The notes below the pieces were generated by a model. It had not been told where the DNA came from and searched no databases. It was given only the letters and a program-made list of their open reading frames with translations. A DNA stretch of 64,000 nt from Candidatus Obscuribacterales bacterium (GTDB lineage Bacteria; Cyanobacteriota; Vampirovibrionia; Obscuribacterales; Obscuribacteraceae), in NCBI GenBank assembly GCA_965228855.1, contig CBDDIJ010000003.1, positions 3,168,001 to 3,232,000 on the forward strand, given 5' to 3'. Positions 1-64,000 of the stretch are shown here, one piece after another. The stretch's first letter is position 1; the number at the start of each line of letters is the position of its first letter. The position numbers and the translations under genes were made by a program.

Positions 1-1850
1 AGCCCTTCTTTGCTGTCGTTGCTAACGGTTACTTTAGAACTGAACGAGTCACCGGAAACCTTCACGCCACCTTTAACTGGAACATCGGAAACCGGCTTTA
101 CTTCACCTGGATCCGGTCCAGCCATCATGATTAGCGGCGCCGCGAGCGCAACCGGTGGAACGAACATGCCACCAGCTATGGCGGCAAGCATACCGGCAGT
201 TTTCAAAGCAAAAATCGCTTTCGAATGATCCTTCTCCGACTTCTGTTTGTAAGCGACGAAGTCTAACGGAGGGAAGTAGGGCAGAGGTTCCGTACTGTTT
301 TCTTCCTGCGGCGGCAGATCGCTTACGCCTTCCCAGGCGAGCGTGATCCGGTCGAACACATAAGGTCTATCAACCGTCCCCTCTACCTCAATCTTGTCAC
401 CGACGCGGGCTGTTTTCGGCACGGGGTGTATGATTCCGCGGTTAGTCAAAACTTCGATACACGAAATAATTTGAGCCCCCTGATTCATCGGCTCAATTGC
501 ATAGCCAACATGAGTGGCTTCCGGAGCCAGTAGCGCCTCACGATCATCTTGTTGCATCAGCAATTGCTTCAGCAGCTTTGCGACCGCTGCCTTACAGAGA
601 TGCGAGGTGTTCAGATCGGCAGTGCTTAGAATGGCAAGGGTTTCGTTGACAGCATCGACTCCGCCAAGCAAAGTGTAGCGCCTGTCAGGATTATCGCCTT
701 TAGCGTTATTGTGCGATACAACACCGCGCTCAACCAGATCGCGGATTTGTTCGTCCGCCATTTTCTGCGCCAGATGATTATGTTGAAGCACTCCAAGCGC
801 TCGCCTCTGGCGTTCGTAATTAATCAGCTCGAGCGCATAAGCATCCAGAATGGTTCTGTTCGACTTTTTGTAGTTGTCGGGGTTGTCGATAATCTCGTCG
901 AGATAAGCCAACTCCGCAGGGTCCGGGCTGTTGTTCGCCATCGGGTTATCGACGAATCCTTCAGGCGGACCAAGTCCGTCATCGAACATCCCACCGGGCG
1001 GTTCAGCGGAAGGGGCCTTGCCAAGCAAAGTAGTCTTCAGGCGCTCGGTACGATCGAACAACGAATCATTGGGGTACGTCTTTGCAAACACCGCGGATTC
1101 AAGTGAAATCAGGCGTTCCTCAATCTGCAAATCCGGTTTGGAAGTTCCGAATGTCAGCTGCTCGAGTTTTCCAATCGCGGGATACATATCAGCGGGTGAC
1201 GGCTGGGACGCACCGCCTGCAGTGGCAGTTGAGCCAGAAGAACTCTTGCCGATAGGCGGCGCAGTTTTCAATCCTCCACCTGAAGAGCTGTACGAACTGC
1301 TGCCTTTCGACGAACTTGAGCCCAGTGAACTTAGACCCGCTTTGCTACCGGACGAGTCGCTGCGGCTTGATGAACTCACTGAAGAGGAAGTACCCGAGTG
1401 CGTATTTGAATTCGAAGGTCGAGATATTCTATAGGGATCGGAAGGCCGGCTAATTCGATCAGAGTCTTTTCCAGTTCCACTACCCGGGAGTTGACCAGGT
1501 CGAGCTATCCGATCGCTGCTCTCCGAAGACGGATGTGCGGAATTTTTGGGAACGCTGTCCAGCTGAGCATGCTGTTCCTGAACGGCACTAGCAGCCGGCT
1601 TCGCAGTCTCTGTGCGATCAGATGGTTTGACAATTTTCGGTGCAGTCGGTGGCATCGTTGCAGAACTGCTCTGCGCAAGTGCAGGCGCAGCCGGCATGAG
1701 CATCAGAAGGCTGAGCGCGACAGCGATAAACGGTTTCATCGCAAAAGAAAAATTTGATCGCGTGATGATTGCGATCGCGCCAAGCAACAAAGCTTTGAGA
1801 AGCTCGGGTGCCGGTGAGGAATAGATTCTTTGCGTGGAGAGAAAAGACAC
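1..1850 (-). CDS. Secreted CAP/SCP-like domain protein, running off the window edge (3' end missing)
   Basis: Minus-strand frame read manually from GTG 1850 (alternative ATG 1739) toward base 1; absent from the ORF track, consistent with no stop in the window. Signal peptide (MKPFIAVALSLLMLMPAAPALAQ), Ser-rich linker, then CAP-like segment (GVVSHNNAKGDNPDRRY...VNETLA...LLAPEATHVG). Confidence 0.65.
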   Translation of the reverse strand, partial: MSFLSTQRIYSSPAPELLKALLLGAIAIITRSNFSFAMKPFIAVALSLLMLMPAAPALAQSSSATMPPTAPKIVKPSDRTETAKPAASAVQEQHAQLDSVPKNSAHPSSESSDRIARPGQLPGSGTGKDSDRISRPSDPYRISRPSNSNTHSGTSSSVSSSSRSDSSGSKAGLSSLGSSSSKGSSSYSSSGGGLKTAPPIGKSSSGSTATAGGASQPSPADMYPAIGKLEQLTFGTSKPDLQIEERLISLESAVFAKTYPNDSLFDRTERLKTTLLGKAPSAEPPGGMFDDGLGPPEGFVDNPMANNSPDPAELAYLDEIIDNPDNYKKSNRTILDAYALELINYERQRRALGVLQHNHLAQKMADEQIRDLVERGVVSHNNAKGDNPDRRYTLLGGVDAVNETLAILSTADLNTSHLCKAAVAKLLKQLLMQQDDREALLAPEATHVGYAIEPMNQGAQIISCIEVLTNRGIIHPVPKTARVGDKIEVEGTVDRPYVFDRITLAWEGVSDLPPQEENSTEPLPYFPPLDFVAYKQKSEKDHSKAIFALKTAGMLAAIAGGMFVPPVALAAPLIMMAGPDPGEVKPVSDVPVKGGVKVSGDSFSSKVTVSNDSKEG

Positions 1851-2081
1851 GAAGAGAACCAGCCTGTAGCGATACTTATATATTGTCGTCCAAAACGGCG
1901 TCGAAAACAAACCAGCCAACAAACTTTACAACGACGCCCATCGGTCTATTAGGACGGGACACCTGAAACTCCGAACTCCATCGCGCTAAGACTGATTGAG
2001 ACGATTGTTTCATCGTTTTGTTGCAGGAAACTGTCAGGTTTCAAGGCGCCGGTGCAACGCGGCGATCACATTTGTCTGTTT

Positions 2082-2777
2082 CTAAATCGTGCTGCGGATC
2101 GACAGCGGTTCGTACTTGTCGGACAGCTCGTCGAAGTTCATCTGGCGCGCGGAGCTTCGGTCCTTATCCGCATTAGCTCGGTCTTCCAGCGCATCGTATG
2201 CTTTGGCGCGGAAGAAGTAAGCACGTCCCCAGGTCGGCACCAATTTAATAGCTTCAGAAAAATCGTCTAGAGCCAGCTTCGGATCCGCAAGCTCCAGGTG
2301 CATCTCGCCCCGATCCATGTAGATCGGCGCCACGTCTGACTTCCCTTCGGCGAGTTTGACGGCTTCATCGAAATCCTTAGCCGCGTCCTCGAACTTGCCG
2401 ATCTTCATCAGAGCCTTGGCGCGCGTGTCGAGATAAAACATCCGGCGGCGCGAATCCTTTGGAGAAGCAAGATCCAGAGCGTGCGTAGCGTCGTCGACCG
2501 CTTGCTGAGTGCGCCCTACATGACGGCATGCACGCGAGCGCCGCCACCAATAGACGGGATTCGCATCGTCAAGCCTCACCGCCTGGTCCCAGTCCTCGAT
2601 TGCTTTATCGTACTCTTCTCGCTCATATTTCTCGCAGGCGCGCTCGTCCCAGGCTGCGGCATCACCAGGAAAAGTGTTGGCGTAAGTGCATCCCAGTTGC
2701 ACCAGGCATATCGAGATACAGGCAACTAAACCTAAGAGGCTTCGCCTGGCTCTAAATATGTTTTGGATGGCTCGCAT
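2082..2777 (-). CDS. TPR-repeat protein, possible lipoprotein
   Basis: Several TPR motifs (YDKAIEDWDQAVRLD, AAKDFDEAVKL, ALDDFSEAIKLVP); hydrophobic N-terminus ending LGC. Confidence 0.85.
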   Translation of the reverse strand: MRAIQNIFRARRSLLGLVACISICLVQLGCTYANTFPGDAAAWDERACEKYEREEYDKAIEDWDQAVRLDDANPVYWWRRSRACRHVGRTQQAVDDATHALDLASPKDSRRRMFYLDTRAKALMKIGKFEDAAKDFDEAVKLAEGKSDVAPIYMDRGEMHLELADPKLALDDFSEAIKLVPTWGRAYFFRAKAYDALEDRANADKDRSSARQMNFDELSDKYEPLSIRSTI

Positions 2778-2813
2778 GGCTGCCGTGAAACCCCTGTATT
2801 CAACGCCTTACGC

Positions 2814-3647
2814 TTAAACGCCGCGCAGGGCAATCATTGCGCCTTGCCGACCGGTCGTTCCACCGGATTGTCGGTGTGAATAAAACATACCCGGATTGCA
2901 TGCGGTGCAAAAGTTGGAAACATCAACTTGCTCGACACCGCACTCCAGAAGCTGAAGGGCGTTAAACGCCTTCAAATCAGGCGCCGGCTGGCTTCCATTG
3001 CGTCCAATCAGACCGTCCGGACCGGTCGAAACAGTCTCGCTCAAAGCTCTGGCAACATCGTCGGACGTCGGATAACAACACGGTCCGATGGCGGGACCGA
3101 CAGCGCCCACCATGTTACGCGGATCACCGCCCATTTCCTTGACCATACGTTCAACACCGTGACTGACTATGCTGGCAGCCGTCCCTCGCCAACCGGCGTG
3201 AAAAATGCCTATCAGTTTTTTCCTGGTTTCAACAACCATAACCGGCACACAATCTGCGAAGTGCAGCAATAGAGGCGTCGCATCTTTCTCGGTCAACAAA
3301 CCGTCCACGCCCTTCAAATCAGGCATGTGCTCTCGCTCCCGGACGATTTCCACGTTACGAGAATGGACCTGCCCTGGCACAAACAAATTGGAGAAGTCCA
3401 CGGAAAGCGCGTTGCATAAACGCATGCGATTGTTGATTGCATCACGTTTGGTCTCGTCATCGCCGACGCTGCCGCCCAGGTTAAACGAATCGAATGGCGC
3501 TTTGGTTTCACCACCCAGACGGGTCGTGAAAGCATGCGTCACGAAATCGAGTTCGGACAGGCGCGGCGAAAAAATCAGCTCCATCCCATCCACATTTTTG
3601 ACCGTCCATTCGTTAGTCTTACGGGCGATTTCAACCAAGTTTGCCAT
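2814..3647 (-). CDS. pgeF: Peptidoglycan editing factor PgeF / YfiH laccase-domain protein
   Basis: Motifs HAFTTR, QVHS, ADCVPV, HAGWRG, GPAIGPCCY, CT..FYSHR. Start moved to ATG 3647, which overlaps the upstream SDR stop (TGATG coupling). Confidence 0.92.
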   Translation of the reverse strand: MANLVEIARKTNEWTVKNVDGMELIFSPRLSELDFVTHAFTTRLGGETKAPFDSFNLGGSVGDDETKRDAINNRMRLCNALSVDFSNLFVPGQVHSRNVEIVREREHMPDLKGVDGLLTEKDATPLLLHFADCVPVMVVETRKKLIGIFHAGWRGTAASIVSHGVERMVKEMGGDPRNMVGAVGPAIGPCCYPTSDDVARALSETVSTGPDGLIGRNGSQPAPDLKAFNALQLLECGVEQVDVSNFCTACNPGMFYSHRQSGGTTGRQGAMIALRGV

Positions 3648-4471
3648 CACGATATCGAAAGACCTCCGCATATGTTGATTGCTTGTCCAGTTATACCTTT
3701 TGCTCGATCGGAACACAAATAGCCAACTAATCCAGCCACCTCATCGGGCTGTATAAGCCGCATTTGGGGGACCGACAGTCGCGCGATATCCAGCGATTCC
3801 TCCGGATTGATGTCGTTGAGCCGGCACCACTCAGGGTCATTTATTTGCTCCTGAGCCATATCTGTCTCAACCCAGCCTGGACAGACAGAATTGACAGTTA
3901 TACAGTGACGGGCAAGCTCAAGTGCGAGCGATTGCGTAACTCCGATTAAACCAAATTTTGACGCCGAATACGCGGTGCCATAAGCCTCCGCCTTTTGACC
4001 GGATATGGAAGATATATTGATTATCCTTCCCCACTTACGCTCGATCATCGCAGGAGCAAAAACTTTTGCAAGTATATATGGCGCATTGAGATTGACAGCC
4101 ATAGTGCGTTTCCAGAGGTCGTCATTGCCTGGATCTGAAGCTTCCCAGCCGTCGGCATGCTCAAGCGGTATGTAGTCTGTTGAATAAATTCCCGCGTTAT
4201 TGACAAGAACATCCACGTGAAAGTCTTCCGCTTTCAGCCATTTCGCAAGCTCCAGCGCAAAAGATTCTTTCTCGATGTCCAAACTTTTATAAATGGCAGT
4301 GCCCGAATTTTTGTCGTTGATTTCCTTCGCCAGCGATTCGAGAAGATTGGTGCTTCGCGCTACCAGAGCCGTGCGAGCACCGAGAGCGGCTAATTCGAGA
4401 GCGATCGCGCGACCGATTCCGCGACTCGCCCCGGTCACCAATGCGTTTTTGCCGTGTAATTCAGTCGTCAT
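3647..4471 (-). CDS. SDR family NAD(P)-dependent oxidoreductase
   Basis: TGASRGIG, NNAG, YSASK catalytic motif, VCPGWVET. Confidence 0.93.
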   Translation of the reverse strand: MTTELHGKNALVTGASRGIGRAIALELAALGARTALVARSTNLLESLAKEINDKNSGTAIYKSLDIEKESFALELAKWLKAEDFHVDVLVNNAGIYSTDYIPLEHADGWEASDPGNDDLWKRTMAVNLNAPYILAKVFAPAMIERKWGRIINISSISGQKAEAYGTAYSASKFGLIGVTQSLALELARHCITVNSVCPGWVETDMAQEQINDPEWCRLNDINPEESLDIARLSVPQMRLIQPDEVAGLVGYLCSDRAKGITGQAINICGGLSIS

Positions 4472-4881
4472 ATCGGTTGTACTAATCTGGAGCGAAGTCT
4501 GTCTCTAAGCAAATTTTGCTGTGGGCAAGCCAGAAAGGGTTTCCCTACAACCAATGACTCCGCTCGCCCGCTCATTCCTCGACTCCACACAATTCGACTA
4601 TACGCTTCCCACGTAAGATTCGGGTTTGCAGATTATTAACTGCACATATGGAATTTCCTCTAATCACACTTCGAAGTAAACCGAGATGCTCCGCTTGACC
4701 ACCATCGGACGGCGCAGCTATATTGGGTTTATCAAACTCTCAGAAACGTAATCGGGAACATTGGTAGACTTTGATAGTCATAAAGCCCAGTTCGCATTGC
4801 GGGCAACGGTGAATGTCGAGTCCTACGGATTAAGCATAAAGACCCGCACTGACACAACGTCGAGACGATAGGGAACAAACC

Positions 4882-6162
4882 ATGAAGTCGAACAGAAGAT
4901 TTTCAATCTCAAAGCGCACAGTGGCAAGCGCGCTCGTACTCAGTCAAATTCTTTGCCTGACACCACTGGCGGTGCTTGCTGCGGACGTCAGATTCGCAGG
5001 ACACCCTGTCATGACGAACATAGCCGGCTCGGGCTCAGAGTCAGCAGATGCAAGAGCTGAACAAGTTCAGCAAAACCTCGACAACGCTCTCGTCGCTGCC
5101 AAAGACCGCACTCCAGCTTCTGTCAACATAACGTATGTGAAAGGTCTGCCTGTCATTACTCTCGGTGGCTATCAAGTCATCACTGTGGATGCTGCCAGTG
5201 CGAAGGCGAACGGCACCACTCCTGCTGTTCTAGCTGGTAAGTGGGCAGACGGTTTGAGAAACTCGCTCAGAGATCAAGCAAGTGTTCAGAGCTATGTGTC
5301 ACAACTTTCCGGCGACTACGCAAGTAGCGCACCGCCTGTAGCCAACAACCCACCACCGCAGAGCGCTCCGCCTCAAGGTGGTAACGGCGAGTATTTCGGC
5401 AGCAACAACGGACAAGGACAGCCGACTCAATACGGTGCGTCAGCAACATACAACTATGCCTCACCTCAGGGTGGTCAGGGCGGATACGCCGCTCCTCAAG
5501 GCAACGTAGGATACAACCCACCTCAACGTGGATACAGACAGGGGCGCGTGGCCTACGCACCGGCCGGACTGGTTATCCCTGCACAGTTGAATACGTCGAT
5601 TGCGACTCAAGTTGCACGTCCTGGCGATATGATTCAAGCTGGCATTTCCCAAGCCGTTATCCTTGGAGACTCTCAAATTCCCGCTGGCTCAGTGCTTCTC
5701 GGTCAAGTTTCGGAAGCTAAAAAAGGCGGCTATCTTGGAATGTCAGGCAAATTAGAAATTCAATTCAATAGAATTAGAACTCCTGACGGCACCGAAACAC
5801 CAATCGTTGCGCATATCGTCGGTGGCATCGGTAAATACGATGACAAAGACGGCAATGGTGAGCTCGTAGGTGAGACCTGGAAAGGCAAGACCGTTCAAGC
5901 CGTCGGTAGAGGCGCAGTCGGAGCCGGTGTAGGAGCTGCACTCGGCACCGCAGTTGGTGCAATCGCGGGCGGCAGAGGTGGCGTTGGAAGAGGCGCCTGG
6001 TCTGGCACCGCCATTGGTGGCGGCGCCGGTGTCGCACAGAGCTTGCTCTTGCGTAAAGGCAAAGACGTGACCATCCCGTCCGGAACGCCCCTGCAAATTC
6101 AACTTGACGCCCCATCATCCATCGCCGGAGCCGGACCTGGTCCATACGTCGGAGCCTACTAA
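4882..6162 (+). CDS. Secreted protein with C-terminal TrbI/VirB10-like beta domain and glycine zipper
   Basis: Signal peptide, Pro/Gln/Gly linker, IPAGSVLLGQV...GKLEIQFNRIRTPDG, GxxxG zipper, DVTIPSGTPLQIQL. Confidence 0.65.
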   Translation: MKSNRRFSISKRTVASALVLSQILCLTPLAVLAADVRFAGHPVMTNIAGSGSESADARAEQVQQNLDNALVAAKDRTPASVNITYVKGLPVITLGGYQVITVDAASAKANGTTPAVLAGKWADGLRNSLRDQASVQSYVSQLSGDYASSAPPVANNPPPQSAPPQGGNGEYFGSNNGQGQPTQYGASATYNYASPQGGQGGYAAPQGNVGYNPPQRGYRQGRVAYAPAGLVIPAQLNTSIATQVARPGDMIQAGISQAVILGDSQIPAGSVLLGQVSEAKKGGYLGMSGKLEIQFNRIRTPDGTETPIVAHIVGGIGKYDDKDGNGELVGETWKGKTVQAVGRGAVGAGVGAALGTAVGAIAGGRGGVGRGAWSGTAIGGGAGVAQSLLLRKGKDVTIPSGTPLQIQLDAPSSIAGAGPGPYVGAY

Positions 6163-6395
6163 TAGATGGTCTGACTTAACAGTCAGTCCCAGAGCCTTTC
6201 GGGTCAAAGTTCCATTAGAGACTTTGAGAGATTCTTTCGCAAACAACAGGATTTCTGACCGCTGCTCGCCGGCAAGCTGTTACACATCAGCGCGTCATCT
6301 TCAGCAACCTGAATGCTCAATCGACTAATAAGCCAGCAGGCAATTTGGTTGAGCTAAAAGGTCCAATTGCGTCAAGTCCTACTGAACTCGATGAG

Positions 6396-6432
6396 AAACG
6401 CGCAGCCCTGTCGGACTGCGCGTTTGATTTTT
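6396..6432. terminator. Probable intrinsic terminator between convergent genes
   Basis: AAACGCGCAG...CTGCGCGTTT 10-bp stem followed by GATTTTT. Confidence 0.6.
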
Positions 6433-6477
6433 CAGGTCGTTGCAGAATTCATCTGTGCTTAGAAAAGCCCTTCTGAA

Positions 6478-8184
6478 CTATTTCTTCTTCGACTTCGACT
6501 TTTTCTCTTTGGGCTCGGTCAACACCTGACCACGAACCTTCGCGCTGGATCCAGGCATGATGGATGCTTCGGAGCGCGCCTCGCCGGTGAATTCTTGTTT
6601 GAGCTCAACAAGGAATTCGTCGCCCGGTTTGATGATGCATTCCTGACCTTTGGTGACAGTGTCTTCGATAATCCAGCTACCCGGAACGCCGCTCAAGAAG
6701 CCCCAAGCGAAGCCTTTGATTCGACGGTGACGAACGTTGGTACCAACTGGTTTCATGAACGCGAATGACGGGTTCACCGCACCAATAACACCGAGAGCGA
6801 CTGGCATAGCGCCGAAACTGAATACACCAGCCGGAGCAAGTGCGAAGTTCAATCCAACGCGGATAGCTTTGTACTTCAACTGTTGTCCCCACGGTCCGAC
6901 GATTTGACCCTCGTCGTTAACACCGAGCTCGCGGCCTTCAGCTTTGTTTCTTACGATACGCGACTTACGAGCAGGTTTTGCGTTAAGCGCAATGTGCTCT
7001 TTCTTGCTGTTGATGATTTCGTCGAAAGTGATACCAATTACGCCGGAATTTTTATACCAGCGTTTTGGAGTTACCAACGAGTGCATGACGGAGCGAGCAG
7101 GCAAGTTGTAGTTGATGTGACCGGTTACTAGCGCGCCTTTTTCAGCGACTAAACGATCGCCGATCTTGAGGTCGTACTTCAGACGAGCTTGAAGCGTGTC
7201 ACCCTTCTTGTTGTTCTTACTGTTCAACTGCGACGACATGACGACCGGAAATTGAGCACCGGAGACGATCTTCGTTTTGCCGTCGTCGGTCGGAAGTTCC
7301 TCATAAGGAATCGTCTCGGTCTCTACGGCTTCGTCATTGTCGATAACGATAACTTCGCCGAGAGTCTCGCGAACGCCTTGTTCTACGAAGCCATGCTCGA
7401 GAAGAGCGACTTCGCCGTCACCATTGTCTCCGATGAATCCACCGATGCCGTCTTTATTGACGCGCTCGCCATCAGCGCGAACTTCAGCTGGCTCACTGAC
7501 AATTGGTGTCTTCTCGGCGATTTGCTTGTTCGGCTCCTCTTGAGGAGTGGCGGCTGTTTCAGTTCCTGCAGCCGATTCCGTTGAAGCTCCAGGAATTGGT
7601 GAAGCGTCGGTGGCCGGTTTCGTTTCGGTTGAAACTTCAGGTACGTCAGACTGTACTGAAGGAACGCTCGCAGTGGGAGATACTACTGGCGCGCTCGGCG
7701 CAGGTTCTGAAGGAGAAGCAACCGGCGTGCCTGTCGCGGTCGTCGCTGATGCTGTCGGGGAAACAGCAGGCGTGACTGGCGCATTGGCGGTCGGTGTCTC
7801 TACTTCAAGAGGCGAATCACCAGCGGCATGCGCTTCTGTTTTGGCACCGGATGCGGTTTCTCTAACCTCTTCGGGTGTGCTCTTCAGCGCATTCTCAGAG
7901 CTATTAATGAGATCGTTGGCGGCGCTTTCCCAACCACTCGGATTTTCGTCCGCTGGCTCATGCAAAGAATGTTCCGACGCTGTGTCAGAGATGACTCTGC
8001 TAACCGCATCGGCTGTCTGATCGGCAGAACCTGATGTTACAGCTGAATCCAGAGTGGTATTGTCCGCTGCAACCGCCTGTAGTGGCATCGCGAAACTTGA
8101 CAGTAAAAACTGCACGGATAAAAACAACCGCAACCAGGTTGCTTTAGTAAGTTTCTTTTTGGAATGGAAAGTATGCGACCGCAT
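6478..8184 (-). CDS. Secreted protein with low-complexity A/T/P/S/E stalk and C-terminal VirB10-like domain
   Basis: Signal peptide after probable ATG 8184 (ORF open to 8277); C-terminal GAQFPVVMSSQLNSK...LVAEKGALVTGHI...IIKPGDEFLVEL pattern. Confidence 0.6.
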   Translation of the reverse strand: MRSHTFHSKKKLTKATWLRLFLSVQFLLSSFAMPLQAVAADNTTLDSAVTSGSADQTADAVSRVISDTASEHSLHEPADENPSGWESAANDLINSSENALKSTPEEVRETASGAKTEAHAAGDSPLEVETPTANAPVTPAVSPTASATTATGTPVASPSEPAPSAPVVSPTASVPSVQSDVPEVSTETKPATDASPIPGASTESAAGTETAATPQEEPNKQIAEKTPIVSEPAEVRADGERVNKDGIGGFIGDNGDGEVALLEHGFVEQGVRETLGEVIVIDNDEAVETETIPYEELPTDDGKTKIVSGAQFPVVMSSQLNSKNNKKGDTLQARLKYDLKIGDRLVAEKGALVTGHINYNLPARSVMHSLVTPKRWYKNSGVIGITFDEIINSKKEHIALNAKPARKSRIVRNKAEGRELGVNDEGQIVGPWGQQLKYKAIRVGLNFALAPAGVFSFGAMPVALGVIGAVNPSFAFMKPVGTNVRHRRIKGFAWGFLSGVPGSWIIEDTVTKGQECIIKPGDEFLVELKQEFTGEARSEASIMPGSSAKVRGQVLTEPKEKKSKSKKK

Positions 8185-8606
8185 GAAAAGTTCCCCGATA
8201 AGTTCGTTAGATCGAAAACCGCCAGTAGTACCACTTGACTTCAAATCGTGGTACCGAAGGTCGCTATTGTACCGCATTCCCTAAATTACTCGCATCTTGA
8301 GAACCTGCTTGAAAAGCAGGTCTTATGCTCGCAATGACCGGTCGCGAGCAAGGCTTGCAAGAAGTTCATTGAAGGAAATGACAACTTCTGTAACGCAGCA
8401 TTTATGAGCATATCGACTGCATATCAGAATGTAAGCAGCAAGGCTCGTTTCAAAGTGGCGGGCAAGTCAGTTCCAAAGTGGCGAAAGTTTCGAGCTCGGA
8501 GCGTCTTCCAAAGTGGAGTAAGTTTCATCTCAAACGGCTACGAGTACCCACCAAATGGTATACCGCTCGTTTCAACGTACCGCACGCTTGACCGCGAAGC
8601 CGGACT

Positions 8607-9701
8607 TTAATCGTCGTCTTCGTCCATGTATTCGCGTAATCGTCGAGAACGTCCAGGATGACGCAGTTTTCGCAAGGCCTTTGCCTCGATCTGACGAACG
8701 CGTTCTCTCGTGACCCCGAAGAGCTGGCCTACTTCTTCAAGAGTTCTGGTCCTTCCGTCATCCAGACCGAACCGCAGACGTAGCACGTCGCGCTCGCGCG
8801 GACCAAGCCCCGCCATTACTTCAATAATTTCTTCACGCAGCATCTTTTGAGTGACATTCGCCGAAGGCGTCTTCGCATCAGTGTCTTCGACGAAGTCACC
8901 AATATTGCTGTCTTCCTCTTTACCGACTGGTGTCTCAAGCGAAATCGGCTCTTGCGCAATCTTTTGAATCTCGCGCAAACGAGCAACGGTAATCTCCATG
9001 GAGGCGGCGACCTCTTCTTCCGTGGGCTTGCGACCGAGATCTTGAGAAAGCTTGCGTTGTGCCTTTTTGAGTTTATTGATGGTTTCAATCATGTGCACGG
9101 GAATGCGGATTGTCCGTGCCTGGTCAGCAATTGCGCGCGTGATCGCCTGGCGAATCCACCAGGTCGCGTAGGTGCTGAATTTAAAACCACGTTGATAATC
9201 GAATTTGTCGGAGGCGCGCATTAGACCAAGATTTCCTTCCTGGATCAAATCGAGAAACTGCATGCCACGACCCAAATATTTTTTCGCAATCGAGACTACA
9301 AGCCGCAAATTAGCTCTGACCAGGTTGCGTTTCGCCATGGCACCGGTGGCTCCACCCATCTCAATCGCGCGAGCCAACTCGATTTCTTGAGTCGCCGTCA
9401 AAAGCGGTATCGAACCTATTTCGCGAAGATACAGTCGGACAGGGTCGTCAGCAGTGATCGAAGCTGGAACTTCCTCGGCTTTGGATGTATCGACCTCTTC
9501 TTCGAGTTCGTCCACCTTAGGTTCAGGATCGTCCAGGCGCCCTTCCCAGTCTTCTTGCTCGACAGGAAATTCGCCGGCCGAACCGCGCCGGGGCGCATCA
9601 TAATCGACAGGCTCCCCGCGCTTTCGTCCCTCGCCCTTTTTTCGGCCGTTTTTGACTACAGGCTCTTTCCCTTTAACGTTCGCGGTCTTATTTTCGTCCA
9701 T
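8607..9701 (-). CDS. rpoD: RNA polymerase sigma-70 factor, RpoD/SigA type
   Basis: [11 protein letters not shown] (region 1.2), [40 protein letters not shown] (region 2), [21 protein letters not shown] (region 4). Could be a group 2 paralogue. Confidence 0.92.
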
Positions 9702-9822
9702 CTAAAGCAGTCCCAATAAACAGGCAGCAAAAGTTCGCCACTCAAAAAAGTTATGCCCGCTCTCCAATCACCCGACACGCTTTGACAACATCACGCAACA
9801 GACTGCAAACACTGAGTCCGAT

Positions 9823-9856
9823 AAAGAAAGCCCGGCAACCAAACGGTCACCGGGCT
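9823..9856 (-). terminator. Intrinsic terminator after the CHAT gene
   Basis: On the minus strand, GCCCGG...CCGGGC stem followed by TTTCTTT. Confidence 0.55.
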
Positions 9857-9932
9857 GGAGTTTTGCGTTGTCACGAGCTTTTGCTTCCTGACAGGCTCTC
9901 GCTTTTGCATTGCGGCGAGGCTCTCAGTCAGA

Positions 9933-12900
9933 CTACATACCCGCGCCAAGAAGCTGGAATGCGGCCCAGGCTTTCGGATTACGGTCTGCTCTCAGGGCCA
10001 GGAGTTGAGCCTGACGGAGCGCAATAGCATCGTTCATGCCGTTCTTCTTGTTTTTGTAGAAGTTAGCAATCTCGTTGGATCTTGTGTCGCAAGGTTCGTT
10101 CCACAAGCTCATCATCACATTACGTGCGCCGGCGTAGTTGAGCCCGCGGCTGACGACTTGGACAGCTTTGCCGTTTTGCTCCTTGCCTTTGATGGAGGTG
10201 CCGGAAAGCACGACCAGGTCATTCGGAATCGACAAGCAAAAGAGACCGCCAGCGGTATTGTCCTTGGTTTCCTCAGACTGCCCCTTAGCGAAGGGCAGTT
10301 TTGCGGTCACCGGATTATCGTCCGACAGAGGCAAATTTGTGGAGAGGTGTAAGACGGCTTTATCTTGCGAAACCCTTTGCAGCTCTTGCAAATCAGTTGC
10401 TTGAGCAGAGAGAGTCGCGATCGGTTCCGGCTCCATGGCGTTCAATATATTGTTTGATTCAGCCTGATCGTTAGCGCTGCCGTCTTGAGCAACGAGAACA
10501 GTCAAACGGTTTCCGCTCGGAAGCGGTCCGTCGATGATCGCGCCCATTGATGTTGCAAGGCTCAACAGGTGGTTTTCGATGAAATATTTTCCAGTCTCAT
10601 CGATCAAAGCAGCGAAGGGCAGATTGAACAGCACCGAATCCGGTATCACTACAATCGGCTTGTCCGGTGTGCTTGGAACAAAATCGAGCACGGCTTTCGG
10701 CAATAACTGTTTATACAATTGCTGCAAAGCTATGCGGTCAGGGCTTTCGCCCCCTTCAGGCACAGCGCCCGCGTTGGCCAGGAGCGGCGCGATCTGACTG
10801 GCAAGACGCTCTTCGCCAATTGGAAGCACCGTTGCCGAGATTCTACCGATCGGATCGATCGTAAAAGCGACGCTTGACTTATCGCCCACCATGTACTCGA
10901 TGACAGTGACTCGCTTCTTACGAACGCCATTGATGATGTCTTCGGCAGTTGTCGGATACGGAGCGATTAAACGCGCCAGTGATTTATTCTTGTGCGCGAG
11001 TTCTGAGAAGCGCGCCAACCAGCTCTTCCACTCTTCGGTCAACTTATTGGGAGTGGTGGAATTCTCAGCGGCGTGAAGGTGAGCTCTTTGATTCACGAGG
11101 TCGGTGTAGACATCACGATCTTCAGCCTTAACCGGACAGCTCTTACGAATCCATGTGTTGATGATTTGCTCCTCTTTCAATTGCTCCGCTGCAATCAGAG
11201 CTTTCTCGGTCATGCCTTGCGACGCAACCAGAGCAATCAATTGATGTCCGAGAGCCTTTCGTGGGCTTACGAACTGGAAGCTCTCAACCAGCGGGAACGA
11301 ACCTGCTTGAGGAGAACGGAAGTGAGATTGTGCGTTTTCGAGCGCGATCTTCGCCTTCTCGTCTTCACGCTGACCCAATTCGAGCTGGGCAAGAATTGTG
11401 TACGCTCTCCAGAGAGAAGCATCATCAGCCAGTTTAATCCCTAGCTCGATCGCTTTTTCTGTGTAGTCTCTGGCGAGCACCGGATCTGCCATCTTCAGCG
11501 AAACTTCGCCAAGTGACGTCAGCGTGCGCAGCACAATAAGCGGATGATGTTGTCTGACTTTTTGATCGCGTTCAGCAATCGCCATGATTGACTTCAAATG
11601 CGTAGCGGCTTCGCGATACTTACCGCCGGCGAATTCCGCAGCTGCCATGTTCTGCAACAACATGTATTGCATTCTCGGCTGAGAAGGCTTAACCATGTTT
11701 TGCGCGTCTACGGCGCGCTGGAAGTAAGGAAGTGCTTTGTAAGGCTCTCCGCGATTCGCAACCAGAATACCGAGTGCGTTCAAGCACTCGGTTTGTGCGT
11801 AATACTTCGAATTGCGCTCGAAATAAGGAATGATGCTCTTGAGCATTTTCTCCGCTCTGTCACTCTCGCCGGTAGCGATGAGCGAGAATGAATATCCCAT
11901 CAACAAGTTGGCTTTGCCTTCTTTGCCGAGGATTTTCTCATCCATCTTTCCGCCAAGCTTGTAGGCTTGTTCGTAGCTCTCCAGAGCGTCATTGTACTCA
12001 CCAAGCACGTACTGAGTGTTGGCGTAACTCGCCAGGGCGGAAACCATCGCTCGATCGTTTTTAACATTCTTAGCGATGACTACAGCCTTTTGAGCTTCTT
12101 CTTTTGCTGCGACGTACAAACCAACTTCATTCATCAACGTGGCAATCTTGCTGTGCAACGAGAGTGCCGTCGGCATATCCTTTGCTTCTTCGCAGTATTT
12201 TGCACTCTCTTGCAGGAAGCGGATCGCATCAAGTGTTTTTCCAAACTGCAAAAGCAATCCGCCGGAGAGGCGCATCAAATTTGCCGCTTCGACCGGATCG
12301 TTCTTCGGTTGTTCGATCAAGTGCTTCATTGCCAGCTCAAGCTGTTTTACAGCCCAGGTTGGGTTTTCCAAACCGAAATACGCTTGCGCGAGCGCGATAC
12401 GGGCTCGTCCGAGGTTGGTCTGGTCGTTCATACCGGAGAGGACTTCGATTGCGTTTTCGCCGAGCTGTTTAGCCTTGACCCATTTGCCTTGAGACAAATA
12501 GATTTTGCACATTCCGGTCAGCGCGCGACCTTGACCTGTCCCGTACTTCATCTCGATGGACATGCCATAGGCTTCCTGCCATTTGAGAAGTGCGTCGCTG
12601 TTCCGTCCTTGCTTAAATAACTTTTCGGCTTCATCATCCAGCCGTCTGACTTTACTTTCATTTTCCGGAGTAGCCTGGAGTTCTGCGTACTTGGTTACTT
12701 CTCTCAGTGCTTCCGGTTTCACTTCTTTCAAACGAGCTTGATTGAGCTGCCCCGAGCTCTCAGCAGCGCGCTTGAGAGCTGCAGCTCGGTTCGCTTTGGC
12801 TCTAGCGACAGCTTCGGCGGAGGTTCCGTGTCCAGCAGATGGGGTTTCAATAGGCGCAGCTTCTGGTTCCCCGTCGAGGAAATTCTCCTGGGCTACAGCA

Positions 12901-12971
12901 CCACCTGCGGTGCTGGTAAGCCACAACATTGCAGCCAATCCAATAACGCTTTGATTACGGCTTTTAATCAT
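9933..12971 (-). CDS. Secreted TPR + CHAT (caspase-like) domain protein, catalytic dyad apparently lost
   Basis: Signal peptide from ATG 12971, long TPR array, CHAT motifs VIPDSVLFNLPFAAL, LVVLS, AGARNVMMSLW, ALRQAQL, WAAFQLLG. Confidence 0.88.
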   Translation of the reverse strand: MIKSRNQSVIGLAAMLWLTSTAGGAVAQENFLDGEPEAAPIETPSAGHGTSAEAVARAKANRAAALKRAAESSGQLNQARLKEVKPEALREVTKYAELQATPENESKVRRLDDEAEKLFKQGRNSDALLKWQEAYGMSIEMKYGTGQGRALTGMCKIYLSQGKWVKAKQLGENAIEVLSGMNDQTNLGRARIALAQAYFGLENPTWAVKQLELAMKHLIEQPKNDPVEAANLMRLSGGLLLQFGKTLDAIRFLQESAKYCEEAKDMPTALSLHSKIATLMNEVGLYVAAKEEAQKAVVIAKNVKNDRAMVSALASYANTQYVLGEYNDALESYEQAYKLGGKMDEKILGKEGKANLLMGYSFSLIATGESDRAEKMLKSIIPYFERNSKYYAQTECLNALGILVANRGEPYKALPYFQRAVDAQNMVKPSQPRMQYMLLQNMAAAEFAGGKYREAATHLKSIMAIAERDQKVRQHHPLIVLRTLTSLGEVSLKMADPVLARDYTEKAIELGIKLADDASLWRAYTILAQLELGQREDEKAKIALENAQSHFRSPQAGSFPLVESFQFVSPRKALGHQLIALVASQGMTEKALIAAEQLKEEQIINTWIRKSCPVKAEDRDVYTDLVNQRAHLHAAENSTTPNKLTEEWKSWLARFSELAHKNKSLARLIAPYPTTAEDIINGVRKKRVTVIEYMVGDKSSVAFTIDPIGRISATVLPIGEERLASQIAPLLANAGAVPEGGESPDRIALQQLYKQLLPKAVLDFVPSTPDKPIVVIPDSVLFNLPFAALIDETGKYFIENHLLSLATSMGAIIDGPLPSGNRLTVLVAQDGSANDQAESNNILNAMEPEPIATLSAQATDLQELQRVSQDKAVLHLSTNLPLSDDNPVTAKLPFAKGQSEETKDNTAGGLFCLSIPNDLVVLSGTSIKGKEQNGKAVQVVSRGLNYAGARNVMMSLWNEPCDTRSNEIANFYKNKKNGMNDAIALRQAQLLALRADRNPKAWAAFQLLGAGM

Positions 12972-13307
12972 AGTCTTCCACTTGAAAAGGTACTTGAACT
13001 GTCCCGGTGGTCTGGGTGCTTTGAGCGAATAGCACCGGGCAAATTTGCAGTGTGTCCGAAACCACGAAAACTGGCTTCGCACATTACCTAAGCTTAGGCA
13101 ATCAGCGACCAATTTTCCTGGTGTTTTAGCTTCCTTTCAACCCACATGGGCAAATCTTAAGGTTGCTGAGAGCTAGTAGAAACGACGAATCTCCCCGTCC
13201 GGTTGCACCTGTGGTCAAGAGCGCCCAGCATTAGAAAAACGAAACCTATAAGGGTTGTTTATTACTATTTGACGCGCGCCATAATAAGGTAAACAGAATC
13301 TCAGATT

Positions 13308-14972
13308 ATGCAAAAACGAAGCGAAGCCCTGGCTGCCCTACGAGACACTACATTCGACGTTGCCGTAATTGGCGGCGGGGTAGTAGGGGCGGGCATTGCG
13401 CAAAATGCGGCGTCTCGAGGTTTGTCCGTAATCCTTATAGACAAAAGTGACTTCTCGTCCGGCACATCCAGCAAGACGACAAAATTGATTCACGGCGGGC
13501 TGCGTTATCTCGAACAATTTCAATTCAGACTGACTCAAGAGCTTTGCCACGAGCGCGCGTTGCTGGAGCAACTGGCGCCCCATCTTGTCAAGGACTTCAG
13601 TTTTGTCCTGCCTATAAGGGACAACAACCAGACGTTCGGACTCAAAGCGCAGCTCGGTCTCACGCTGTACGACTTGCTTGCCCTCCACGTTACGGGCGCA
13701 AGGCGCCATCAACGACTTAAACAGAAAGAAGTAGTCGGTGCAGCACCATCACTGGCTACAGCCAAGGTTAAAGGTGGCTTGCGCTTCCACGACTGCATCA
13801 CGGACGATTCCAGAATCGTCATGGAAGTGATCAAGTCGGCTGAAAAACTCGGCGCCGTAGCGATCAACTATCTCTCTGCAAACGGTTTCGAATTCGAGAA
13901 CGACCGCGTATCCGGCATCCACTGCCGCGACCGCTTCAGCGGGCAGGATATAAAAATATCGTGCCACACATGCGTGAACGCCACAGGTGTCTGGTCAGAC
14001 GGGCTGATGGAAAAACTCGACCCGACCTGGCGACCAAAGGTTTTGCCGGCAAAGGGCATTCATATAATGATACCGAGCTCCGCATTTGATACCAACTCTC
14101 CGCTGTTTCTACCGGCAGCGGACGGTCGATACGTATTCGTCATACCATGGCAAAGAGCGCTAATGATCGGCACTACCGATACAAAATACGATGGACCGCT
14201 GGACAATCCAACCGCGACCGAAGAAGAAATCAACTATCTACTCGATGTGGTGAATTCTTATGGACGGGAAGATCGGAAGTTAAACCGCAATCACGTTATC
14301 GCCTCATGGGCTGGACTCAGACCGCTGGTGGCGTCAAGTGAAGCGGGCGCCGCAGATACGAAAACGATATCGCGCGAGCACGTTCTTTTCGAAGGTAAAG
14401 GTGGCGTGGTCGGTTTGATTGGCGGAAAGTTGACAAACTATCGACTACTGGCAGATGAAACGGTCGACCGCCTGGTCTCAAAACTTCCGCAACAATCTTT
14501 TGCGAAACTGAAACCACCCACCACCGACAAAGTAATGCTCGGCGGATGGACAGACAAAGATGACTATTTGACGTCGTCTGCAGAGATTTCGGCGAGAGCC
14601 AGACGCTCCTCCATAGAACCGGGGACTATCGATCATCTACTAGCGAGCTACGGCAAGGATGCATTGCAGATCATCGAACTTGTCGAGAAAGACTCCTACC
14701 TTAACAAGAGAGTCTGTCCTGATTTTCCGCCGATCATGGCGGAAGTAGTCTTCTGTGTCAGGCACGAGATGGCGTTGTGCCTGGAAGACATTCTATTTAG
14801 AAGATTAAGGCTTGGACTGGTGCACCAGGGGCAGTGCATGCAATCGGCGGAGAAAGTTGCGCGCTGCGTGCAGGGGGTGCTCGGCTGGGATGAAGCCAGA
14901 ACCTCGGCGGAGCTCAAAGCAATAAGAGCAACTCTGGAAGATCATCTAGGACAGAAGCCTGTAACCCAATAG
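13308..14972 (+). CDS. glpD: FAD-dependent glycerol-3-phosphate dehydrogenase
   Basis: IGGGVVGAG, GTSSKTTKLIHGGLRYL, WAGLRPL, GGKLTNYR. Confidence 0.93.
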   Translation: MQKRSEALAALRDTTFDVAVIGGGVVGAGIAQNAASRGLSVILIDKSDFSSGTSSKTTKLIHGGLRYLEQFQFRLTQELCHERALLEQLAPHLVKDFSFVLPIRDNNQTFGLKAQLGLTLYDLLALHVTGARRHQRLKQKEVVGAAPSLATAKVKGGLRFHDCITDDSRIVMEVIKSAEKLGAVAINYLSANGFEFENDRVSGIHCRDRFSGQDIKISCHTCVNATGVWSDGLMEKLDPTWRPKVLPAKGIHIMIPSSAFDTNSPLFLPAADGRYVFVIPWQRALMIGTTDTKYDGPLDNPTATEEEINYLLDVVNSYGREDRKLNRNHVIASWAGLRPLVASSEAGAADTKTISREHVLFEGKGGVVGLIGGKLTNYRLLADETVDRLVSKLPQQSFAKLKPPTTDKVMLGGWTDKDDYLTSSAEISARARRSSIEPGTIDHLLASYGKDALQIIELVEKDSYLNKRVCPDFPPIMAEVVFCVRHEMALCLEDILFRRLRLGLVHQGQCMQSAEKVARCVQGVLGWDEARTSAELKAIRATLEDHLGQKPVTQ

Positions 14973-14978
14973 ACATCT

Positions 14979-15998
14979 ATGAAAATCAAAGTTCTGGTCC
15001 TCGGACAATTAAACGAACAACTGTCAAAGCGGCTCGAAAAGATCGCGGAGATTCAGTGCATTCATCGAGAAGAAGCGCTTCCTGAGGACGTTTTACTCGA
15101 ACAGCTTCGTGACAAGGATGCGGTGGTCAGCGAACCGCTCGACACCATATCCAGTGCCATCATGGACTCTTCACCAAACCTGAAGGTGATCGCCAATCGC
15201 GCAGTCGGGTTCGACAACGTTGAAATTCCGGAAGCAACGAAGCGGGGGATAATCGTCACGAATACCCCGGGAGTGCTGGATGCGGCAACTGCTGACCTGG
15301 CGATGGCGTTGCTGCTTTCGACTACGCGACGAGTCTGCGAAGCCGATCGGTATGTTCGCGCCGGGAAGTGGAGCGGGTTTAAGAGCGATCTGATGCTCGG
15401 TCCGGACCTCGACGGCAAAACCATGGGTATCATCGGCATGGGCCGAATTGGCAAGGCTTTTGCTAAGCGAGCCGGCGCCTTTGGTTTAAAACTAATATAT
15501 TCACGCTCCTCCTCGCCGGACGAGACGGACAAGCAACTTACAGCAGAACTTGGAGCAAGACGTGTCGCGCTGGATGAGCTTCTGCAAAGCTCCGACTTCA
15601 TAAGTATCCATTGCCCCTTAAATGCCGAGACTCGCGGACTAATCGGTCAACGCCAACTCGACCTGATGAAACCTGAGTGCATTCTGATTAACACTGCCCG
15701 CGGTGCCATAATTGACGAGTCGGCACTGGTATCGCATTTAGTGAACGGCAAAATTCTGGGAGCCGGACTTGATGTCTTCGCCCATGAGCCAAACGTTCCT
15801 GAAGAGCTGCTCTTGCTGGATAACGTGGTTCTCCTGCCCCATATCGGCTCGGCGTGTTTCGAGACGCGTTTTCGAATGTCGGAGCTTGCAGTCGATTCGA
15901 TTATCAGCGCATTTGGCGGTGAGCGCCCGCCAAACATCGTAAACGCTGACGCGTGGGACGAGCAGAAGTGGACCACCAGAGCTAAGGAGCGAGGATAA
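14979..15998 (+). CDS. D-2-hydroxyacid dehydrogenase (D-glycerate dehydrogenase / glyoxylate reductase family)
   Basis: AVGFDNV, TNTPGVL, GMGRIG, LINTARG, AGLDVF..EP, LPHIGSA. Confidence 0.92.
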   Translation: MKIKVLVLGQLNEQLSKRLEKIAEIQCIHREEALPEDVLLEQLRDKDAVVSEPLDTISSAIMDSSPNLKVIANRAVGFDNVEIPEATKRGIIVTNTPGVLDAATADLAMALLLSTTRRVCEADRYVRAGKWSGFKSDLMLGPDLDGKTMGIIGMGRIGKAFAKRAGAFGLKLIYSRSSSPDETDKQLTAELGARRVALDELLQSSDFISIHCPLNAETRGLIGQRQLDLMKPECILINTARGAIIDESALVSHLVNGKILGAGLDVFAHEPNVPEELLLLDNVVLLPHIGSACFETRFRMSELAVDSIISAFGGERPPNIVNADAWDEQKWTTRAKERG

Positions 15999-15999
15999 G

Positions 16000-17391
16000 T
16001 TGGCTAATCAAAAGCTTCTGAACAAACTTTGGTTTGCATACATCTCTGCTCTGATCATGTGGACGGCATTGACCTATAGCAACCTTGTGCAGGCCTATGT
16101 TTTCAATCAATCGTTCGCTTATGTGCAAGAAAGTCCGGAACATCCTGATGACCCGTTTGTTTACACCGCGGATTTTCTGCTCTATTACAACGACGCCGTC
16201 ATGTCCTGGGAATGCGCCAGGGGTAATAAGATCGACGTCTGGGACCCGCAACTGCAAAATTCTTATTTGCAAAAGTTGGTACCACACGTTGAGCTGAAGA
16301 AAATTTTCTACTCGCAGTACCCGCCATATCTAATGGTCCTCTGCATGCCGCTTTCGCTGGTCTCGCTCGATACCGCTTATCTCATCTGGGAGTTTCTCGG
16401 ACTGGCAGGAATCATTCTCAGTGTTCGCTCCTTATTATCAACGACGCTAAAAGGCAAATTCGAGCGCGCCTTCACTTACGTAGGCGTTCTCTCTACCTTC
16501 CCAGCCTGGCTGTGTTTTCGGCTAGGACAAATCGGACTGGCAATATTTCCCGCGTTGATGTGGTATTGGGTCGCGCTTGATAGAAAGTATTGGTTTCGCG
16601 CTGGGATGCTTGGCGGTTTTTGTTTGTTGAAACTGCAATACGCGCCGATTCTGTTTATTACAGGCTGTTTTCTCGGAGGATTGCGCTTCTTCGCCGGCTA
16701 CAGTCTCATGGGGCTCATCTATCTGATTGGTTGCATTGCGGTGCTCGGTTTAGATAACGTCCTGCACTATCCGGAAGCGCTCAAGATGGGCGAGATTAGC
16801 GGCGGACAGATAACCGGGGTTTCGCCTGAGTCGCAGCAGAATCTGCGAGGGCAGCTGGTAATTTTGACCGGCAACGATGGCGGAGTCGTTCACCTGGTAG
16901 TGGTCGCGGTTTGGGCTGTCGCTACACTTTATACGGCGTTCTTGTGGTGGAAATATCGAGCAAAAGCTGCGCTGCAGAACGATGACGATCGTCGCAGAAT
17001 GTTCATGATACTTGCCTCAATCACGATGCTGTTGCAACTTGTGACAAGCCCGCACACGCACAAGCAGGACTATATTTTCGTAACGCTGCCGGCGATATGG
17101 CTCATCTATAACGTGGTGGGCAACTATCCGATCGGCGAAGCTGCCATGCCTGGAGTGCGAAACAAGAATCTGATTCTCGCGATTCGCTATTTGCTTCTCG
17201 GATTTCCGATTCTTAGTTGGTTCTTCTTCACTGCGCCACACGTCTCAGGACTCATAGAGCAGAAGATTGGCTTGCACATTCCAGCGCTTCCGATCCAGCC
17301 CTTCTTTCTATATGCAGTCACTCTTATTGTCCTTCTCGGGCTAATTATTCGCGATACCGCCAGCAATACCGACGTTAAAACTGCAGCTTGA
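16000..17391 (+). CDS. GT87 / DUF2029-like polytopic membrane glycosyltransferase
   Basis: DF..YY motif, YPP, GQ, LLKLQY, SPHTH..D; many transmembrane helices. Confidence 0.8.
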   Translation: MANQKLLNKLWFAYISALIMWTALTYSNLVQAYVFNQSFAYVQESPEHPDDPFVYTADFLLYYNDAVMSWECARGNKIDVWDPQLQNSYLQKLVPHVELKKIFYSQYPPYLMVLCMPLSLVSLDTAYLIWEFLGLAGIILSVRSLLSTTLKGKFERAFTYVGVLSTFPAWLCFRLGQIGLAIFPALMWYWVALDRKYWFRAGMLGGFCLLKLQYAPILFITGCFLGGLRFFAGYSLMGLIYLIGCIAVLGLDNVLHYPEALKMGEISGGQITGVSPESQQNLRGQLVILTGNDGGVVHLVVVAVWAVATLYTAFLWWKYRAKAALQNDDDRRRMFMILASITMLLQLVTSPHTHKQDYIFVTLPAIWLIYNVVGNYPIGEAAMPGVRNKNLILAIRYLLLGFPILSWFFFTAPHVSGLIEQKIGLHIPALPIQPFFLYAVTLIVLLGLIIRDTASNTDVKTAA

Positions 17392-17413
17392 TCCGCCAAC
17401 CGCTATTAGGAAT

Positions 17414-18562
17414 TCAATTGTTTTCCGAATCGGAAGAAGCAGAATCGGTGCCAGCTTCGGTAAGCTCGTCTTCGTCGAGTTCATCATCGAACACAACGCT
17501 CGGATTGAGCTTTTGCTTTTCACGACGCCTGGAGGCGAAGCGGTATGAGTCCGCCAGTTTGGGAATCATTTTCTTCCCGCCGACGGACTTCACGTGAGAC
17601 TCGACCTTTTGGGAGGTGGTACGCCGGAAGTTATATTCTTCCTGGGCCTCAGCTTGAATCAGAACATAGTTTTCGTATCGACTGCGCGCCACCATAAGCG
17701 GTTCACTTTCCTCAACGCTCTCATCGTCCTCGACGATGTGGTCGATGACAGCGCACTCCTGCTCTACCAGGTGCAGGCAGTTTGAGAACTTACAGTCATT
17801 AGATAGTGCGGCAATCTCCGGGAATTGCCACATAACATCGGCTGGAACAGGATAGCGAATCTCCTGAAGGTTGAACCCTGGCGTATCGGCAACCCAAGTG
17901 GGGGTATCGGGGAACTTATCGGCCAGCACCTGGTAAAGTTTTGAGTACGTAGTCGTCTGGCGCCCGACGCCGAAGTCGTTGTCCATGACACCAATCTTGA
18001 GGTTAAGAGAAGACTCGAGTTTGTTCAAAATACTGGACTTACCGACACCGGACGGGCCGGCGAAAACGGTGATATTGCCCGCCAGAAGCGCGTTCAGCTT
18101 ATCCATCCCCATACCGGTTCTCGCCGAAAGAAGGACGACTTCGTAACCGAGCGGTTCATAAATTCCGCATAAGGTGCGCTGTTGACCCTCGTTGATCAAG
18201 TCACATTTGTTAAAACACAAGATTGGCTTGGCATGCGGTAATTCGAGCTGAAAGTGAACAATGTAACGGTCGCACCACAGCTGGTTCCACTCAGGTTGGC
18301 GAACTGCCTGTACAATTACAACCTGGTCCACATTGGCTAATGGTGGTCTCGTCAGGAGACTCCACCGCTCACGACAGCCCGTGATCACAGCGGTGCCTTG
18401 CTCCAGGTCGACGTCCGTAAGGTCGACTCGGTCTCCGGTCAAAATGGACACACGTTCCTTTTTTAAGCGCTTTCGTGCCTGGCACAGTAAAGACGCCTTC
18501 GACTGAGGTTCAAACACAAGGTGACCACCTGCGTGGCTTCTGAGTACAGTTCCTTCGGTCAT
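17414..18562 (-). CDS. rsgA: Ribosome small subunit-dependent GTPase A
   Basis: ANVDQ, NKCDL, GPSGVGKSS, DTPG, CKFSNCLH..E..C zinc finger. Confidence 0.95.
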   Translation of the reverse strand: MTEGTVLRSHAGGHLVFEPQSKASLLCQARKRLKKERVSILTGDRVDLTDVDLEQGTAVITGCRERWSLLTRPPLANVDQVVIVQAVRQPEWNQLWCDRYIVHFQLELPHAKPILCFNKCDLINEGQQRTLCGIYEPLGYEVVLLSARTGMGMDKLNALLAGNITVFAGPSGVGKSSILNKLESSLNLKIGVMDNDFGVGRQTTTYSKLYQVLADKFPDTPTWVADTPGFNLQEIRYPVPADVMWQFPEIAALSNDCKFSNCLHLVEQECAVIDHIVEDDESVEESEPLMVARSRYENYVLIQAEAQEEYNFRRTTSQKVESHVKSVGGKKMIPKLADSYRFASRRREKQKLNPSVVFDDELDEDELTEAGTDSASSDSENN

Positions 18563-18647
18563 ACGTACCTAGTGCGAAAAACCCATTATCGTCTCAAACG
18601 TGAGTAACATGATTGACTTAAGGATACACCAAAGCGGCGTGCAAACA

Positions 18648-20453
18648 ATGAACGGAAACGGAAACCAGGACCTCTCTCACATTCGAAATATCGCAATCAT
18701 TGCGCACGTCGACCACGGCAAAACGACGCTAGTGGACGGTTTCTTGCACCAGACAGGTGTATTTCGTTCAAACCAGGAAGTGGAAGTCTGTGTAATGGAC
18801 TCCAACGATCTGGAGCGCGAGCGTGGTATCACGATTCTTGCAAAAAACACCGCTGTCCAGTACAAAGACCACCTCATAAACATCGTCGATACGCCCGGGC
18901 ACGCAGACTTCGGTGGAGAAGTCGAGCGCATCCTCGGCATGGTTGACAGCGCTATTCTGGTAGTCGACGCGGCGGAGGGTCCGATGCCTCAAACCCGTTT
19001 CGTGCTTCGTAAAGCACTGGAACGCGGACTGAGACCACTGGTCGTTATCAACAAAATCGATAGACCAAATATCGATCCCCATCCGGCAGTCGATAAGGTT
19101 TTCGACCTGTTTGTAGAGCTCGGAGCGGATCATGACCAGCTCGACTTCCCATATATCTTCGCTTCCGGTGTCAAAGGTATTGCGACCAAAGACCCAGACA
19201 ATGACCCGGGCGAAAACTTGATTCCGCTGATCGATATGATTCTCGAGCACTGCCCGAGTCCCAAAGGCGATCCGAACAAGCCGCTCAAAATGCAAGCGAC
19301 GATTCTCGACTACAGTGACTACCTTGGTCGTATCGCAATCGGTCGTATTTATGATGGTGTCATCAAAGCTAACACTGAAGTTGCATTGATCGATGAGTAC
19401 GGTGCGCGGGTCACCGGCAAGATCACAAAACTGTTCACATTCCACGGGTTGAAGCGTGTCGAGGCCGACAAGGCAGGCGCTGGTGAGATCGTAGCCATCG
19501 CAGGTTTCGCGGATATAAACGTTGGCGATACCGTATGTGATGTCAGCGTAGACGAGGCATTGCCGCGCATCCGCGTTGATGAACCAACAATGAAAATGTC
19601 GTTCCTCGTAAACGACAGTCCGTTCGCCGGTCAGGAAGGCAAGTTCGTCACATCGCGTCAACTGCGAGCTCGCTTATTCAAGGAATTGGAAACCAACGTT
19701 TCCATGCGCGTTGAAGAAACCGACAACACCGACACGTTTATCGTGAGCGGTCGAGGCGAGCTTCACCTGGGCATCTTGATTGAAACGATGCGTCGCGAAG
19801 GATACGAATTCCAGGTATCGCGTCCGGAAGTAATTATGAAGAACGTGGATGGTAAGAACTTCGAGCCGTTCGAAAGACTCGTCATCGATGTGCCGGATGA
19901 GTACACTGGTGCGGTTATGCAGACTCTCGGACCGCGTCGCGGCGAACTGCAAAATATGAACGTCGAAGGTGCAACCGCACTTCTCGAATTCATTATTCCG
20001 ACAAGAGGCTTGATCGGTTTCCGCTCAGAATTCTTGCGAATGACCCGCGGCAACGGCGTTATGAACCACGCCTTCCTCGAGTATCGCGAATACTGCGGCG
20101 ACATCGAAAAACAACGCAACGGCGTTCTCATCGCATGGGAAGAAGGCGTCGCTACCGGTTACGCCATCCAGGCAGCCGAGGATCGCGGTGTGTTCTTCAT
20201 CTCGCCCGGTGTCAGAGTGTATGGTGGCATGGTCGTCGGCGAGCACAGCCGCGCCCAGGACCTCAGCATCAACGTTTGCAAAACCAAGAAACTCACCAAC
20301 ATGCGTTCAGCCGGCGGTGAAGTTCTCGTCGCATTGCAAGCACCAGTCGATATGAACCTGGAGAAATGCCTCGAGTACATCGAATCTGATGAACTCGTAG
20401 AAGTGACTCCGGTTAACGTTCGCATGCGCAAACGTCAGTTGGCTCGCAAGTAA
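18648..20453 (+). CDS. typA: Translational GTPase TypA/BipA
   Basis: [44 protein letters not shown]. Start at ATG 18648 (ORF open from 18600). Confidence 0.97.
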
Positions 20454-20459
20454 GCTCGA

Positions 20460-22496
20460 TTAATCTGTTGCTTTTCTCGGGCTTCGCTTCGGCAAATATA
20501 AATACCCAAGGTCCTCCTCAATAATGACTTTCGGAGTGCCGTCTCCGAGCGTTCGAAGTTCGTCGTAAACCTTTTGCGCCTCGGTTTCCTGACCTGCTTT
20601 CGATAAAGCGTCCGCGTAGCTCTCCATCGTCGAGCGCAGCAAGTCTTGGTCTGGCTCTTTCATTTTGCGCACGCCATTTATCGCGCGTCGCAGTTGGTCT
20701 GCGGCGGTTTTGTACCGTCCGGCAAGTGACAAAGCACGTCCTGCATCTATCTGTTGCGCAGTCGTCTCAACATCGGCCTCCCCAAGATTCTTTGCCTTGA
20801 TATCGCTTGAGGCAAGGTACATCTTGCCAGCAGCATCATAGTTTCCCCGTCGCTCGAGTTTTTTGCCAGTCTCTGAAAGTCGCTTGGCGAGCGAGATACA
20901 TTCAAGCTGCATGATTCTGTGAGAAGCCTGCTGCTTTAAATCGGCGACCGCGATCTGAAGTTTTTTGTCAGGCTGCTCTTTTAAATCAGCTTCGATTCTC
21001 GAACAAAGGAGAAACTTCGCTCGTGCCGACGGCTCACTTTCAGCTCTCGCCTGAGTGATGAACTCGACGGCCTTCTTCATCGAAGCGTAGAACTCTTGCT
21101 TCTCGCCAATAGTGCGCTGAACTTCCGCAACTGCCACCGCGTTAAATGCAGCACCGATTTTATCGATGGGCATACTATTAACCCACTGTTCGCAGAATCG
21201 CTGAGCAAGTTTTGCTTCTCCGACTTTGATTAATGCCTCCGCAACCATAACTCTGGAGATGGTTTGATCTCGAACCGTGAAAATGTCGGTTGCCGCCATC
21301 CTGAGGGATCTTCCGGATGTGGTTTCCGACGAAATGTCATTGGTCGAAAGAAGCTCTGACTCATGGTCCTTGAAGAGTCGAACAACGTCATCGCGTTTTC
21401 CTAAAGACGCATAGGTGTCCATCGCAGACGAAACCCATAAAGAGGAGAAGTAGTGTTCGAGACCTATTTCGATTGCTGGAAGTCGGTCCTGCAGGTTTTC
21501 GGATGCAAATTTGAGGAGCTTCTGAGTAATAAAAGCAATCGGCATCTGAGCGAGCCCAAACTCGTTTCTACTGAGCCAATCATCAGTGTCTCTGTGCTTT
21601 GCAAGAAGTTCGGCGGCCTCTTTTAACTGCCCCTGCACATTGGACGTTTCGCCTAGCCGCTCTTCGATTGACGCAACCTTCACTAAGTCTAGAGCATAGC
21701 CAATGAAATTTTCAGATGGTTGCTCGATTGCAAGTGAGTCGCGATAGTGCTGCATAGCACTCTTTAAGAAAGCGGTCGATTCAGACTCCGTCGCCAATGG
21801 TGTGAACTTGCGTTTTTCCGATAGCTGCTCAATCGCTTGTTTGAGTTTGAATGCTGAACTTCTATCCATATCCGGCAAGTTAAGCTCGAGAGTAATTCTT
21901 TCGTTTCTCGACGGCTTTCTAAAACGATGCTTCAGAAAGGCGCGCCGAGCAACCGGTATTTTATCGTCGAGCAACTCCAGGTCAGCTCGGCTCAAAAGTA
22001 TCTCGACATCAGCAAGCCTCGACAAACTGCGAGCGTAGAGCCTCTTATACTCCGGTCTGGCTTTCAAATCATCGGCGATACTAGACCACCATCGGCGCGC
22101 TGATATCAAGTCATCATTCGCTTCTTCATTCGCGGCAGTATCAATTGCGCATTGAAGAGAAGGCTCTTTGTGAGCGGCGTATCGGTCCAAAACCATGCTC
22201 CGCTGAAGAGAACGCGTCTGCTGAACCACGGCACCCGCGTGATCACCGTATTCGAGTCCGCGAAAATTGCGAATGGTGGTGGGTGAAACAGTTGGATTCG
22301 CGGGACCGCGCTCCAAGTCTTTGATACCACCGTTTAAAACATCATGATATTCAGCATAGTCAGGACAAGCTCCGTGCTCGTGTTCGGCCCAAGCAGTTTG
22401 CCTTTCACTGCACCAGAACCCAAAAACCGCAACTACTGTCACAGCAAAGCGAAATATCGCAGTTGGCAGTTTCCCCGACGACATAAATTTCTCCAC
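20460..22496 (-). CDS. Secreted helical / TPR-like hypothetical protein
   Basis: 678-aa ORF with signal peptide and C-terminal TPR-like helices. Confidence 0.7.
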   Translation of the reverse strand: MEKFMSSGKLPTAIFRFAVTVVAVFGFWCSERQTAWAEHEHGACPDYAEYHDVLNGGIKDLERGPANPTVSPTTIRNFRGLEYGDHAGAVVQQTRSLQRSMVLDRYAAHKEPSLQCAIDTAANEEANDDLISARRWWSSIADDLKARPEYKRLYARSLSRLADVEILLSRADLELLDDKIPVARRAFLKHRFRKPSRNERITLELNLPDMDRSSAFKLKQAIEQLSEKRKFTPLATESESTAFLKSAMQHYRDSLAIEQPSENFIGYALDLVKVASIEERLGETSNVQGQLKEAAELLAKHRDTDDWLSRNEFGLAQMPIAFITQKLLKFASENLQDRLPAIEIGLEHYFSSLWVSSAMDTYASLGKRDDVVRLFKDHESELLSTNDISSETTSGRSLRMAATDIFTVRDQTISRVMVAEALIKVGEAKLAQRFCEQWVNSMPIDKIGAAFNAVAVAEVQRTIGEKQEFYASMKKAVEFITQARAESEPSARAKFLLCSRIEADLKEQPDKKLQIAVADLKQQASHRIMQLECISLAKRLSETGKKLERRGNYDAAGKMYLASSDIKAKNLGEADVETTAQQIDAGRALSLAGRYKTAADQLRRAINGVRKMKEPDQDLLRSTMESYADALSKAGQETEAQKVYDELRTLGDGTPKVIIEEDLGYLYLPKRSPRKATD

Positions 22497-22648
22497 GCCT
22501 TTTAGCCATTATATATAAAACTGATTTTGCTCGCTCGCAGTTCCGCTTTTGAAACTGCAAAGGTAAGCAGGGCTTCTAAAACGGGGCGGATTATCGGAAA
22601 AGAATCGGCCTGTGCAGAACCGCCTGAAACAAAATCAGTCTGGTCCAA

Positions 22649-23452
22649 TTAGGCTGGCAGCGGCACGTTGTTGTTTTGTTTATGCACGATATTTTGGAGG
22701 TAGAAAGGCACCATTTCTGACGGCGTCCCATCGCCGACTATCTCTCCCTTGTGCATTACGATTGCACGATTGCAGACTTGATTGACCATCTTCAAATTGT
22801 GCGAGACGAACAAAACAAGATTCGCGCTGTCGATTAGTTCGACCATTCGCGTAATCGCCTTCTCTACAAAACGCTCATCGCCAGTAGAAAAGACCTCGTC
22901 AATCAACAAAATCTCAGGTCGAATTGCAGTCGCGATGGAGAAGGCCAACCTTGCCACCATTCCAGACGAATAATATTTCACCGGCATATCGATAAACTCT
23001 TCTAGTTCTGCAAATTGAATAATGTCGTGTTCCAAACCACGAAGAAGCGCGACTGGTCTGCCTAGCATGACCCAATTGACGAGTATGTTTTCACGTCCGG
23101 TAAGCTGAATGTCAAAACTCGTTCCCAGTTCAATTAGCGGTGTTGTAGAACCGACTATTTCTACAGTTCCGGTTTGAGGAACATAAATTCCACTGATTGT
23201 TTTCAACAGTGTAGATTTTCCGGCGCCATTGAGCCCGATCACACCAACGACCTCGCCGCTTCCGACATTCAAACTCAAATTGTTCAGTGCATTGAACTTC
23301 AATTGCGTCTGGCGCGGTTCTCGCTTCAAACTAACAGTGTTTAAAAACCATTCCTTAATACTGGCGGAACAGTTGCCGTACATGGAGAACTGCAACGTCG
23401 CATCGGCAAGGCGCACGTTTGGTTTCACAGGAGTAGAGAACGGCTTATTCAT
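22649..23452 (-). CDS. wzt: Polysaccharide ABC exporter ATP-binding subunit (Wzt/TagH type)
   Basis: GLNGAGKST, YSSGMVARLAF, LLIDEV, VSHN. Confidence 0.9.
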   Translation of the reverse strand: MNKPFSTPVKPNVRLADATLQFSMYGNCSASIKEWFLNTVSLKREPRQTQLKFNALNNLSLNVGSGEVVGVIGLNGAGKSTLLKTISGIYVPQTGTVEIVGSTTPLIELGTSFDIQLTGRENILVNWVMLGRPVALLRGLEHDIIQFAELEEFIDMPVKYYSSGMVARLAFSIATAIRPEILLIDEVFSTGDERFVEKAITRMVELIDSANLVLFVSHNLKMVNQVCNRAIVMHKGEIVGDGTPSEMVPFYLQNIVHKQNNNVPLPA

Positions 23453-23455
23453 GGC

Positions 23456-24298
23456 TCACAGGCGATAGATGATATCGCGCTCCCTCCACAAATATGTTGC
23501 GACGCCTAAAACAAGTGCCACCGCTGCTAGTGCCCAAGCTGTGCACCACTCATTGGCGGTTGGGTATCGACCGTCGCTAATCACGACTCGAACAACATTT
23601 ATCAAGTGATAAAACGGGTTCAAATGATACCACTGGCGCAGGTGCTCAGGCACGGCGTTAAGGGGATACAAGATGGGTGTGAGGTAAAACAAGCCACCAA
23701 GAGCGACACCAATTATGTGAGCGATATCACGAAAATACACGGTCAGTACAGACAGGAAAATCGTGATAGCAAGCGTACAAACTACAACCGGCAATACAGC
23801 AATCGGGAGAGCCAGAGCAGAGGCGTGAAACGGCAGTCCAAGAGCGAACCCGAAGACAGCCAGAGCGATCAAGCTCAGAACGAAATTCGATGTTTCGGTC
23901 AAACCTAAGACCAGCGGGAATACAACCTTAGAAACGGGCAGTTTCTTCAACAACGACTCCGCTTCGACGATTGAACCACAACCAGCAATCATTGTGGAAC
24001 TCATGTAAGACCACGGCAGCAAGCCGCTAAAGATGTAGAGCGCAAAATCACGCGGATCGCGTTTGAAGAAAACAGAGAAGACCATCGTCATAATGGTCAT
24101 CATCAAAAGTGGGTTTAACAGACTCCACACAAAGCCGAGGATAGAACGCTGATAGCGACGTTTCAAATTGTTTGCCACCAGCGTAGGCAAGCAGGCACGA
24201 TAACGCCAGAGGTTTTTCAGCTCGCGAGAAGCGCGCATGGTGAGCGGATCTCGATAGCCATGCGTTAGATATATTTCGGTCGTCACCGTCTGCGACAT
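23456..24298 (-). CDS. wzm: Polysaccharide ABC exporter permease (Wzm/TagG type)
   Basis: RYQRSILGFVWSLLNPL, RDIAH, FYLTPILYP, LNP; six TM helices; 3 bp from wzt. Confidence 0.9.
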   Translation of the reverse strand: MSQTVTTEIYLTHGYRDPLTMRASRELKNLWRYRACLPTLVANNLKRRYQRSILGFVWSLLNPLLMMTIMTMVFSVFFKRDPRDFALYIFSGLLPWSYMSSTMIAGCGSIVEAESLLKKLPVSKVVFPLVLGLTETSNFVLSLIALAVFGFALGLPFHASALALPIAVLPVVVCTLAITIFLSVLTVYFRDIAHIIGVALGGLFYLTPILYPLNAVPEHLRQWYHLNPFYHLINVVRVVISDGRYPTANEWCTAWALAAVALVLGVATYLWRERDIIYRL

Positions 24299-24491
24299 GC
24301 CAGCATTGTATATGCCACAGCAAATATCGGCGCATCAATGAATGCAAATCAATCTCAGAGAGCCGCATGCGCAGCTCGTTTATATACAGAGCAACACAAA
24401 CAGATATCCAGACAGATCACTTTCTCCGACGTGAGGTTTATTGCTCACCTCTCGTGATTTCGTTAGATTGAAAACTAACTCAAGTGGCAAC

Positions 24492-25304
24492 TTAGTCCGG
24501 CTTCAAGAATTCGAATTCAAAACCGCCGTCAGCCGGTTTCTCTTCCTCTGCCTTAACAGGCTTGCGAGCGTCCATTACACCGAGTAGATAGCTCGCCAGA
24601 GTCAAAATGCGAGCGGTTTCAACAAAGCTGAAAACGGAGTTTTGTTGTACGCTGCCATAGCGACCGAGAAATCCAGCAAGCAAGTCGCCGACGCCCTGGT
24701 TGTCGGTCAAGCTGGTTTCCTTGTCGATGAGAATGCCATCTTCCGGATCGAAAGCTTTGCGAACAAGCGCAACACCTGAATCGTTGATGTTGCCGGAGAC
24801 AGCCATCTTTACGGCATCTTCGACTTCTTTGACAGCGAGAACTATCGCCTCTCCAAAGTGGTGGCGCTCGAAAGGTTTCCAACAAATGTGATAAATCTGG
24901 GGATGCAACTGCGCCGCCATAAATTCACCGCACGGCGGTTCAGGAATCATTGGCAGCACCTTGTGGAGCCCGACCAGCCGATCCAGTTTTCCTTTTACGA
25001 CGTGAGGAAACTCGTCGCAATCACGCTCGAAATCATCCAATTTAAAGCTCGGTTCGAAATAAACGTTGGACGCAAAGTGCAATGCCGGTGCTTCGCCAGT
25101 AAAGCACTGCTTGAGAATGTTGCTGGTTTCCAGCGTCCATTCCCATTCCTGTTTTTTCAGCGCCTGCATGATTTCAGGACTGGCTGCACGCTCTTTGATT
25201 AGCTTCGCGCCCTTCTGCGCCGCCGCCTCGATTGAATGCTGCACCTTATCCCGCGGGATCGCGAGCGTCAACCCGAGAGCTGGGACAGCGGGAAGCTGAT
25301 TCAT
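24492..25304 (-). CDS. Protein with TIGR02391-like C-terminal domain
   Basis: LHPQI...HFGEAIVLAVKEVEDAVK...SGVALVRKAFDPEDGIL..QGVGDLLAG pattern. Confidence 0.65.
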   Translation of the reverse strand: MNQLPAVPALGLTLAIPRDKVQHSIEAAAQKGAKLIKERAASPEIMQALKKQEWEWTLETSNILKQCFTGEAPALHFASNVYFEPSFKLDDFERDCDEFPHVVKGKLDRLVGLHKVLPMIPEPPCGEFMAAQLHPQIYHICWKPFERHHFGEAIVLAVKEVEDAVKMAVSGNINDSGVALVRKAFDPEDGILIDKETSLTDNQGVGDLLAGFLGRYGSVQQNSVFSFVETARILTLASYLLGVMDARKPVKAEEEKPADGGFEFEFLKPD

Positions 25305-25409
25305 TTTTCTTACCTCGATTCAAAGAGTCGGTCGATCGAAGGGCTACCAGTGGAAACAGTTTATTTTACTGCTTTGAACATAACTATTGGTCATTGCTAA
25401 GGGAATCTT

Positions 25410-26591
25410 TCAGTTCGGTTTTACCGCAGGTTCGGCTCGATTTCCCGCGTAGGAGATTCGATAAATAGCGCCGCAGCGATCGTCGGAAACCAACATCGAA
25501 CCATCAGGCATCATGCAAAGATCAACGGGTCGTCCCCAGGCATCATCACCCTGATGAAAACCGCTCAGGAACGGCTCGTACTTGGTTGCTTTACCACTTT
25601 CCAGCGTTACCATCTGAATTCGATAACCGATTTTCTTATCGCGATTCCATGAACCATGCTCGGCGATAAAAACATTGCCTCTGTACTTTGCAGGAAACAT
25701 ATTGCCTGTGTAGAAGCGCATTCCCAATGATGCGACGTGAGGAGCAAGTGGCATCGCCGGCGGTGTAAACTTTAAACCTTTCGGCGCCTTTACCCCGAAC
25801 TCCGGGTCAGGAACATTGCTGCCGTATCGATAAGGAAAACCAAAGTGCATGCCCTTTTCAGGCGCACAATTCAATTCGTCCGGCGGTAAATTGTCGCCGA
25901 GATAATCGCGACCATTATCGGTAAACCAGAGCTGTTTAGTCTCAGGATGCCAGTCGAAGCCAACTGTATTTCTAATCCCCTTTGCAAAAATTTCCAGGTT
26001 GCTACCATCCGGCTTCATCCGCATCAGGGTACCGAAGCGCTCGTCGGGCTTCTCGCAAACATTACAGGGAGCGCCAACGCCAAAATACAACAGATCGTCG
26101 GGACCAAACCGAATATACCGATAACCGTGCCATTCGGCATTCGGCAATTTGTCGGTCACGATTTTGCTGGTAAACGCGCGAGCCCCCTTAGAATCCGCTG
26201 GCTTGCTAAGCTGACCTTCGATGTCATCGTATCTGGTAATTTTTGGAATTTCACCAATGTACAAAGCGCCATTCCGCACTGCGACGCCATTGGGGTGATT
26301 CAAATTCGATGCGACCGTTATCACTTCGTCAGCTTTGCCATCGCGATTCCGGTCAGGAAGAGCATATACGGTGTTTGGGATAATGCTGCCGACAAACAAA
26401 GTTCCTTTCTCATCTAGCACCATCTGGCGAGCCCCGGGCACTTTGTCAGAAAAGACGCTGATTTGAAACCCGGGCGGAAGCGTGAGGCGCTTTATCTGGG
26501 GCTGCGCAGATGTCTGCGGCACACAACCCGCAAGCAGAGCGAAAAGGGCAAGCAGGGCGGTCCCAACGTAGGACCGTTGTAGATTTCTCAT
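25410..26591 (-). CDS. Glucose/sorbosone dehydrogenase family beta-propeller lipoprotein
   Basis: Lipobox LAGC; GAPCNVC, GIRNTVGFDWHP, AEHGSWNR, GRPVD, VSDD. Confidence 0.9.
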   Translation of the reverse strand: MRNLQRSYVGTALLALFALLAGCVPQTSAQPQIKRLTLPPGFQISVFSDKVPGARQMVLDEKGTLFVGSIIPNTVYALPDRNRDGKADEVITVASNLNHPNGVAVRNGALYIGEIPKITRYDDIEGQLSKPADSKGARAFTSKIVTDKLPNAEWHGYRYIRFGPDDLLYFGVGAPCNVCEKPDERFGTLMRMKPDGSNLEIFAKGIRNTVGFDWHPETKQLWFTDNGRDYLGDNLPPDELNCAPEKGMHFGFPYRYGSNVPDPEFGVKAPKGLKFTPPAMPLAPHVASLGMRFYTGNMFPAKYRGNVFIAEHGSWNRDKKIGYRIQMVTLESGKATKYEPFLSGFHQGDDAWGRPVDLCMMPDGSMLVSDDRCGAIYRISYAGNRAEPAVKPN

Positions 26592-26693
26592 GTACGAGCT
26601 CCTTCGTAACGTGAGAAAGCATACCTTATATAATTGGTTCAGTAATAGGGCTCCGAATCGAACTGGGCGTTACCGCGCACCGGAAACAGAGAA

Positions 26694-28913
26694 ATGCCTC
26701 GAAAAACAATACCTGGCGGCGGTTGGCAAGCCATAAGATATACGCTTCGCAAGGCGCTGCAAGTTGGTCCCTGGCGCTTATGGCAGCGCATGCGCTCGCG
26801 CAACGCTTGCAAAACATGCGCGCTGGGCATGGGCGGCATGAAAGGCGGCATGGTCAACGAGGCCGGTCATTTTCCGGAAGTCTGCAAGAAAAGCCTTCAG
26901 GCGCAAGTCGCCGACATGATTGGTGCGCTGCCTGCGGATTACTTCGACAAAAATCCGCTCGACTCGCTGATGAAGCTCACGCCAAAGCAAGCTGAAGACG
27001 CTGGTCGCATCAGCTATCCGGTTATATTGGAACCTGGTGCGAGCAAGTTTCGGACAATTTCATGGAACGATGCTCTCACGCTCATAAGCGATCGATTGAA
27101 GGAAACACAGCCGGATGAAGCGGCTTTCTATGCGTCAGGCCGTTCTTCCAACGAAGCCGCGTTTTTGCTCCACTCATTCGCGCGCGTGTATGGCTCCAAC
27201 CACACGATGAATTGCTCCTACTATTGCCACCAGGCGTCCGGAGTTGGTTTGAAGATGGCATTTGGAACCGGCACCGCGACTGTCGATCTCGACGATATCG
27301 GTCGAGCGGATCTCGTCTTTCTTATCGGCGCCAATCCGGCGTCAAACCATCCGCGTTTGATGACGCAGTTGGCAAACCTGCGCGGTCGAGGCGGAGAAAT
27401 AATCGTCGTAAACCCGCTCCGCGAGTCGGGACTTGAAACATTTTTCGTCCCATCTCAAGTCAAATCAATGTTGATGGGTTCCAAAATAGCATCGCTCTTC
27501 GTTCAACCCAAAGTAGGTGGCGACATCGCTTTTCTCGTTGGAGTGTTGAAACAGCTGGACGAGCAAGGTTTAGTCAAACAGGATTTTATGGCACAGCACG
27601 CCGACGGACACAATGAAGTTCTAGAGCATGTACGCAGCGTCGATTGGCAGAGAATCACCGCTGATAGTGGCGTCGACCGTTCCACCATCAATGAAACAGC
27701 CACGAAGCTGGCGAATTCAAAAGCCGCAATTTTTGCGTGGGCCATGGGAATTACGCACCACCAGTGGGGCGTAGACAACGTACTTGCGCTGTGCAATCTT
27801 GCTGTTGCAAGCGGCCATATTGGTCGTCCCGGCGCGGGCATGATGCCTATCCGCGGACACTCAAACGTACAGGGCATAGGCTCCATCGGTTACTCCCCGG
27901 CGCTGCAAGATAGTATTCGTGAGGCTCTGGAACGCGCTTATGGCGGCGCGAAGTTACCCACGACTCCGGGGTACGACACCCACGCCATGATCGAAGCAGC
28001 CGATAACGGCAAACTGAAATTCTTGTTCAACCTTGGCGGCAACCTCTGGGGTTCAAATCCGGACAGCGACTGGGCTTCCAGAGCCATGCAAAAAGTCAAA
28101 ACCATGGTTTATCTCTCAACGAAGTTGAACCCGGGACATTTTTACGGACGCGGTCAAACGACCTTGATTCTTCCTGTTTTAGCCCGAGATGAAGAACCTC
28201 AGCCAACAACTCAAGAGTCAATGTTCAATTATGTTCGGATATCGGAAGGCGGCACCCCGAATGTCGAGGGGCTGATTCGCTCTGAGTCCGACATTATCTG
28301 CGATATTGCCGATCGAGTACTCTCTACTAAGCCTGTTGATTGGAAGAGACTCAAGGATCTCAGAGAGGTGCGAAAAATTATTGGAGAAATTATTCCAGGC
28401 TGGGATAAAATGCGCACCATAGACGATACCAAAGAAGAGTTCACAATCAGCGGTCGTATTTATCACACACCAGCGTTCAGTACAGCGACCGGCAAGGCCA
28501 GCATGATTAAAACACCGCTTCCCGACCTGGATCCGGACGAATTGATGCTGATGACCATTCGCTCCGAGGGACAATTCAACACCGTCGTTTACGAAGAATA
28601 TGACATTTATCGCGGCGTACCTCATCGATACTGCATCTTAATGGCGGCAGAAGACATCAAACGTTTAGGGCTCAAGGATGGGCAGCGCGTCACCGTGCGA
28701 GGAGAAGCAGGCTCCATGGACAATATCGAAGTTGTCGAAGGCCATATTCGTGCCGGTGTCGCAGCCATGTATTACCCTGAATCCAACGTTCTGATCAAAT
28801 CTAGAATTGATGTCCGTTCAAAAACTCCGGCGTTCAAGAGCGCGCCCATTCGGATTGAAATCAACAAAAGTTCTGGTTCTCAGAGCCAGACCTCCGCAAA
28901 GTCACTAAGTTGA
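26694..28913 (+). CDS. FdhF/YdeP family molybdopterin oxidoreductase
   Basis: CKTCALG, SGRSSNEAAF, NCSYYCHQAS, NPASNHPR, RGHSNVQG, RSEGQFNT, TPAFKS. Confidence 0.92.
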   Translation: MPRKTIPGGGWQAIRYTLRKALQVGPWRLWQRMRSRNACKTCALGMGGMKGGMVNEAGHFPEVCKKSLQAQVADMIGALPADYFDKNPLDSLMKLTPKQAEDAGRISYPVILEPGASKFRTISWNDALTLISDRLKETQPDEAAFYASGRSSNEAAFLLHSFARVYGSNHTMNCSYYCHQASGVGLKMAFGTGTATVDLDDIGRADLVFLIGANPASNHPRLMTQLANLRGRGGEIIVVNPLRESGLETFFVPSQVKSMLMGSKIASLFVQPKVGGDIAFLVGVLKQLDEQGLVKQDFMAQHADGHNEVLEHVRSVDWQRITADSGVDRSTINETATKLANSKAAIFAWAMGITHHQWGVDNVLALCNLAVASGHIGRPGAGMMPIRGHSNVQGIGSIGYSPALQDSIREALERAYGGAKLPTTPGYDTHAMIEAADNGKLKFLFNLGGNLWGSNPDSDWASRAMQKVKTMVYLSTKLNPGHFYGRGQTTLILPVLARDEEPQPTTQESMFNYVRISEGGTPNVEGLIRSESDIICDIADRVLSTKPVDWKRLKDLREVRKIIGEIIPGWDKMRTIDDTKEEFTISGRIYHTPAFSTATGKASMIKTPLPDLDPDELMLMTIRSEGQFNTVVYEEYDIYRGVPHRYCILMAAEDIKRLGLKDGQRVTVRGEAGSMDNIEVVEGHIRAGVAAMYYPESNVLIKSRIDVRSKTPAFKSAPIRIEINKSSGSQSQTSAKSLS

Positions 28914-28952
28914 CGATGCAAAAAAGCTTCCAACTTAGTCAGGAGAAAGACC

Positions 28953-29627
28953 TTGTCGACAGATGTTGAAAAACAAAACGCCGCCAGAGCTGCCGTTGAT
29001 TTGATTGAAGACGGCATGATAGTCGGGCTCGGCAGCGGCTCGACGTCGCTAATATTTGTGCGACTGCTCGGAGAGAGAGTCAAAAACGGTTTAAAGATAA
29101 AGGGAGTGCCGACGTCTGATGAAACCGCGATGGTTGCCCGAGAAGTCGGTATAGAGCTCGTTTCCCTAGACCAGGAAGTACACCCGGATCTCGACGTCGA
29201 TGGCGCAGACGAGGTCGACTCCAACTTGAACATGATCAAAGGCGGCGGTGGAAAACTTCTACGCGAAAAAATTGTCGCCTTTGCAGCGAAAGAAGTAATT
29301 ATCATGGTCGACTCGACGAAACTAGTGGAGAAGCTCGGCAAGTTCACAGTGCCAGTTGAGATCGTTCCTTTTTCCCAGCCTATAGTTGAAATCGCCATCG
29401 AAGATATCGGCGGCAAGCCCGTCTTACGAAAGGCAAAAGACGGTTCGACGTATATCACGGACGAGAAAAACTACATTCTCGACTGTGATTTCGGCTTGAT
29501 TGATGATGCAGAATCACTAGCTCGCAATTTGTCGAACACACCCGGAATCGTTGAACACGGACTGTTCATAAACCTCGCCGACCTTGTGCTTGTCGGAGAG
29601 AACGATGGTGTGCGCCAGATAATTTGA
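28953..29627 (+). CDS. rpiA: Ribose-5-phosphate isomerase A
   Basis: GLGSGST, DGADEVD, KGGGGKLLREKIV, GIVEHGLF. Confidence 0.96.
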   Translation: MSTDVEKQNAARAAVDLIEDGMIVGLGSGSTSLIFVRLLGERVKNGLKIKGVPTSDETAMVAREVGIELVSLDQEVHPDLDVDGADEVDSNLNMIKGGGGKLLREKIVAFAAKEVIIMVDSTKLVEKLGKFTVPVEIVPFSQPIVEIAIEDIGGKPVLRKAKDGSTYITDEKNYILDCDFGLIDDAESLARNLSNTPGIVEHGLFINLADLVLVGENDGVRQII

Positions 29628-29628
29628 A

Positions 29629-30378
29629 CTACTTGTTGCGCTGCTCTTTCTTCAACGCTTCGTCAGCTTCGCGGACACTCTTCTTGGCACGGCTTTCATC
29701 TTTCTTCGCCTCCGAATTCAACTTCTTGGAGGCTTTTTCCATGGTGACAATGTGGTCCTGCAACTGCTGCGCTGCTCGAGCAATGGCCATATTGTCATAA
29801 TCGGGTCCCTGTGTAACTTCTTTCAAAGCTTCGATGTCCTGCGGCAGGAGAGCCAGTGTGTCAGACAAGGTTTTCATCTCTGTCTTCGCCTGGTCGTTTG
29901 CGTCATCGGGCAACACAAGTGCCGTCACCTCAGTTTGAGTCATCTTCATCAGGTCATCGATTTGTGACATGAAGTAATCGAGAAATTTTTTGCGTGGCGG
30001 TTGAAATCCACCGGTCGAAATCATTCCGCTTGGATTCGGCATAGCTGGAATGATGATCGGTCCGATGACGTCAGGCTCTCCAACGACGACCATGTTGGAG
30101 CGTTGCACTTCAACAAAAATGTCGAAAGCAGATCTTTTCATGTGGTGCAAAGACTTGGTCAAGTCTTTGATACCAGTTTCCAGCGTGACGGCAACATCTT
30201 GAATCCGCCCTTCGATTGTCTTCTGCTTATTAAGCGCGGCGTCAGTTGCAGAGGAATCGGCAGAAGTCGTTGAATCCGCAGCAGATTCATCAGCATATGC
30301 AGAACCAGAAATACTGAAAACGAGTACAGCTGCTATAAACAAACTGTTTGCGCGATCAACTCTCACATTTACCTCCAA
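29629..30378 (-). CDS. Secreted helical hypothetical protein
   Basis: 249-aa ORF with signal peptide (SAYA-DE) and coiled-coil character. Confidence 0.7.
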   Translation of the reverse strand: MEVNVRVDRANSLFIAAVLVFSISGSAYADESAADSTTSADSSATDAALNKQKTIEGRIQDVAVTLETGIKDLTKSLHHMKRSAFDIFVEVQRSNMVVVGEPDVIGPIIIPAMPNPSGMISTGGFQPPRKKFLDYFMSQIDDLMKMTQTEVTALVLPDDANDQAKTEMKTLSDTLALLPQDIEALKEVTQGPDYDNMAIARAAQQLQDHIVTMEKASKKLNSEAKKDESRAKKSVREADEALKKEQRNK

Positions 30379-30433
30379 TCGGCGGGAGCAGTAAACTTGA
30401 CTCCGTCGTCACCGCCGCCTACTGCATCTGATT

Positions 30434-31321
30434 TTAGTGCTCTTGGCTAGATTTGTCATTTTCGCCAGGCTCGTTGTCAACGGTCGGCGAAACCTCCTGG
30501 ACGCTCTCCTCATCGGGAAAATCTATTGTTTCACCGATTTCCGCCTCTTGCTGCAAGGTCAGATTCGATATCTCGCCAGGCGCTTGATCATCCTCAAGCT
30601 GTTCATCGTATCCCATCTTTTCGTCCCAATCCAATGAGCCAGCTGGGGAAGTGACAGCTGAATATGGAAACGGTAGTTCCGCCGCCGGCGTTTTATCCAG
30701 AAGAATTCTGTACGCCTGCGTGATTGCTAGTTCCGAAAACATATGGGCCGGAATGATTCCCACAACGAATGCAAGAGGTGCAAATAGTTTCAAAATTCCA
30801 AGAATCAGGTTCAAAAAGAACAATTCCCACATAGCACCGGATGTGATGGCAGCACTGGCTTTCAGTGCACCGATTGGGCCGAGCTTATGTTCTGCCATGA
30901 AGTACGGGTAAAACATGAACATGATACTAAATATGATGCCAGGTACAATAAGAAAGCAGAGTCCAAACGTCACCACCCACCAATAAAAGATCGTGGCAGC
31001 GAGGTACGGAAAGAAACTCTTAGCAGCGCCCCACAGGTCGTCAGAACTGACCGGCTTGCCGCGCACAATTAGAATCTGAACGTTTATTCGTCCGAGCGAA
31101 CCAGCGATCACATGGACGACGGAACCGAGAAGCGAGAAGAGTAACGTAAGCGCCCACCAATCCGGATTCATGTTGGTGACTGTTCCTGCGAGCATCGGCA
31201 AAACAGACAAGAAACTCGCAAGAGACCAAAGACCTAAATATGGCCAGAAGTTTTCGAGCAGATTTGCCCACGCGGCAGAGACCGCGTCATCGAGTGAAAA
31301 TTTCTGTTCCTTCTCCGTCAT
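30434..31321 (-). CDS. Integral membrane protein (DUF975-like) with acidic tail
   Basis: Several TM helices, LIVPGIIFSIMFMFYPY...ALKASAAIT.G..W pattern. Confidence 0.7.
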   Translation of the reverse strand: MTEKEQKFSLDDAVSAAWANLLENFWPYLGLWSLASFLSVLPMLAGTVTNMNPDWWALTLLFSLLGSVVHVIAGSLGRINVQILIVRGKPVSSDDLWGAAKSFFPYLAATIFYWWVVTFGLCFLIVPGIIFSIMFMFYPYFMAEHKLGPIGALKASAAITSGAMWELFFLNLILGILKLFAPLAFVVGIIPAHMFSELAITQAYRILLDKTPAAELPFPYSAVTSPAGSLDWDEKMGYDEQLEDDQAPGEISNLTLQQEAEIGETIDFPDEESVQEVSPTVDNEPGENDKSSQEH

Positions 31322-31329
31322 TTAAATTT

Positions 31330-33297
31330 TTACTGCTTCGTCAAAGTTCTCTGGTCCTTCGGATTTGCCGGCAAGACCTGCAATAGCTCGCCCCAGAGGA
31401 ACCCCTGCGCAAAGTGGATTCCCAATTCTTGTAACACGGGGAGGTCCTCGCGACGTTCAACACCTTCAGCCACCACTTCCGCACCCAGTGATTTAGCAAC
31501 GTTTGTGAGCCGCTTCAACAGCCGCACTTTATACTTATCTTCCGAAATACCGGTCACATAAGTTCTATCGACCTTAATAACATCCGGTTCTAAGAAGATC
31601 AGAGTTTCAAGTGAATTTCTGCCGAAACCGATATCGTCGATCGCCACTAACACCCCGGCGGAACGCAGCTTCTGAACATGCTCTCGCATGAATGTCGGAT
31701 CGCCAATAAATTGCTGCTCACTGATTTCAACGCAGTATGTTCTTCCGCCCTTGTCCTGCGGAAAAATTTCGAGTAGACGTTCAATCGGCGTGTCAAGAAT
31801 TGTCGATGGAAACAGATTGACATGAACCCGCATGTTCTCCGCCACGTCGGCAGACATTTCGATTCCCAGCTTCAAACACTGAAGGTCGACTTGAGTCAGA
31901 ATGTTGTTATCAATACAGACTCTAAACAGGTCACCCGGATTCTCGAAAGCCCCATCAGGACCGCGAGTATAGATTTCGAAACCAGCAACCTGCTCAGTAG
32001 CCAGATCGATAATCGGTTGATAAACAGTTCTGAAATTACTTATATCGAGAAGGCTGTTAACAATCTCATCGCTGCCGGGCGGCATCTCAGCTTCACCACC
32101 ACCCTCTCGGGCCAGAGAAACTTTGTTCTTGCCCGTGACCTTACTGCGACGCAGAGCGCCACGGGTCAATGACAAAACCTCTTGCACATTGGCGACCTTA
32201 TGGGGCAGCATCGCTACGCCTATACTGACTGTGACTTGCACAACTTCCTGAAGATTGTGCATCGGATTGTCTGAAACAGCCATGCGAATACGCTCAGCCA
32301 CACGCAATCCGTAGGCGAGCTGGGTGTCCGGCAAAAGCACGAGAAACTCGTCGCGGTTATCGACACGAGCCACATGATCGGAAGGACGAAGTGTTGCCAG
32401 AATTCTGCGGGCAACGTCTTTCAAAACGATGTCACCAGCAGCGATACCAAGTTTGTCGTTAATCTGGGTAAAATTGTCGCAGTTAACACTGACGGCAATC
32501 ATATGACCACCGGCACGAGTAATCTTGTTCTCCTCGATAGCCAGTGCTTTTTCGAGTCCTCGAAGATTGTTGACCTCGGTCAACATATCGGTTCTCGAGA
32601 GACGATCGAGCTGTTCTTTAGTCAAAGTGAGTTCATTGGTGAGTTGTTCGATCTTCTCAGCATCGCTGGCTTCCGAGCGCCTACCACCCAGCGCTAGCAT
32701 AGTCACTGCGCCGGTTCCTACAAGAACGACAATCACAACAATCCATGGATACGGTCCAATCATGCGGTTGTATTCGCCAGCCTTGTTGCGCACAGCCTCG
32801 AACTCGTCTTCTTCCATTCGCGCGATCTGTCGCACGATTTCGCGCAACTCGCGATTCTCACCGCTCTTCTGAATAAGCTGTTCAGCCGGTCCCTTTCCTT
32901 GTGCCTTACGAACATCTGCAGATTGTTTCAATTCATCCAGCAAAAAAGTGACGCGCGCTGAGAGATTCCGAGTCTTCTCGCCGAACATGAGATCGCTCTG
33001 GCGCATGCTGTTTAGCATCGACAAATGATGCTTGATGCTCTTCGACGCCTCGTTGAACGAATCGAGGGAACGATCGTCGCCGGTCAGAATGAACGAATGA
33101 TGGCTGAACTCCGCATCGCGCAATCCTTCTTGCGCCAACTGCAATTCCTGGAAGAATGCGACCCGCTGCTCAAGCCAGATCTCAAGACTGCGTCCCAGCG
33201 GAAAAATCGACGGTACCCACGAGACGCACGCAATCCCGACCACAACGAACGCAGCCAGGAGAGCTAATATGGACTTGGTATTTAAGCGAGAGGCCAT
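31330..33297 (-). CDS. CHASE3 sensor + GGDEF-like + EAL c-di-GMP signalling protein
   Basis: TM-CHASE3-TM (DAE...SFILTGD), GGDEF fold with NRDEF signature, EAL fold (YQPI, EIYTR, DDIGFG, IKVDR, VVAEGVE, AQGF). Confidence 0.88.
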   Translation of the reverse strand: MASRLNTKSILALLAAFVVVGIACVSWVPSIFPLGRSLEIWLEQRVAFFQELQLAQEGLRDAEFSHHSFILTGDDRSLDSFNEASKSIKHHLSMLNSMRQSDLMFGEKTRNLSARVTFLLDELKQSADVRKAQGKGPAEQLIQKSGENRELREIVRQIARMEEDEFEAVRNKAGEYNRMIGPYPWIVVIVVLVGTGAVTMLALGGRRSEASDAEKIEQLTNELTLTKEQLDRLSRTDMLTEVNNLRGLEKALAIEENKITRAGGHMIAVSVNCDNFTQINDKLGIAAGDIVLKDVARRILATLRPSDHVARVDNRDEFLVLLPDTQLAYGLRVAERIRMAVSDNPMHNLQEVVQVTVSIGVAMLPHKVANVQEVLSLTRGALRRSKVTGKNKVSLAREGGGEAEMPPGSDEIVNSLLDISNFRTVYQPIIDLATEQVAGFEIYTRGPDGAFENPGDLFRVCIDNNILTQVDLQCLKLGIEMSADVAENMRVHVNLFPSTILDTPIERLLEIFPQDKGGRTYCVEISEQQFIGDPTFMREHVQKLRSAGVLVAIDDIGFGRNSLETLIFLEPDVIKVDRTYVTGISEDKYKVRLLKRLTNVAKSLGAEVVAEGVERREDLPVLQELGIHFAQGFLWGELLQVLPANPKDQRTLTKQ

Positions 33298-33431
33298 GAA
33301 ACCGCCGCCGAAGAGAGCCTATCTATAATTACACTCTATTAGTCTTAATCAAACATATTTGACTTATAAGACCATCAAGAGCGCTTGCCGAACACAAAAC
33401 GTGCGCCAGTCTGTCGTTATCAGACACAATT

Positions 33432-33550
33432 TTCTGCTAATTGAACGTTCTGCGGAGCCTGGAATTCTGCGGAGATGAGAATACTGCAGAACCTGGAAGT
33501 ACGCAAACAATGGGACTTCTGCGGAACCTGGAATTCTGCAGAGCTTTAGA
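33432..33550. repeat. Degenerate ~17-bp tandem repeat array, consensus TTCTGCRGARCCTGGAA, 6-7 units
   Basis: Units start at 33448, 33465, 33482, 33499, 33517 and 33534, with a partial unit at 33432. Confidence 0.75.
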
Positions 33551-33599
33551 GTCTTGAAACTGAGCAATCAGCAACGCCCACTACATGCTGACGGCGTTT

Positions 33600-35126
33600 C
33601 TAGCGCAGAATCAAGAGAACCACGAACAGCGCAATTACCGCCAATCCGATAGACACGTAATATAAGCCGGGATTCGAGCGGCGAAACTGCTGCGCGATAT
33701 CAATCAGTCGATTCGAGAATTGCTCGAACTCGCTGATCAAGTCAGCAATCTGAATGCCTGCTTTGCTGTTCGCGTGTTTCTGAACGGAAGCGTTTTTTTC
33801 GAGCTGAATCTTGCGCAATCCCTGAGCAGTCGTTCGCGGACGAGCAGGTTTGTGAGAACCCGAAGAAGTTATCCGCAAGAGATTCTGACTAGACGTCGTG
33901 CACAAGCGTTCGAGTTCTGAAGACGTTGAGTCTTTGCCATCGGCCGAGGATTTATTTTCGACCGGAGAACCAACTCGTTCATTCGAGGACGACGAGGTTG
34001 TGCCTCGAGATTGAGCGGCACGGGATATGTCCGTGACGTTGATGTCTTTTACGGTGGCGCGACTACTGGTAGTTTTCTTAGCCGCGCGTAGCGAAGCTTC
34101 AGAAGCTTCGATAGGATCGACATATTCCCAAATCGTGTTTAAATAATTTCGTGCATCCTGTGCGGTTTGAAACCGATCGCGCTGATCGCGCTCCAGAAGC
34201 TTAGCAACGAAAAGCTCAACTATTGTCGGAACGTCCGTCAACGCATTGAAATCGCGCGCGCTCTTCGTCTTCAAAATTGTTTCGCGCAAAGGGGGCGCCT
34301 TTTGATTCAGGCGATTCACCAGCGTCTCCATCGGCGAGTCACCCAGCAGAGGAGGCTGACCAGCGATCATTTCATACATCATGCATCCGAGCGAATAAAG
34401 GTCGCTTCGACAATCGACTTTCAACCCGGTTGCCTGCTCAGGACTCATGTATGCGGGACTTCCAAGTGCAGAACCAACCGCTGAAAGCGCGACCTGATCG
34501 TCACGATCGAGCAGCTTCGCAAGTCCAAAATCCAGAAGCTTTACGAGTCGCGGCTCACTCTCTTCTTCGAGCACCATGATATTGCTTGGCTTCAAATCGC
34601 GGTGCAAAATATTTTTCTTCTGGGCGTGAGCCAGGGCCGCTAGAATCTGCTCGACGATATCGAGAGTATCTCGCAGTGACAGCTGTCCACGCTCTTCAAT
34701 GTACTGATCCAGTGTTCTGCCCTGGAGATAATCCATCACCATATACGGTGCGGACTCGACATGCACCCCAAAGTCATATACGGTGATAACGTTTGGATGG
34801 TTGAGACTGCTTGCCGCTCTGGCTTCGCGCTGAAAGCGCATAATCAAGGTCGGATCAGCTTGAGTGGTATGAAGGACCTTTATAGCAACGACCTTGTCGA
34901 GAATCAGATGGCGAGCGCGATAGATGATTCCCATCGCACCGCTTCCTATTACGTCCAGAAGCTCGTATTTATCAGCGAAGTCTTGACCGTAGCGAAATCC
35001 TGTTTGCGAATCCAGCGCTGGTATTTCAACTGAAGAGCTAGAGTATTTAGCATCCTCGATTGGGTGCGCGTTAAATTCCCCGGAACCGGCCATATTCAAT
35101 GTACCATCGATAGAGGGAAAGGCCAC
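33600..35126 (-). CDS. Hanks-type Ser/Thr protein kinase with C-terminal TM anchor
   Basis: IGSGAMG, VAIK, HRDLKPSN, DFG, YMSPEQ, DLYSLG; terminal hydrophobic helix. Confidence 0.94.
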   Translation of the reverse strand: MAFPSIDGTLNMAGSGEFNAHPIEDAKYSSSSVEIPALDSQTGFRYGQDFADKYELLDVIGSGAMGIIYRARHLILDKVVAIKVLHTTQADPTLIMRFQREARAASSLNHPNVITVYDFGVHVESAPYMVMDYLQGRTLDQYIEERGQLSLRDTLDIVEQILAALAHAQKKNILHRDLKPSNIMVLEEESEPRLVKLLDFGLAKLLDRDDQVALSAVGSALGSPAYMSPEQATGLKVDCRSDLYSLGCMMYEMIAGQPPLLGDSPMETLVNRLNQKAPPLRETILKTKSARDFNALTDVPTIVELFVAKLLERDQRDRFQTAQDARNYLNTIWEYVDPIEASEASLRAAKKTTSSRATVKDINVTDISRAAQSRGTTSSSSNERVGSPVENKSSADGKDSTSSELERLCTTSSQNLLRITSSGSHKPARPRTTAQGLRKIQLEKNASVQKHANSKAGIQIADLISEFEQFSNRLIDIAQQFRRSNPGLYYVSIGLAVIALFVVLLILR

Positions 35127-35251
35127 TGATTGCTCTTTCTAGCGCCGACCAACTTCGAGAAATTTAGCGCGGCTTTTAGTAAAGGAAAGGACGACAAGTC
35201 CTAGTAGACAATACCATATATGATGCCTTTAATAAATGCAAGTTATCAGTC

Positions 35252-35281
35252 AAAGGGCGCCGAAAAACTCGGCGCCCTTTT
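35252..35281. terminator. Intrinsic terminator downstream of glnN
   Basis: Perfect 12-bp inverted repeat AAAGGGCGCCGA-AAAAC-TCGGCGCCCTTT. Confidence 0.8.
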
Positions 35282-35309
35282 GGCATTGCATATGGTGGCG
35301 GTTAGAGCT

Positions 35310-37592
35310 CTAGTAGATATAGAGCATTTCGCGGAACTTGGGCAGCGGCCAGATCGAATCATCGACCAATACCTCGAGTTCGTCAGCAGCATCACGCACG
35401 GCTTGCATTGCTGGAATGACTTCGTCCTGGTAGAACTTTGCCATCACGTAGCTTTCAGAGTCGCCGTGGCCATGACCACCGTTGCCGTTGCCGGCGTTGT
35501 TCATCGGTTGTTCCAGACGCTCCAGAGCCAACAGCAATTCGCTGATTTTCTCAGTGAGGTCGCGAAGCATATTCTCTTCTACAGTCAGGTTGATACCACC
35601 GAGAGCGGATTTTGTTTGAACTATAGTCGATGCAACTCGGCTCTGATATTCCAGCGCCGCCGGGAGAATCATCGTACGAGCGATGCTCTTGGTCAGCAAC
35701 CATTCGATGTTGACGGTTTTGCAGAATTGAGCGACGAAGACGTTATAGCGTCCAACCAACTCATCTTCCGAGAGCACACCGTATTTGACCAGCAATTCCT
35801 TAGCGTCGTCTTTGACGATCTCCGGAAGTGCTTCGACCGTGTTATGCAAGTTCGGCAAGCCACGACGAGCCGCTTCATCATGCCATTCGGCGGAGTAGTT
35901 GTCTCCGTTGAACAGAATGCGCTGGTTTTCTTTCAGCGTTTCACGAACCAGTTTTTCGGCAGCAGCGTTAATTTCCATGCCGCCTTTGACTAGATCTTCG
36001 AGTTCGTCGGTCATATAGTCGATCGACTCGGCGACCATGGTGTTCAGCAGGGTATTAGGGAAGGCAATTGATTGGCTCGAACCCAGAGCGCGGAATTCGA
36101 ATTTGTTTCCGGTGAAAGCGAATGGCGAGGTTCTGTTTCTATCGCTATCGTCACGCGGTAGATCCGGCAGTGTGGAAACACCAAATTTCAGATTGACCTT
36201 TCCATGGGCGCTCTTCATCTCCTTCTGTCCAGCGATCAGCGCATCCACGACAGCGGTGAGTTGATCACCCAGGTAGATGCTCATGATGGCTGGAGGTGCT
36301 TCGTTTGCACCGAGACGATGGTCATTGCCTGCATGGGCGATGCCGGCACGCAACAGACCTGCGTGCTTGTTAACGGCGCGGCAGACCGCGGTCAACAGTA
36401 CGAGGAACTGTGTGTTTTCCAGCGGAGTAGAACCTGGCTCGAGAAGATTGTTACCTTCATCGTCGGCCATGGACCAGTTGTTATGTTTGCCACTTCCATT
36501 GACACCACTGAAAGGCTTCTCGTGGAACAGGCAACGAAGTCCGTGCTTCTGAGCGGTCTTTCTGAACACTTCCATCAGAAGCAAATTGTGATCGCAAGCG
36601 ATGTTGCTTTGTTCGAATACTGGGGCAACTTCGAACTGAGCAGGTGCAACTTCGTTGTGACGAGTCTTGACCGGCACTCCGAGCTTATAGAGCTCGCTCT
36701 CCGCGTCCATCATAAACGCCAGAACGCGCTCCTTGATAGACCCCCAGTAGTGGTCTTCCATCTCCTGACCTTTCGGTGGACGAGCGCCGAACAGCGCCCG
36801 ACCGCAGTTGATGATATCGGGACGGGCAAGGTAGAACGCTTCATCAATCAAGAAATATTCTTGCTCCGGACCGACAGTGCTGATGATGCGCTTGACCGTT
36901 TTGTTTCCGAGCATGTGCAACAAACGCACCGCTGATCTATTCAGTGCATCGAGCGAGCGCAGTAACGGTGTTTTCTTATCGAGCGCATGTCCGCTGTACG
37001 AGCAGAAAACAGTAGGAATACAAAGAGTCTTTCCATTCGTGCTCTCCATGAGGAAAGCAGGACTTGTCGGATCCCAACCGGTATATCCGCGCGCTTCGAA
37101 TGTCGATCTGATACCACCGGACGGGAAGCTTGATGCGTCAGGTTCGCCTTGAATCAAGAGCTTTCCGGAGAATTCGAGAATCGCGCCGCCTTCGTGACCG
37201 CCGGAGACCAGGAAGGAATCGTGCTTCTCGGCGGTGGCTTCACTCATCGGATGGAACCAGTGCGTGAAGTGCGTCGCGCCTCGTGCCAGCGCCCAATCCT
37301 TCATAGCGTTAGCAACGATGTCAGCCATCGCCGGGTCTAGCTGCTCGCCATGATCGAGGCAACGAACGAGAGCTTTGTAAACGTTTTTAGGAAGCAACGT
37401 GCGCATAACGTGACGGTTGAACACGTTGACGCCGAAGATTTCCGATACAGGCGTAACCGTGTAATCAACACCGCTTCTGACCGGCTCCCGATTGCGCACC
37501 GCCTGTAGTGCCTCTTGCCGTGCCGAAGCTTGACCTTGCCCGCGACTTCTCATCGACGCTAATTTCCCTTGTGAGTCTACTCTTACTGTCAT
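35310..37592 (-). CDS. glnN: Glutamine synthetase type III
   Basis: HWFHP, AEKHD, EPDASSFPSGG, EQEYF, HNEVAP, NGSGKHNNWS, HRLGANEAPP, DRNRTSPFAFTGNKFEFR. Confidence 0.95.
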   Translation of the reverse strand: MTVRVDSQGKLASMRSRGQGQASARQEALQAVRNREPVRSGVDYTVTPVSEIFGVNVFNRHVMRTLLPKNVYKALVRCLDHGEQLDPAMADIVANAMKDWALARGATHFTHWFHPMSEATAEKHDSFLVSGGHEGGAILEFSGKLLIQGEPDASSFPSGGIRSTFEARGYTGWDPTSPAFLMESTNGKTLCIPTVFCSYSGHALDKKTPLLRSLDALNRSAVRLLHMLGNKTVKRIISTVGPEQEYFLIDEAFYLARPDIINCGRALFGARPPKGQEMEDHYWGSIKERVLAFMMDAESELYKLGVPVKTRHNEVAPAQFEVAPVFEQSNIACDHNLLLMEVFRKTAQKHGLRCLFHEKPFSGVNGSGKHNNWSMADDEGNNLLEPGSTPLENTQFLVLLTAVCRAVNKHAGLLRAGIAHAGNDHRLGANEAPPAIMSIYLGDQLTAVVDALIAGQKEMKSAHGKVNLKFGVSTLPDLPRDDSDRNRTSPFAFTGNKFEFRALGSSQSIAFPNTLLNTMVAESIDYMTDELEDLVKGGMEINAAAEKLVRETLKENQRILFNGDNYSAEWHDEAARRGLPNLHNTVEALPEIVKDDAKELLVKYGVLSEDELVGRYNVFVAQFCKTVNIEWLLTKSIARTMILPAALEYQSRVASTIVQTKSALGGINLTVEENMLRDLTEKISELLLALERLEQPMNNAGNGNGGHGHGDSESYVMAKFYQDEVIPAMQAVRDAADELEVLVDDSIWPLPKFREMLYIY

Positions 37593-37689
37593 ATATGGTC
37601 TTTCCTCTCGCTTTGCGGCACTACAAACGTTCCGTATTCAGTTTTGCGTACTATATAAAACCAATTTCGGTTTAAAACAAACCGCGCCT

Positions 37690-38103
37690 TTAAATTCCAA
37701 TCGCCTTCAGAATCACTCGCTTTTTCCGCTGTCCATCGAACTCTGCATAGAAAATCTGTTCCCACGGTCCCAGGTCTAGTTTGCCTTCAGTGACGGGGAC
37801 CATAACCTGATGATTGATTAAGATGCGCTTCAGATGAGCATCTCCATTATCTTCGCCGGTGTTGTGATGGTGGTAATCAGGATTTACAGGAGCAAGTTTT
37901 TCAAGCCATTCGTCTATATCTTTGATTAGTCCGTTTTCCCAATCATTGATATAAACACCTGCAGTGATGTGCATTGCGGATACAAGAATGAAACCTTCCT
38001 TGATACCACTCTCGTCAAGAAAGTCTTTCACATCGTCAGTGAGACGGATGTATTCGCGCCTCTTCTTGGTATCGAACACGAGATACTTTGTGTGTGATTT
38101 CAT
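37690..38103 (-). CDS. yjbQ: YjbQ / UPF0047 family protein
   Basis: [33 protein letters not shown]. Start at ATG 38103. Confidence 0.9.
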
Positions 38104-38401
38104 GCCTTCAGCGACGGCCACGACTGTACCTCCCAACGTTCAAACACTAACGCCCGAGCAAAACGCAATTCGCGACAGAAGTCGTTAAAGCGAACCCGTA
38201 TATCCAGTAGCGCTACATCCGGCTACCAAGCCGGTTGCGGCTATTCTAATAGATTGGACTCGATGTTCCATTAACTGTCAACGATTCTCGCTTGGCAGCT
38301 TTACACAACCGGAAACCGGGCGTAGAAAGGCTCTTCGGAAGCTTGTCAACGCCACATTCGACAAATGTTTCGAGATGTCTATATCAAGATTGTGTAAAGC
38401 A

Positions 38402-39592
38402 TCAGCGAATGGCGCCGGTTTTCAGCCAGTTGAGGGAGGTGAAGTCGATGTTCTGTCCTCGTATACTCGGCAGCACAGGCAGCTCCGCAATTTGCTCCCA
38501 GGGCTTGGTGATGTTGATGCTGCGCAGCGAGTTTTGCGCGGCCTGATAGTCGACGAATTTCGGAACGGCCGGCTGCCAACTCTGCAAACGAGGAAGCCAG
38601 ACCGACTCCAGCGTAAACGCTGTCTGCCGCTCGGTATCAAGCACAAGCGTTTGCAGTTTCGGTGAAAAAGTTTCTGCTGTTCCAGCTTTTACAGCGGCGT
38701 TAAACTCACGCGCTTGACCGACGAAATAGGCACGCTGACTGCCTCTTGAAACGATACCTAGATCTTGAGTTGCGACCAGATCAAACTGCCCGGGGCGAGT
38801 TCCAATCGGACTCTCAGGGCCGTGCGTGTGAAACAAGATACGTCCTGGTTTGTCGCTGAACCCAGGATCAATAGACTCCGCTTTTCCGACGATAGGCTTG
38901 CTGATTTTCATGCGCAAAAGATCGACGGATCGCCCGGTTTCTACGCCTTGCCACGGGTGTTTCGAAGCTAGCATTTCGCCGAGATCGAGAGCGTTAACTT
39001 TTCCATCGGCGTGCAAAATACCTGAGGGCAACTGCATTTTGCCTGGACCGCGAAACGCCCATTGCTCAGCAACAAACTCCTTCGAAGCGGCAGTGGCATT
39101 TTTGACGGACTGAGGAGTATTTCGCTCAATCATATTTCCGATGGCTTTGTATGAATTCGGCATGCCGACCGCTTTTACAGCGAGTGACCCGCCGAGCAGC
39201 ATCCCGGGCGTTGCCTCGATCATCGTTGCGCCTTCGCGCGCCAAGCTCTTCGAATAGCGGTCTACAAGCTGATTTCTTTGAAGATCTGTGTTTGCGTCCG
39301 CCGCCTGCCCCACAAAGTCGATCGCATGTCCGCCGTAACGGACCGCCTCATAGCCAGCCACTCCAGCCACGAGTAATCCACCAACCTTCGGCGCTTTAGA
39401 AAGCAACGCGGTCATTCCGAAACCCGCGGCTGTAGAAACTCCGAAGGTCGTTCCCAGTTTACTTGAGTTCTGCATGTCGTCGCTGAGTTGGTTGTAGAGC
39501 GCCGTCGGCGTCGCGGCGATCACGTCACGCGTGGCCTTGAGCACGTTCTCAGTGCTGGACTGCTCGTCTCTAAACCCAAACTCGGAACCCAA
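38402..39592 (-). CDS. Hypothetical protein with N-terminal hydrophobic helices and a possible JAB/MPN-like motif
   Basis: 396-aa ORF; VETG...LFHTHGPESPIGTRPGQFD resembles E...HxH...P..D. Confidence 0.6.
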   Translation of the reverse strand: MGSEFGFRDEQSSTENVLKATRDVIAATPTALYNQLSDDMQNSSKLGTTFGVSTAAGFGMTALLSKAPKVGGLLVAGVAGYEAVRYGGHAIDFVGQAADANTDLQRNQLVDRYSKSLAREGATMIEATPGMLLGGSLAVKAVGMPNSYKAIGNMIERNTPQSVKNATAASKEFVAEQWAFRGPGKMQLPSGILHADGKVNALDLGEMLASKHPWQGVETGRSVDLLRMKISKPIVGKAESIDPGFSDKPGRILFHTHGPESPIGTRPGQFDLVATQDLGIVSRGSQRAYFVGQAREFNAAVKAGTAETFSPKLQTLVLDTERQTAFTLESVWLPRLQSWQPAVPKFVDYQAAQNSLRSINITKPWEQIAELPVLPSIRGQNIDFTSLNWLKTGAIR

Positions 39593-39709
39593 AGTAACGT
39601 CAATGCCTATGTGCAGTGTCTGACAGGCATAATAGATAAACGAGTAGCTTATGTCATTGGGGAAAGTACGAATGCGCGCGAAGTCAAGCTAGCAGGCGCT
39701 TTCCGGCAC

Positions 39710-41083
39710 TTAATCTGGCGATTTTACAGCTGGGTCTGCTTCGACTTCAGCTTTTCCGGCGCCATCCAGCAATGCAAGCGCAGTTTTTGCGTCGCTGTTG
39801 CTGGGCTCCTTCTTCAGGGCGGTCACGTAAGCAATCCTGGCCTCAGCTTTGTCGCCTTTCTTTTCCAACAGCTGACCGAGCTGATACCACAACGATGAGT
39901 ACTGAGGACTGTTCTTCAGAGCGGCGCGAAACTCGGTTTCGGCTTTAGCCAGATCGCCCTTGGATTGCGCCAACCATCCGAGATCAACATGGAGCGCCGT
40001 CGAATCGGGATCGACTTTTACAGCCTTGGACATCTCCGCCATCGCTTCGTCCTTCTTGCCGTTTTTATCGAGCAAGTAGGCAAAGTCCGCATGCGCAAAG
40101 GCGTCGCTTGGATCGATCGAGAACGTCGATTGATAGTATTCTTCCGCGCGTTTGAAGTCGCCCTTGCTGGCGTAAGCGAACGCAAGCGACCTGTGAATCG
40201 CCACATCGTTCGGCAAATAGGTTCGCGACCATAGCAATTCGGAAATTGCTTCATTCCAATCTGACTTTTGCGCCTGCTCGACTCCGCGCTTGTAATGCGC
40301 TTGGGCGGCTTCGATGCGCAGGTCGCGCTGTTGTTGTTCACTCAGCGGAATCGGCTCGCACAAACCGAGGACCATCAGAAACTCGGCGAATGCGCGCATA
40401 GGTTTCCCGCGCATGAATGCAACTAAACAGTAGTCGCGGTGCGCAATCTTAAGATTCGGCATGTACATAATCGCCGAACGCAATTCCAATTCGGCGAGTT
40501 CCATATTATTGATTTTGGAATAGTATTTCGAAGCATCAAAGTGCTGAACCGCCTGGTGCTGCTGCATCAACGCAATCTGCTGTTTACTCTGATTGGCAAA
40601 ATACTCTTCGTCCTGAACAGCCGAGTCGAGCGGAGTCACCAGACTCGCCTGCTTGGCTGTAACACTACTTGCGGTGCCATTGTCTACACTGCTTGTCGTT
40701 TCGGATGCCTCGTCTGCCGTATCAGGTTTTCCACCAGCGGAAGCATTACCCTTGGTGGTATCTTTACCAGCATTTGTAGTGGCGGATTCGGTGGCAGTTT
40801 GCGTGGCAGCTTTGGTGGCAGATTTAGTGGCAGCTCTGGTGAGAGTTTGCGTGGTACTCGTGGTAGCAGAGCTGGTGGCAGGAGCGGTGGCCGTTTGCGG
40901 GTCCTTTGTGTTTGCAGAACTGGTGGCAGTTTGCTTGGCATTCGTGGTGTCAGAACTGATGGCAGCATCGGTAGCAGTTCCAGGTGCGGCGAGCGCGCTC
41001 AAGTTTGCCGAAGTCACGCTGCAAGTCAGCGCGACTGCAACAGCACCCGCTAAACGTTTTTGAAAAGACCCTGGTAAAAACAT
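39710..41083 (-). CDS. Secreted TPR protein with Thr/Ala-rich linker
   Basis: Signal peptide, T/A-rich repeat region (40740-40990), multiple C-terminal TPRs. Confidence 0.85.
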   Translation of the reverse strand: MFLPGSFQKRLAGAVAVALTCSVTSANLSALAAPGTATDAAISSDTTNAKQTATSSANTKDPQTATAPATSSATTSTTQTLTRAATKSATKAATQTATESATTNAGKDTTKGNASAGGKPDTADEASETTSSVDNGTASSVTAKQASLVTPLDSAVQDEEYFANQSKQQIALMQQHQAVQHFDASKYYSKINNMELAELELRSAIMYMPNLKIAHRDYCLVAFMRGKPMRAFAEFLMVLGLCEPIPLSEQQQRDLRIEAAQAHYKRGVEQAQKSDWNEAISELLWSRTYLPNDVAIHRSLAFAYASKGDFKRAEEYYQSTFSIDPSDAFAHADFAYLLDKNGKKDEAMAEMSKAVKVDPDSTALHVDLGWLAQSKGDLAKAETEFRAALKNSPQYSSLWYQLGQLLEKKGDKAEARIAYVTALKKEPSNSDAKTALALLDGAGKAEVEADPAVKSPD

Positions 41084-41518
41084 ACGAAAACCGCCTGGCA
41101 AAACGAACGAGACTACATGCTTTCAATCGGCAGCTCTTATTATGACACCATTGCCGCGCGAACCTACAGATCGTATTTCCTGTCGCATCTTTAGTGTTTT
41201 CCCCAGCGACGCCGCCAGCCGGAGCGTCTTCTGGTCACTTGCCGCATCGGGTCGGTATGGTCCGGTCTGGCAATATCGATTTTGGTGGTCCAAATCGTGC
41301 CTACTTATCTGGATTCCTGCAGAAACCCTACCCCGCTCAGTAGGCATTAGCGGTGAACAAACGGTCGGAACCGATTGGATGTTGTCGAAGACGCCGCGTT
41401 GAAAATGATGTTCCCGGGCCGTTCTGACGCCGACAAGGTTTCAGCTTGCCTTAAGATTCCAGCCTGAATCATTAGTTGGAAACCGCCGCCAGACGCGAGG
41501 AAACCGCCAGCCGCGATG

Positions 41519-42370
41519 CTAAACAGAAACCATAGATATGCTGTGCCGATCTGCAAAGGCAGCCATCTCCTGCTCTTCAACCACAAGAACTTCATTTGCG
41601 GCAACCGCAAGAACGCCGCCGGGCTTCGACGAAACCATCGCTTCCAGCGTGTTCATGCCAACTGTCGGCGTATCGAAGCGAGGGTCTTTTCCTTTTTTAG
41701 GAACCTTACAAACGACCACAGGTCCACCGGCAAGCTGCACACCGCGCCTGATTGCAGCGTCCGTACCCTCGATAGCTTCAATCGCCAGAATCATTCTGTC
41801 CTTCACGACGACAGTCTGACCGATGTGAATCCTGGCCAGCTCGCGGGCAATGTTAATGCCATATTCGATATCGACGTACTCATCGGCTGTCGGTTGGCGT
41901 TTAGACAAAACTCCAACATCCGGGAATATGTGTTTCAAAAACTCAGATTGGGTCAAAACCTTGACACCATGCCGCTCCGCCAGGTCACCAGCCAACGACT
42001 GAATTGCATCATCCGAAAAATCCGTCAGCTTGCTGAGTTCGCGAACAGCCGTCCAGTCAAGCTTGAACGCCGATTTAAGCAACTCGGACTTGTGCATCTT
42101 TCCGATGAAAACAATTTCTTCGAGCCCTTCTTTCTTGATGAGCTCCATGTTTCGCCCCAACTGACCGGGTGCAATCTCGATAACTTTGACGCAGTGCGGA
42201 CCGACGCGAGCAGGCGCTTCCTCAGCCATAGTGAAGGCGGTGACATCGTATCCCTTGTTCTTCGCACTCTGCGCCAGAATGCCGGGTAGCTTTCCTCCAC
42301 CCGCCAGAAGACCCAGTCTTTTGCGGGTTTTCACAGCTTCACGTTGTTCGTTCATGACCGAATTCGTCAT
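41519..42370 (-). CDS. lpxI: UDP-2,3-diacylglucosamine diphosphatase LpxI
   Basis: LGLLAGGGKLP, IGQTVVV, AIEAIEGTDAAIRR, KVPK..D.RFDTPTVG. Confidence 0.92.
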   Translation of the reverse strand: MTNSVMNEQREAVKTRKRLGLLAGGGKLPGILAQSAKNKGYDVTAFTMAEEAPARVGPHCVKVIEIAPGQLGRNMELIKKEGLEEIVFIGKMHKSELLKSAFKLDWTAVRELSKLTDFSDDAIQSLAGDLAERHGVKVLTQSEFLKHIFPDVGVLSKRQPTADEYVDIEYGINIARELARIHIGQTVVVKDRMILAIEAIEGTDAAIRRGVQLAGGPVVVCKVPKKGKDPRFDTPTVGMNTLEAMVSSKPGGVLAVAANEVLVVEEQEMAAFADRHSISMVSV

Positions 42371-42563
42371 CTCGCCTGTCTCTCGGATTTACCGCACGCA
42401 AGTCTAGCATGACCTTGGCAGCCTGACCCGTGTGGGCGTTTAAGACAGCGGCGGCGGAAACAATAAGTTGCTAAGACAGTCATTTTTATCACGCAGACGA
42501 AATGAAAAAACGCGCAGATTTAATGGAAAATGCTCCAAAACCCTGAACCTTTCACGCGTTTCC

Positions 42564-42593
42564 TTGACATCAACAAACTAATCACATTAAACT
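42564..42593 (+). promoter_or_regulatory. Putative sigma-70 promoter for 42626 ORF
   Basis: TTGACA-18 bp-TAAACT, 32 bp upstream of the ATG. Confidence 0.4.
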
Positions 42594-42625
42594 GAACTAA
42601 AGGTCGGTTTATCTCTTGGAAAATC

Positions 42626-43225
42626 ATGGCGAAATTTACACTTAATAAAAACCGAAACACCCCGCTCTGCTTATCGTTAGCAGCAGTCGGTTTAGTTACT
42701 GGTGCGGTCCTGATGACAATACAACCGGCATCAGCTCAGGGGTTGAAACACTTTTACATGGCTCGTCAGCAAGTGCAAATCACTGACGATGCGCCGCTAG
42801 TCAATGATCAGCGCACGTTTCCACAGGGTGGGCAGCCAGGACAGGGCATGGGGGCGCTCCCGGCGCGCCCAATGGCACTCCCACGTGCCGGTTTTCAAAG
42901 CTACTCCAGCCAGATGCAGAGCGGTCCAACCACCAGCCTGCCTCAGGTCGTCAACGGCGTGCCGCCCAAAGATCCGGGTCCACTGCCTGTGAAGAAGGGC
43001 AAAAGCGCCAAAACCGGACAGCTGAAGGTGAAGGCGGACAGCAAGAAGCCGGTCAGCACTGCGGCGACGAAACCGCCTGTGACGGCAGCGAAGGCATATT
43101 CGCCCTATAAAGGATACAATCCGGGCGCGGCGGCTCAAGCTCCGCAGCAAACCGCCGGCGCGTCGAACATGCAATCGAAGACCAAAGTGCGCGGCAGCGT
43201 GCTGCACTGGGCGCGAGGACATTGA
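42626..43225 (+). CDS. Secreted Pro/Lys/Ala-rich hypothetical protein
   Basis: 199-aa ORF with signal peptide (ASA-Q). Confidence 0.7.
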   Translation: MAKFTLNKNRNTPLCLSLAAVGLVTGAVLMTIQPASAQGLKHFYMARQQVQITDDAPLVNDQRTFPQGGQPGQGMGALPARPMALPRAGFQSYSSQMQSGPTTSLPQVVNGVPPKDPGPLPVKKGKSAKTGQLKVKADSKKPVSTAATKPPVTAAKAYSPYKGYNPGAAAQAPQQTAGASNMQSKTKVRGSVLHWARGH

Positions 43226-43333
43226 CAAGGCATCGTTGATTATCACGATGTTTCAAAGTCTTTGCACTCACCGAAAGACAGCTTGCTGACTGTGGTAAGA
43301 TTCTAGAGCAATGGGACAGCACGTCCCCCATAT

Positions 43334-43407
43334 CTGCCCGTAGCCCAGTTGGATAGAGCGCATGGCTACGAACCATGAGGTCGGAAGTTCGAGTCTTCCC
43401 GGGCAGG
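43334..43407 (+). tRNA. tRNA-Arg(ACG), integration target; CCA not encoded
   Basis: Cloverleaf: acceptor CTGCCCG/CGGGCAG, D arm GCCC..GAGC, anticodon stem CATGG/CCATG with loop CTACGAA, T arm GGAAG-TTCGAGT-CTTCC. Confidence 0.96.
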
Positions 43408-43435
43408 CTCTTTTTAGACAATTGAGTGTATCGCA

Positions 43436-43454
43436 AGTTAGCAACGAGTTAGCA
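43436..43454 (+). promoter_or_regulatory. Putative integrase arm-type sites, attL side
   Basis: AGTTAGCA x2 at 11-bp spacing, mirrored at 62001-62019. Confidence 0.65.
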
Positions 43455-43523
43455 GCACGTGAAAGCAACATCGTTGTGTGTCACCACGGGCGATATCACC
43501 GACACTGGGAGCAGATTCATTGA

Positions 43524-44549
43524 ATGTTAGAAGAAGGCATTGGGCGAACGACAGAGATTGATGCGCACGGTCATGTTACGCCAAGACACACGCTCGAAAA
43601 GATGGCGTCTGCCGTAAACGCTCCTGAAGGTGCGCAGGTCAATCTAATCAATCATGATTGGAGCATACCGCCAATCGGTAAGGTTATCAGGGCTGCGGTA
43701 CGGCCTCTGGACGACGGCTCCGAAGATTTCGCATTGCACCTTACCTTTGAGCGGTTTGAGGGACGCAATACGATTCAACTTCCAAGTGGAACGTCACTTG
43801 TTGTTCAAGGAAGCGAGAATGATGTTCGTCCATTTAGTTTTACGCAGCGGGACTATCAGCAAAATCTTGTAAGCCTGGTACTGGAGGCAAGAAACTTTCC
43901 CACAGTGCAAGAGTTGAAGTCTTTTAAGCAGGAGATTGACACCTCACCAATTTCTTGCCAGCTCGTCATTCAGCATGAGAAAGATCTACTAGTAACACCA
44001 AGTCTGCTGTTCCTACTCGGATACGGTTTCTTGGGCTGGTATGGGCTAAAAGTCAGCTCGAAGGTTGTAGACAAAATCGCCGATAAGCACGCAGAAAAAA
44101 TAATTGAAAACACCAATCAACTTATTCAGTTGTCGAAGCAGGCGGTAATCAGTTTCAAAAAACATCGAGGTGAGGCGGCAAGTACGCCCATGTTCCGGCA
44201 CCAGATTCAAGGTGACCCGATTGTAGAATTGGTCTACAGAGGAGAAGATGAACATTGGGCAAAATTAGGATTCTCGCAAGAAGCGCTTGAAGCAGCATTT
44301 GATCAAGCTCGCGAACTCAAGGAGCATGCTAACGCTGCCTACGTTCAATTTGTGTTTGACGATAAATGCCTGTGGAAGTTAAATTGGGCCGCTACAGACA
44401 AGGGTGAGATCGTCGCTAGCGAATACGCCCTCTCCATGAGAGACAGTTTGCTTCGAGAGATTGAAGAAGAGTGTAGATCTGAAGGAAGGACTGTGGGTCT
44501 ATCACCAGCCTACGTACCAACGGAAATAGAACTGCGTGAGAAATCTTAG
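43524..44549 (+). CDS. Hypothetical protein with phage prohead-protease-like termini and a central hydrophobic helix
   Basis: N-terminal TTEIDAHG...LINHDWSIPPIGKV and C-terminal GLSPAY..IELREKS resemble HK97-type maturation protease motifs; central LLFLLGYGFLGWYGL helix. Confidence 0.6.
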   Translation: MLEEGIGRTTEIDAHGHVTPRHTLEKMASAVNAPEGAQVNLINHDWSIPPIGKVIRAAVRPLDDGSEDFALHLTFERFEGRNTIQLPSGTSLVVQGSENDVRPFSFTQRDYQQNLVSLVLEARNFPTVQELKSFKQEIDTSPISCQLVIQHEKDLLVTPSLLFLLGYGFLGWYGLKVSSKVVDKIADKHAEKIIENTNQLIQLSKQAVISFKKHRGEAASTPMFRHQIQGDPIVELVYRGEDEHWAKLGFSQEALEAAFDQARELKEHANAAYVQFVFDDKCLWKLNWAATDKGEIVASEYALSMRDSLLREIEEECRSEGRTVGLSPAYVPTEIELREKS

Positions 44550-44717
44550 CGCTCCTCGCCAGGGTTTCTAGAAAACATACTTTTCCATTTAGCAAGCCCG
44601 ATGCCATCACGGGTGATACCGATTTCGAGACAGGCAGACCTATCGATATCACAAGAGCTTAAGACCTCCTTCCCTGTGCGCTATAATAGGCGCGCTAGTT
44701 CACAAGTGGTTGTTGAA

Positions 44718-45122
44718 ATGAATCATTGGTTGCTTTGTCTTCCGCGCGCAGACATGGAACACTGTATCAAGATCGGTACTTTCGGTCTCAATAGGAAATA
44801 CATGTTAGGACAAGTCCGCGTTGATGACGACATTGCGTGCTGTGCCGGAAAAGGCGAATGGATGATAGTCGGCATTGGCAAAGCGTCTAGCGAGTATTTT
44901 ATAGATGATCGGAAAAAGTTTCTGGGCAACGGCCTGTTCCCCGACCGATTCGAATTTAGAGCGAAGCAACTAGCAAGCTCTAACGAGGTTTCCTTAATTG
45001 AAATTCTTGACAAGCTTTCCTTTGTTAGTAACATCGCACACTGGTCTGTGTACTTCAGGAACGGTATCGTCAAGATCTCCGATCATGACTGGGATCTGAT
45101 AGCGTCATTGGTCCGGAAGTGA
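44718..45122 (+). CDS. EVE domain protein (PUA-like modified-base reader)
   Basis: MNHWL..., GIGKASSEYF, FPDRF, LSFV...W..YFR.G..KISDHDWDLI. Start at ATG 44718. Confidence 0.8.
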   Translation: MNHWLLCLPRADMEHCIKIGTFGLNRKYMLGQVRVDDDIACCAGKGEWMIVGIGKASSEYFIDDRKKFLGNGLFPDRFEFRAKQLASSNEVSLIEILDKLSFVSNIAHWSVYFRNGIVKISDHDWDLIASLVRK

Positions 45123-45361
45123 CATCTCAATATCGATTGTCCGATATTGATTTCTTCGTCCGAGAATATGTTGCAAACGCGTTGATAATAAATCACGCCA
45201 CCATAAGTGGTGTTATTTTGTTTGAAAAATAGATCGTACAAAGAGAGGTTTCCATCGGCATCTTCGGGGATGGATGGTTTTCCGATGCGAGAGTACAAGG
45301 TATCCATTTGGATTGAGTTGTTGTATACACATTATTCGGGAACAAAGCACAGTGACAACAA

Positions 45362-48300
45362 ATGAGGCGCGCGACAGTGAGTCCGCCTAAGAAAAAGAAT
45401 CCCAAGAAACCATCCAATAAAAATGCTGAAAGCTCGAAACAGCGCGGAACATCTTCTGCTGCACGAAGGGGCCTTGTTGCCGAGACTGGAATTAAGTACC
45501 CTCCCATAGCGATCGAAATATCTAGCCTCAGTTCGTCTGCCAAGAAGAAGTTTGCCAAGTCACTCGAAAAATACCTGGACAATCTGGAGCGGCTTGTTAG
45601 TGAGAGTAGTCGCTCACATCGTTTCGCGATGTTCTTTCAAGAGATCTTCGGAGTTGAAACTGAGCTAATCGCAAAGTACACGACTGGAATAGAGAAGAGC
45701 CTTCGAGTAAAAAACGATGATCAAATATTGAGAGGTCGTGCAGACAATCTATTCGGCAACTTAATCATTGAGTTTGAATCCAAGATACCAGACAAGCTGA
45801 ATGAAGCAATAGAGCAGCTAAGAAGATACGTAGCGATTATTTGGTCCACCGAGCAGTTGAATGAGAGAACACCTTTTCTTGCGCTCGCCACTGATGGTGC
45901 TCGATTCTATATGTACTCCGCGACGGCTGATCAAACCAAGGCGTTTTTGAGTCCAGATGACGTTGAGCTTACCGAAGTAGACTACGTAGATTGGACTTCG
46001 CTCAATGCCGATGATGTATGGATGTGGGTTGACCGCTACTTCTGGCGAGAAGAGCCGATGATCCCGCAGACCAACACAATAGTTCGCGACTTCGGGATCG
46101 GAAGCCATGCGTTCAAAACCATCACGAATGTTTTGATGAGCCGATGGCAAAGCTGCAAATCAAAAAGCTCTTTTGATGTCGTTTATGATAGTTGGGAGAA
46201 GTATCTTAGGATCGTGTATGGCGAAACGGTCGGAGCCGATGAGCTGTTTATAAGGCATACATACCTAGCCACTTTTGCAAAGCTGCTCTCGTGGGTTCAT
46301 ATCAGCGAGAGCACGCACTCCCCTTCACTTGAAGAAATAAATGAAGTAATTAGTGGCGACTACTTCAAGAAACAAGGAATCGAAAATTTCATTGAGGAGG
46401 ATTTCTTCTCCTGGATCGTTAGAAGTGAAGCCTTATCTGACGGTATTAAGATCTGCAAGTGGTTGCTCAGCATTCTTCGAAAGTACGACTTGAGTCGACT
46501 CTCAGAGGATGTTCTCAAGTCGCTTTACCAAGAACTTGTCGATCCGCAAGCAAGGCGCTACCTCGGTGAATTCTACACACCAGATTGGCTGGCTGACAAA
46601 ATCGTATCTGGAGCATTGCAAAAGAAGCCGGAAGCAACAGTTTTGGATCCGACGTGCGGCTCTGGGTCCTTCCTCTATCTGGCGGTGAGACGCAAACGAG
46701 AACTTTTGGGAGAATCACAAGATACACTCGCCCATGTATTTTCGAGCGTTTGCGGAATTGATATCCACCCACTGGCAGTAATCATTGCGAAAACAAACTT
46801 CATTTTGGCGCTTGGCGGTCTCCTCGCTAAAAGAAAACAATCGGTCACTATTCCTGTCTATTTGAGCGACTCAATTCGCCTTCCAGAGAAGGGGCAGATG
46901 TCCGTTTTCTTGCAAGTCCCCGGATTCAAAGTCACCTTAGAGGGAACCGAAGTCTTCTTGCCAGAAGAGTTCGTTGAGGACTACAACCTTTACGATCAGA
47001 CAATCGAACTGGCGCGAGAGTATGCCAGGCAGCACGAGAAAAAGCCCATTGACGTAACCTCGTTCAAAAGTTTTCTCGAAGTTTCAAAATACCCAAAACT
47101 AAGTGATGACCAACTTGTCCGATCCGCGTTTGAAATTGCGAAGGTACTCAAAGACTTCATCGACAACGAGCGAGACTCAATTTGGTCGTATGTACTCAAA
47201 AACATCTACAAGCCGCTCTTCCTGAAAAACAAATTCGACTACATTCTAGGAAATCCACCATGGCTACCCTATCGGCTTATGGAGAGCCAGTATCAAAAAT
47301 CCCTCAAAGAGCAAATCGTCAGGCAGTACAAACTATACTGCGGCAAGGCAGAGATGATGACCGCTATGGAAGTCGCAACCCTGTTTTTGCTACGTGCAGC
47401 AGATCTCTATCTTAAGAAGGGCGGCGAGATTACTTTTGTTCTCCCCCGCTCAATTTTCTCTGCCGAACAACACGATAGCTTACGGAGGAAATCCTTCAAG
47501 CTCTTCGAGAACACAGATCAAACCGTTGATTGGTGCGAAATTTGGGATTTGAAAGACGTCAAACCAATTTTCAGATTTCCCTGCTGTGTGCTTCGTGCAG
47601 AGAAAATCGATTCCGATCCAAACCGCAAGCACACGCCGACACCAACACTCACATTCAGCGGGCGACTTCCAAACCGAAATTTGAAACTCTCTGATGCACA
47701 AATTCACTTGAGCCACCGAAGCGAACAATTGCAAACGCAATTGATCGGAAAACGCTCTTTCTGGGACACCAATACCACCACCGTTACAAATTTAGGGCGA
47801 AGCGCGTATTTTGACAAATTCGCAGAGGGAGCGACTATCGTTCCTCGGTGCTGCTGGTTTGTGACCATTGGCGCCACCAAGCTTGGTATCAATTTGAAGT
47901 GTCCAGCAATAGCGAGTGAGCCCCATGCGATGGCGACTGCAAAGGACGCATACAAAGGTGTTAGTATCAAGGGCACCGTAGAGAATCAGTTCCTGTACGG
48001 CACGATGACTGGTTCGGAAGTTATTCCTTTCGGCTCAACAGGAATGAGAGTCGTGCTCCTACCCCTACTACGAAAGAATGGAATTAGTAAGATTTTTGAA
48101 AGTGCTGATGCCAGATCATCAGGATTTCTCCACTTATCAAAATGGTTGCTTCAGGTTGAGAAAGTCTGGAGCGAACGACGTGGTGCAAAGGCCGGGAAGA
48201 TGACCATTTACAAGCGCATAAACCACAACAATGGTTTAACGCGTCAAAAGACAGACGCTCAATATAGAGTGGTATACAACGGCGCCGGTAAAAACATTTC

Positions 48301-48739
48301 TTGTGCAGTCATTGAAAAACAGAAGGACATGAGTACAAACATCAATGGCCAAGACATATCGTTGTCGGGGTTCATCGCGGACTGCAAACTAATTTATTTT
48401 GAAACGGATAATGCAAACGAAGCGTTCTACCTGGCAGCATTTTTAAACTCGTCAGAGGTCAACAAGCTGATTAAGCCGATTCAAAGCCATGGGGAACACA
48501 ATCCGCGAGACATTCACAAAAAGCCGTTTGAATTGCCAATACCAAAATTCGATCCCAAAGATCAAACCCACATTCGTCTTGCCAAGCTGTCGCGAGCAGC
48601 CACCGACAAGATTCGAAAGTGGTCCAAGTCAACGAATCTGTCAACGCAATCAATAGCGAAAACTCGTGCCCAGGCTAGGAGTCTAATTACTTCGGAACTC
48701 GAAGAGATCGACAGTATTGTGAAACCACTACTAAGCTGA
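45362..48739 (+). CDS. Type IIG-like fused restriction endonuclease / N6-adenine methyltransferase
   Basis: N-terminal GRADNLFGNLIIEFE nuclease-like motif, LGEFYTPDW, VLDPTCGSGSFL (motif I), GNPPW (motif IV), C-terminal TRD-like region (YLAAFLNS, LPIPKFDP). Confidence 0.9.
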   Translation: MRRATVSPPKKKNPKKPSNKNAESSKQRGTSSAARRGLVAETGIKYPPIAIEISSLSSSAKKKFAKSLEKYLDNLERLVSESSRSHRFAMFFQEIFGVETELIAKYTTGIEKSLRVKNDDQILRGRADNLFGNLIIEFESKIPDKLNEAIEQLRRYVAIIWSTEQLNERTPFLALATDGARFYMYSATADQTKAFLSPDDVELTEVDYVDWTSLNADDVWMWVDRYFWREEPMIPQTNTIVRDFGIGSHAFKTITNVLMSRWQSCKSKSSFDVVYDSWEKYLRIVYGETVGADELFIRHTYLATFAKLLSWVHISESTHSPSLEEINEVISGDYFKKQGIENFIEEDFFSWIVRSEALSDGIKICKWLLSILRKYDLSRLSEDVLKSLYQELVDPQARRYLGEFYTPDWLADKIVSGALQKKPEATVLDPTCGSGSFLYLAVRRKRELLGESQDTLAHVFSSVCGIDIHPLAVIIAKTNFILALGGLLAKRKQSVTIPVYLSDSIRLPEKGQMSVFLQVPGFKVTLEGTEVFLPEEFVEDYNLYDQTIELAREYARQHEKKPIDVTSFKSFLEVSKYPKLSDDQLVRSAFEIAKVLKDFIDNERDSIWSYVLKNIYKPLFLKNKFDYILGNPPWLPYRLMESQYQKSLKEQIVRQYKLYCGKAEMMTAMEVATLFLLRAADLYLKKGGEITFVLPRSIFSAEQHDSLRRKSFKLFENTDQTVDWCEIWDLKDVKPIFRFPCCVLRAEKIDSDPNRKHTPTPTLTFSGRLPNRNLKLSDAQIHLSHRSEQLQTQLIGKRSFWDTNTTTVTNLGRSAYFDKFAEGATIVPRCCWFVTIGATKLGINLKCPAIASEPHAMATAKDAYKGVSIKGTVENQFLYGTMTGSEVIPFGSTGMRVVLLPLLRKNGISKIFESADARSSGFLHLSKWLLQVEKVWSERRGAKAGKMTIYKRINHNNGLTRQKTDAQYRVVYNGAGKNISCAVIEKQKDMSTNINGQDISLSGFIADCKLIYFETDNANEAFYLAAFLNSSEVNKLIKPIQSHGEHNPRDIHKKPFELPIPKFDPKDQTHIRLAKLSRAATDKIRKWSKSTNLSTQSIAKTRAQARSLITSELEEIDSIVKPLLS

Positions 48740-48798
48740 ATCACCAAGGGCATCCTGCCAGTTCCGCGAAAAATTATCGAAGAATGCGCACCGCGCAA

Positions 48799-50052
48799 TC
48801 ATTTAACCTGACCGTGATCAAATACAGGCAATGGCTGACCCATGTACACGCTCAGATCCATTATGATCTCGCTCACGCCCGGTGGTAGTTTGTCATACTT
48901 GTCGCGTGTCAAATCGCCAAGAATCATTTTGTCGCTGATGCTTGAACCGCTTGATTGAATCAATTCAGCCTCGCTAGCTTTTCCAGTTCGGTCGATTTGG
49001 AACCGAACCTTGAAAGTCTCTCGATTCTTCGTCGCAAGTCCACCGAATCGAATATTTCGATGCATCGTCTTACTGAGCCACTGGCTCAAATCTGTCTTGA
49101 TGAGCCCGGGTCTGTCAGGCTGAAATAGAGCCCCTTCCCGTAATGGCGAATTGAGACCTGGTCTCAGTCCCACCAGCTCAATCACTCCGTCAGACGGATT
49201 GTAGGACGAATCCTGAAACGCCATGTCACACTTCACAAGGTATGAAAGCTCTGACGCACAAATGCGCTTCATCGCTTCCTCTCCGACTGAGGCCGCCGTT
49301 TTGTCTTTGCCATGGCGCATCATCTGAATGTTGAACAGGGCATCGTCTGTATCAAGACTGAATCGGCAACCAAGCAGCAAGCAACCCAATGACCGCTCTT
49401 TATCTCCTTCCTTGGCCAATAGAAAACCGAGTTCATGCCATAGCCGCGACCACCGCGGATCAAGCTGTACGGCTTCAATGAAATGCGCGCGAGCAGCAGA
49501 GAACTGTTCCAAGGCAACCTCAGTTTCAGCAAGATAGCCGAGCGGATAAGACCATTTCGGATACATCGCATGGGCCATCTGAAAACCCGCAGCGGCTTCG
49601 TTCAACAACAACTCCCTCCGGGCCCCGGAACTCTTCTGTCCGGTTGCGAGAGTGTTGATTGATTTCGCATACATGCGAGAAGTGTCCAGATCAATCCGGC
49701 TTTGCGGTCTCCTAATGAACGCGGCTTCAATTGCGTCATCAGTTTGCTTTTGACGTTCCACATCGTTGAACAATGAACTCCCGTTCCATAACAGCGAAGC
49801 ACGAATGATACGATCCACCGCTGGCGGCACATTGCTTTTCCTCAATATGATTGGTTCGTGAGGTTTGGGAGGCGGATATAATGGAGACGTCTCGTTTGCT
49901 GCTGCGGCATTTGCAGGGAAGGATATGGCTATAAGACAAGCGACAATTTGCTGAACAATTTTAGTGCCAGGTCCGTTCATTCTGCGCATTTCCAGTATTC
50001 CCTGTAAATAGTGATTCTTGAAATTCTTCATGTGCGATAGGTTGCACTGCAC
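48799..50052 (-). CDS. Secreted TPR protein with TonB C-terminal-like domain
   Basis: Signal-like segment, TPRs, VRFQIDRTG...LIQSSGS..SD motif. True start is probably downstream of 50052. Confidence 0.65.
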   Translation of the reverse strand: MQCNLSHMKNFKNHYLQGILEMRRMNGPGTKIVQQIVACLIAISFPANAAAANETSPLYPPPKPHEPIILRKSNVPPAVDRIIRASLLWNGSSLFNDVERQKQTDDAIEAAFIRRPQSRIDLDTSRMYAKSINTLATGQKSSGARRELLLNEAAAGFQMAHAMYPKWSYPLGYLAETEVALEQFSAARAHFIEAVQLDPRWSRLWHELGFLLAKEGDKERSLGCLLLGCRFSLDTDDALFNIQMMRHGKDKTAASVGEEAMKRICASELSYLVKCDMAFQDSSYNPSDGVIELVGLRPGLNSPLREGALFQPDRPGLIKTDLSQWLSKTMHRNIRFGGLATKNRETFKVRFQIDRTGKASEAELIQSSGSSISDKMILGDLTRDKYDKLPPGVSEIIMDLSVYMGQPLPVFDHGQVK

Positions 50053-50205
50053 TTCGAACTTCCCTTGCTCTCCGAAAATGGGATACAGACGCCATCAACA
50101 TTTCCAAAATTTTGTTCCCGTCGAGAATTCCTCTCTCACATTTCGGCAATGGCGGGCACCATATTTGATATCACCTTGCTCACGATGAAAGGTAAATATC
50201 CCTTG

Positions 50206-50712
50206 CTACTTAGTTCGGCGCCTATTCCCCAGAGCCTGACTTTGTCTCACTTCTCGCAACATTGCCAGGTCGCTCTCGTCGGGCTCCAAAATACAGATCT
50301 CAACATTCCACATATTGATCGCGGCGTGCTTGACCCAAACTTTCATCCCCTTTTCCGCAGCAAGCAAAATAACTAAAGTCGCATCGTGCCATGCTTCCGA
50401 ATGATGCTTCAGCGTTACCAACTTCAGAATGTCGCACGCGATCTTGTTTGGTTGAGCACCACGTAGACCATCAATCCCAGCATAGACCTCCACAAGAATC
50501 TTGGGGTCATGCGAGATTCCATCGACCTCCACGCGAACCTTATCAACATCGCTGATCAGAATAGACTGCGTGCGGAAGCCTTTGCCATTGCGTTCAAAGC
50601 AAACGCCCCTCAACTGCTCGAACCTATCGAGAAGCCTTTCGGCAATTATGCCTTGAAGAGAGGAGTCGCTAAGATCGGGCATCGCATCACACAATAGCAA
50701 CTGCACGGACAC
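50206..50712 (-). CDS. Small PD-(D/E)xK-like nuclease-fold protein
   Basis: VEVDG....ILVEVYA...AQ..KIACDILKL pattern. Confidence 0.55.
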   Translation of the reverse strand: MSVQLLLCDAMPDLSDSSLQGIIAERLLDRFEQLRGVCFERNGKGFRTQSILISDVDKVRVEVDGISHDPKILVEVYAGIDGLRGAQPNKIACDILKLVTLKHHSEAWHDATLVILLAAEKGMKVWVKHAAINMWNVEICILEPDESDLAMLREVRQSQALGNRRRTK

Positions 50713-50747
50713 GCAAAACGTTCCATGGAGATGTTCGGATTATACGA

Positions 50748-50836
50748 AAGTAATTACTTCCGGACTGATTGGCATCCATATACCACGCCGCCGGAAGTTA
50801 TTACTTCTGGAAAGTTATAACTTCCAGATATTTAAT
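50748..50836. promoter_or_regulatory. Three palindromic operators (AAGTWATWACTT) and -10 box of the XRE gene
   Basis: AAGTAATTACTT 50748-50759, AAGTTATTACTT 50795-50806, AAGTTATAACTT 50812-50823; TTTAAT 50831-50836 lies 6 bp before the GTG start. Confidence 0.8.
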
Positions 50837-50842
50837 GTCTAG

Positions 50843-51067
50843 GTGCCTAAACCTCAAGACCCCGTTAATACCTTTGGTCAGATTCTTCGTCAGCTCCGAG
50901 AAGAAAATGACTGGACGCAAGAAGACTTAGCAGCTGAGCTAAGCGTTGACCGCGCCTACGTTTCGCAACTGGAGAGAGGTCTTCAAAATCCGAGTTTGCG
51001 GGTAATGGTAAAAATCGCAAAGGTGCTTTCGGTGGATATAACGTTCGCAGGCATCGCGCTGAAGTAG
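50843..51067 (+). CDS. XRE-family HTH regulator, R-M controller (C-protein)-like
   Basis: FGQILRQLR...TQEDLAAELSVDRAYVSQLERGLQNPSL. Confidence 0.88.
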   Translation: MPKPQDPVNTFGQILRQLREENDWTQEDLAAELSVDRAYVSQLERGLQNPSLRVMVKIAKVLSVDITFAGIALK

Positions 51068-51084
51068 CTTTGCGAAGACTATTC

Positions 51085-51912
51085 TCAAAACACGTTTTTG
51101 TCGCGAAGCTTGCCGGTGCTGTGATTGCACATTAGGTCCAGAGTGCCCGTTTGCCCGTCCCTGTTCCTGGCGATGATCAGTTCAACTTCCCCTCTCACAA
51201 GACTTTCAGGGTTGTAGAACTCATCTGAATAGATAAATCCGACAACATTTGCCACGCCCGCTTCTCGCAGATCGAGCAGTCTTGGTCGTTTGTCATTGCG
51301 TTCTTCCAGATCGCTCGCTACATGACAGGCGGCCACCACAGCGACATTGAGTTCAACGGCAACACTCTTAAGTTCTTCCAGATGCAATGAAACAGACTTT
51401 TCACCATCGGACATATGCGCGACAGGATCGACGAACACCAGCTTCACTTCGGTTCCTTCTTGAATTAGTTTCTTACACTCCTCGGAGATTGCGCTGGCGC
51501 CAATGAATGTAGAGTCATGAACATGAATCGGTGAGTTGCCGAGTTCCGAAAATGCAGTGTCCAATTTGAACCAGTCCGTGTCGTAGAGATAGCCTGTCCG
51601 AATTCGATTTGAGTCGACTTCCGCGAGGGTTCCCGCCATTCGCTGCACAATTTGCTCACGCGATACATCCAAGGAAAACCAAGCGATTGGGATTCTCTGG
51701 CCGACTCCGATGTTCAGCGCGAAATTCAAGCACAGTCTCGTCGTGCCCACACCAGGTCTGGCTGCTACGATCAGCAGCTCGCCTGCCTGCAATCCACCTG
51801 TGAGGCAGTCATAGTCAACAAAACCAGTAGAGAGCCCGGTCAGGCTCTTGCATTCAAAACGCCGTCGAATTTGAGCATACGAACTGGTAACTATGTCTTT
51901 CGAATGCAACAT
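51085..51912 (-). CDS. Stand-alone DnaB helicase C-terminal domain with degenerate catalytic motifs
   Basis: TGLSTGF..YD.LTGGLQAGELLIVAARPGVGTT, KRPRLLDLRE, ELIIARNRDG; no N-terminal DnaB domain. Confidence 0.88.
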   Translation of the reverse strand: MLHSKDIVTSSYAQIRRRFECKSLTGLSTGFVDYDCLTGGLQAGELLIVAARPGVGTTRLCLNFALNIGVGQRIPIAWFSLDVSREQIVQRMAGTLAEVDSNRIRTGYLYDTDWFKLDTAFSELGNSPIHVHDSTFIGASAISEECKKLIQEGTEVKLVFVDPVAHMSDGEKSVSLHLEELKSVAVELNVAVVAACHVASDLEERNDKRPRLLDLREAGVANVVGFIYSDEFYNPESLVRGEVELIIARNRDGQTGTLDLMCNHSTGKLRDKNVF

Positions 51913-52069
51913 ATCGTTCCCCTATATACCGATCATTTCGACAGCGGTCACCACATATGGTGCTTCTTCGGAATAATGCGCAAACGAAAAGCATAACAGA
52001 CGTGGTCTGGCGAGCACAATTACTCCTGATCGCTATTGACCATAACACTCCTGCAAATAGCAAATCGGT

Positions 52070-52699
52070 TCATGTAGACGATGCATATCCGTCCGAATTC
52101 GATTGAAATACTTCTTCCAGAATTTCATCTTCTGGGGCAGTCGACACGTTCGGCATCGCAGCAAAGAATTTCTCTGCACGAGCAATGACTTCGTCGATTG
52201 ACTTAGCTCTGAATATTTCGGTATGCAGTTGTTCAATGCCAACCGTAACGCTGTCTATTGCTGCGCGCTCCCACGTTCTGCGGCAGGGCCAAGTTCTGAT
52301 CGACATTGCGAACGGCGCTGAACATCGATGTTTTCTCAATCGCCCTTCCATGTCAGTAGTGAATCCCACTTTGATACGACCGGGGTCGTGCTCCGGTTCG
52401 AGCTGGACGATGTAAAAACATCCAACATCCGCAATCACATAGTCGAATTCGCTGCTGGCTTCTGTTCCAGTTCTGGTCCTGCTCACTACCTCTGAGCGCA
52501 CGGCCAGCGCTTCTTCTCTGGTAATCGTTGCCACAAGTTGGTTGCGCTTATCGGCATCGCGCCGTTTAATTGGTGTAATCCCGAGCCGCTTCGCGATTTT
52601 GAACAATGTCTGCTTATGGCACTGCATCTCATCCGCGAGATCCGGTAAGGCAATTCTATCTGCCAACTCTGAAACGATTGTCGGCTGTTCATCGCCCAT
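52070..52699 (-). CDS. HTH + GIY-YIG (T5orf172/Mug113-like) nuclease
   Basis: N-terminal helix-turn-helix-like region; GCFYIVQ...RIKVGFTTDMEGRL...E...TEIF. Confidence 0.7.
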   Translation of the reverse strand: MGDEQPTIVSELADRIALPDLADEMQCHKQTLFKIAKRLGITPIKRRDADKRNQLVATITREEALAVRSEVVSRTRTGTEASSEFDYVIADVGCFYIVQLEPEHDPGRIKVGFTTDMEGRLRKHRCSAPFAMSIRTWPCRRTWERAAIDSVTVGIEQLHTEIFRAKSIDEVIARAEKFFAAMPNVSTAPEDEILEEVFQSNSDGYASST

Positions 52700-52738
52700 C
52701 AGTAGACACCTCGCAAAAACGTTTAAATCATACCAAAT

Positions 52739-54247
52739 TTGTCATGTGGCAATCGGGACAATGCCGCACAGAGTAAGATGCTCAGATACTCGGAAAATAG
52801 TTCATCAAAACGAACACGTGCAATATCAGCCCAGGAGAAATATCACATGCATGGCAAGTTCAGCAGTCATAAGTTCGAACAACTTATCAATAAAGGAAAT
52901 CGAACAGGCAAGAAAGGCAATCACAAGGCAGCCCAAAAGTACTATCTGGAGGCCTTGCAGGAGACCGAAAAGAGCGGCACCGATCAAAAATCGAAGACGA
53001 TCGCGAACTTCAAACTTGGCGCCAGCGAGTATCGAAGAGGTAACCACGAAGCTGCAATCCCGTATCTGCTTGAAACCTACAAAGCCATTAATGAAGACTA
53101 TTTCGATGAAAAATCCAAGTTGCTCGTTCTGTCGGGTCTCGGTGCCTTCTACAATGCCAACGGCGAACTGCAACGTGCTGAAGAATTTCTGAATCAAGCC
53201 ATCAATATCGAACGTTCTCTTCGAAAGCAAGGCACACCTTATCTCGCCACAAATCTGGGGCTGCTGGGAAGCATCTACAGCTCCACGAGCCGCGTTTCAG
53301 ATGCAATACCGTTAATCGAAGAAGCCCTGTTGCTTATGCCGGAGCAGAGTCCATTCGAGCGCAGCACGCTAGAGCGACTCCTCGAAAAAATCTTGGAGGA
53401 GCAGGGGAATACCGAAAAGCTTTCGGCATTGAAGACTGCCAGAAACGAAAAACTACTCGAACGGGTCATGAAACCGCGCGCTATCAAGCGCGAGCCTTAT
53501 GACGTACCGAGGCATTGGCCTTGGGATAACGTCACGGAGTATCTCGATTACGTCTTTAGAAACACAGCTGCAACGGCGGGAAATGAGCCTGAGACCTTCC
53601 TTCAGTTTAGAAAAATCGATGCACAGTTCAGGGTTTTGGAAGAAAACTTACGAGCGTATTTGGCTACCAAGCTTGCAAGCCAGCGAAGTGAAGGCAAGAA
53701 GTTTTCACAACTTGTCGTTGACAATGAAGATTGGCTGGAAATCTTCTTCCTCATGCGAGCGCACTCCTCATGGCTCTCTGCCGTCGGTCTCTGCGCTGCC
53801 GGCCAAGTTCAGGAGGCTCACATGGTCTTGCGCGGCAGTGTCGAAAATGCCCTTTACGCATATCGGGTATTCAGGAGTCCGAAAGTTAAGAAGTACTGGT
53901 TTCGTCGAGACGATCCAGACCAAGAGGTGAGAGAAAAGGCGAAACGTTGTTTCTCCATCAAAGAAATTTCCACGCAGATGGAAGCAACTGATCCGTTTCT
54001 CAATGAGCGGTCTGCAGCATTGTATGAAACGTTGATTCAAGAGGGTGGACATCCGAACGTGCAGACATTTTGGAGATCTGCCATGCAAGAAAACGAACGG
54101 GGACAGTTGAGACTATCGGTCAGCTATCTTGATCCTGAGTCAGCGCCTCTACAAACGGTCATTGAGTCAGGAGAATTTTGTTTGTGGGTCTTTCAGATTG
54201 TCTTTCCGGAATACTCCGCTTATAAGGCGCCAAGTTCAGCTTCCTGA
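52739..54247 (+). CDS. TPR + C-terminal DUF5677/HEPN-like helical domain fusion
   Basis: Four or five TPRs, then AHMVLRGSVENALY and LYETLIQEGGHPN motifs. Start probably ATG 52779 or 52848. Confidence 0.65.
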   Translation: MSCGNRDNAAQSKMLRYSENSSSKRTRAISAQEKYHMHGKFSSHKFEQLINKGNRTGKKGNHKAAQKYYLEALQETEKSGTDQKSKTIANFKLGASEYRRGNHEAAIPYLLETYKAINEDYFDEKSKLLVLSGLGAFYNANGELQRAEEFLNQAINIERSLRKQGTPYLATNLGLLGSIYSSTSRVSDAIPLIEEALLLMPEQSPFERSTLERLLEKILEEQGNTEKLSALKTARNEKLLERVMKPRAIKREPYDVPRHWPWDNVTEYLDYVFRNTAATAGNEPETFLQFRKIDAQFRVLEENLRAYLATKLASQRSEGKKFSQLVVDNEDWLEIFFLMRAHSSWLSAVGLCAAGQVQEAHMVLRGSVENALYAYRVFRSPKVKKYWFRRDDPDQEVREKAKRCFSIKEISTQMEATDPFLNERSAALYETLIQEGGHPNVQTFWRSAMQENERGQLRLSVSYLDPESAPLQTVIESGEFCLWVFQIVFPEYSAYKAPSSAS

Positions 54248-54297
54248 CTTCATTGCCGCCGTTCAAATGACGGCGCCATTAGCGGTGGTCTCATAGG

Positions 54298-55740
54298 TTA
54301 GTCGTCAAAATCATCAATGCAACCACCTCTGATGTACTGATAGTCTTTGAATGTTGAACGAGTGGTAGTTCGCTTCCAGACAAGCTCTTCACCAAGACCA
54401 AGGTGAACAAGCAGAAGCCCATTGAGAAGGGCACCAAGCGCGATGTTGGCACCAGCAATTTTCGTTGGTGACAATTTCTTTGCCCGCAACTTATCGGTGA
54501 AGTGCGTGTAATAGTTTCTCGTGTTCACAATTTCTCGCACCATGTCCCAATCGCCGACGAAGGACTCCTTGGTATCGGCCGGAAGCGAGTTCAGGAGATC
54601 GCTGAGCATGTCCCGCTGAGACAATTGATTTCCGTGTTCGATATTCGCCTTCAGCTTACCTTCGAACGAAGATTCGAGACCTTCAGGAATCAACTCCAGC
54701 AATTTTTTCAATAGAACGTCGTACTCTTCTTGCTGCATGTACACCTTTGTCCGAGTTGCACGATGAAACGCCTCCAGTGCCTGACACCACATCACAAAAT
54801 TTATCTCTGTGTGGAGCGCTGGATAACTCAGGAGGCTCGCAAAGAGAAATACTACGGACTGAAGACCTTCTGAACTGTCGTACCAATTTTTAACTGAGTT
54901 CTGAAATTGATTGGGATTCAACTCTGAAAGCCGTAGAAGCAGCCCATCTTTCTTGCGTCGTTTCCCCCATTCCTTTTCAATCGAAAAGTAGAGTGGCAAT
55001 AATTCTCCGGTCGGTGATGAAATTTGCGCCCGCAGCGGAGAGCAAGGGACACCATGAACCATTTCGAGGTAGTTTCCAAACATGGAAGCGAGGCGCAAAA
55101 GTTCCTGGATGACCATCGGTTTTCTCGCTTTGATTTCTACCCAAACTTCCTTGTTGACAGTAAGCTTTGAGCGCTCATTGCTCACGGTTCGCACGAACAG
55201 AAGATTTATTGCATAACCGCCCATATCAACGGACTGAAGAATCTCTTCCGAGGGCTCTGTTTTGTTCTCCTTCTGCTTTTCTTCGGGCAAAGCCGATTCC
55301 AATAGGTCTGAATACAGAAATCGCAAGGAGGAAGCTTCGAAGTTGTCCGCTTCAATGTGCGCGCCGATCACAACTCTTCTTGCATAAAACCGACTGTGAT
55401 TATAACCAGGGAATGTCATATTAGCCGAAGTCAGATCCGCGCCAATGATGGAGAAGGGTAAGCCAAGAGCAGAAATTCCGTGCAGGACGGCAGCCTGTTC
55501 AGCGATGCGTCGTCCTTCTCCGTTGGTGAATTCAGTCTGACCCTTTCGGGAACTCCACAGCCAATCTTGTAGCGATAATGACAACTGCGCCTTGGAGCCT
55601 TCCACCTTCAAAACGCCAGGAGCCTGATTCTCCATATCGCCTGGAAGCCACCAGTAGCCTTCAAATTCAAAGTCGTCAAACAACGTATACTTGACTGCGC
55701 CTAGTTCCGCTGCAACACGTTGACTTAGATTTGCCGTCAT
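54298..55740 (-). CDS. ApeA-type HEPN ribonuclease (ApeA N-terminal domain + HEPN)
   Basis: EGYWWLP....PGVL N-terminus, QALEAFHR, HEPN RxxxxH motif RNYYTH. Confidence 0.85.
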   Translation of the reverse strand: MTANLSQRVAAELGAVKYTLFDDFEFEGYWWLPGDMENQAPGVLKVEGSKAQLSLSLQDWLWSSRKGQTEFTNGEGRRIAEQAAVLHGISALGLPFSIIGADLTSANMTFPGYNHSRFYARRVVIGAHIEADNFEASSLRFLYSDLLESALPEEKQKENKTEPSEEILQSVDMGGYAINLLFVRTVSNERSKLTVNKEVWVEIKARKPMVIQELLRLASMFGNYLEMVHGVPCSPLRAQISSPTGELLPLYFSIEKEWGKRRKKDGLLLRLSELNPNQFQNSVKNWYDSSEGLQSVVFLFASLLSYPALHTEINFVMWCQALEAFHRATRTKVYMQQEEYDVLLKKLLELIPEGLESSFEGKLKANIEHGNQLSQRDMLSDLLNSLPADTKESFVGDWDMVREIVNTRNYYTHFTDKLRAKKLSPTKIAGANIALGALLNGLLLVHLGLGEELVWKRTTTRSTFKDYQYIRGGCIDDFDD

Positions 55741-55892
55741 GGAAAGATCCTCCAGATGCCCAGGCGGATCATACTACCGGCTGTTCACAAATTCTGAAAG
55801 AACCATGACTGAAGTCCGTGCAATTTCATTCAAGGCGCTTGTGAACCAATGACCACCTAGCATTGAGATGTTCCGCTGTTCACATGAACGAT

Positions 55893-56303
55893 TCAGTCAC
55901 GTGGCGAAACGCTGCTTGACTTCGAAAGAGAGTTAGTAGCCATCTGGACTAGAAGTTTCTCTGCAAATCTTCTCAATTCACGGTCGCTTTCTTTGGTGCC
56001 CTCATCGCAGCTTTCCGGAGTATTCTCAACTCTAGGGTGACCTGTTAGTCGATCAAGAATTTCCAACTTCAGCCTCTGCAGTTTGCAGGCGGAGTTGATC
56101 AGATTCGCATAAGCAATCGAGGCATTGTAGGCAGAGATCTTCTTTTCTTTCAATTCAGTCAAGACAGTGTCAAATACGAAGGTCTCAATCTCCTCAATCC
56201 TGGATTGAGCACGACCAACACGCGCCATTGTGTCGGTAAGTTCGTTAGACAGAGCCTTGTAGAGCCGTATGACATCAGGGTTTGTAGCGGTAGTTCCTTT
56301 CAC
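55893..56303 (-). CDS. Helical hypothetical protein, last gene of the replication operon
   Basis: 136-aa ORF with GGAGGA RBS upstream. Confidence 0.65.
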   Translation of the reverse strand: MKGTTATNPDVIRLYKALSNELTDTMARVGRAQSRIEEIETFVFDTVLTELKEKKISAYNASIAYANLINSACKLQRLKLEILDRLTGHPRVENTPESCDEGTKESDRELRRFAEKLLVQMATNSLSKSSSVSPRD

Positions 56304-56365
56304 TTGGTTTTCCTCCGTGTACTACGATTAAAGCACGCGGGAAATGAAGAAGTTCTCCATTCCAT

Positions 56366-56408
56366 TCCCCTCCCCTCCCCTCCCCTCCCCTCCCCTCCCC
56401 TCCCCTCC
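56366..56408 (-). repeat. (TCCCC)8 / (GGGGA)8 pentanucleotide microsatellite
   Basis: Eight perfect units at 56366-56405 plus TCC. Confidence 0.95.
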
Positions 56409-56427
56409 TTTGCCACCATATTTGGTG

Positions 56428-57321
56428 TCATATAAAAAACGCACGAATCAGATCTCTTACTGTATGGACGTTGTTCGGTCCGCCATACACGCAACAAAAC
56501 TTCGAACCGTCAAGAGTTATTCGCAAGTTGTCTTTAGACCGATCATGTCCCTCCATCGCACAAAGAGGACATTGAGCAACCCAGCCGTTTCCAACTCTAC
56601 GTCGATCTGAGACGACATCCAATACATTAAAGCGCTTCGAAGAAAACCTCCTCTTCAAAATCGGACGGACTAATTTGCTGCGATCTCGTTGCTTATCCAA
56701 ATGACGCAAATACGAAGCAAGCCGCATTACGTGCTTGGCACTGTTCAGTTGCTGTTGTGTGAACCATAGCAATTGACTGTCAACATCTATAGCATTGCAA
56801 TTCTCGAACAAGCTCCTTCTATCACCGGCATCTGGCTTTCGGTGTATTCCCAGCGGAACGCGGAGGCAGGAACCGACTTTGTCCACACTGGATTGTTTGG
56901 GGAAGAACTCAAGCGCATCCGGTGGCAGTCCAGCATGCGCCATGACTTCGTCATTGAACCTCCTCAAGTCCGTTGCAGGCAGCGTTTGATCAAAGAATAG
57001 CCATAGATGCCCCTCCCTACCTTCTCTGCGCGCGTCAACAAGGCCGTGCAAACCTAAGCCGCTAACAACCTGTTCGATTTTGGCAAGCCTACCATCATCA
57101 TGGTCGCTGTCCCAGGCACACCATCTACAGTGCCCATTTTTATCCAGGGATGGGAGAGCGACAGTAATGCTTCCCTCAAAGTGTTTCCGGAATAATTCCA
57201 TGGTTACCGGTTCTTCTACAAACCTATAGCCAAAGAGAGCTTTGAACCTCCACTGCTGAAGATAACCATGGTTGCTATTCACCAGTTGGGAAGCGAACGA
57301 TTGAATCAAATCATTCTTCAT
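56428..57321 (-). CDS. Archaeo-eukaryotic primase (TOTE-type AEP domain) with C-terminal zinc-binding domain
   Basis: HFEGSITV, CAWDSD (DxD), GHLWLFF, EFFPKQ, LRVPLG; CPLC..GHD...C. AGGAGA RBS before ATG 57321. Confidence 0.8.
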   Translation of the reverse strand: MKNDLIQSFASQLVNSNHGYLQQWRFKALFGYRFVEEPVTMELFRKHFEGSITVALPSLDKNGHCRWCAWDSDHDDGRLAKIEQVVSGLGLHGLVDARREGREGHLWLFFDQTLPATDLRRFNDEVMAHAGLPPDALEFFPKQSSVDKVGSCLRVPLGIHRKPDAGDRRSLFENCNAIDVDSQLLWFTQQQLNSAKHVMRLASYLRHLDKQRDRSKLVRPILKRRFSSKRFNVLDVVSDRRRVGNGWVAQCPLCAMEGHDRSKDNLRITLDGSKFCCVYGGPNNVHTVRDLIRAFFI

Positions 57322-57640
57322 ATGCGATTCTCCTATCTCTTTAGTTAACGGCTTGGTCTCAGCTTGGTTGTGCAAATCCTGCGCAATAACATGTACTGCA
57401 CGGGTCGAGATGTCTCCGGACGCGTGCTCAATTCAGATGTGCAATCACTCGCCGAGGAGCTCTCCTTTTCCGAATGCTCATTGATCAGCGGCGACCAAAA
57501 GCGCACGTGCCAGTTCCAATAACAATTGCAAGTGAGATTGAAACACGCGCTGTTCGGTCGCTTTACCTATGCAAGTGGTTCACTGCATAAGATTTGCACG
57601 GTTGCATAGTCCCCAGATACGAGAGCACCCAGGAGCCTCG

Positions 57641-59383
57641 TTAGTCCTTCGCCCCATTACTGTCCGATGTATCATTTCCTCTCGTCCGCAGCTTGCGCGG
57701 CAAGAATCCACGCACTTTTTTGGAATTCTCAATCGCTCTTTTGGCTGCCAATTGAGTAAAGTTTTCACAGCCAATGGCGGCTTGCTCGGCGACCATCTCT
57801 TTTTGAGCTTGTGAGAATTTTGGACCCGATTTGAAGCGCTGCTCGCCGCCAGGATCGACACTGGCAACCTCGATGAGACCAAGCTCCCGCCATGCCGCTA
57901 CATAGCTGTCCACGGTTCTCTTACTCTTTACAAGAAGTTGGCGCATTTCAAGCCGACTGAGAGTCTTTTTCTTGTAACCAAATCCTTGTTTCGCCGCATC
58001 CAGATCATCGTCATCAAGAATCTCGATGATTTTGTAAAATGCGTTTTCATGAGCTTGTCCGCTTGCTTGGTAGACGCTCGGGACACAACATTCGAAAACA
58101 TCAACCACCTCATTGTAATCCTCAATTGTTGCAACCAACACCTTCCGTTCTTCTATGATGTTGACCTCTCGATTGTGCTGGTTCAGAAGAGCGTGACTTG
58201 CGATTAATACCTTCAAGAGATCTACTCGACGGCAATCGTCTTCATGGAGACTTTCGCGATCGCCCTCCTCATGAATTTGCCTTAGGAATGACATTTCAAT
58301 ATCATTCAGCGCATCTGAGTTGCTACTATCTAAAGATTGAAGTCTCGAAAAGAAACAGTTCCATCCTTTCCAAATTTCCCGGCATCGCTCTACCGAAACC
58401 TGCTCGGCCGCGCCCAGCTTGATGGCCATTACCTTTACTAGAGACTCCATGTTGTGAGTGATCTCGATCCAGAAGCTTCGATTTCTCCACTGTTCATCCC
58501 ACTTTAACGGATGCGTAACTGTCGTCGCGACGTGGTGTACTGGGCCTTTCAAAACATACTGAACTGAACGCCGGCCCTTGCCAGTGACCTCCTCGCTTGA
58601 CTTGTGTATGTAGACACCTTTGGTCGTAAGCTGCCATATGATCTGTAGCATCTTGAAGGGTTGGACGACGGCTGGCGGATTCAGTTCGTCATGGACAACA
58701 ATCTTGTTTGCAAGCCCTTCTCCATCAGTCCCACCAGCGAACACAAGACCCAACTCGCTGCAAGAAGATTGTCTTTCGATAACGCCGCTGTCACCGCCAG
58801 TGGTGCAATCTAAAAATCGAAGGATCTGCTCGACATATGCACTCTTTCCAGCAGAACTCGAACCATAGACCATGGTCTGTGTCCCCATCAGAGTGCCAGT
58901 TTTCTGCCATGCCACCAAGTTGAGTTTTTGGAAGCCGATTACGAGCAGCGCCATCTTTGTAAGCAATGCGGATGCCCAATAACCGGTAAGATTGAAGTCT
59001 TGATGAAACCGCGAGGAGATTCTCCCTTCGGCTTCAAGTTCTTGAGCAAACGCATTTTCCATCTCAGTAAACTGAACACCCTCCCGCTGTGCCTGGTCAT
59101 CGGAAACCCTCGTGTAAATCCGTCTCAGTTTGCAATAAGACTTGTCGATCTCTGTGATCAGCTTTCCCGTTTCTTTGCTCCAGTGCGAGAAATGAGCTTT
59201 AACCTGATCGTCGCTTTGACCCGCGACGATCATCTCGACAATTTGGTGCTCCAAATCTGCTTCCGAAAGCGTTGACGATTCTACGCACTCCGGTTCTGTT
59301 TCAACTGCTTCACCAGCGATCATTTTCTTTGCATCCTCAAGTGTCAAATCCGGTTTGCTTGAGTCTGACTCATTCGTTTCCAT
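57641..59383 (-). CDS. P-loop AAA+-like replicative helicase/ATPase with C-terminal winged helix
   Basis: Walker A GSSSAGKS, Walker B IVVHDE, NRSF arginine-finger-like motif, SKRTVDSYVAAWRELGLIE wHTH. Confidence 0.7.
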   Translation of the reverse strand: METNESDSSKPDLTLEDAKKMIAGEAVETEPECVESSTLSEADLEHQIVEMIVAGQSDDQVKAHFSHWSKETGKLITEIDKSYCKLRRIYTRVSDDQAQREGVQFTEMENAFAQELEAEGRISSRFHQDFNLTGYWASALLTKMALLVIGFQKLNLVAWQKTGTLMGTQTMVYGSSSAGKSAYVEQILRFLDCTTGGDSGVIERQSSCSELGLVFAGGTDGEGLANKIVVHDELNPPAVVQPFKMLQIIWQLTTKGVYIHKSSEEVTGKGRRSVQYVLKGPVHHVATTVTHPLKWDEQWRNRSFWIEITHNMESLVKVMAIKLGAAEQVSVERCREIWKGWNCFFSRLQSLDSSNSDALNDIEMSFLRQIHEEGDRESLHEDDCRRVDLLKVLIASHALLNQHNREVNIIEERKVLVATIEDYNEVVDVFECCVPSVYQASGQAHENAFYKIIEILDDDDLDAAKQGFGYKKKTLSRLEMRQLLVKSKRTVDSYVAAWRELGLIEVASVDPGGEQRFKSGPKFSQAQKEMVAEQAAIGCENFTQLAAKRAIENSKKVRGFLPRKLRTRGNDTSDSNGAKD

Positions 59384-59415
59384 GCCTGTTTCCCCTTCTT
59401 ATTCGTAAGGTAAGC

Positions 59416-59667
59416 CTAGTCCTGCGATGTTGAAGTCTTGATTTGTTGCTCGACCCAGTCTTCCAGGTCCGCTCTTTGGTACCGCACGATCCTGCGAGAC
59501 AGTCTGCAAAAACGCGGTCCATTGCCCCTCATCCGACTAACCTCAAGAAACCGTACGCTGACACCAAGAAGCTTTGCCGCTTCTGCAGTTGAAAGTAGCA
59601 ACGAGTCAGCACCAGTGTCACAACCGAGATCCACGGGACTGCTGCCTTTCTCCTTCGAATCATCCAT
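59416..59667 (-). CDS. Excisionase / AlpA-like HTH (recombination directionality factor)
   Basis: LLSTAEAAKLLGVS...R..GNGPRF.....VRYQRADLEDWV; GAGGAGG RBS before ATG 59667. Confidence 0.88.
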   Translation of the reverse strand: MDDSKEKGSSPVDLGCDTGADSLLLSTAEAAKLLGVSVRFLEVSRMRGNGPRFCRLSRRIVRYQRADLEDWVEQQIKTSTSQD

Positions 59668-59792
59668 ATCTGTCCTCCTCTCCGGCTTCACCAAGAGCCG
59701 ACAGGAAAGACTCTGACATTCGAAACCGGCCTTACCAATGGTGCGGCCGGAGTCCATAAGTTCTGTAACGCTCAGCGCCGAAGCTGTGCAGG

Positions 59793-60500
59793 CTAAATTT
59801 TTCCTTCCTCTTTCAACCTTCGAATGACACGCCTGACAGAGTCTATATCTTTGTATAAGGGCCTAATTCGCTTGAGAATTACTGCTGCCAGCCTATGCTG
59901 GCTCGTCTGAGGTGCCAACACCCGATAGAGTCGAAGAACCTCCGCCTCACGCGTTTCTGCGTTGGCCCTGTTTGTAGTTTGCGCTTTTTTACTATTAGCT
60001 CGGTTCTTTTCACATATTGTTCTCCCGAGAGGAGCGAGTCTCGCGTCCTCCCGGCGAAGTATCAGTTGATAATCCGAATAGAGATGGAGCAATTGAAAAT
60101 GAAACTCGTCACCCTCGCCGCCAAGAGATTCTGCAATCAACGAACGATAGTACAGATCGAAGAAACTCTGCATGTCTTCTTCAGAAATGCACCGAATCTT
60201 CGAATCCAACAACTGCTGTGCCGACCTTTGCATGCGGCACGCTTCCATCATAGCGGTGGCATACGTTCGAATTTCCATAATCATCTCAAGCTTACTCTTT
60301 GCTGTCCATGGACCGTGCTGAACTAGTTCCTCGAATTCAGGGTCATCAACTATGTCAAAGTCGAAGGGTCTAGGCATCCCTTTTGCGATTTCCCTGAGGC
60401 GTCTGTTTTGAATGCTACATAAGCCTTCGAGACGCGCATCGAAAGCTTCTGTCCACCATGGCGGTCTATTGCCTTGACGTTGCTCGTTCAAGCCGTCCAT
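59793..60500 (-). CDS. Hypothetical helical protein between integrase and excisionase
   Basis: 235-aa ORF with GGAG RBS; basic C-terminal HTH-like end. Confidence 0.7.
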   Translation of the reverse strand: MDGLNEQRQGNRPPWWTEAFDARLEGLCSIQNRRLREIAKGMPRPFDFDIVDDPEFEELVQHGPWTAKSKLEMIMEIRTYATAMMEACRMQRSAQQLLDSKIRCISEEDMQSFFDLYYRSLIAESLGGEGDEFHFQLLHLYSDYQLILRREDARLAPLGRTICEKNRANSKKAQTTNRANAETREAEVLRLYRVLAPQTSQHRLAAVILKRIRPLYKDIDSVRRVIRRLKEEGKI

Positions 60501-60623
60501 TCTTTTCTCCCAATTGTTGCAGCAGCGCGAGACGGGAATATCGCCTCCGATAAATCAAGTCGTGAAAGTCTATCAGCATTTCCTGACGAATCGATGCTGT
60601 TTCCATTTCTATTTCGAAAGTTT

Positions 60624-60682
60624 AAAAACGGTAGGAGCAAGGTAGCAACGCCTTCCTACCGCATTCCTACCGCATTCCTACC
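60624..60682 (-). terminator. Terminator-like hairpin after the integrase, with a triplicated 5' arm
   Basis: Minus strand: GGTAGGAATGC GGTAGGAATGC GGTAGGAAGGC ... TCCTACCG TTTTT. Confidence 0.6.
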
Positions 60683-60719
60683 ATTCACTACTGCCGCCAG
60701 TGTAGCACCGTCTCTAGTA

Positions 60720-61928
60720 TCATCCCGATTTGCTTCGAGGCAGAACAATGTCGGAATTTGAGTCCGTCATCAGTCCCGGAGCGTGTTCACCCGCTATTCG
60801 CATAAGCTTTTGACCATGCTGCTCAAGGGCCTCCCTGACGTTGTCCTGACCAAATCGAGCGTATATCGCCGTCGTCGATGGATTTTTGTGATTCAAGATT
60901 TTTCCTATGAGATGCAAGCTGTTTCCCGACTGCGCCAGCCAGGAACCGAGTGTGCGGCGCAAGTCATGCAAACGAACATCTTCCACGCCAGCCGATTTCC
61001 TGATTCGATTCCAAATCTTCTGTATATTGACCAGGTGATGCCCGCGTTTTTCCCCTGGCAACAGGTAAGGATTGTTTTCTTCCTTAGGTAAGGTGAGGAG
61101 TATTGCTAGTGCTGGCGCACTAATCGGAACATAATGAATGGTTCCGCTCTTGGTGTCGGGCAGTCTCAGTTCTTGCCTCTCCCAATCAACGTCCTCCCAT
61201 TTTGCTCGAAGCAATTCATCCCGTCGAACGCCAAGCAGAAGGTATAACCATATTGCGGTCTTGCCGAAAAAGTTAGTTTCCTGAGTGATTGCGGCGGCGA
61301 GCCGAGGCAACTCATCCTGTTTGACCCACCGGTCTCGCTTAATTTCTTTATATGGCTTTATACCTCTGGAAGGGTTCGAATGTTCGTCAGGAAGAAAGCC
61401 CCAAGTCTTAGCTAATTCGAACATTTTCGATATCTGTTCAACGAGACGATTTGCGGCATAAGGATGGTCTCGTCCAATCGAAAAGTGGAGGTGCGCCACA
61501 TCGGCCCTAGTGATTGCTCCCAGGCGACAGGTTCCAAAGGCAGGAACGAGATACTTTTCAATGCGTCGCTGGTCCTCTCGCCAAGTTTTCTTGTGCTGTT
61601 TCGCGTATCTCTCCAAATAGATTGCGCCGAACTCCCTGAAGGTAATGGTTTTTCCTTCCGTGCTTTCGAACGGGTCTTTGCGATCAATTAGCGAAGCAAG
61701 ATGTTTTCTTGCCCGATCTTTCGCTTGATCAAGAGTTAAAACACCGTATTTGCCTATCACTTTAATGTGCTGACGCCCTTGATGCCTATAAGACAGCACA
61801 AACGATTTCTTTCCTGTCGGATAGACCCGCACGCCAAAGCCAGGCAAAGCGCGATCCCAATGAATTAGTTGAGATCCCTTGTCTTTAGAGTATTCTAATT
61901 TGTCGATAATACTTTTAGTCAGAGTCAT
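60720..61928 (-). CDS. int: Tyrosine integrase, P4-like, with N-terminal arm-binding domain
   Basis: WD..LPGFGVRV.PTGKKSF arm-binding domain; catalytic residues in GVRRDEL, TKSG, HDLRRT, LNH, TTAIYA. Confidence 0.96.
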   Translation of the reverse strand: MTLTKSIIDKLEYSKDKGSQLIHWDRALPGFGVRVYPTGKKSFVLSYRHQGRQHIKVIGKYGVLTLDQAKDRARKHLASLIDRKDPFESTEGKTITFREFGAIYLERYAKQHKKTWREDQRRIEKYLVPAFGTCRLGAITRADVAHLHFSIGRDHPYAANRLVEQISKMFELAKTWGFLPDEHSNPSRGIKPYKEIKRDRWVKQDELPRLAAAITQETNFFGKTAIWLYLLLGVRRDELLRAKWEDVDWERQELRLPDTKSGTIHYVPISAPALAILLTLPKEENNPYLLPGEKRGHHLVNIQKIWNRIRKSAGVEDVRLHDLRRTLGSWLAQSGNSLHLIGKILNHKNPSTTAIYARFGQDNVREALEQHGQKLMRIAGEHAPGLMTDSNSDIVLPRSKSG

Positions 61929-62000
61929 ATGATCAAATCCACGAAACCGTTATGAATTCTCGCTCTCGAAGAGTCCTTTCAATTAAAACATTCCGCGGAG

Positions 62001-62140
62001 AGTTAGCACAAGGTTAGCAGCTCAGCTGATAGATCATGTACCTCACATGATAGAACCTGATATTTACAATTCGCCACAGTCGGCTTGTGGAGCAGTTTTG
62101 CGATAGCTCGTGATAGAAGGTGATACGCTGTGATACTGAA
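62001..62140 (+). promoter_or_regulatory. attR accessory sites: arm-type pair and phased TGATA array
   Basis: RGTTAGCA at 62001 and 62012; YGATA at 62027, 62048, 62058, 62101, 62111, 62121 and 62131. Confidence 0.65.
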
Positions 62141-62160
62141 AGATTTAGCCGAAATCAGCC

Positions 62161-62202
62161 CTACGAACCATGAGGTCGTACGTTCGAGTCGTACCGGGCA
62201 GG
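62161..62202 (+). repeat. attR: displaced 3' half of tRNA-Arg
   Basis: 38/42 identity with 43366-43407; retains an intact T arm and acceptor 3' strand. Confidence 0.93.
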
Positions 62203-62218
62203 TCCATAAAAATCAGAT

Positions 62219-62257
62219 TGACAGCTACTCTTAACGGGAGGGCTGTCATTTTTGTTT
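62219..62257 (+). terminator. Intrinsic terminator, probably the original tRNA terminator
   Basis: TGACAGC...GCTGTCA stem followed by TTTTTGTTTT. Confidence 0.75.
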
Positions 62258-62617
62258 TTGCCTTCGAAGATGGAAGGAGAATTTCAATTCAGCTTCTTGC
62301 GCGATTTGGGTAATCTTCTTCCGAAAATGGATCGGCAGGATGCGAGAAACATGAAGTGGTTAAATGACAAGGGACAGAAGGAAGCATTGAATCCGAATTG
62401 GTTGAAAGAAAAGGGCATTCCTGCCGATTGCCTGAGAGACTGGCAAGACATCGCTGATCATGTTCTTTCAGATGCTTACGCGCATGTCTCGGAACTTAAA
62501 ACAACAGCATTTCTGAGTAACTTTCATATAGAAAACTTTCCTGATTCGGCAGAGTTCGTAAAACGAAGTAAGCCGGAGTGGAAAAAAATGATCAATGCAC
62601 TGGAGGATACTAAATGA
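62252..62617 (+). CDS. Hypothetical protein, possibly a 5'-truncated fragment
   Basis: 121-aa ORF without a clear RBS; ATGA overlap with the next gene. Confidence 0.45.
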   Translation: MFLPSKMEGEFQFSFLRDLGNLLPKMDRQDARNMKWLNDKGQKEALNPNWLKEKGIPADCLRDWQDIADHVLSDAYAHVSELKTTAFLSNFHIENFPDSAEFVKRSKPEWKKMINALEDTK

Positions 62618-63102
62618 GCGAGCTCTTTCTCACAGAGGATGACTTTCCTGATCACAAAGTGTTCAAGAAGACTGAAGTCGGACTTATGATGAGCCTGTTC
62701 GACTTCAAGTCGAGAGGCGCTCGCTGTCGAGGTCTTGTCTCTTACATGTTCGATAAAGAAGGACAAATTCAGGGACTCGAGGAGTTAATTTCCCAGTTCG
62801 GTGACATTCATCAAGTTGAGGCGTTCATGCATGATGAACGGCAACAATTGAGCAGGATTGGCGAGTTTGTTTCACTTAATGTTCAGTTTGATGATGCTAT
62901 TTGTGTGATAACACATGAGTACATTCCTGAAGAAGGGAAGGATAATCTTCTGCACGTGTGGTGCACCATTCGTGATCAAATGTTTGTCGTGCGACTAATG
63001 ATTTTTGTCAGGACCGTTGGTGATGAGTTGCAGTTGTCGGTAATCAGAGATTGTATCGAAAAGGCGTTGAAGAGAGTTCAGCATCTGAAGGTTGTTGTGT
63101 GA
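62614..63102 (+). CDS. Hypothetical protein
   Basis: 162-aa acidic ORF with GGAGG RBS, coupled to the upstream ORF. Confidence 0.65.
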   Translation: MSELFLTEDDFPDHKVFKKTEVGLMMSLFDFKSRGARCRGLVSYMFDKEGQIQGLEELISQFGDIHQVEAFMHDERQQLSRIGEFVSLNVQFDDAICVITHEYIPEEGKDNLLHVWCTIRDQMFVVRLMIFVRTVGDELQLSVIRDCIEKALKRVQHLKVVV

Positions 63103-63202
63103 GTTCCTGAAAGCGTTTGTACCTGCACCTCGGTGAGGATATGCTCTCTTTCGGTGCGGGTCGGATTGCTTTGCCCTTATCAGCGTTCTGGTCGTTTGCT
63201 AT

Positions 63203-63596
63203 TTAGTTTTGGCTTAACGCACCATATGCGCTACCAAGTTGATTCAACAGTTTTTCTTCCCTTGCCTGCTAAAACTCTATGCTCTTTTTCCTAGCTTGCT
63301 CCAGTGCAACGACGTTGTCTTCCTTTTTATCTGGCTTCTCAAATCACTTCCATGCCTTGCAATGATCGATGGCGTACCCATGAAGATACTCTTTGAAGAG
63401 ATCTGTATAATGAAAATGTTCTTTCTTTCCAATTGCGGAAGTTGCCTGTTTGAAAACCCGGCTTCCCCATTATTCATCAGGGTTTAAGTTGAGTCTGGGT
63501 CTAAGTGGGGGTAGCGTTGTAGTGGAAGCCGGATTGTCTTCGACTGAAAGAAAACAAGAATGGCTAAGCAAGCAAGCTGAGAACTAATGAGTTCAT
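63203..63596 (-). pseudogene. Probable decayed gene
   Basis: Manual translation gives protein-like text broken by in-frame stops: ...LNPDE*WGSRVFK...CKAWK*FEKPDKK...IEF*QAREEKLL..., with a frameshifted signal-like start. Confidence 0.35.
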
Positions 63597-63707
63597 ACAA
63601 AAACTGTTTTTTGCGGCACGCTTTTGTCCGACTCCTAGCGGCACATTGCTCATCATCGTGCTTGGTTTAGCACAGATACCACCTACGGTACCAGAAACAG
63701 CGCTCCA

Positions 63708-64000
63708 TCAAGTGCTCTGCTCCTCGCCAGCCCGTGGTTTCTGGTCAGGCTTTTCTTCCAAGACTGTGACCCATTGCCCATCGATCATTTTCTGTTGCCG
63801 ATGATAGGTGTCGCCTGGTTTGCTCAAACCATACAGCTGCTTTGCTTTCTCATAGTCTTTCTCATCGGGCGAAACGACGAACCCGCCAGTTCCATGGCTG
63901 CCATCTGTGTCAGACATCGAAGTGTGAACACCGATAACTCCATCGTCCTGCATGTGCGCCCAGTCCCATTTCGTACCGAATGCGGACTTCATATTGGCTT
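63708..64000 (-). CDS. Hypothetical protein, probably entering from beyond the window
   Basis: ORF of at least 94 aa at the window edge. Confidence 0.55.
   Translation of the reverse strand, partial: ANMKSAFGTKWDWAHMQDDGVIGVHTSMSDTDGSHGTGGFVVSPDEKDYEKAKQLYGLSKPGDTYHRQQKMIDGQWVTVLEEKPDQKPRAGEEQST

Follow-up and report, generated by a model that had tools for sequence, protein, structure and literature searches.

The 64,000-nucleotide stretch analyzed here (the window, to which all positions refer) contains an intact mobile element of 18.8 kb (43366..62202), integrated in a tRNA-Arg(ACG) gene of Obscuribacterales, non-photosynthetic relatives of cyanobacteria. The element is a variant of PICI/PICMI/tycheposon-like elements, and its family, which occurs throughout the lineage, is absent from the papers searched. 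This agrees with the initial annotation, according to which the family was possibly undescribed and its lineage had received little study; our literature search found no paper on mobile elements of Obscuribacterales.

The tRNA site and the element boundaries

The element is bounded by a direct repeat on the plus strand (attL, 43366..43407; attR, 62161..62202), in which 38 of 42 positions are identical. The first 18 bp match exactly and form the core (43366-43383 in attL); the four mismatches all lie in the T-stem, where they make up two compensatory pairs. A blastn search of the element across the 8.2-Mb genome found no third copy of the repeat. The GC content is 0.480 within the element and 0.515 across the left 43 kb.

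The target tRNA gene lies at 43334..43408 on the plus strand, and its present 3' half presumably derives from the attP of the element. Just beyond the element edge, a terminator-like hairpin with a T tract follows attR (62219..62259, plus strand). attR equals the intact tRNA 3' end at 42 of 42 positions in three of nine relative loci, and attL is identical in none of them. Since attR and the terminator match the intact tRNA-Arg(ACG) 3' end in three genomes of the same genus (54 of 61 columns of the terminator region are identical to G006), attR is the displaced end of the host gene. The element is genuinely att-bounded and integrated, as had been proposed. Genome G007, a close relative, shares both flanks (left 94.6%, distal 95-97%) and carries other elements in between.

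Paired GTTAGCA repeats near both ends (43437..43454 and 62002..62019, plus strand) are candidate arm sites of the integrase; of the three occurrences of the pair in the genome, two are those at the ends of the element. A similar GTTAGCA-like motif was seen downstream of the same tRNA in genome G004.

The core operon and its predicted replication module

The core operon, on the minus strand, has the gene order originally read from it: tyrosine integrase, 235-aa unknown, HTH_17 protein, 580-aa ATPase, AEP-TOTE and a 136-aa protein. All core ORFs are intact. The integrase (60720..61928; PF00589, PF13356, phrog_1) has an arm-binding domain. The 235-aa protein (59793..60500) occupies a variable slot that separates it from the HTH_17 excisionase/AlpA-like protein (59416..59757; PF12728, phrog_66), which did not match AlpA PF05930 in the Pfam scan.

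The 580-aa protein (57641..59383) matched no family in Pfam, PHROGs or NCBIfam. We rely on an alignment-based structural model (pLDDT 86; a single-sequence fold with pLDDT 37 was discarded). The model has an AAA+ fold with a C-terminal winged helix and is nearest to MCM (Z 19.0, rmsd 3.8, 291 aligned); the comparisons with SCCmec Cch (Z 13.1, rmsd 4.1, 240 aligned) and SaPIBov1 Rep (Z 9.7, rmsd 8.3, 304 aligned) scored lower. Walker A and B motifs and the conserved arginines are present. By fold and motifs the protein is an MCM-like SF6 helicase, predicted to unwind DNA as an ATP-dependent hexamer. Its closest relative is in genome G090 (41%), and some relatives are fused to Prim-Pol. A helicase-profile search of the phylum matched 131 of 401 genomes, with long ATPase matches in only three other genomes; the remaining matches were winged-helix or P-loop noise and were left uncounted.

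The 319-bp gap between the helicase and primase genes (57322..57640) is a candidate replication origin with eight TGCA-centred repeats, a level attained by 21 of 25,759 genome windows for a motif that was chosen after inspection. The corresponding gap in G090 has six TGCA in 178 bp, and other family elements have their own, element-specific short repeats. Two of the gaps tested deviate from this pattern: G082 has no gap and G008 has repeats only past the AEP gene. SaPI origins likewise have their own short repeats (PMC9371898).

The AEP primase-polymerase (56428..57321; PF22548, E 1.6e-15) is taken to start at the ATG at 57321, the longest ORF starting at 57375. Its catalytic motifs and a C-terminal Cys cluster are conserved. 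TOTE conflict systems contain further components, in fusion or in the operon. The AEP of this element stands alone beside the helicase, and no further TOTE-named Pfam match was found; the earlier assignment as TOTE-type holds for the domain, a single match that does not suffice to call this a TOTE system. A (GGGGA)8 tract at 56366..56405 (minus strand) is the sole tract of at least five units in the genome.

A large helicase-type gene lies immediately upstream of the AEP gene in 19 of 25 AEP loci. The helicase-before-primase order pointed out initially is thus the norm in the family, and helicases are swappable; seven relatives use DUF3987. The compact layout recurs in many genomes, with cargo that differs around common cores, a pattern the initial annotation had proposed to look for. 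Separate helicase and primase genes have precedent in AgaPP-AgaPH (PMC11724360) and in SaPI pri-rep-ori (PMC9371898).

Cargo genes

The cargo (approximately 43500-55750) measures 12.3 kb, close to the 12 kb first estimated, and contains ten genes. Of the proposed dense defence-like cargo, only two of the ten genes matched PADLOC defence effector models; a third, an HTH gene, matches control-protein models. The first of the two is a Type IIG restriction-modification fusion of 1125 aa (45362..48739, plus strand; REase_MTase_IIG 4e-90; Eco57I, N6_Mtase), with nuclease, N6-adenine methyltransferase and specificity region in a single chain and with visible DPTCGSG and NPPW motifs. The second is ApeA (54298..55740, minus strand; ApeA_NTD1 and HEPN_Apea), in which RxxxxH is intact. 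Both are recognised anti-phage genes and, judged by sequence, divergent members with full domain sets and key motifs; their activity is predicted.

Several other cargo genes are candidates only for a role in defence. A 341-aa orphan protein with a hydrophobic segment (43524..44549, plus strand) has two relatives in the family. A resemblance of its N-terminus to prohead proteases was not supported: hhalign with HK97 gp4 gave a spurious 18 columns, and PF04586, PF14550, PF10123 and PDB gave no support. The adjacent 173-aa protein (44601..45122, plus strand) has no Pfam match and a weak PRK00809/PRK02268 match, below the cut-off, which we take to be EVE-like. A 209-aa protein (52070..52699, minus strand) has a weak T5orf172 (GIY-YIG-like) domain (E 4e-4). 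Two proteins contain TPRs. One of 417 aa (48799..50052, minus strand) has a weak TonB_C match and a 58% relative in the cargo of the G008 element; the other, a 502-aa fusion (52739..54247, plus strand), has a relative in a G008 tRNA-Arg island with a weak DUF5677 C-terminal match; its own C-terminus showed no BLAST similarity to a DUF5677 protein.

The last of these candidates is a stand-alone DnaB C-terminal domain of 275 aa (51085..51912, minus strand), which lacks the N-terminal domain and, its catalytic motifs being degenerate, the catalytic residues. Short copies with open frames also occur in G071 and G115, and the three form long unresolved branches in the DnaB tree. The remaining genes encode a 168-aa protein (50206..50712, minus strand), PD-(D/E)xK-like by eye, with plasmid relatives of which one adjoins a restriction endonuclease, and the XRE/HTH_3 control-protein-like regulator (50843..51067, plus strand), which recurs in many family elements. 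Word-index searches with the 341-, 168- and 136-aa proteins returned the query alone, yet genome searches gave relatives; such blanks are therefore no evidence for orphan status.

Relation to known elements and mode of transfer

PICIs (defined after PMC10085698) and SaPIs (replication after PMC9371898) resemble the element in their integrase and defence cargo, in having no phage structural genes, and in an HTH regulator/excisionase, for which the HTH_17 protein is the candidate here. They also pair a primase with an AAA+ helicase of the self-loading type that ends in a winged helix, and short repeats follow straight after the helicase gene; SaPI Rep2 is SF6/MCM-like, as is the helicase described here. 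The element has the functional class of the PICI primase-replicase module but in a different order, namely helicase, origin, primase instead of pri, rep, ori. Furthermore, its helicase family has no Pfam model, its integrase lies at the tRNA-distal end, and it is larger than the PICI median of 9.5 kb. It has no recognisable TerS or capsid-morphogenesis gene, the latter being absent from SaPIs as well, and PICIs carry terS where the element has its 136-aa gene. No family of the P4-like psu-delta-sid operon, epsilon or alpha was matched (Pfam, PHROGs).

PICMIs have a core of integrase, PF12728 protein and primase and are described as having no packaging genes (PMC10803314). The element shares the integrase, the AlpA/PF12728 protein, a primase-helicase and the absence of capsid remodelling genes, and several family members use DUF3987 as PICMIs do. 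In contrast to PICMIs, it resides in a tRNA and not beside fis, in Obscuribacterales and not Vibrionaceae, is three times larger, has a separate AEP gene, and its Pfam-invisible helicase does not match the PICMI primase DUF3987/DUF5906. In AgaPP-AgaPH (PMC11724360) and SCCmec Cch, too, the AEP primase-polymerase and the SF6 helicase are encoded separately, accompanied by an integrase and by defence genes nearby; AgaPP-AgaPH differs in that the primase gene comes first, the AEP is BT4734-like, the helicase is DUF3987 and pAgo, absent from the element, is present.

As in the first reading, none of the element ORFs matched a capsid, terminase, relaxase or T4SS family (Pfam E≤0.05; PHROGs and NCBIfam E≤0.01); nor did any match a portal or another phage structural family (tail, holin) in the same three collections. 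The large terminase subunit, portal, capsid and tail of a prophage and the relaxase, coupling protein and T4SS of an ICE/IME were not detected in it, and the element is very probably not a truncated form of either. The claim that it is a phage satellite gained no direct support. No excised circle, attP or empty-site junction was seen in the contigs, three queries found no family member or virion copy in IMG/VR, and there was no TerS or capsid homology. Two IMG/VR matches were discarded as phage proteins in which the Cys cluster alone matched. An apparent 43360-62173 joint in X6 was also rejected, as its 24-letter side carries 17 foreign letters. X5 and X6 cover parts of 50-62 kb, not 43.5-49.5 kb, and are too thin for use. 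TerL was not found in the same genome with three families; with one family it was present in only 5 of 103 others.

We lean towards the view that the element excises, replicates in SaPI style and spreads as a phage satellite whose cargo protects the host from phages; mobilisation by a phage is likely. The integrase and the HTH_17 protein would recombine attL with attR within the 18-bp core to form a circle. The winged helix of the helicase would bind the TGCA repeats and the helicase would load itself, with the AEP priming synthesis. The Type IIG enzyme would restrict phage DNA and ApeA would abort infection. The 136-aa family may engage the packaging motor of a helper phage, its HTH-less form being an oligomer partner or interference factor; alternatively, the element may be packaged independently of this protein, as PICMIs are.

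The 136-aa helical protein (55893..56303, minus strand), a candidate packaging (TerS-like) factor, lacks the HTH and belongs to a conserved family whose members close the core operon after differing replication modules. Of the 103 other family genomes, 8 contain this protein family, with 11 copies in all (10 of the 11 with an integrase match in the locus examined); it lies directly behind the AEP in three of eight independent metagenome loci; most AEP elements are without it. Full-length members combine an HTH with a helical hairpin, which is the layout of TerS. The nearest named Atlas clusters, T5 TerS (0.87), DUF1804 (0.84) and Mu gp27 (0.82), serve as leads only. As TerS the family is not supported by homology. 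In hhalign the match to Mu gp27 had a probability of 0.11, inside the range of shuffled scores; profiles against Mu gp27, HK97 TerS and the pre-TerL genes of family prophages gave ≤1% with shallow alignments; PF11985 and PF08822 gave no support in the same genome; and a PDB profile search matched the HTH only. PHROG matches were mostly to transposase HTH, with a weak terS match in one of ten members (E 0.039), and tblastn did not find the family in annotated phages.

These negative TerS tests, the absence of a recognised packaging gene and the HTH_Tnp_1 matches of full-length relatives suit an unlikely but appreciable alternative: a tycheposon-like or integrative-plasmid element that would excise and replicate in the way outlined above but spread in vesicles, through transformation or by being packaged unspecifically, with the 136-aa family as a transcription or copy-number regulator. 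Prochlorococcus tycheposons belong to the same phylum and share tRNA-targeting tyrosine integrases, small integration and replication modules, about 10 kb of cargo and tandem arrays with partial tRNAs between; 419 of 501 have integration, replication and cargo modules only (10.1101/2020.12.28.424599). The element has the tycheposon layout (tRNA-integrated, with integrase, replication module and cargo and no conjugation or structural genes); tycheposons themselves are defined by a shared hallmark gene set and an integrase clade. Their cargo often serves nutrient uptake, and the PICI-like ones are described as having no extra cargo (same source). However, a pure regulator would require the HTH, which is absent from two natural copies (this element and L378, with an open frame), and the gene keeps its position behind replication modules that are unrelated to one another, as would suit a downstream role.

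Conjugative hitchhiking of the iOriT type (10.64898/2026.01.13.699239), by an oriT and the relaxase and T4SS of a helper, seems improbable here. Conjugative hitchhiking as such does occur in the lineage, as the same tRNA in G007 harbors an element with relaxase and coupling protein, which our scan does pick up; such elements also occur elsewhere in the genome studied. Trb-like genes are present on contig C4, where a visible TrbE-like ORF makes our negative VirB4 search of the genome unreliable, but this contig appears mixed and may be contamination. Satellites and SCCmec typically have a theta-type helicase-primase module with iterons, which such transfer does not need. That the element is an immobile remnant of a prophage or decaying island, with the truncated DnaB and HTH-less 136-aa genes as pseudogenes and no circle seen, is very improbable given two att sites, arm-like repeats, intact core ORFs, a layout recurrent in many genomes, open frames in the DnaB copies of G071 and G115 and in HTH-less L378, and no phage structural remnant.

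Satellite-type islands that replicate and integrate in tRNA genes are already known, and the overall design is unsurprising. What is new is a whole element family in a lineage for which our searches found no mobile-element paper, and an MCM-like helicase family that Pfam, PHROGs and NCBIfam do not recognise and that profile-based satellite finders would therefore likely miss. With the predicted helicase-matched iteron clusters, binding can be tested directly, and the catalytically dead DnaB domain, which recurs, offers a testable candidate for defence, perhaps as a decoy. Also new is a conserved uncharacterised gene family at the terS position; if the 136-aa gene is a packaging factor, it would extend satellites to a new class and provide a new marker.

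Ends of the element and the tRNA-Arg site

The element (43366..62202) lies in the 8.2-Mb source genome G000 (six contigs), and its target gene is a tRNA-Arg(ACG) at 43334-43408. The 3' part of the tRNA recurs at 62161-62202 with 38/42 identity to the left copy; the two copies share an exact 18-bp core and differ by two compensatory pairs in the T-stem. Among nine intact tRNA-Arg loci of relatives, three from the same genus (G002, G005 and G006) are 42/42 identical to the right copy, four are 40/42 identical to both copies alike, and two are nearer the left copy (40/42), which none of the nine matches exactly. The region 3' of the right copy is identical to the terminator region after the G006 tRNA in 54/61 columns, an argument tempered by G002, where the same terminator follows extra att copies, so that elements can bring a terminator along. 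Because the same-genus tRNA ends and the G006 terminator region match the right side, the original host end is the right copy, displaced by the insertion, and crossover occurred within the core. ARAGORN calls a tRNA in both the left-end and right-end versions. Since the T-stem variants differ by compensatory pairs, elements exchange the tRNA T-arm upon insertion. The GTTAGCA pair occurs three times genome-wide, twice just inside the element's two ends, and a similar motif lies 3' of the same tRNA in G004; these pairs are likely integrase arm sites.

The initial annotation proposed to look for an empty site in relatives. G006, in which the distal flank matches ~1.2 kb after the tRNA, comes close to one. 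G007 shares the flanks (94.6% on the left; 95-97% in stretches 4-11 kb past attR) but is occupied by two other elements, one with a relaxase and coupling protein, and the helicase and AEP have no match in that genome.

This tRNA-Arg(ACG) is an integration hotspot (loci L011-L022): the two G007 elements stand in tandem over about 64 kb, and G008 has at least four att copies. The second G007 element (L012:4542-13154) carries another defence-rich cargo of NucS-like, AAA plus HNH pair, deaminase and Mrr-like genes. The genes just past attR (62252-63992) have paralogues at 1.803 Mb on contig C2 and 247 kb on C3, each near integrase remnants; this material is likely older island DNA. A second tRNA-Arg(ACG) belongs to a 21-tRNA array (C3:724518-727973), and a smaller array lies at C3:1.53 Mb.

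The replication core and the 136-aa gene

The 580-aa protein has no family in Pfam, PHROG or NCBIfam apart from a spurious CcmH match, and its relatives number 44 representatives among 1.84 billion, one of them a fusion with a Prim-Pol. Walker A/B and the arginines R302, R385 and R405 are conserved (38/44 aligned). The structure model (pLDDT 86, pTM 0.79), in which residues ~440-535 form a winged helix, matched MCM AAA+ domains best (Foldseek and VIA; Z 19.0, rmsd 3.8, 291 aligned), followed by Cch (Z 13.1) and SaPIBov1 Rep (Z 9.7). Because other helix-2-insert ATPases also score (BchI 14.9, RavA 14.5), we infer helicase activity from fold and context, and the protein is a predicted helicase. 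Two gut-type relatives of the same class (L044, L045) have fusion proteins of 628-792 aa in which a zinc-finger/primase-like N-terminus precedes the MCM-like helicase.

In 10/10 aligned members the AEP retains the acidic and histidine motifs as well as the Cys cluster. It was matched in 27/103 other family genomes, spread through G000's own family, with many loci at tRNA or tmRNA genes. The helicase-before-primase order noted initially recurs: 19/25 loci fetched and read have a 430-650-aa gene immediately upstream of the AEP (five of the window-helicase family, seven DUF3987, two DUF927, five unclassified). The other six comprise one primase before a D5 helicase, one locus without an upstream gene and four broken or ambiguous loci.

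The 319-bp helicase-AEP gap contains eight TGCA, a level reached in 21/25,759 genome windows for a motif picked post hoc, after inspection. G090, which has the closest helicase (41%), has six TGCA in 178 bp, and the gaps of G114, G001 and G049 hold other 6-7-mers, four to six times, in both orientations. Exceptions are G082, whose two genes leave no gap, G037, in which no cluster stands out clearly, and G008, where the repeats lie downstream of the AEP. SaPI origins have, according to PMC9371898, 6-12 short iterons directly 3' of rep, bound by the Rep winged helix. A (GGGGA)8 tract (56366-56405), unique in the genome and G-quadruplex-prone, separates the AEP gene from the 136-aa gene; public contigs of runs X1-X3 break at it.

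Relatives of the 136-aa gene comprise 11 copies in 8/103 family genomes, with none in 297 other genomes of the class; an integrase is present at 10/11 loci. They follow the AEP in G082, G003 and G114 (the last with the window's full order); one G090 copy comes after an AEP fusion, the G032 and G071 copies after a rolling-circle-type Rep module, and the remainder after unclassified genes. In 3/8 metagenome AEP loci, which were independent of profile construction, the gene stands immediately 3' of the AEP. Rolling-circle-type Rep (PF23343) elements with the gene lie at L162:8051-11103 and L104:7210-9976, and the G032 copy is followed by a SIR2-like gene. Most copies have 182-214 aa and an N-terminal HTH_Tnp_1, which is missing from the intact reading frames of the window copy and L378. 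TerS proteins combine an HTH with a helical hairpin. The nearest named Atlas clusters were T5 TerS, DUF1804 and Mu gp27 (all <0.9, low recognition), and no direct test supported TerS homology, the alignments being shallow. PICIs place terS after the primase-replicase, according to PMC10085698. A TerS-like function is conceivable for the family but doubtful.

Cargo genes

The identifications of the Type IIG RM and ApeA from sequence are solid; 10.64898/2026.01.26.701840 describes ApeA as an abortive-infection protein that cleaves tRNA. The cargo DnaB lacks the N-terminal domain and begins at the linker region, preceded by a good ribosome site. It no longer has the lysine of Walker A, the catalytic glutamate, the context of Walker B or the sensor glutamine. 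Two other short copies occur among the 103 genomes: that of G071, whose element also encodes ApeA and a member of the 136-aa family, is likewise dead, and that of G115 mostly retains its motifs. We hypothesize that the short DnaB may act as a decoy or dominant-negative; a literature search found no description. The host dnaB (C3:2645894-2649082) matches in three pieces within a 1238-aa frame, which suggests inteins; many relatives' dnaB frames span 800-1360 aa.

The T5orf172 and TPR genes, the 173-aa protein that we take to be EVE-like, the 168-aa protein, presumably PD-(D/E)xK-like, and the 341-aa protein are defence candidates by neighbourhood. The N-terminal 85 residues of the last (43524-44549) are reminiscent of the prohead proteases of phages, less the catalytic serine motif, a likeness for which profile tests gave no confirmation. 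A TOTE conflict system consists of an AEP-TOTE domain with further components in fusion or operon.

Mobility and classification

On its architecture, we prefer to read the element as a phage satellite, which is somewhat probable. Three families detected no TerL in its own genome (95% complete), no excised circle was seen in the contigs searched and no virion copy in IMG/VR; a satellite whose helper is a virulent phage can do without a resident one, according to PMC10803314. That the element is tycheposon-like is a less probable reading. An oriT hitchhiker is unlikely; the genome does have coupling proteins and Trb-like genes. A relaxase and coupling protein element (C2:1834546-1838817, L266) is related to one at the G007 tRNA-Arg, and Trb/CopG/TraG-like conjugation genes (C4:44000-76000, L265) adjoin eukaryote-looking ORFs on a 182-kb contig that may be contamination or misassembly. 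A remnant is very unlikely. Neither of the refuting cases named in the initial annotation, synteny without att sites or a core matching a truncated prophage or ICE, was found.

The expected swapping of cargo around one core was observed in a metagenome element with an integrase 66% identical, a related xis, a different large gene, an AEP and other cargo. The literature searched, with few subscription journals, contained no report of elements of this kind from the lineage; satellite and tycheposon profiles in supplements could cover these genes. By the definitions stated for them (PMC10085698 for PICI, PMC10803314 for PICMI), the element falls outside PICI, P4 and PICMI alike. It is a real, intact variant of the PICI/PICMI/tycheposon-like replicating islands.

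Follow-up and report, generated by a model that had tools for sequence, protein, structure and literature searches.

The closest described relatives of the protein reported here are the prohead maturation proteases of the XkdF type (PF14550, Peptidase_S78_2) and the HK97 type (PF04586, Peptidase_S78), together with T4 gp21 and the herpesvirus assemblins, all of which share with it the first five strands, both helices and a histidine. Cleavage of the HK97 capsid falls at K103/S104 (PMC10275583), and PMC12991175 uses H85A/S140A as the dead mutant of gp21. A second point of comparison is EACC1/Pepco, for which PMC12642450 describes a cut in a comparable loop and a C-terminal part that forms pores; in those modules cutting is left to a second enzyme, caspase- or trypsin-like, which is fused to STAND or some other sensor.

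The DNA analysed (the window) is a 64,000-nucleotide stretch from Candidatus Obscuribacterales bacterium, and its ORF list places a 341-aa product at 43524-44549 on the plus strand. The protein is likely a one-gene anti-phage tripwire. We see about an even chance that it is a split-protease sensor in a single gene, whose fold would be completed by a phage scaffold strand and which would then cut its own loop and free an EACC1-like membrane-active insert. The parts of the gene are as follows.

43524..44549, plus strand: whole gene, a split prohead-protease half plus an insert of about 220 aa (ORF, relatives, model)
43524..43757, plus strand: residues 1-78, strands 1-5 and helix 1 of a prohead-protease barrel of XkdF/HK97 type
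43653..43655, plus strand: His44, the catalytic His position (124/124; aligned to the XkdF/S78 His)
43758..44420, plus strand: insert, residues 79-299 (about 220 aa; secondary structure of the models)
43971..43991, plus strand: loop 150-156 with Lys153, the predicted cleavage loop (conservation; interface of the complex model)
43986..44057, plus strand: residues 155-178, the most hydrophobic segment, directly past the loop
44421..44480, plus strand: helix 300-319, helix 2 of the protease fold, where the chain comes back from the insert (DSSP; inside the gp21/herpes alignments, which run over 1..332-340)
44484..44516, plus strand: tail strand with Ser327 (44502-44504), the predicted nucleophile (motif against shuffles; complex-model contacts)

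The gene is the first ORF past the att core in tRNA-Arg(ACG), which agrees with the earlier description of it, made from the sequence alone, as the first cargo gene after attL. The integration site and the far end of the element comprise three further features.

43334..43408, plus strand: tRNA-Arg(ACG), the integration site, with the att core at 43366-43407
62161..62202, plus strand: second att copy, the right end of the 18.8-kb element (38/42 identical to 43366-43407)
60720..61928, minus strand: tyrosine-integrase-like gene, 402 aa, beside the att copy (read by eye from sequence and position)

The 42 bp repeat (43366-43407, inside tRNA-Arg(ACG), against 62161-62202; 90% identity) bounds an 18.8-kb element of lower GC that carries restriction-modification-type methyltransferase, DnaB-like, ApeA-like HEPN and HTH genes, with the integrase-like gene at its right end. 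The att copies differ at four positions and the T-arm stem is complementary in both; with this pairing kept, the copy on the element appears to be a functional tRNA 3' half of different sequence. The absence of capsid and portal genes nearby, also claimed earlier, holds in the 12 window proteins scanned, among which there is no portal, capsid or terminase, and 21 phage prohead proteases used as tblastn queries against the whole genome give no match.

Other genes of the element are worth recording. Directly 3' of the gene lies a 173-aa ORF (44601-45122, plus strand) with a weak EVE-domain match (E 0.057). It stands upstream of the 1125-aa methyltransferase gene, could be a modified-DNA reader, and is no conserved partner of the 341-aa protein's family. 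The 1125-aa gene itself (45362-48739, plus strand) is fused and nuclease/N6-methyltransferase-like, with Eco57I, N6_Mtase and MmeI domains. Two TPR proteins are encoded on the element, one (52739-54247, plus strand) with a C-terminal region that fits no known family and the other (48799-50052, minus strand) with a weakly TonB-C-like end. The ApeA-like HEPN protein (54298-55740, minus strand; HEPN_Apea plus ApeA_NTD1) is likely a second defence gene of the element. A short tandem run at 56340-56420, coding repeated P-S-P-P-L, is intergenic between element core genes.

Searching 1.84 billion representatives with phmmer yields 175 matches at E≤0.001, 95 of them at ≤1e-10. Members are 300-340 aa long and about 20-40% identical, and the 10 clusters looked up are all unnamed or hypothetical. 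Counts over 124 proteins refer to an alignment of the query with 123 relatives drawn from the best 150 of the 175 matches, after 25 relatives outside 290-390 aa and two with shifted N-termini were left out. The scanned members fit no Pfam, PHROG, PADLOC or NCBIfam family. The query has no match to PF14550 or PF04586, and members stay far below the cut-offs of these families: PF14550 is matched by 4/124 (best E 5.5e-4), PF04586 by 1/124 (0.014), TIGR01543 by 1/50 at 0.026, and phrog_80 by one member at 1.4e-5. In PADLOC-DB 2.0.0 the query finds no match, and each model is matched by at most one of the 124 members at E≤0.01. The distribution is rare, patchy and sporadic: 2/106 other genomes of the order, 0/7 of the genus, 2/350 further genomes of another phylum and, in the genome scan, 14 loci spread over some eight bacterial lineages. 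Two weak genome matches in the phylum sample were judged to be chance, one of them (L003) having been read. A word-index homologue search returns the query alone, and two proteins with the family profile. Among 50,697 phage records, one family member as query has no full-length match, and a viral scan with the closest relative as query finds nothing; the two full-length matches of the family on viral contigs both lie beside recombinases. Some members are extended. L013:3051-5120 runs into a TIR domain and P0054 into a PNP phosphorylase domain, which may be two genes read through; both were set aside as evidence because a Met directly follows the family domain in each. P0050 and P0079 end in a SEC-C metal-binding motif.

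On sequence comparison, residues 1-78 are a genuine XkdF/HK97-type protease half. Over residues 10-77, hhalign places the family profile on an XkdF alignment of seven sequences (P=2.1e-5) and on an S78 alignment of 14 (P=6.7e-4), in both cases His on His, which bears out the sequence-only reading that the first ~75 aa resemble the His-bearing part of these enzymes. His44 is the sole invariant residue of the family, present in 124/124, so that the conservation of the histidine among homologues, put forward as a check at that time, is complete. No alternative Ser or Thr is invariant in the family; Thr10, Ser97 and Thr291 all vary.

Structural comparison points the same way. Sequence searches of the PDB with the query give nothing useful. 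The AlphaFold2 model is confident except for the tail (pLDDT 91.9, pTM 0.90), and the best PDB match of the first model, by a comparison other than Foldseek, is T4 gp21 (5jbl; Z 4.0, rmsd 3.8, 107 aligned, model 1..340 on gp21 38..153), while a second model gives Z 5.1, rmsd 3.2 and 99 aligned (1..332 on 38..145); all of the structural Z-scores are middling (<8), and the gp21 rows are tied with MIF/tautomerase rows over the insert. Provided that the last stretch holds no gap, both end points bring residue 327 onto residue 140 of gp21. The varicella and cytomegalovirus proteases (herpesvirus assemblins 1vzv and 8j3s) also span both ends of the model, and the same end-point arithmetic sets residue 327 on varicella protease residue 120, which we take to be that enzyme's nucleophile. 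Foldseek against the PDB has no match at E≤0.001. In the viral structure library (BFVD), XkdF proteins and prohead proteases make up most of the top rows, with prob 0.9-1.0 across 80-125 columns, all at E≥0.012 and none at E≤0.001.

The second predicted catalytic residue is a more variable matter. A G-x-S-phi tail occurs in 28/124 members, at clustered positions, against a mean of 5.6 and a maximum of 15 in 1000 shuffles. The exact XkdF register, G-x-x-x-G-phi-S, occurs in 9/124 tails (shuffle mean 0.5, max 4), and these nine include the present protein and its four closest full-length relatives. The G-x-S-phi motif is missing from 96 of the 124 members; 38 lack Ser anywhere in that stretch, and in 13 the chain runs for fewer than 27 residues past Gly294. 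On a FastTree tree the Ser tail is scattered, changing 19 times against 27.8 in shuffles. Tail alignments give P=0.024 against XkdF and P=0.006 against S78, with rows chosen by motif. By these counts the Ser strand is real but optional in the family. The suggestion that the C-terminus is a Ser-bearing part of the protease is partly upheld for Ser327, which sits in the XkdF register and on gp21 140 if ungapped, and is limited by its being kept in only 28/124; the 'LxExS' once read in the last residues is not conserved, and the family lacks the strand that truly ends the fold. In the lone protein residues 327-330 are disordered, with pLDDT <50 even when the alignment is enriched in tails, so the two ends by themselves close no active site. 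With the last strand also missing, the idea that the two termini make one complete protease by themselves is not supported. The Ser of the R-K-S loop, considered as an alternative nucleophile, was rejected (Ala in 33/124, Gly in 7/124).

As judged from motif searches, the family barrel is without its last strand. The strand pattern (phi-S-phi-V..AN / EVSLV type), which was widened once after misses were seen (the first version gave 4 matches) and was controlled by shuffles on the family, is found in cis in 4/124 members, against a shuffle mean of 3.1. Its frequency in neighbouring genes, 4/367, is likewise chance-like, and across the family chains and these 367 neighbours no host source of the missing strand was found.

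Phage proteases carry the strand elsewhere. In seven XkdF proteins the last barrel strand is N-terminal in five and lies after the Ser strand in one. For the seventh (L113) a strand in the next gene was foreseen before inspection and then found: the protease half ends soon after the Ser strand, and the missing strand stands at the start of the next gene, which has a capsid-like gene behind it. Among 31 related viral loci (28 distinct), a sample close to L113 by design and no census of phages, the strand opens the next, scaffold-like gene in 24/28, a variant is visible in two more, and it is in cis in none. K/R stands at a fixed distance past the strand in all 25 non-redundant phage scaffold/XkdF N-termini, which derive from 110/118 phage loci, and K/R-[S/A/G] in 21/25. 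These loci (L113:1231-2606, L212-L242) encode two-gene prohead proteases in which the strand opening the scaffold-like gene is followed by a conserved K-[S/A/G]; in many of the protease halves the Ser strand is followed by a His-rich extension of 80-98 residues.

The same dipeptide recurs inside the insert. Residue 153 is K/R in 114/124 members and residue 154 is S/A/G in 117/124, with both in 108/124; the loop here reads E-K-D, with Asp after Lys153, against R-K-[S/A/G] in the family. Comparison of the two sets of sequences, with the HK97 cut at K103/S104 as a parallel, suggests that K-[S/A/G] would be the enzyme's own cut site, copied by the Lys153 loop, XkdF-type activity and its K-S specificity both being presumed. 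The best hydrophobic window starts between 2 residues before and 15 after Lys153 in 106/124. The order of elements in the insert is a hairpin, a beta-alpha-beta unit, the loop, a strand and hydrophobic helix, a long amphipathic helix, a hairpin, helices and a three-stranded sheet. Within the core, both models are least confident over residues 171-190. The best 19-residue Kyte-Doolittle mean is 1.51 here (family median 1.49; ≥1.6 in 39/124). A hydrophobic segment is thus present where a membrane helix had been proposed, but it is a strand followed by a 12-residue helix, and at 1.51 it is marginal and no classical transmembrane segment.

The insert may, by analogy, work like EACC1. The likeness was proposed before the Atlas comparison, in which the best named set for residues 108-255 (score 0.75, a weak lead) carries PF19953 in 19% of that set's own members, and PF19953 is not among the best 25 of the 65 Pfam families matched by members. 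Comparison of the insert by hhalign with 120 EACC1-like proteins, a cyanobacteria-biased set, gives P=0.16-0.25, no better than the reversed control at 0.09. That no EACC1 entry appears among the PDB matches rules nothing out. Searches for EACC1 found 0/151 in the host's own phylum and 1/151 in Chloroflexota, the latter spurious, and nothing usable in five further entries; the usable sequences came from cyanobacteria. Four of six PF19953 matches are full genes that lie directly upstream of a caspase-like ORF. The searches also brought up, in cyanobacteria, a large set of EACC1-like genes with caspase-like genes immediately downstream (L102, L104, L105, L106; P0152-P0271), with 742 matches, mostly without a precomputed Pfam match, and with PF19953 in 3 of the 120 listed. 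The insert is MIF/tautomerase-like at Z 3.0-5.5. Kinship on that basis (Z≤5.5) was not accepted, and the likeness is taken as a common beta-alpha-beta arrangement only.

Folding the full protein with residues 1-33 of an XkdF protein on a 50-row alignment scores 0.72, against 0.01 for the best of three controls; that mark is reached by 116/157 solved and 2/215 mismatched pairs, counts that are only rough for our own alignments. The runs agree in at least 87% of contacts, with partner pLDDT ≥60. In the model the partner's Ser14 touches residues 40-44 and 327-328, and residues 327 and 328 contact partner residues 13 and 14, which seats the phage strand between the His44 strand and the Ser327 strand. 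The predicted interface also takes in loop 150-156. The earlier idea of a scaffold sensor gains a concrete basis here, in that the missing strand is a phage scaffold N-terminus and the complex prediction passes. This pass may stem from similarity to gp21 and herpes folds that have been solved, and the model is of an open, fitting groove, which says nothing of affinity or of binding in a cell. Taken over the whole chain, conservation in tail-less members is slightly higher at interface positions than elsewhere (p=0.03); within residues 1-80 there is no such excess, in tail-less (p=0.59) or tail-bearing (0.44) members.

A groove of this kind would also suit a decoy or saboteur of head assembly, which would capture scaffold N-termini and block the phage protease half or mis-cut scaffold or capsid, the insert being a structural or anchoring domain and the cell not killed. 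We regard this as improbable. The predicted binding to the scaffold strand agrees with it, as do the non-significant EACC1 comparison, the marginal hydrophobicity and the host element, which has integrase, HTH and DnaB-like genes and no head genes. On this element such a role would resemble satellite interference with a helper phage capsid. It nevertheless leaves unexplained why a conserved K/R-small loop should lie at the interface just before the hydrophobic segment in 106/124 members, and homologues also sit inside restriction-modification loci and at plain chromosomal sites.

Under the split-protease sensor, the N-terminal strand of the phage scaffold would enter the half barrel late in infection and, as the complex model predicts, slot between the His44 strand and the Ser327 strand. 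Its arrival is predicted to order the tail and form the His-Ser pair, with the Lys153 loop alongside. The completed enzyme would then cut after Lys153, at a site copying the K-[S/A/G] of the phage scaffold. By analogy with cleaved EACC1, the cut would free the hydrophobic helix and the amphipathic helices, the membrane would be damaged and the infected cell killed, with protection against phage as the presumed outcome. For the Ser-less homologues, about three quarters of the family, the phage might supply the Ser, on its half of the protease or on a longer piece; otherwise, binding of the strand might be enough to release the insert. The tail-less majority is the main difficulty for the proposed mechanism.

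It is this majority that speaks for a sensor without catalysis of its own, an unlikely reading but the one of the rivals to which we give most weight. Here the half barrel would only dock a phage strand or a phage protease; binding would displace the Lys153 loop and expose the hydrophobic helix, or else the phage protease would cut the loop. The Ser tail is dispensable in most members while His44 and the loop are kept, and contact between His44 and the incoming Ser14 could explain the invariance of His44. There is precedent in the phage prohead proteases that cut CBASS activation loops, as described in PMC12991175. Docking, however, would not need a Ser tail, which occurs far above chance and stands in exact XkdF register in the clade of this protein. 

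A bolder form of the catalytic reading is put more tentatively, at somewhat below even chances. In it the protein is the captured catalytic half of a two-gene phage maturation protease serving as a split-enzyme biosensor; the rebuilt enzyme would cut the copy of its maturation site that the chain itself contains, and the insert would form pores and kill.

The genomic neighbourhood of the family suggests a defence role. Across 52 non-redundant loci there is no conserved partner gene, which makes this a single-gene family. Homologues in ordinary head operons, raised earlier as a check, were not encountered: no portal, terminase or capsid appears among the 137 ORFs, of 187 within 3.5 kb, that were scanned with Pfam. 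The description of the protein as a domesticated phage protease is supported, for a prohead-protease fold split by an insert and placed outside head operons, often in defence or mobile loci. Neighbouring domains include restriction-modification, GmrSD, OLD plus UvrD, AbiJ, AbiEii, HEPN, Schlafen, TIR, caspase, EAD1 and integrases or recombinases, with caspase domains near only two family loci. Members lie beside Gabija, Septu, Dazbog, type I/II/III restriction-modification, GmrSD, AbiJ and Kiwa, and a plasmid-borne member lies between RloB-family and kwaA/kwaB genes. At L017:8001-8957 and L053:6923-7969 a type I restriction-modification operon holds the family gene between its hsdS and hsdM.

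Of the 29 loci that span 5 kb or more, 27 entered the PADLOC comparison (150 ORFs), without L051 and without L053, which nearly repeats L017; the control was a set of 20 arbitrary 8-kb stretches from five family-holding genomes (139 ORFs). Hand-curated, clear defence families occur at 13/27 loci against 2/20 controls (Fisher p=0.01), by a criterion set after the matches were seen. Any PADLOC match occurs at 14/27 against 10/20 (p=1.0), and matches of at least 100 bits over at least 70% of the profile at 9/27 against 5/20 (p=0.75). The enrichment in defence genes that had been proposed as a check is thus visible in the curated count, and the mechanical criteria do not reproduce it. These null tests, together with the 13/27 loci that lack any PADLOC match and the lack of a fitting PADLOC, Pfam, PHROG or NCBIfam family, would suit a protein with no defence role at all, a protease-derived fold reused, for example as a regulated membrane protein, and drifting in mobile islands. 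This is the least probable of the readings considered, and doubtful on two grounds. First, the family appears as sporadic single-gene insertions beside known defence systems. Second, the open groove fits a strand found only in phages, for which no host source came to light.

If the split-protease sensor is borne out, a virus would be recognised because it completes the fold of an enzyme taken from viruses, a new mode of detection, distinct from a receptor or from a bait loop on its own. Escape would be hard for the phage, because its own protease needs the strand. The system would occupy one gene and offer a cheap, exact test in the form of a 20-30 residue scaffold strand, and it would provide the first direct assay found for the activity and specificity of XkdF-type proteases. 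It would also support the view that scaffolds switch on two-gene phage proteases, and would represent a natural peptide-gated protease switch.

Compared with known systems, the family shares with XkdF-type enzymes the Ser strand G-x-x-x-G-phi-S, common to a minority of members, and, like the two-gene phage XkdF proteases, it ends right after this strand. It differs from prohead proteases in several respects: an insert of about 220 aa lies between strand 5 and helix 2, the last strand is neither in cis nor next door, Ser is lost in most members, the loci read contain no head operon, and scores fall far below the family cut-offs. EACC1/Pepco, as presented in PMC12642450, resembles the proposed arrangement in its latent monomer, the cutting of one loop and the release of a hydrophobic C-terminal part, and the order of elements is similar. 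Here, however, protease, sensor and putative effector would be in one chain, with a protease of phage head type. Unlike PF19953 genes, the insert is internal to a chain of 310-340 aa and has no conserved neighbour, and tests of sequence homology to EACC1 are not significant. A full-text literature search, with subscription journals and supplements outside its scope, turned up no account of the family, nor one of any defence protein made from half a prohead protease. The account of CBASS activation by prohead proteases in PMC12991175 is alike in late-infection sensing of head maturation through a cleavable loop. There an intact phage protease cuts the host cyclase, whereas in this family the host keeps half of the protease and is predicted to borrow the strand. 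A cut followed by a pore has its precedent in EACC1/Pepco, and what would be new is the sensing step.
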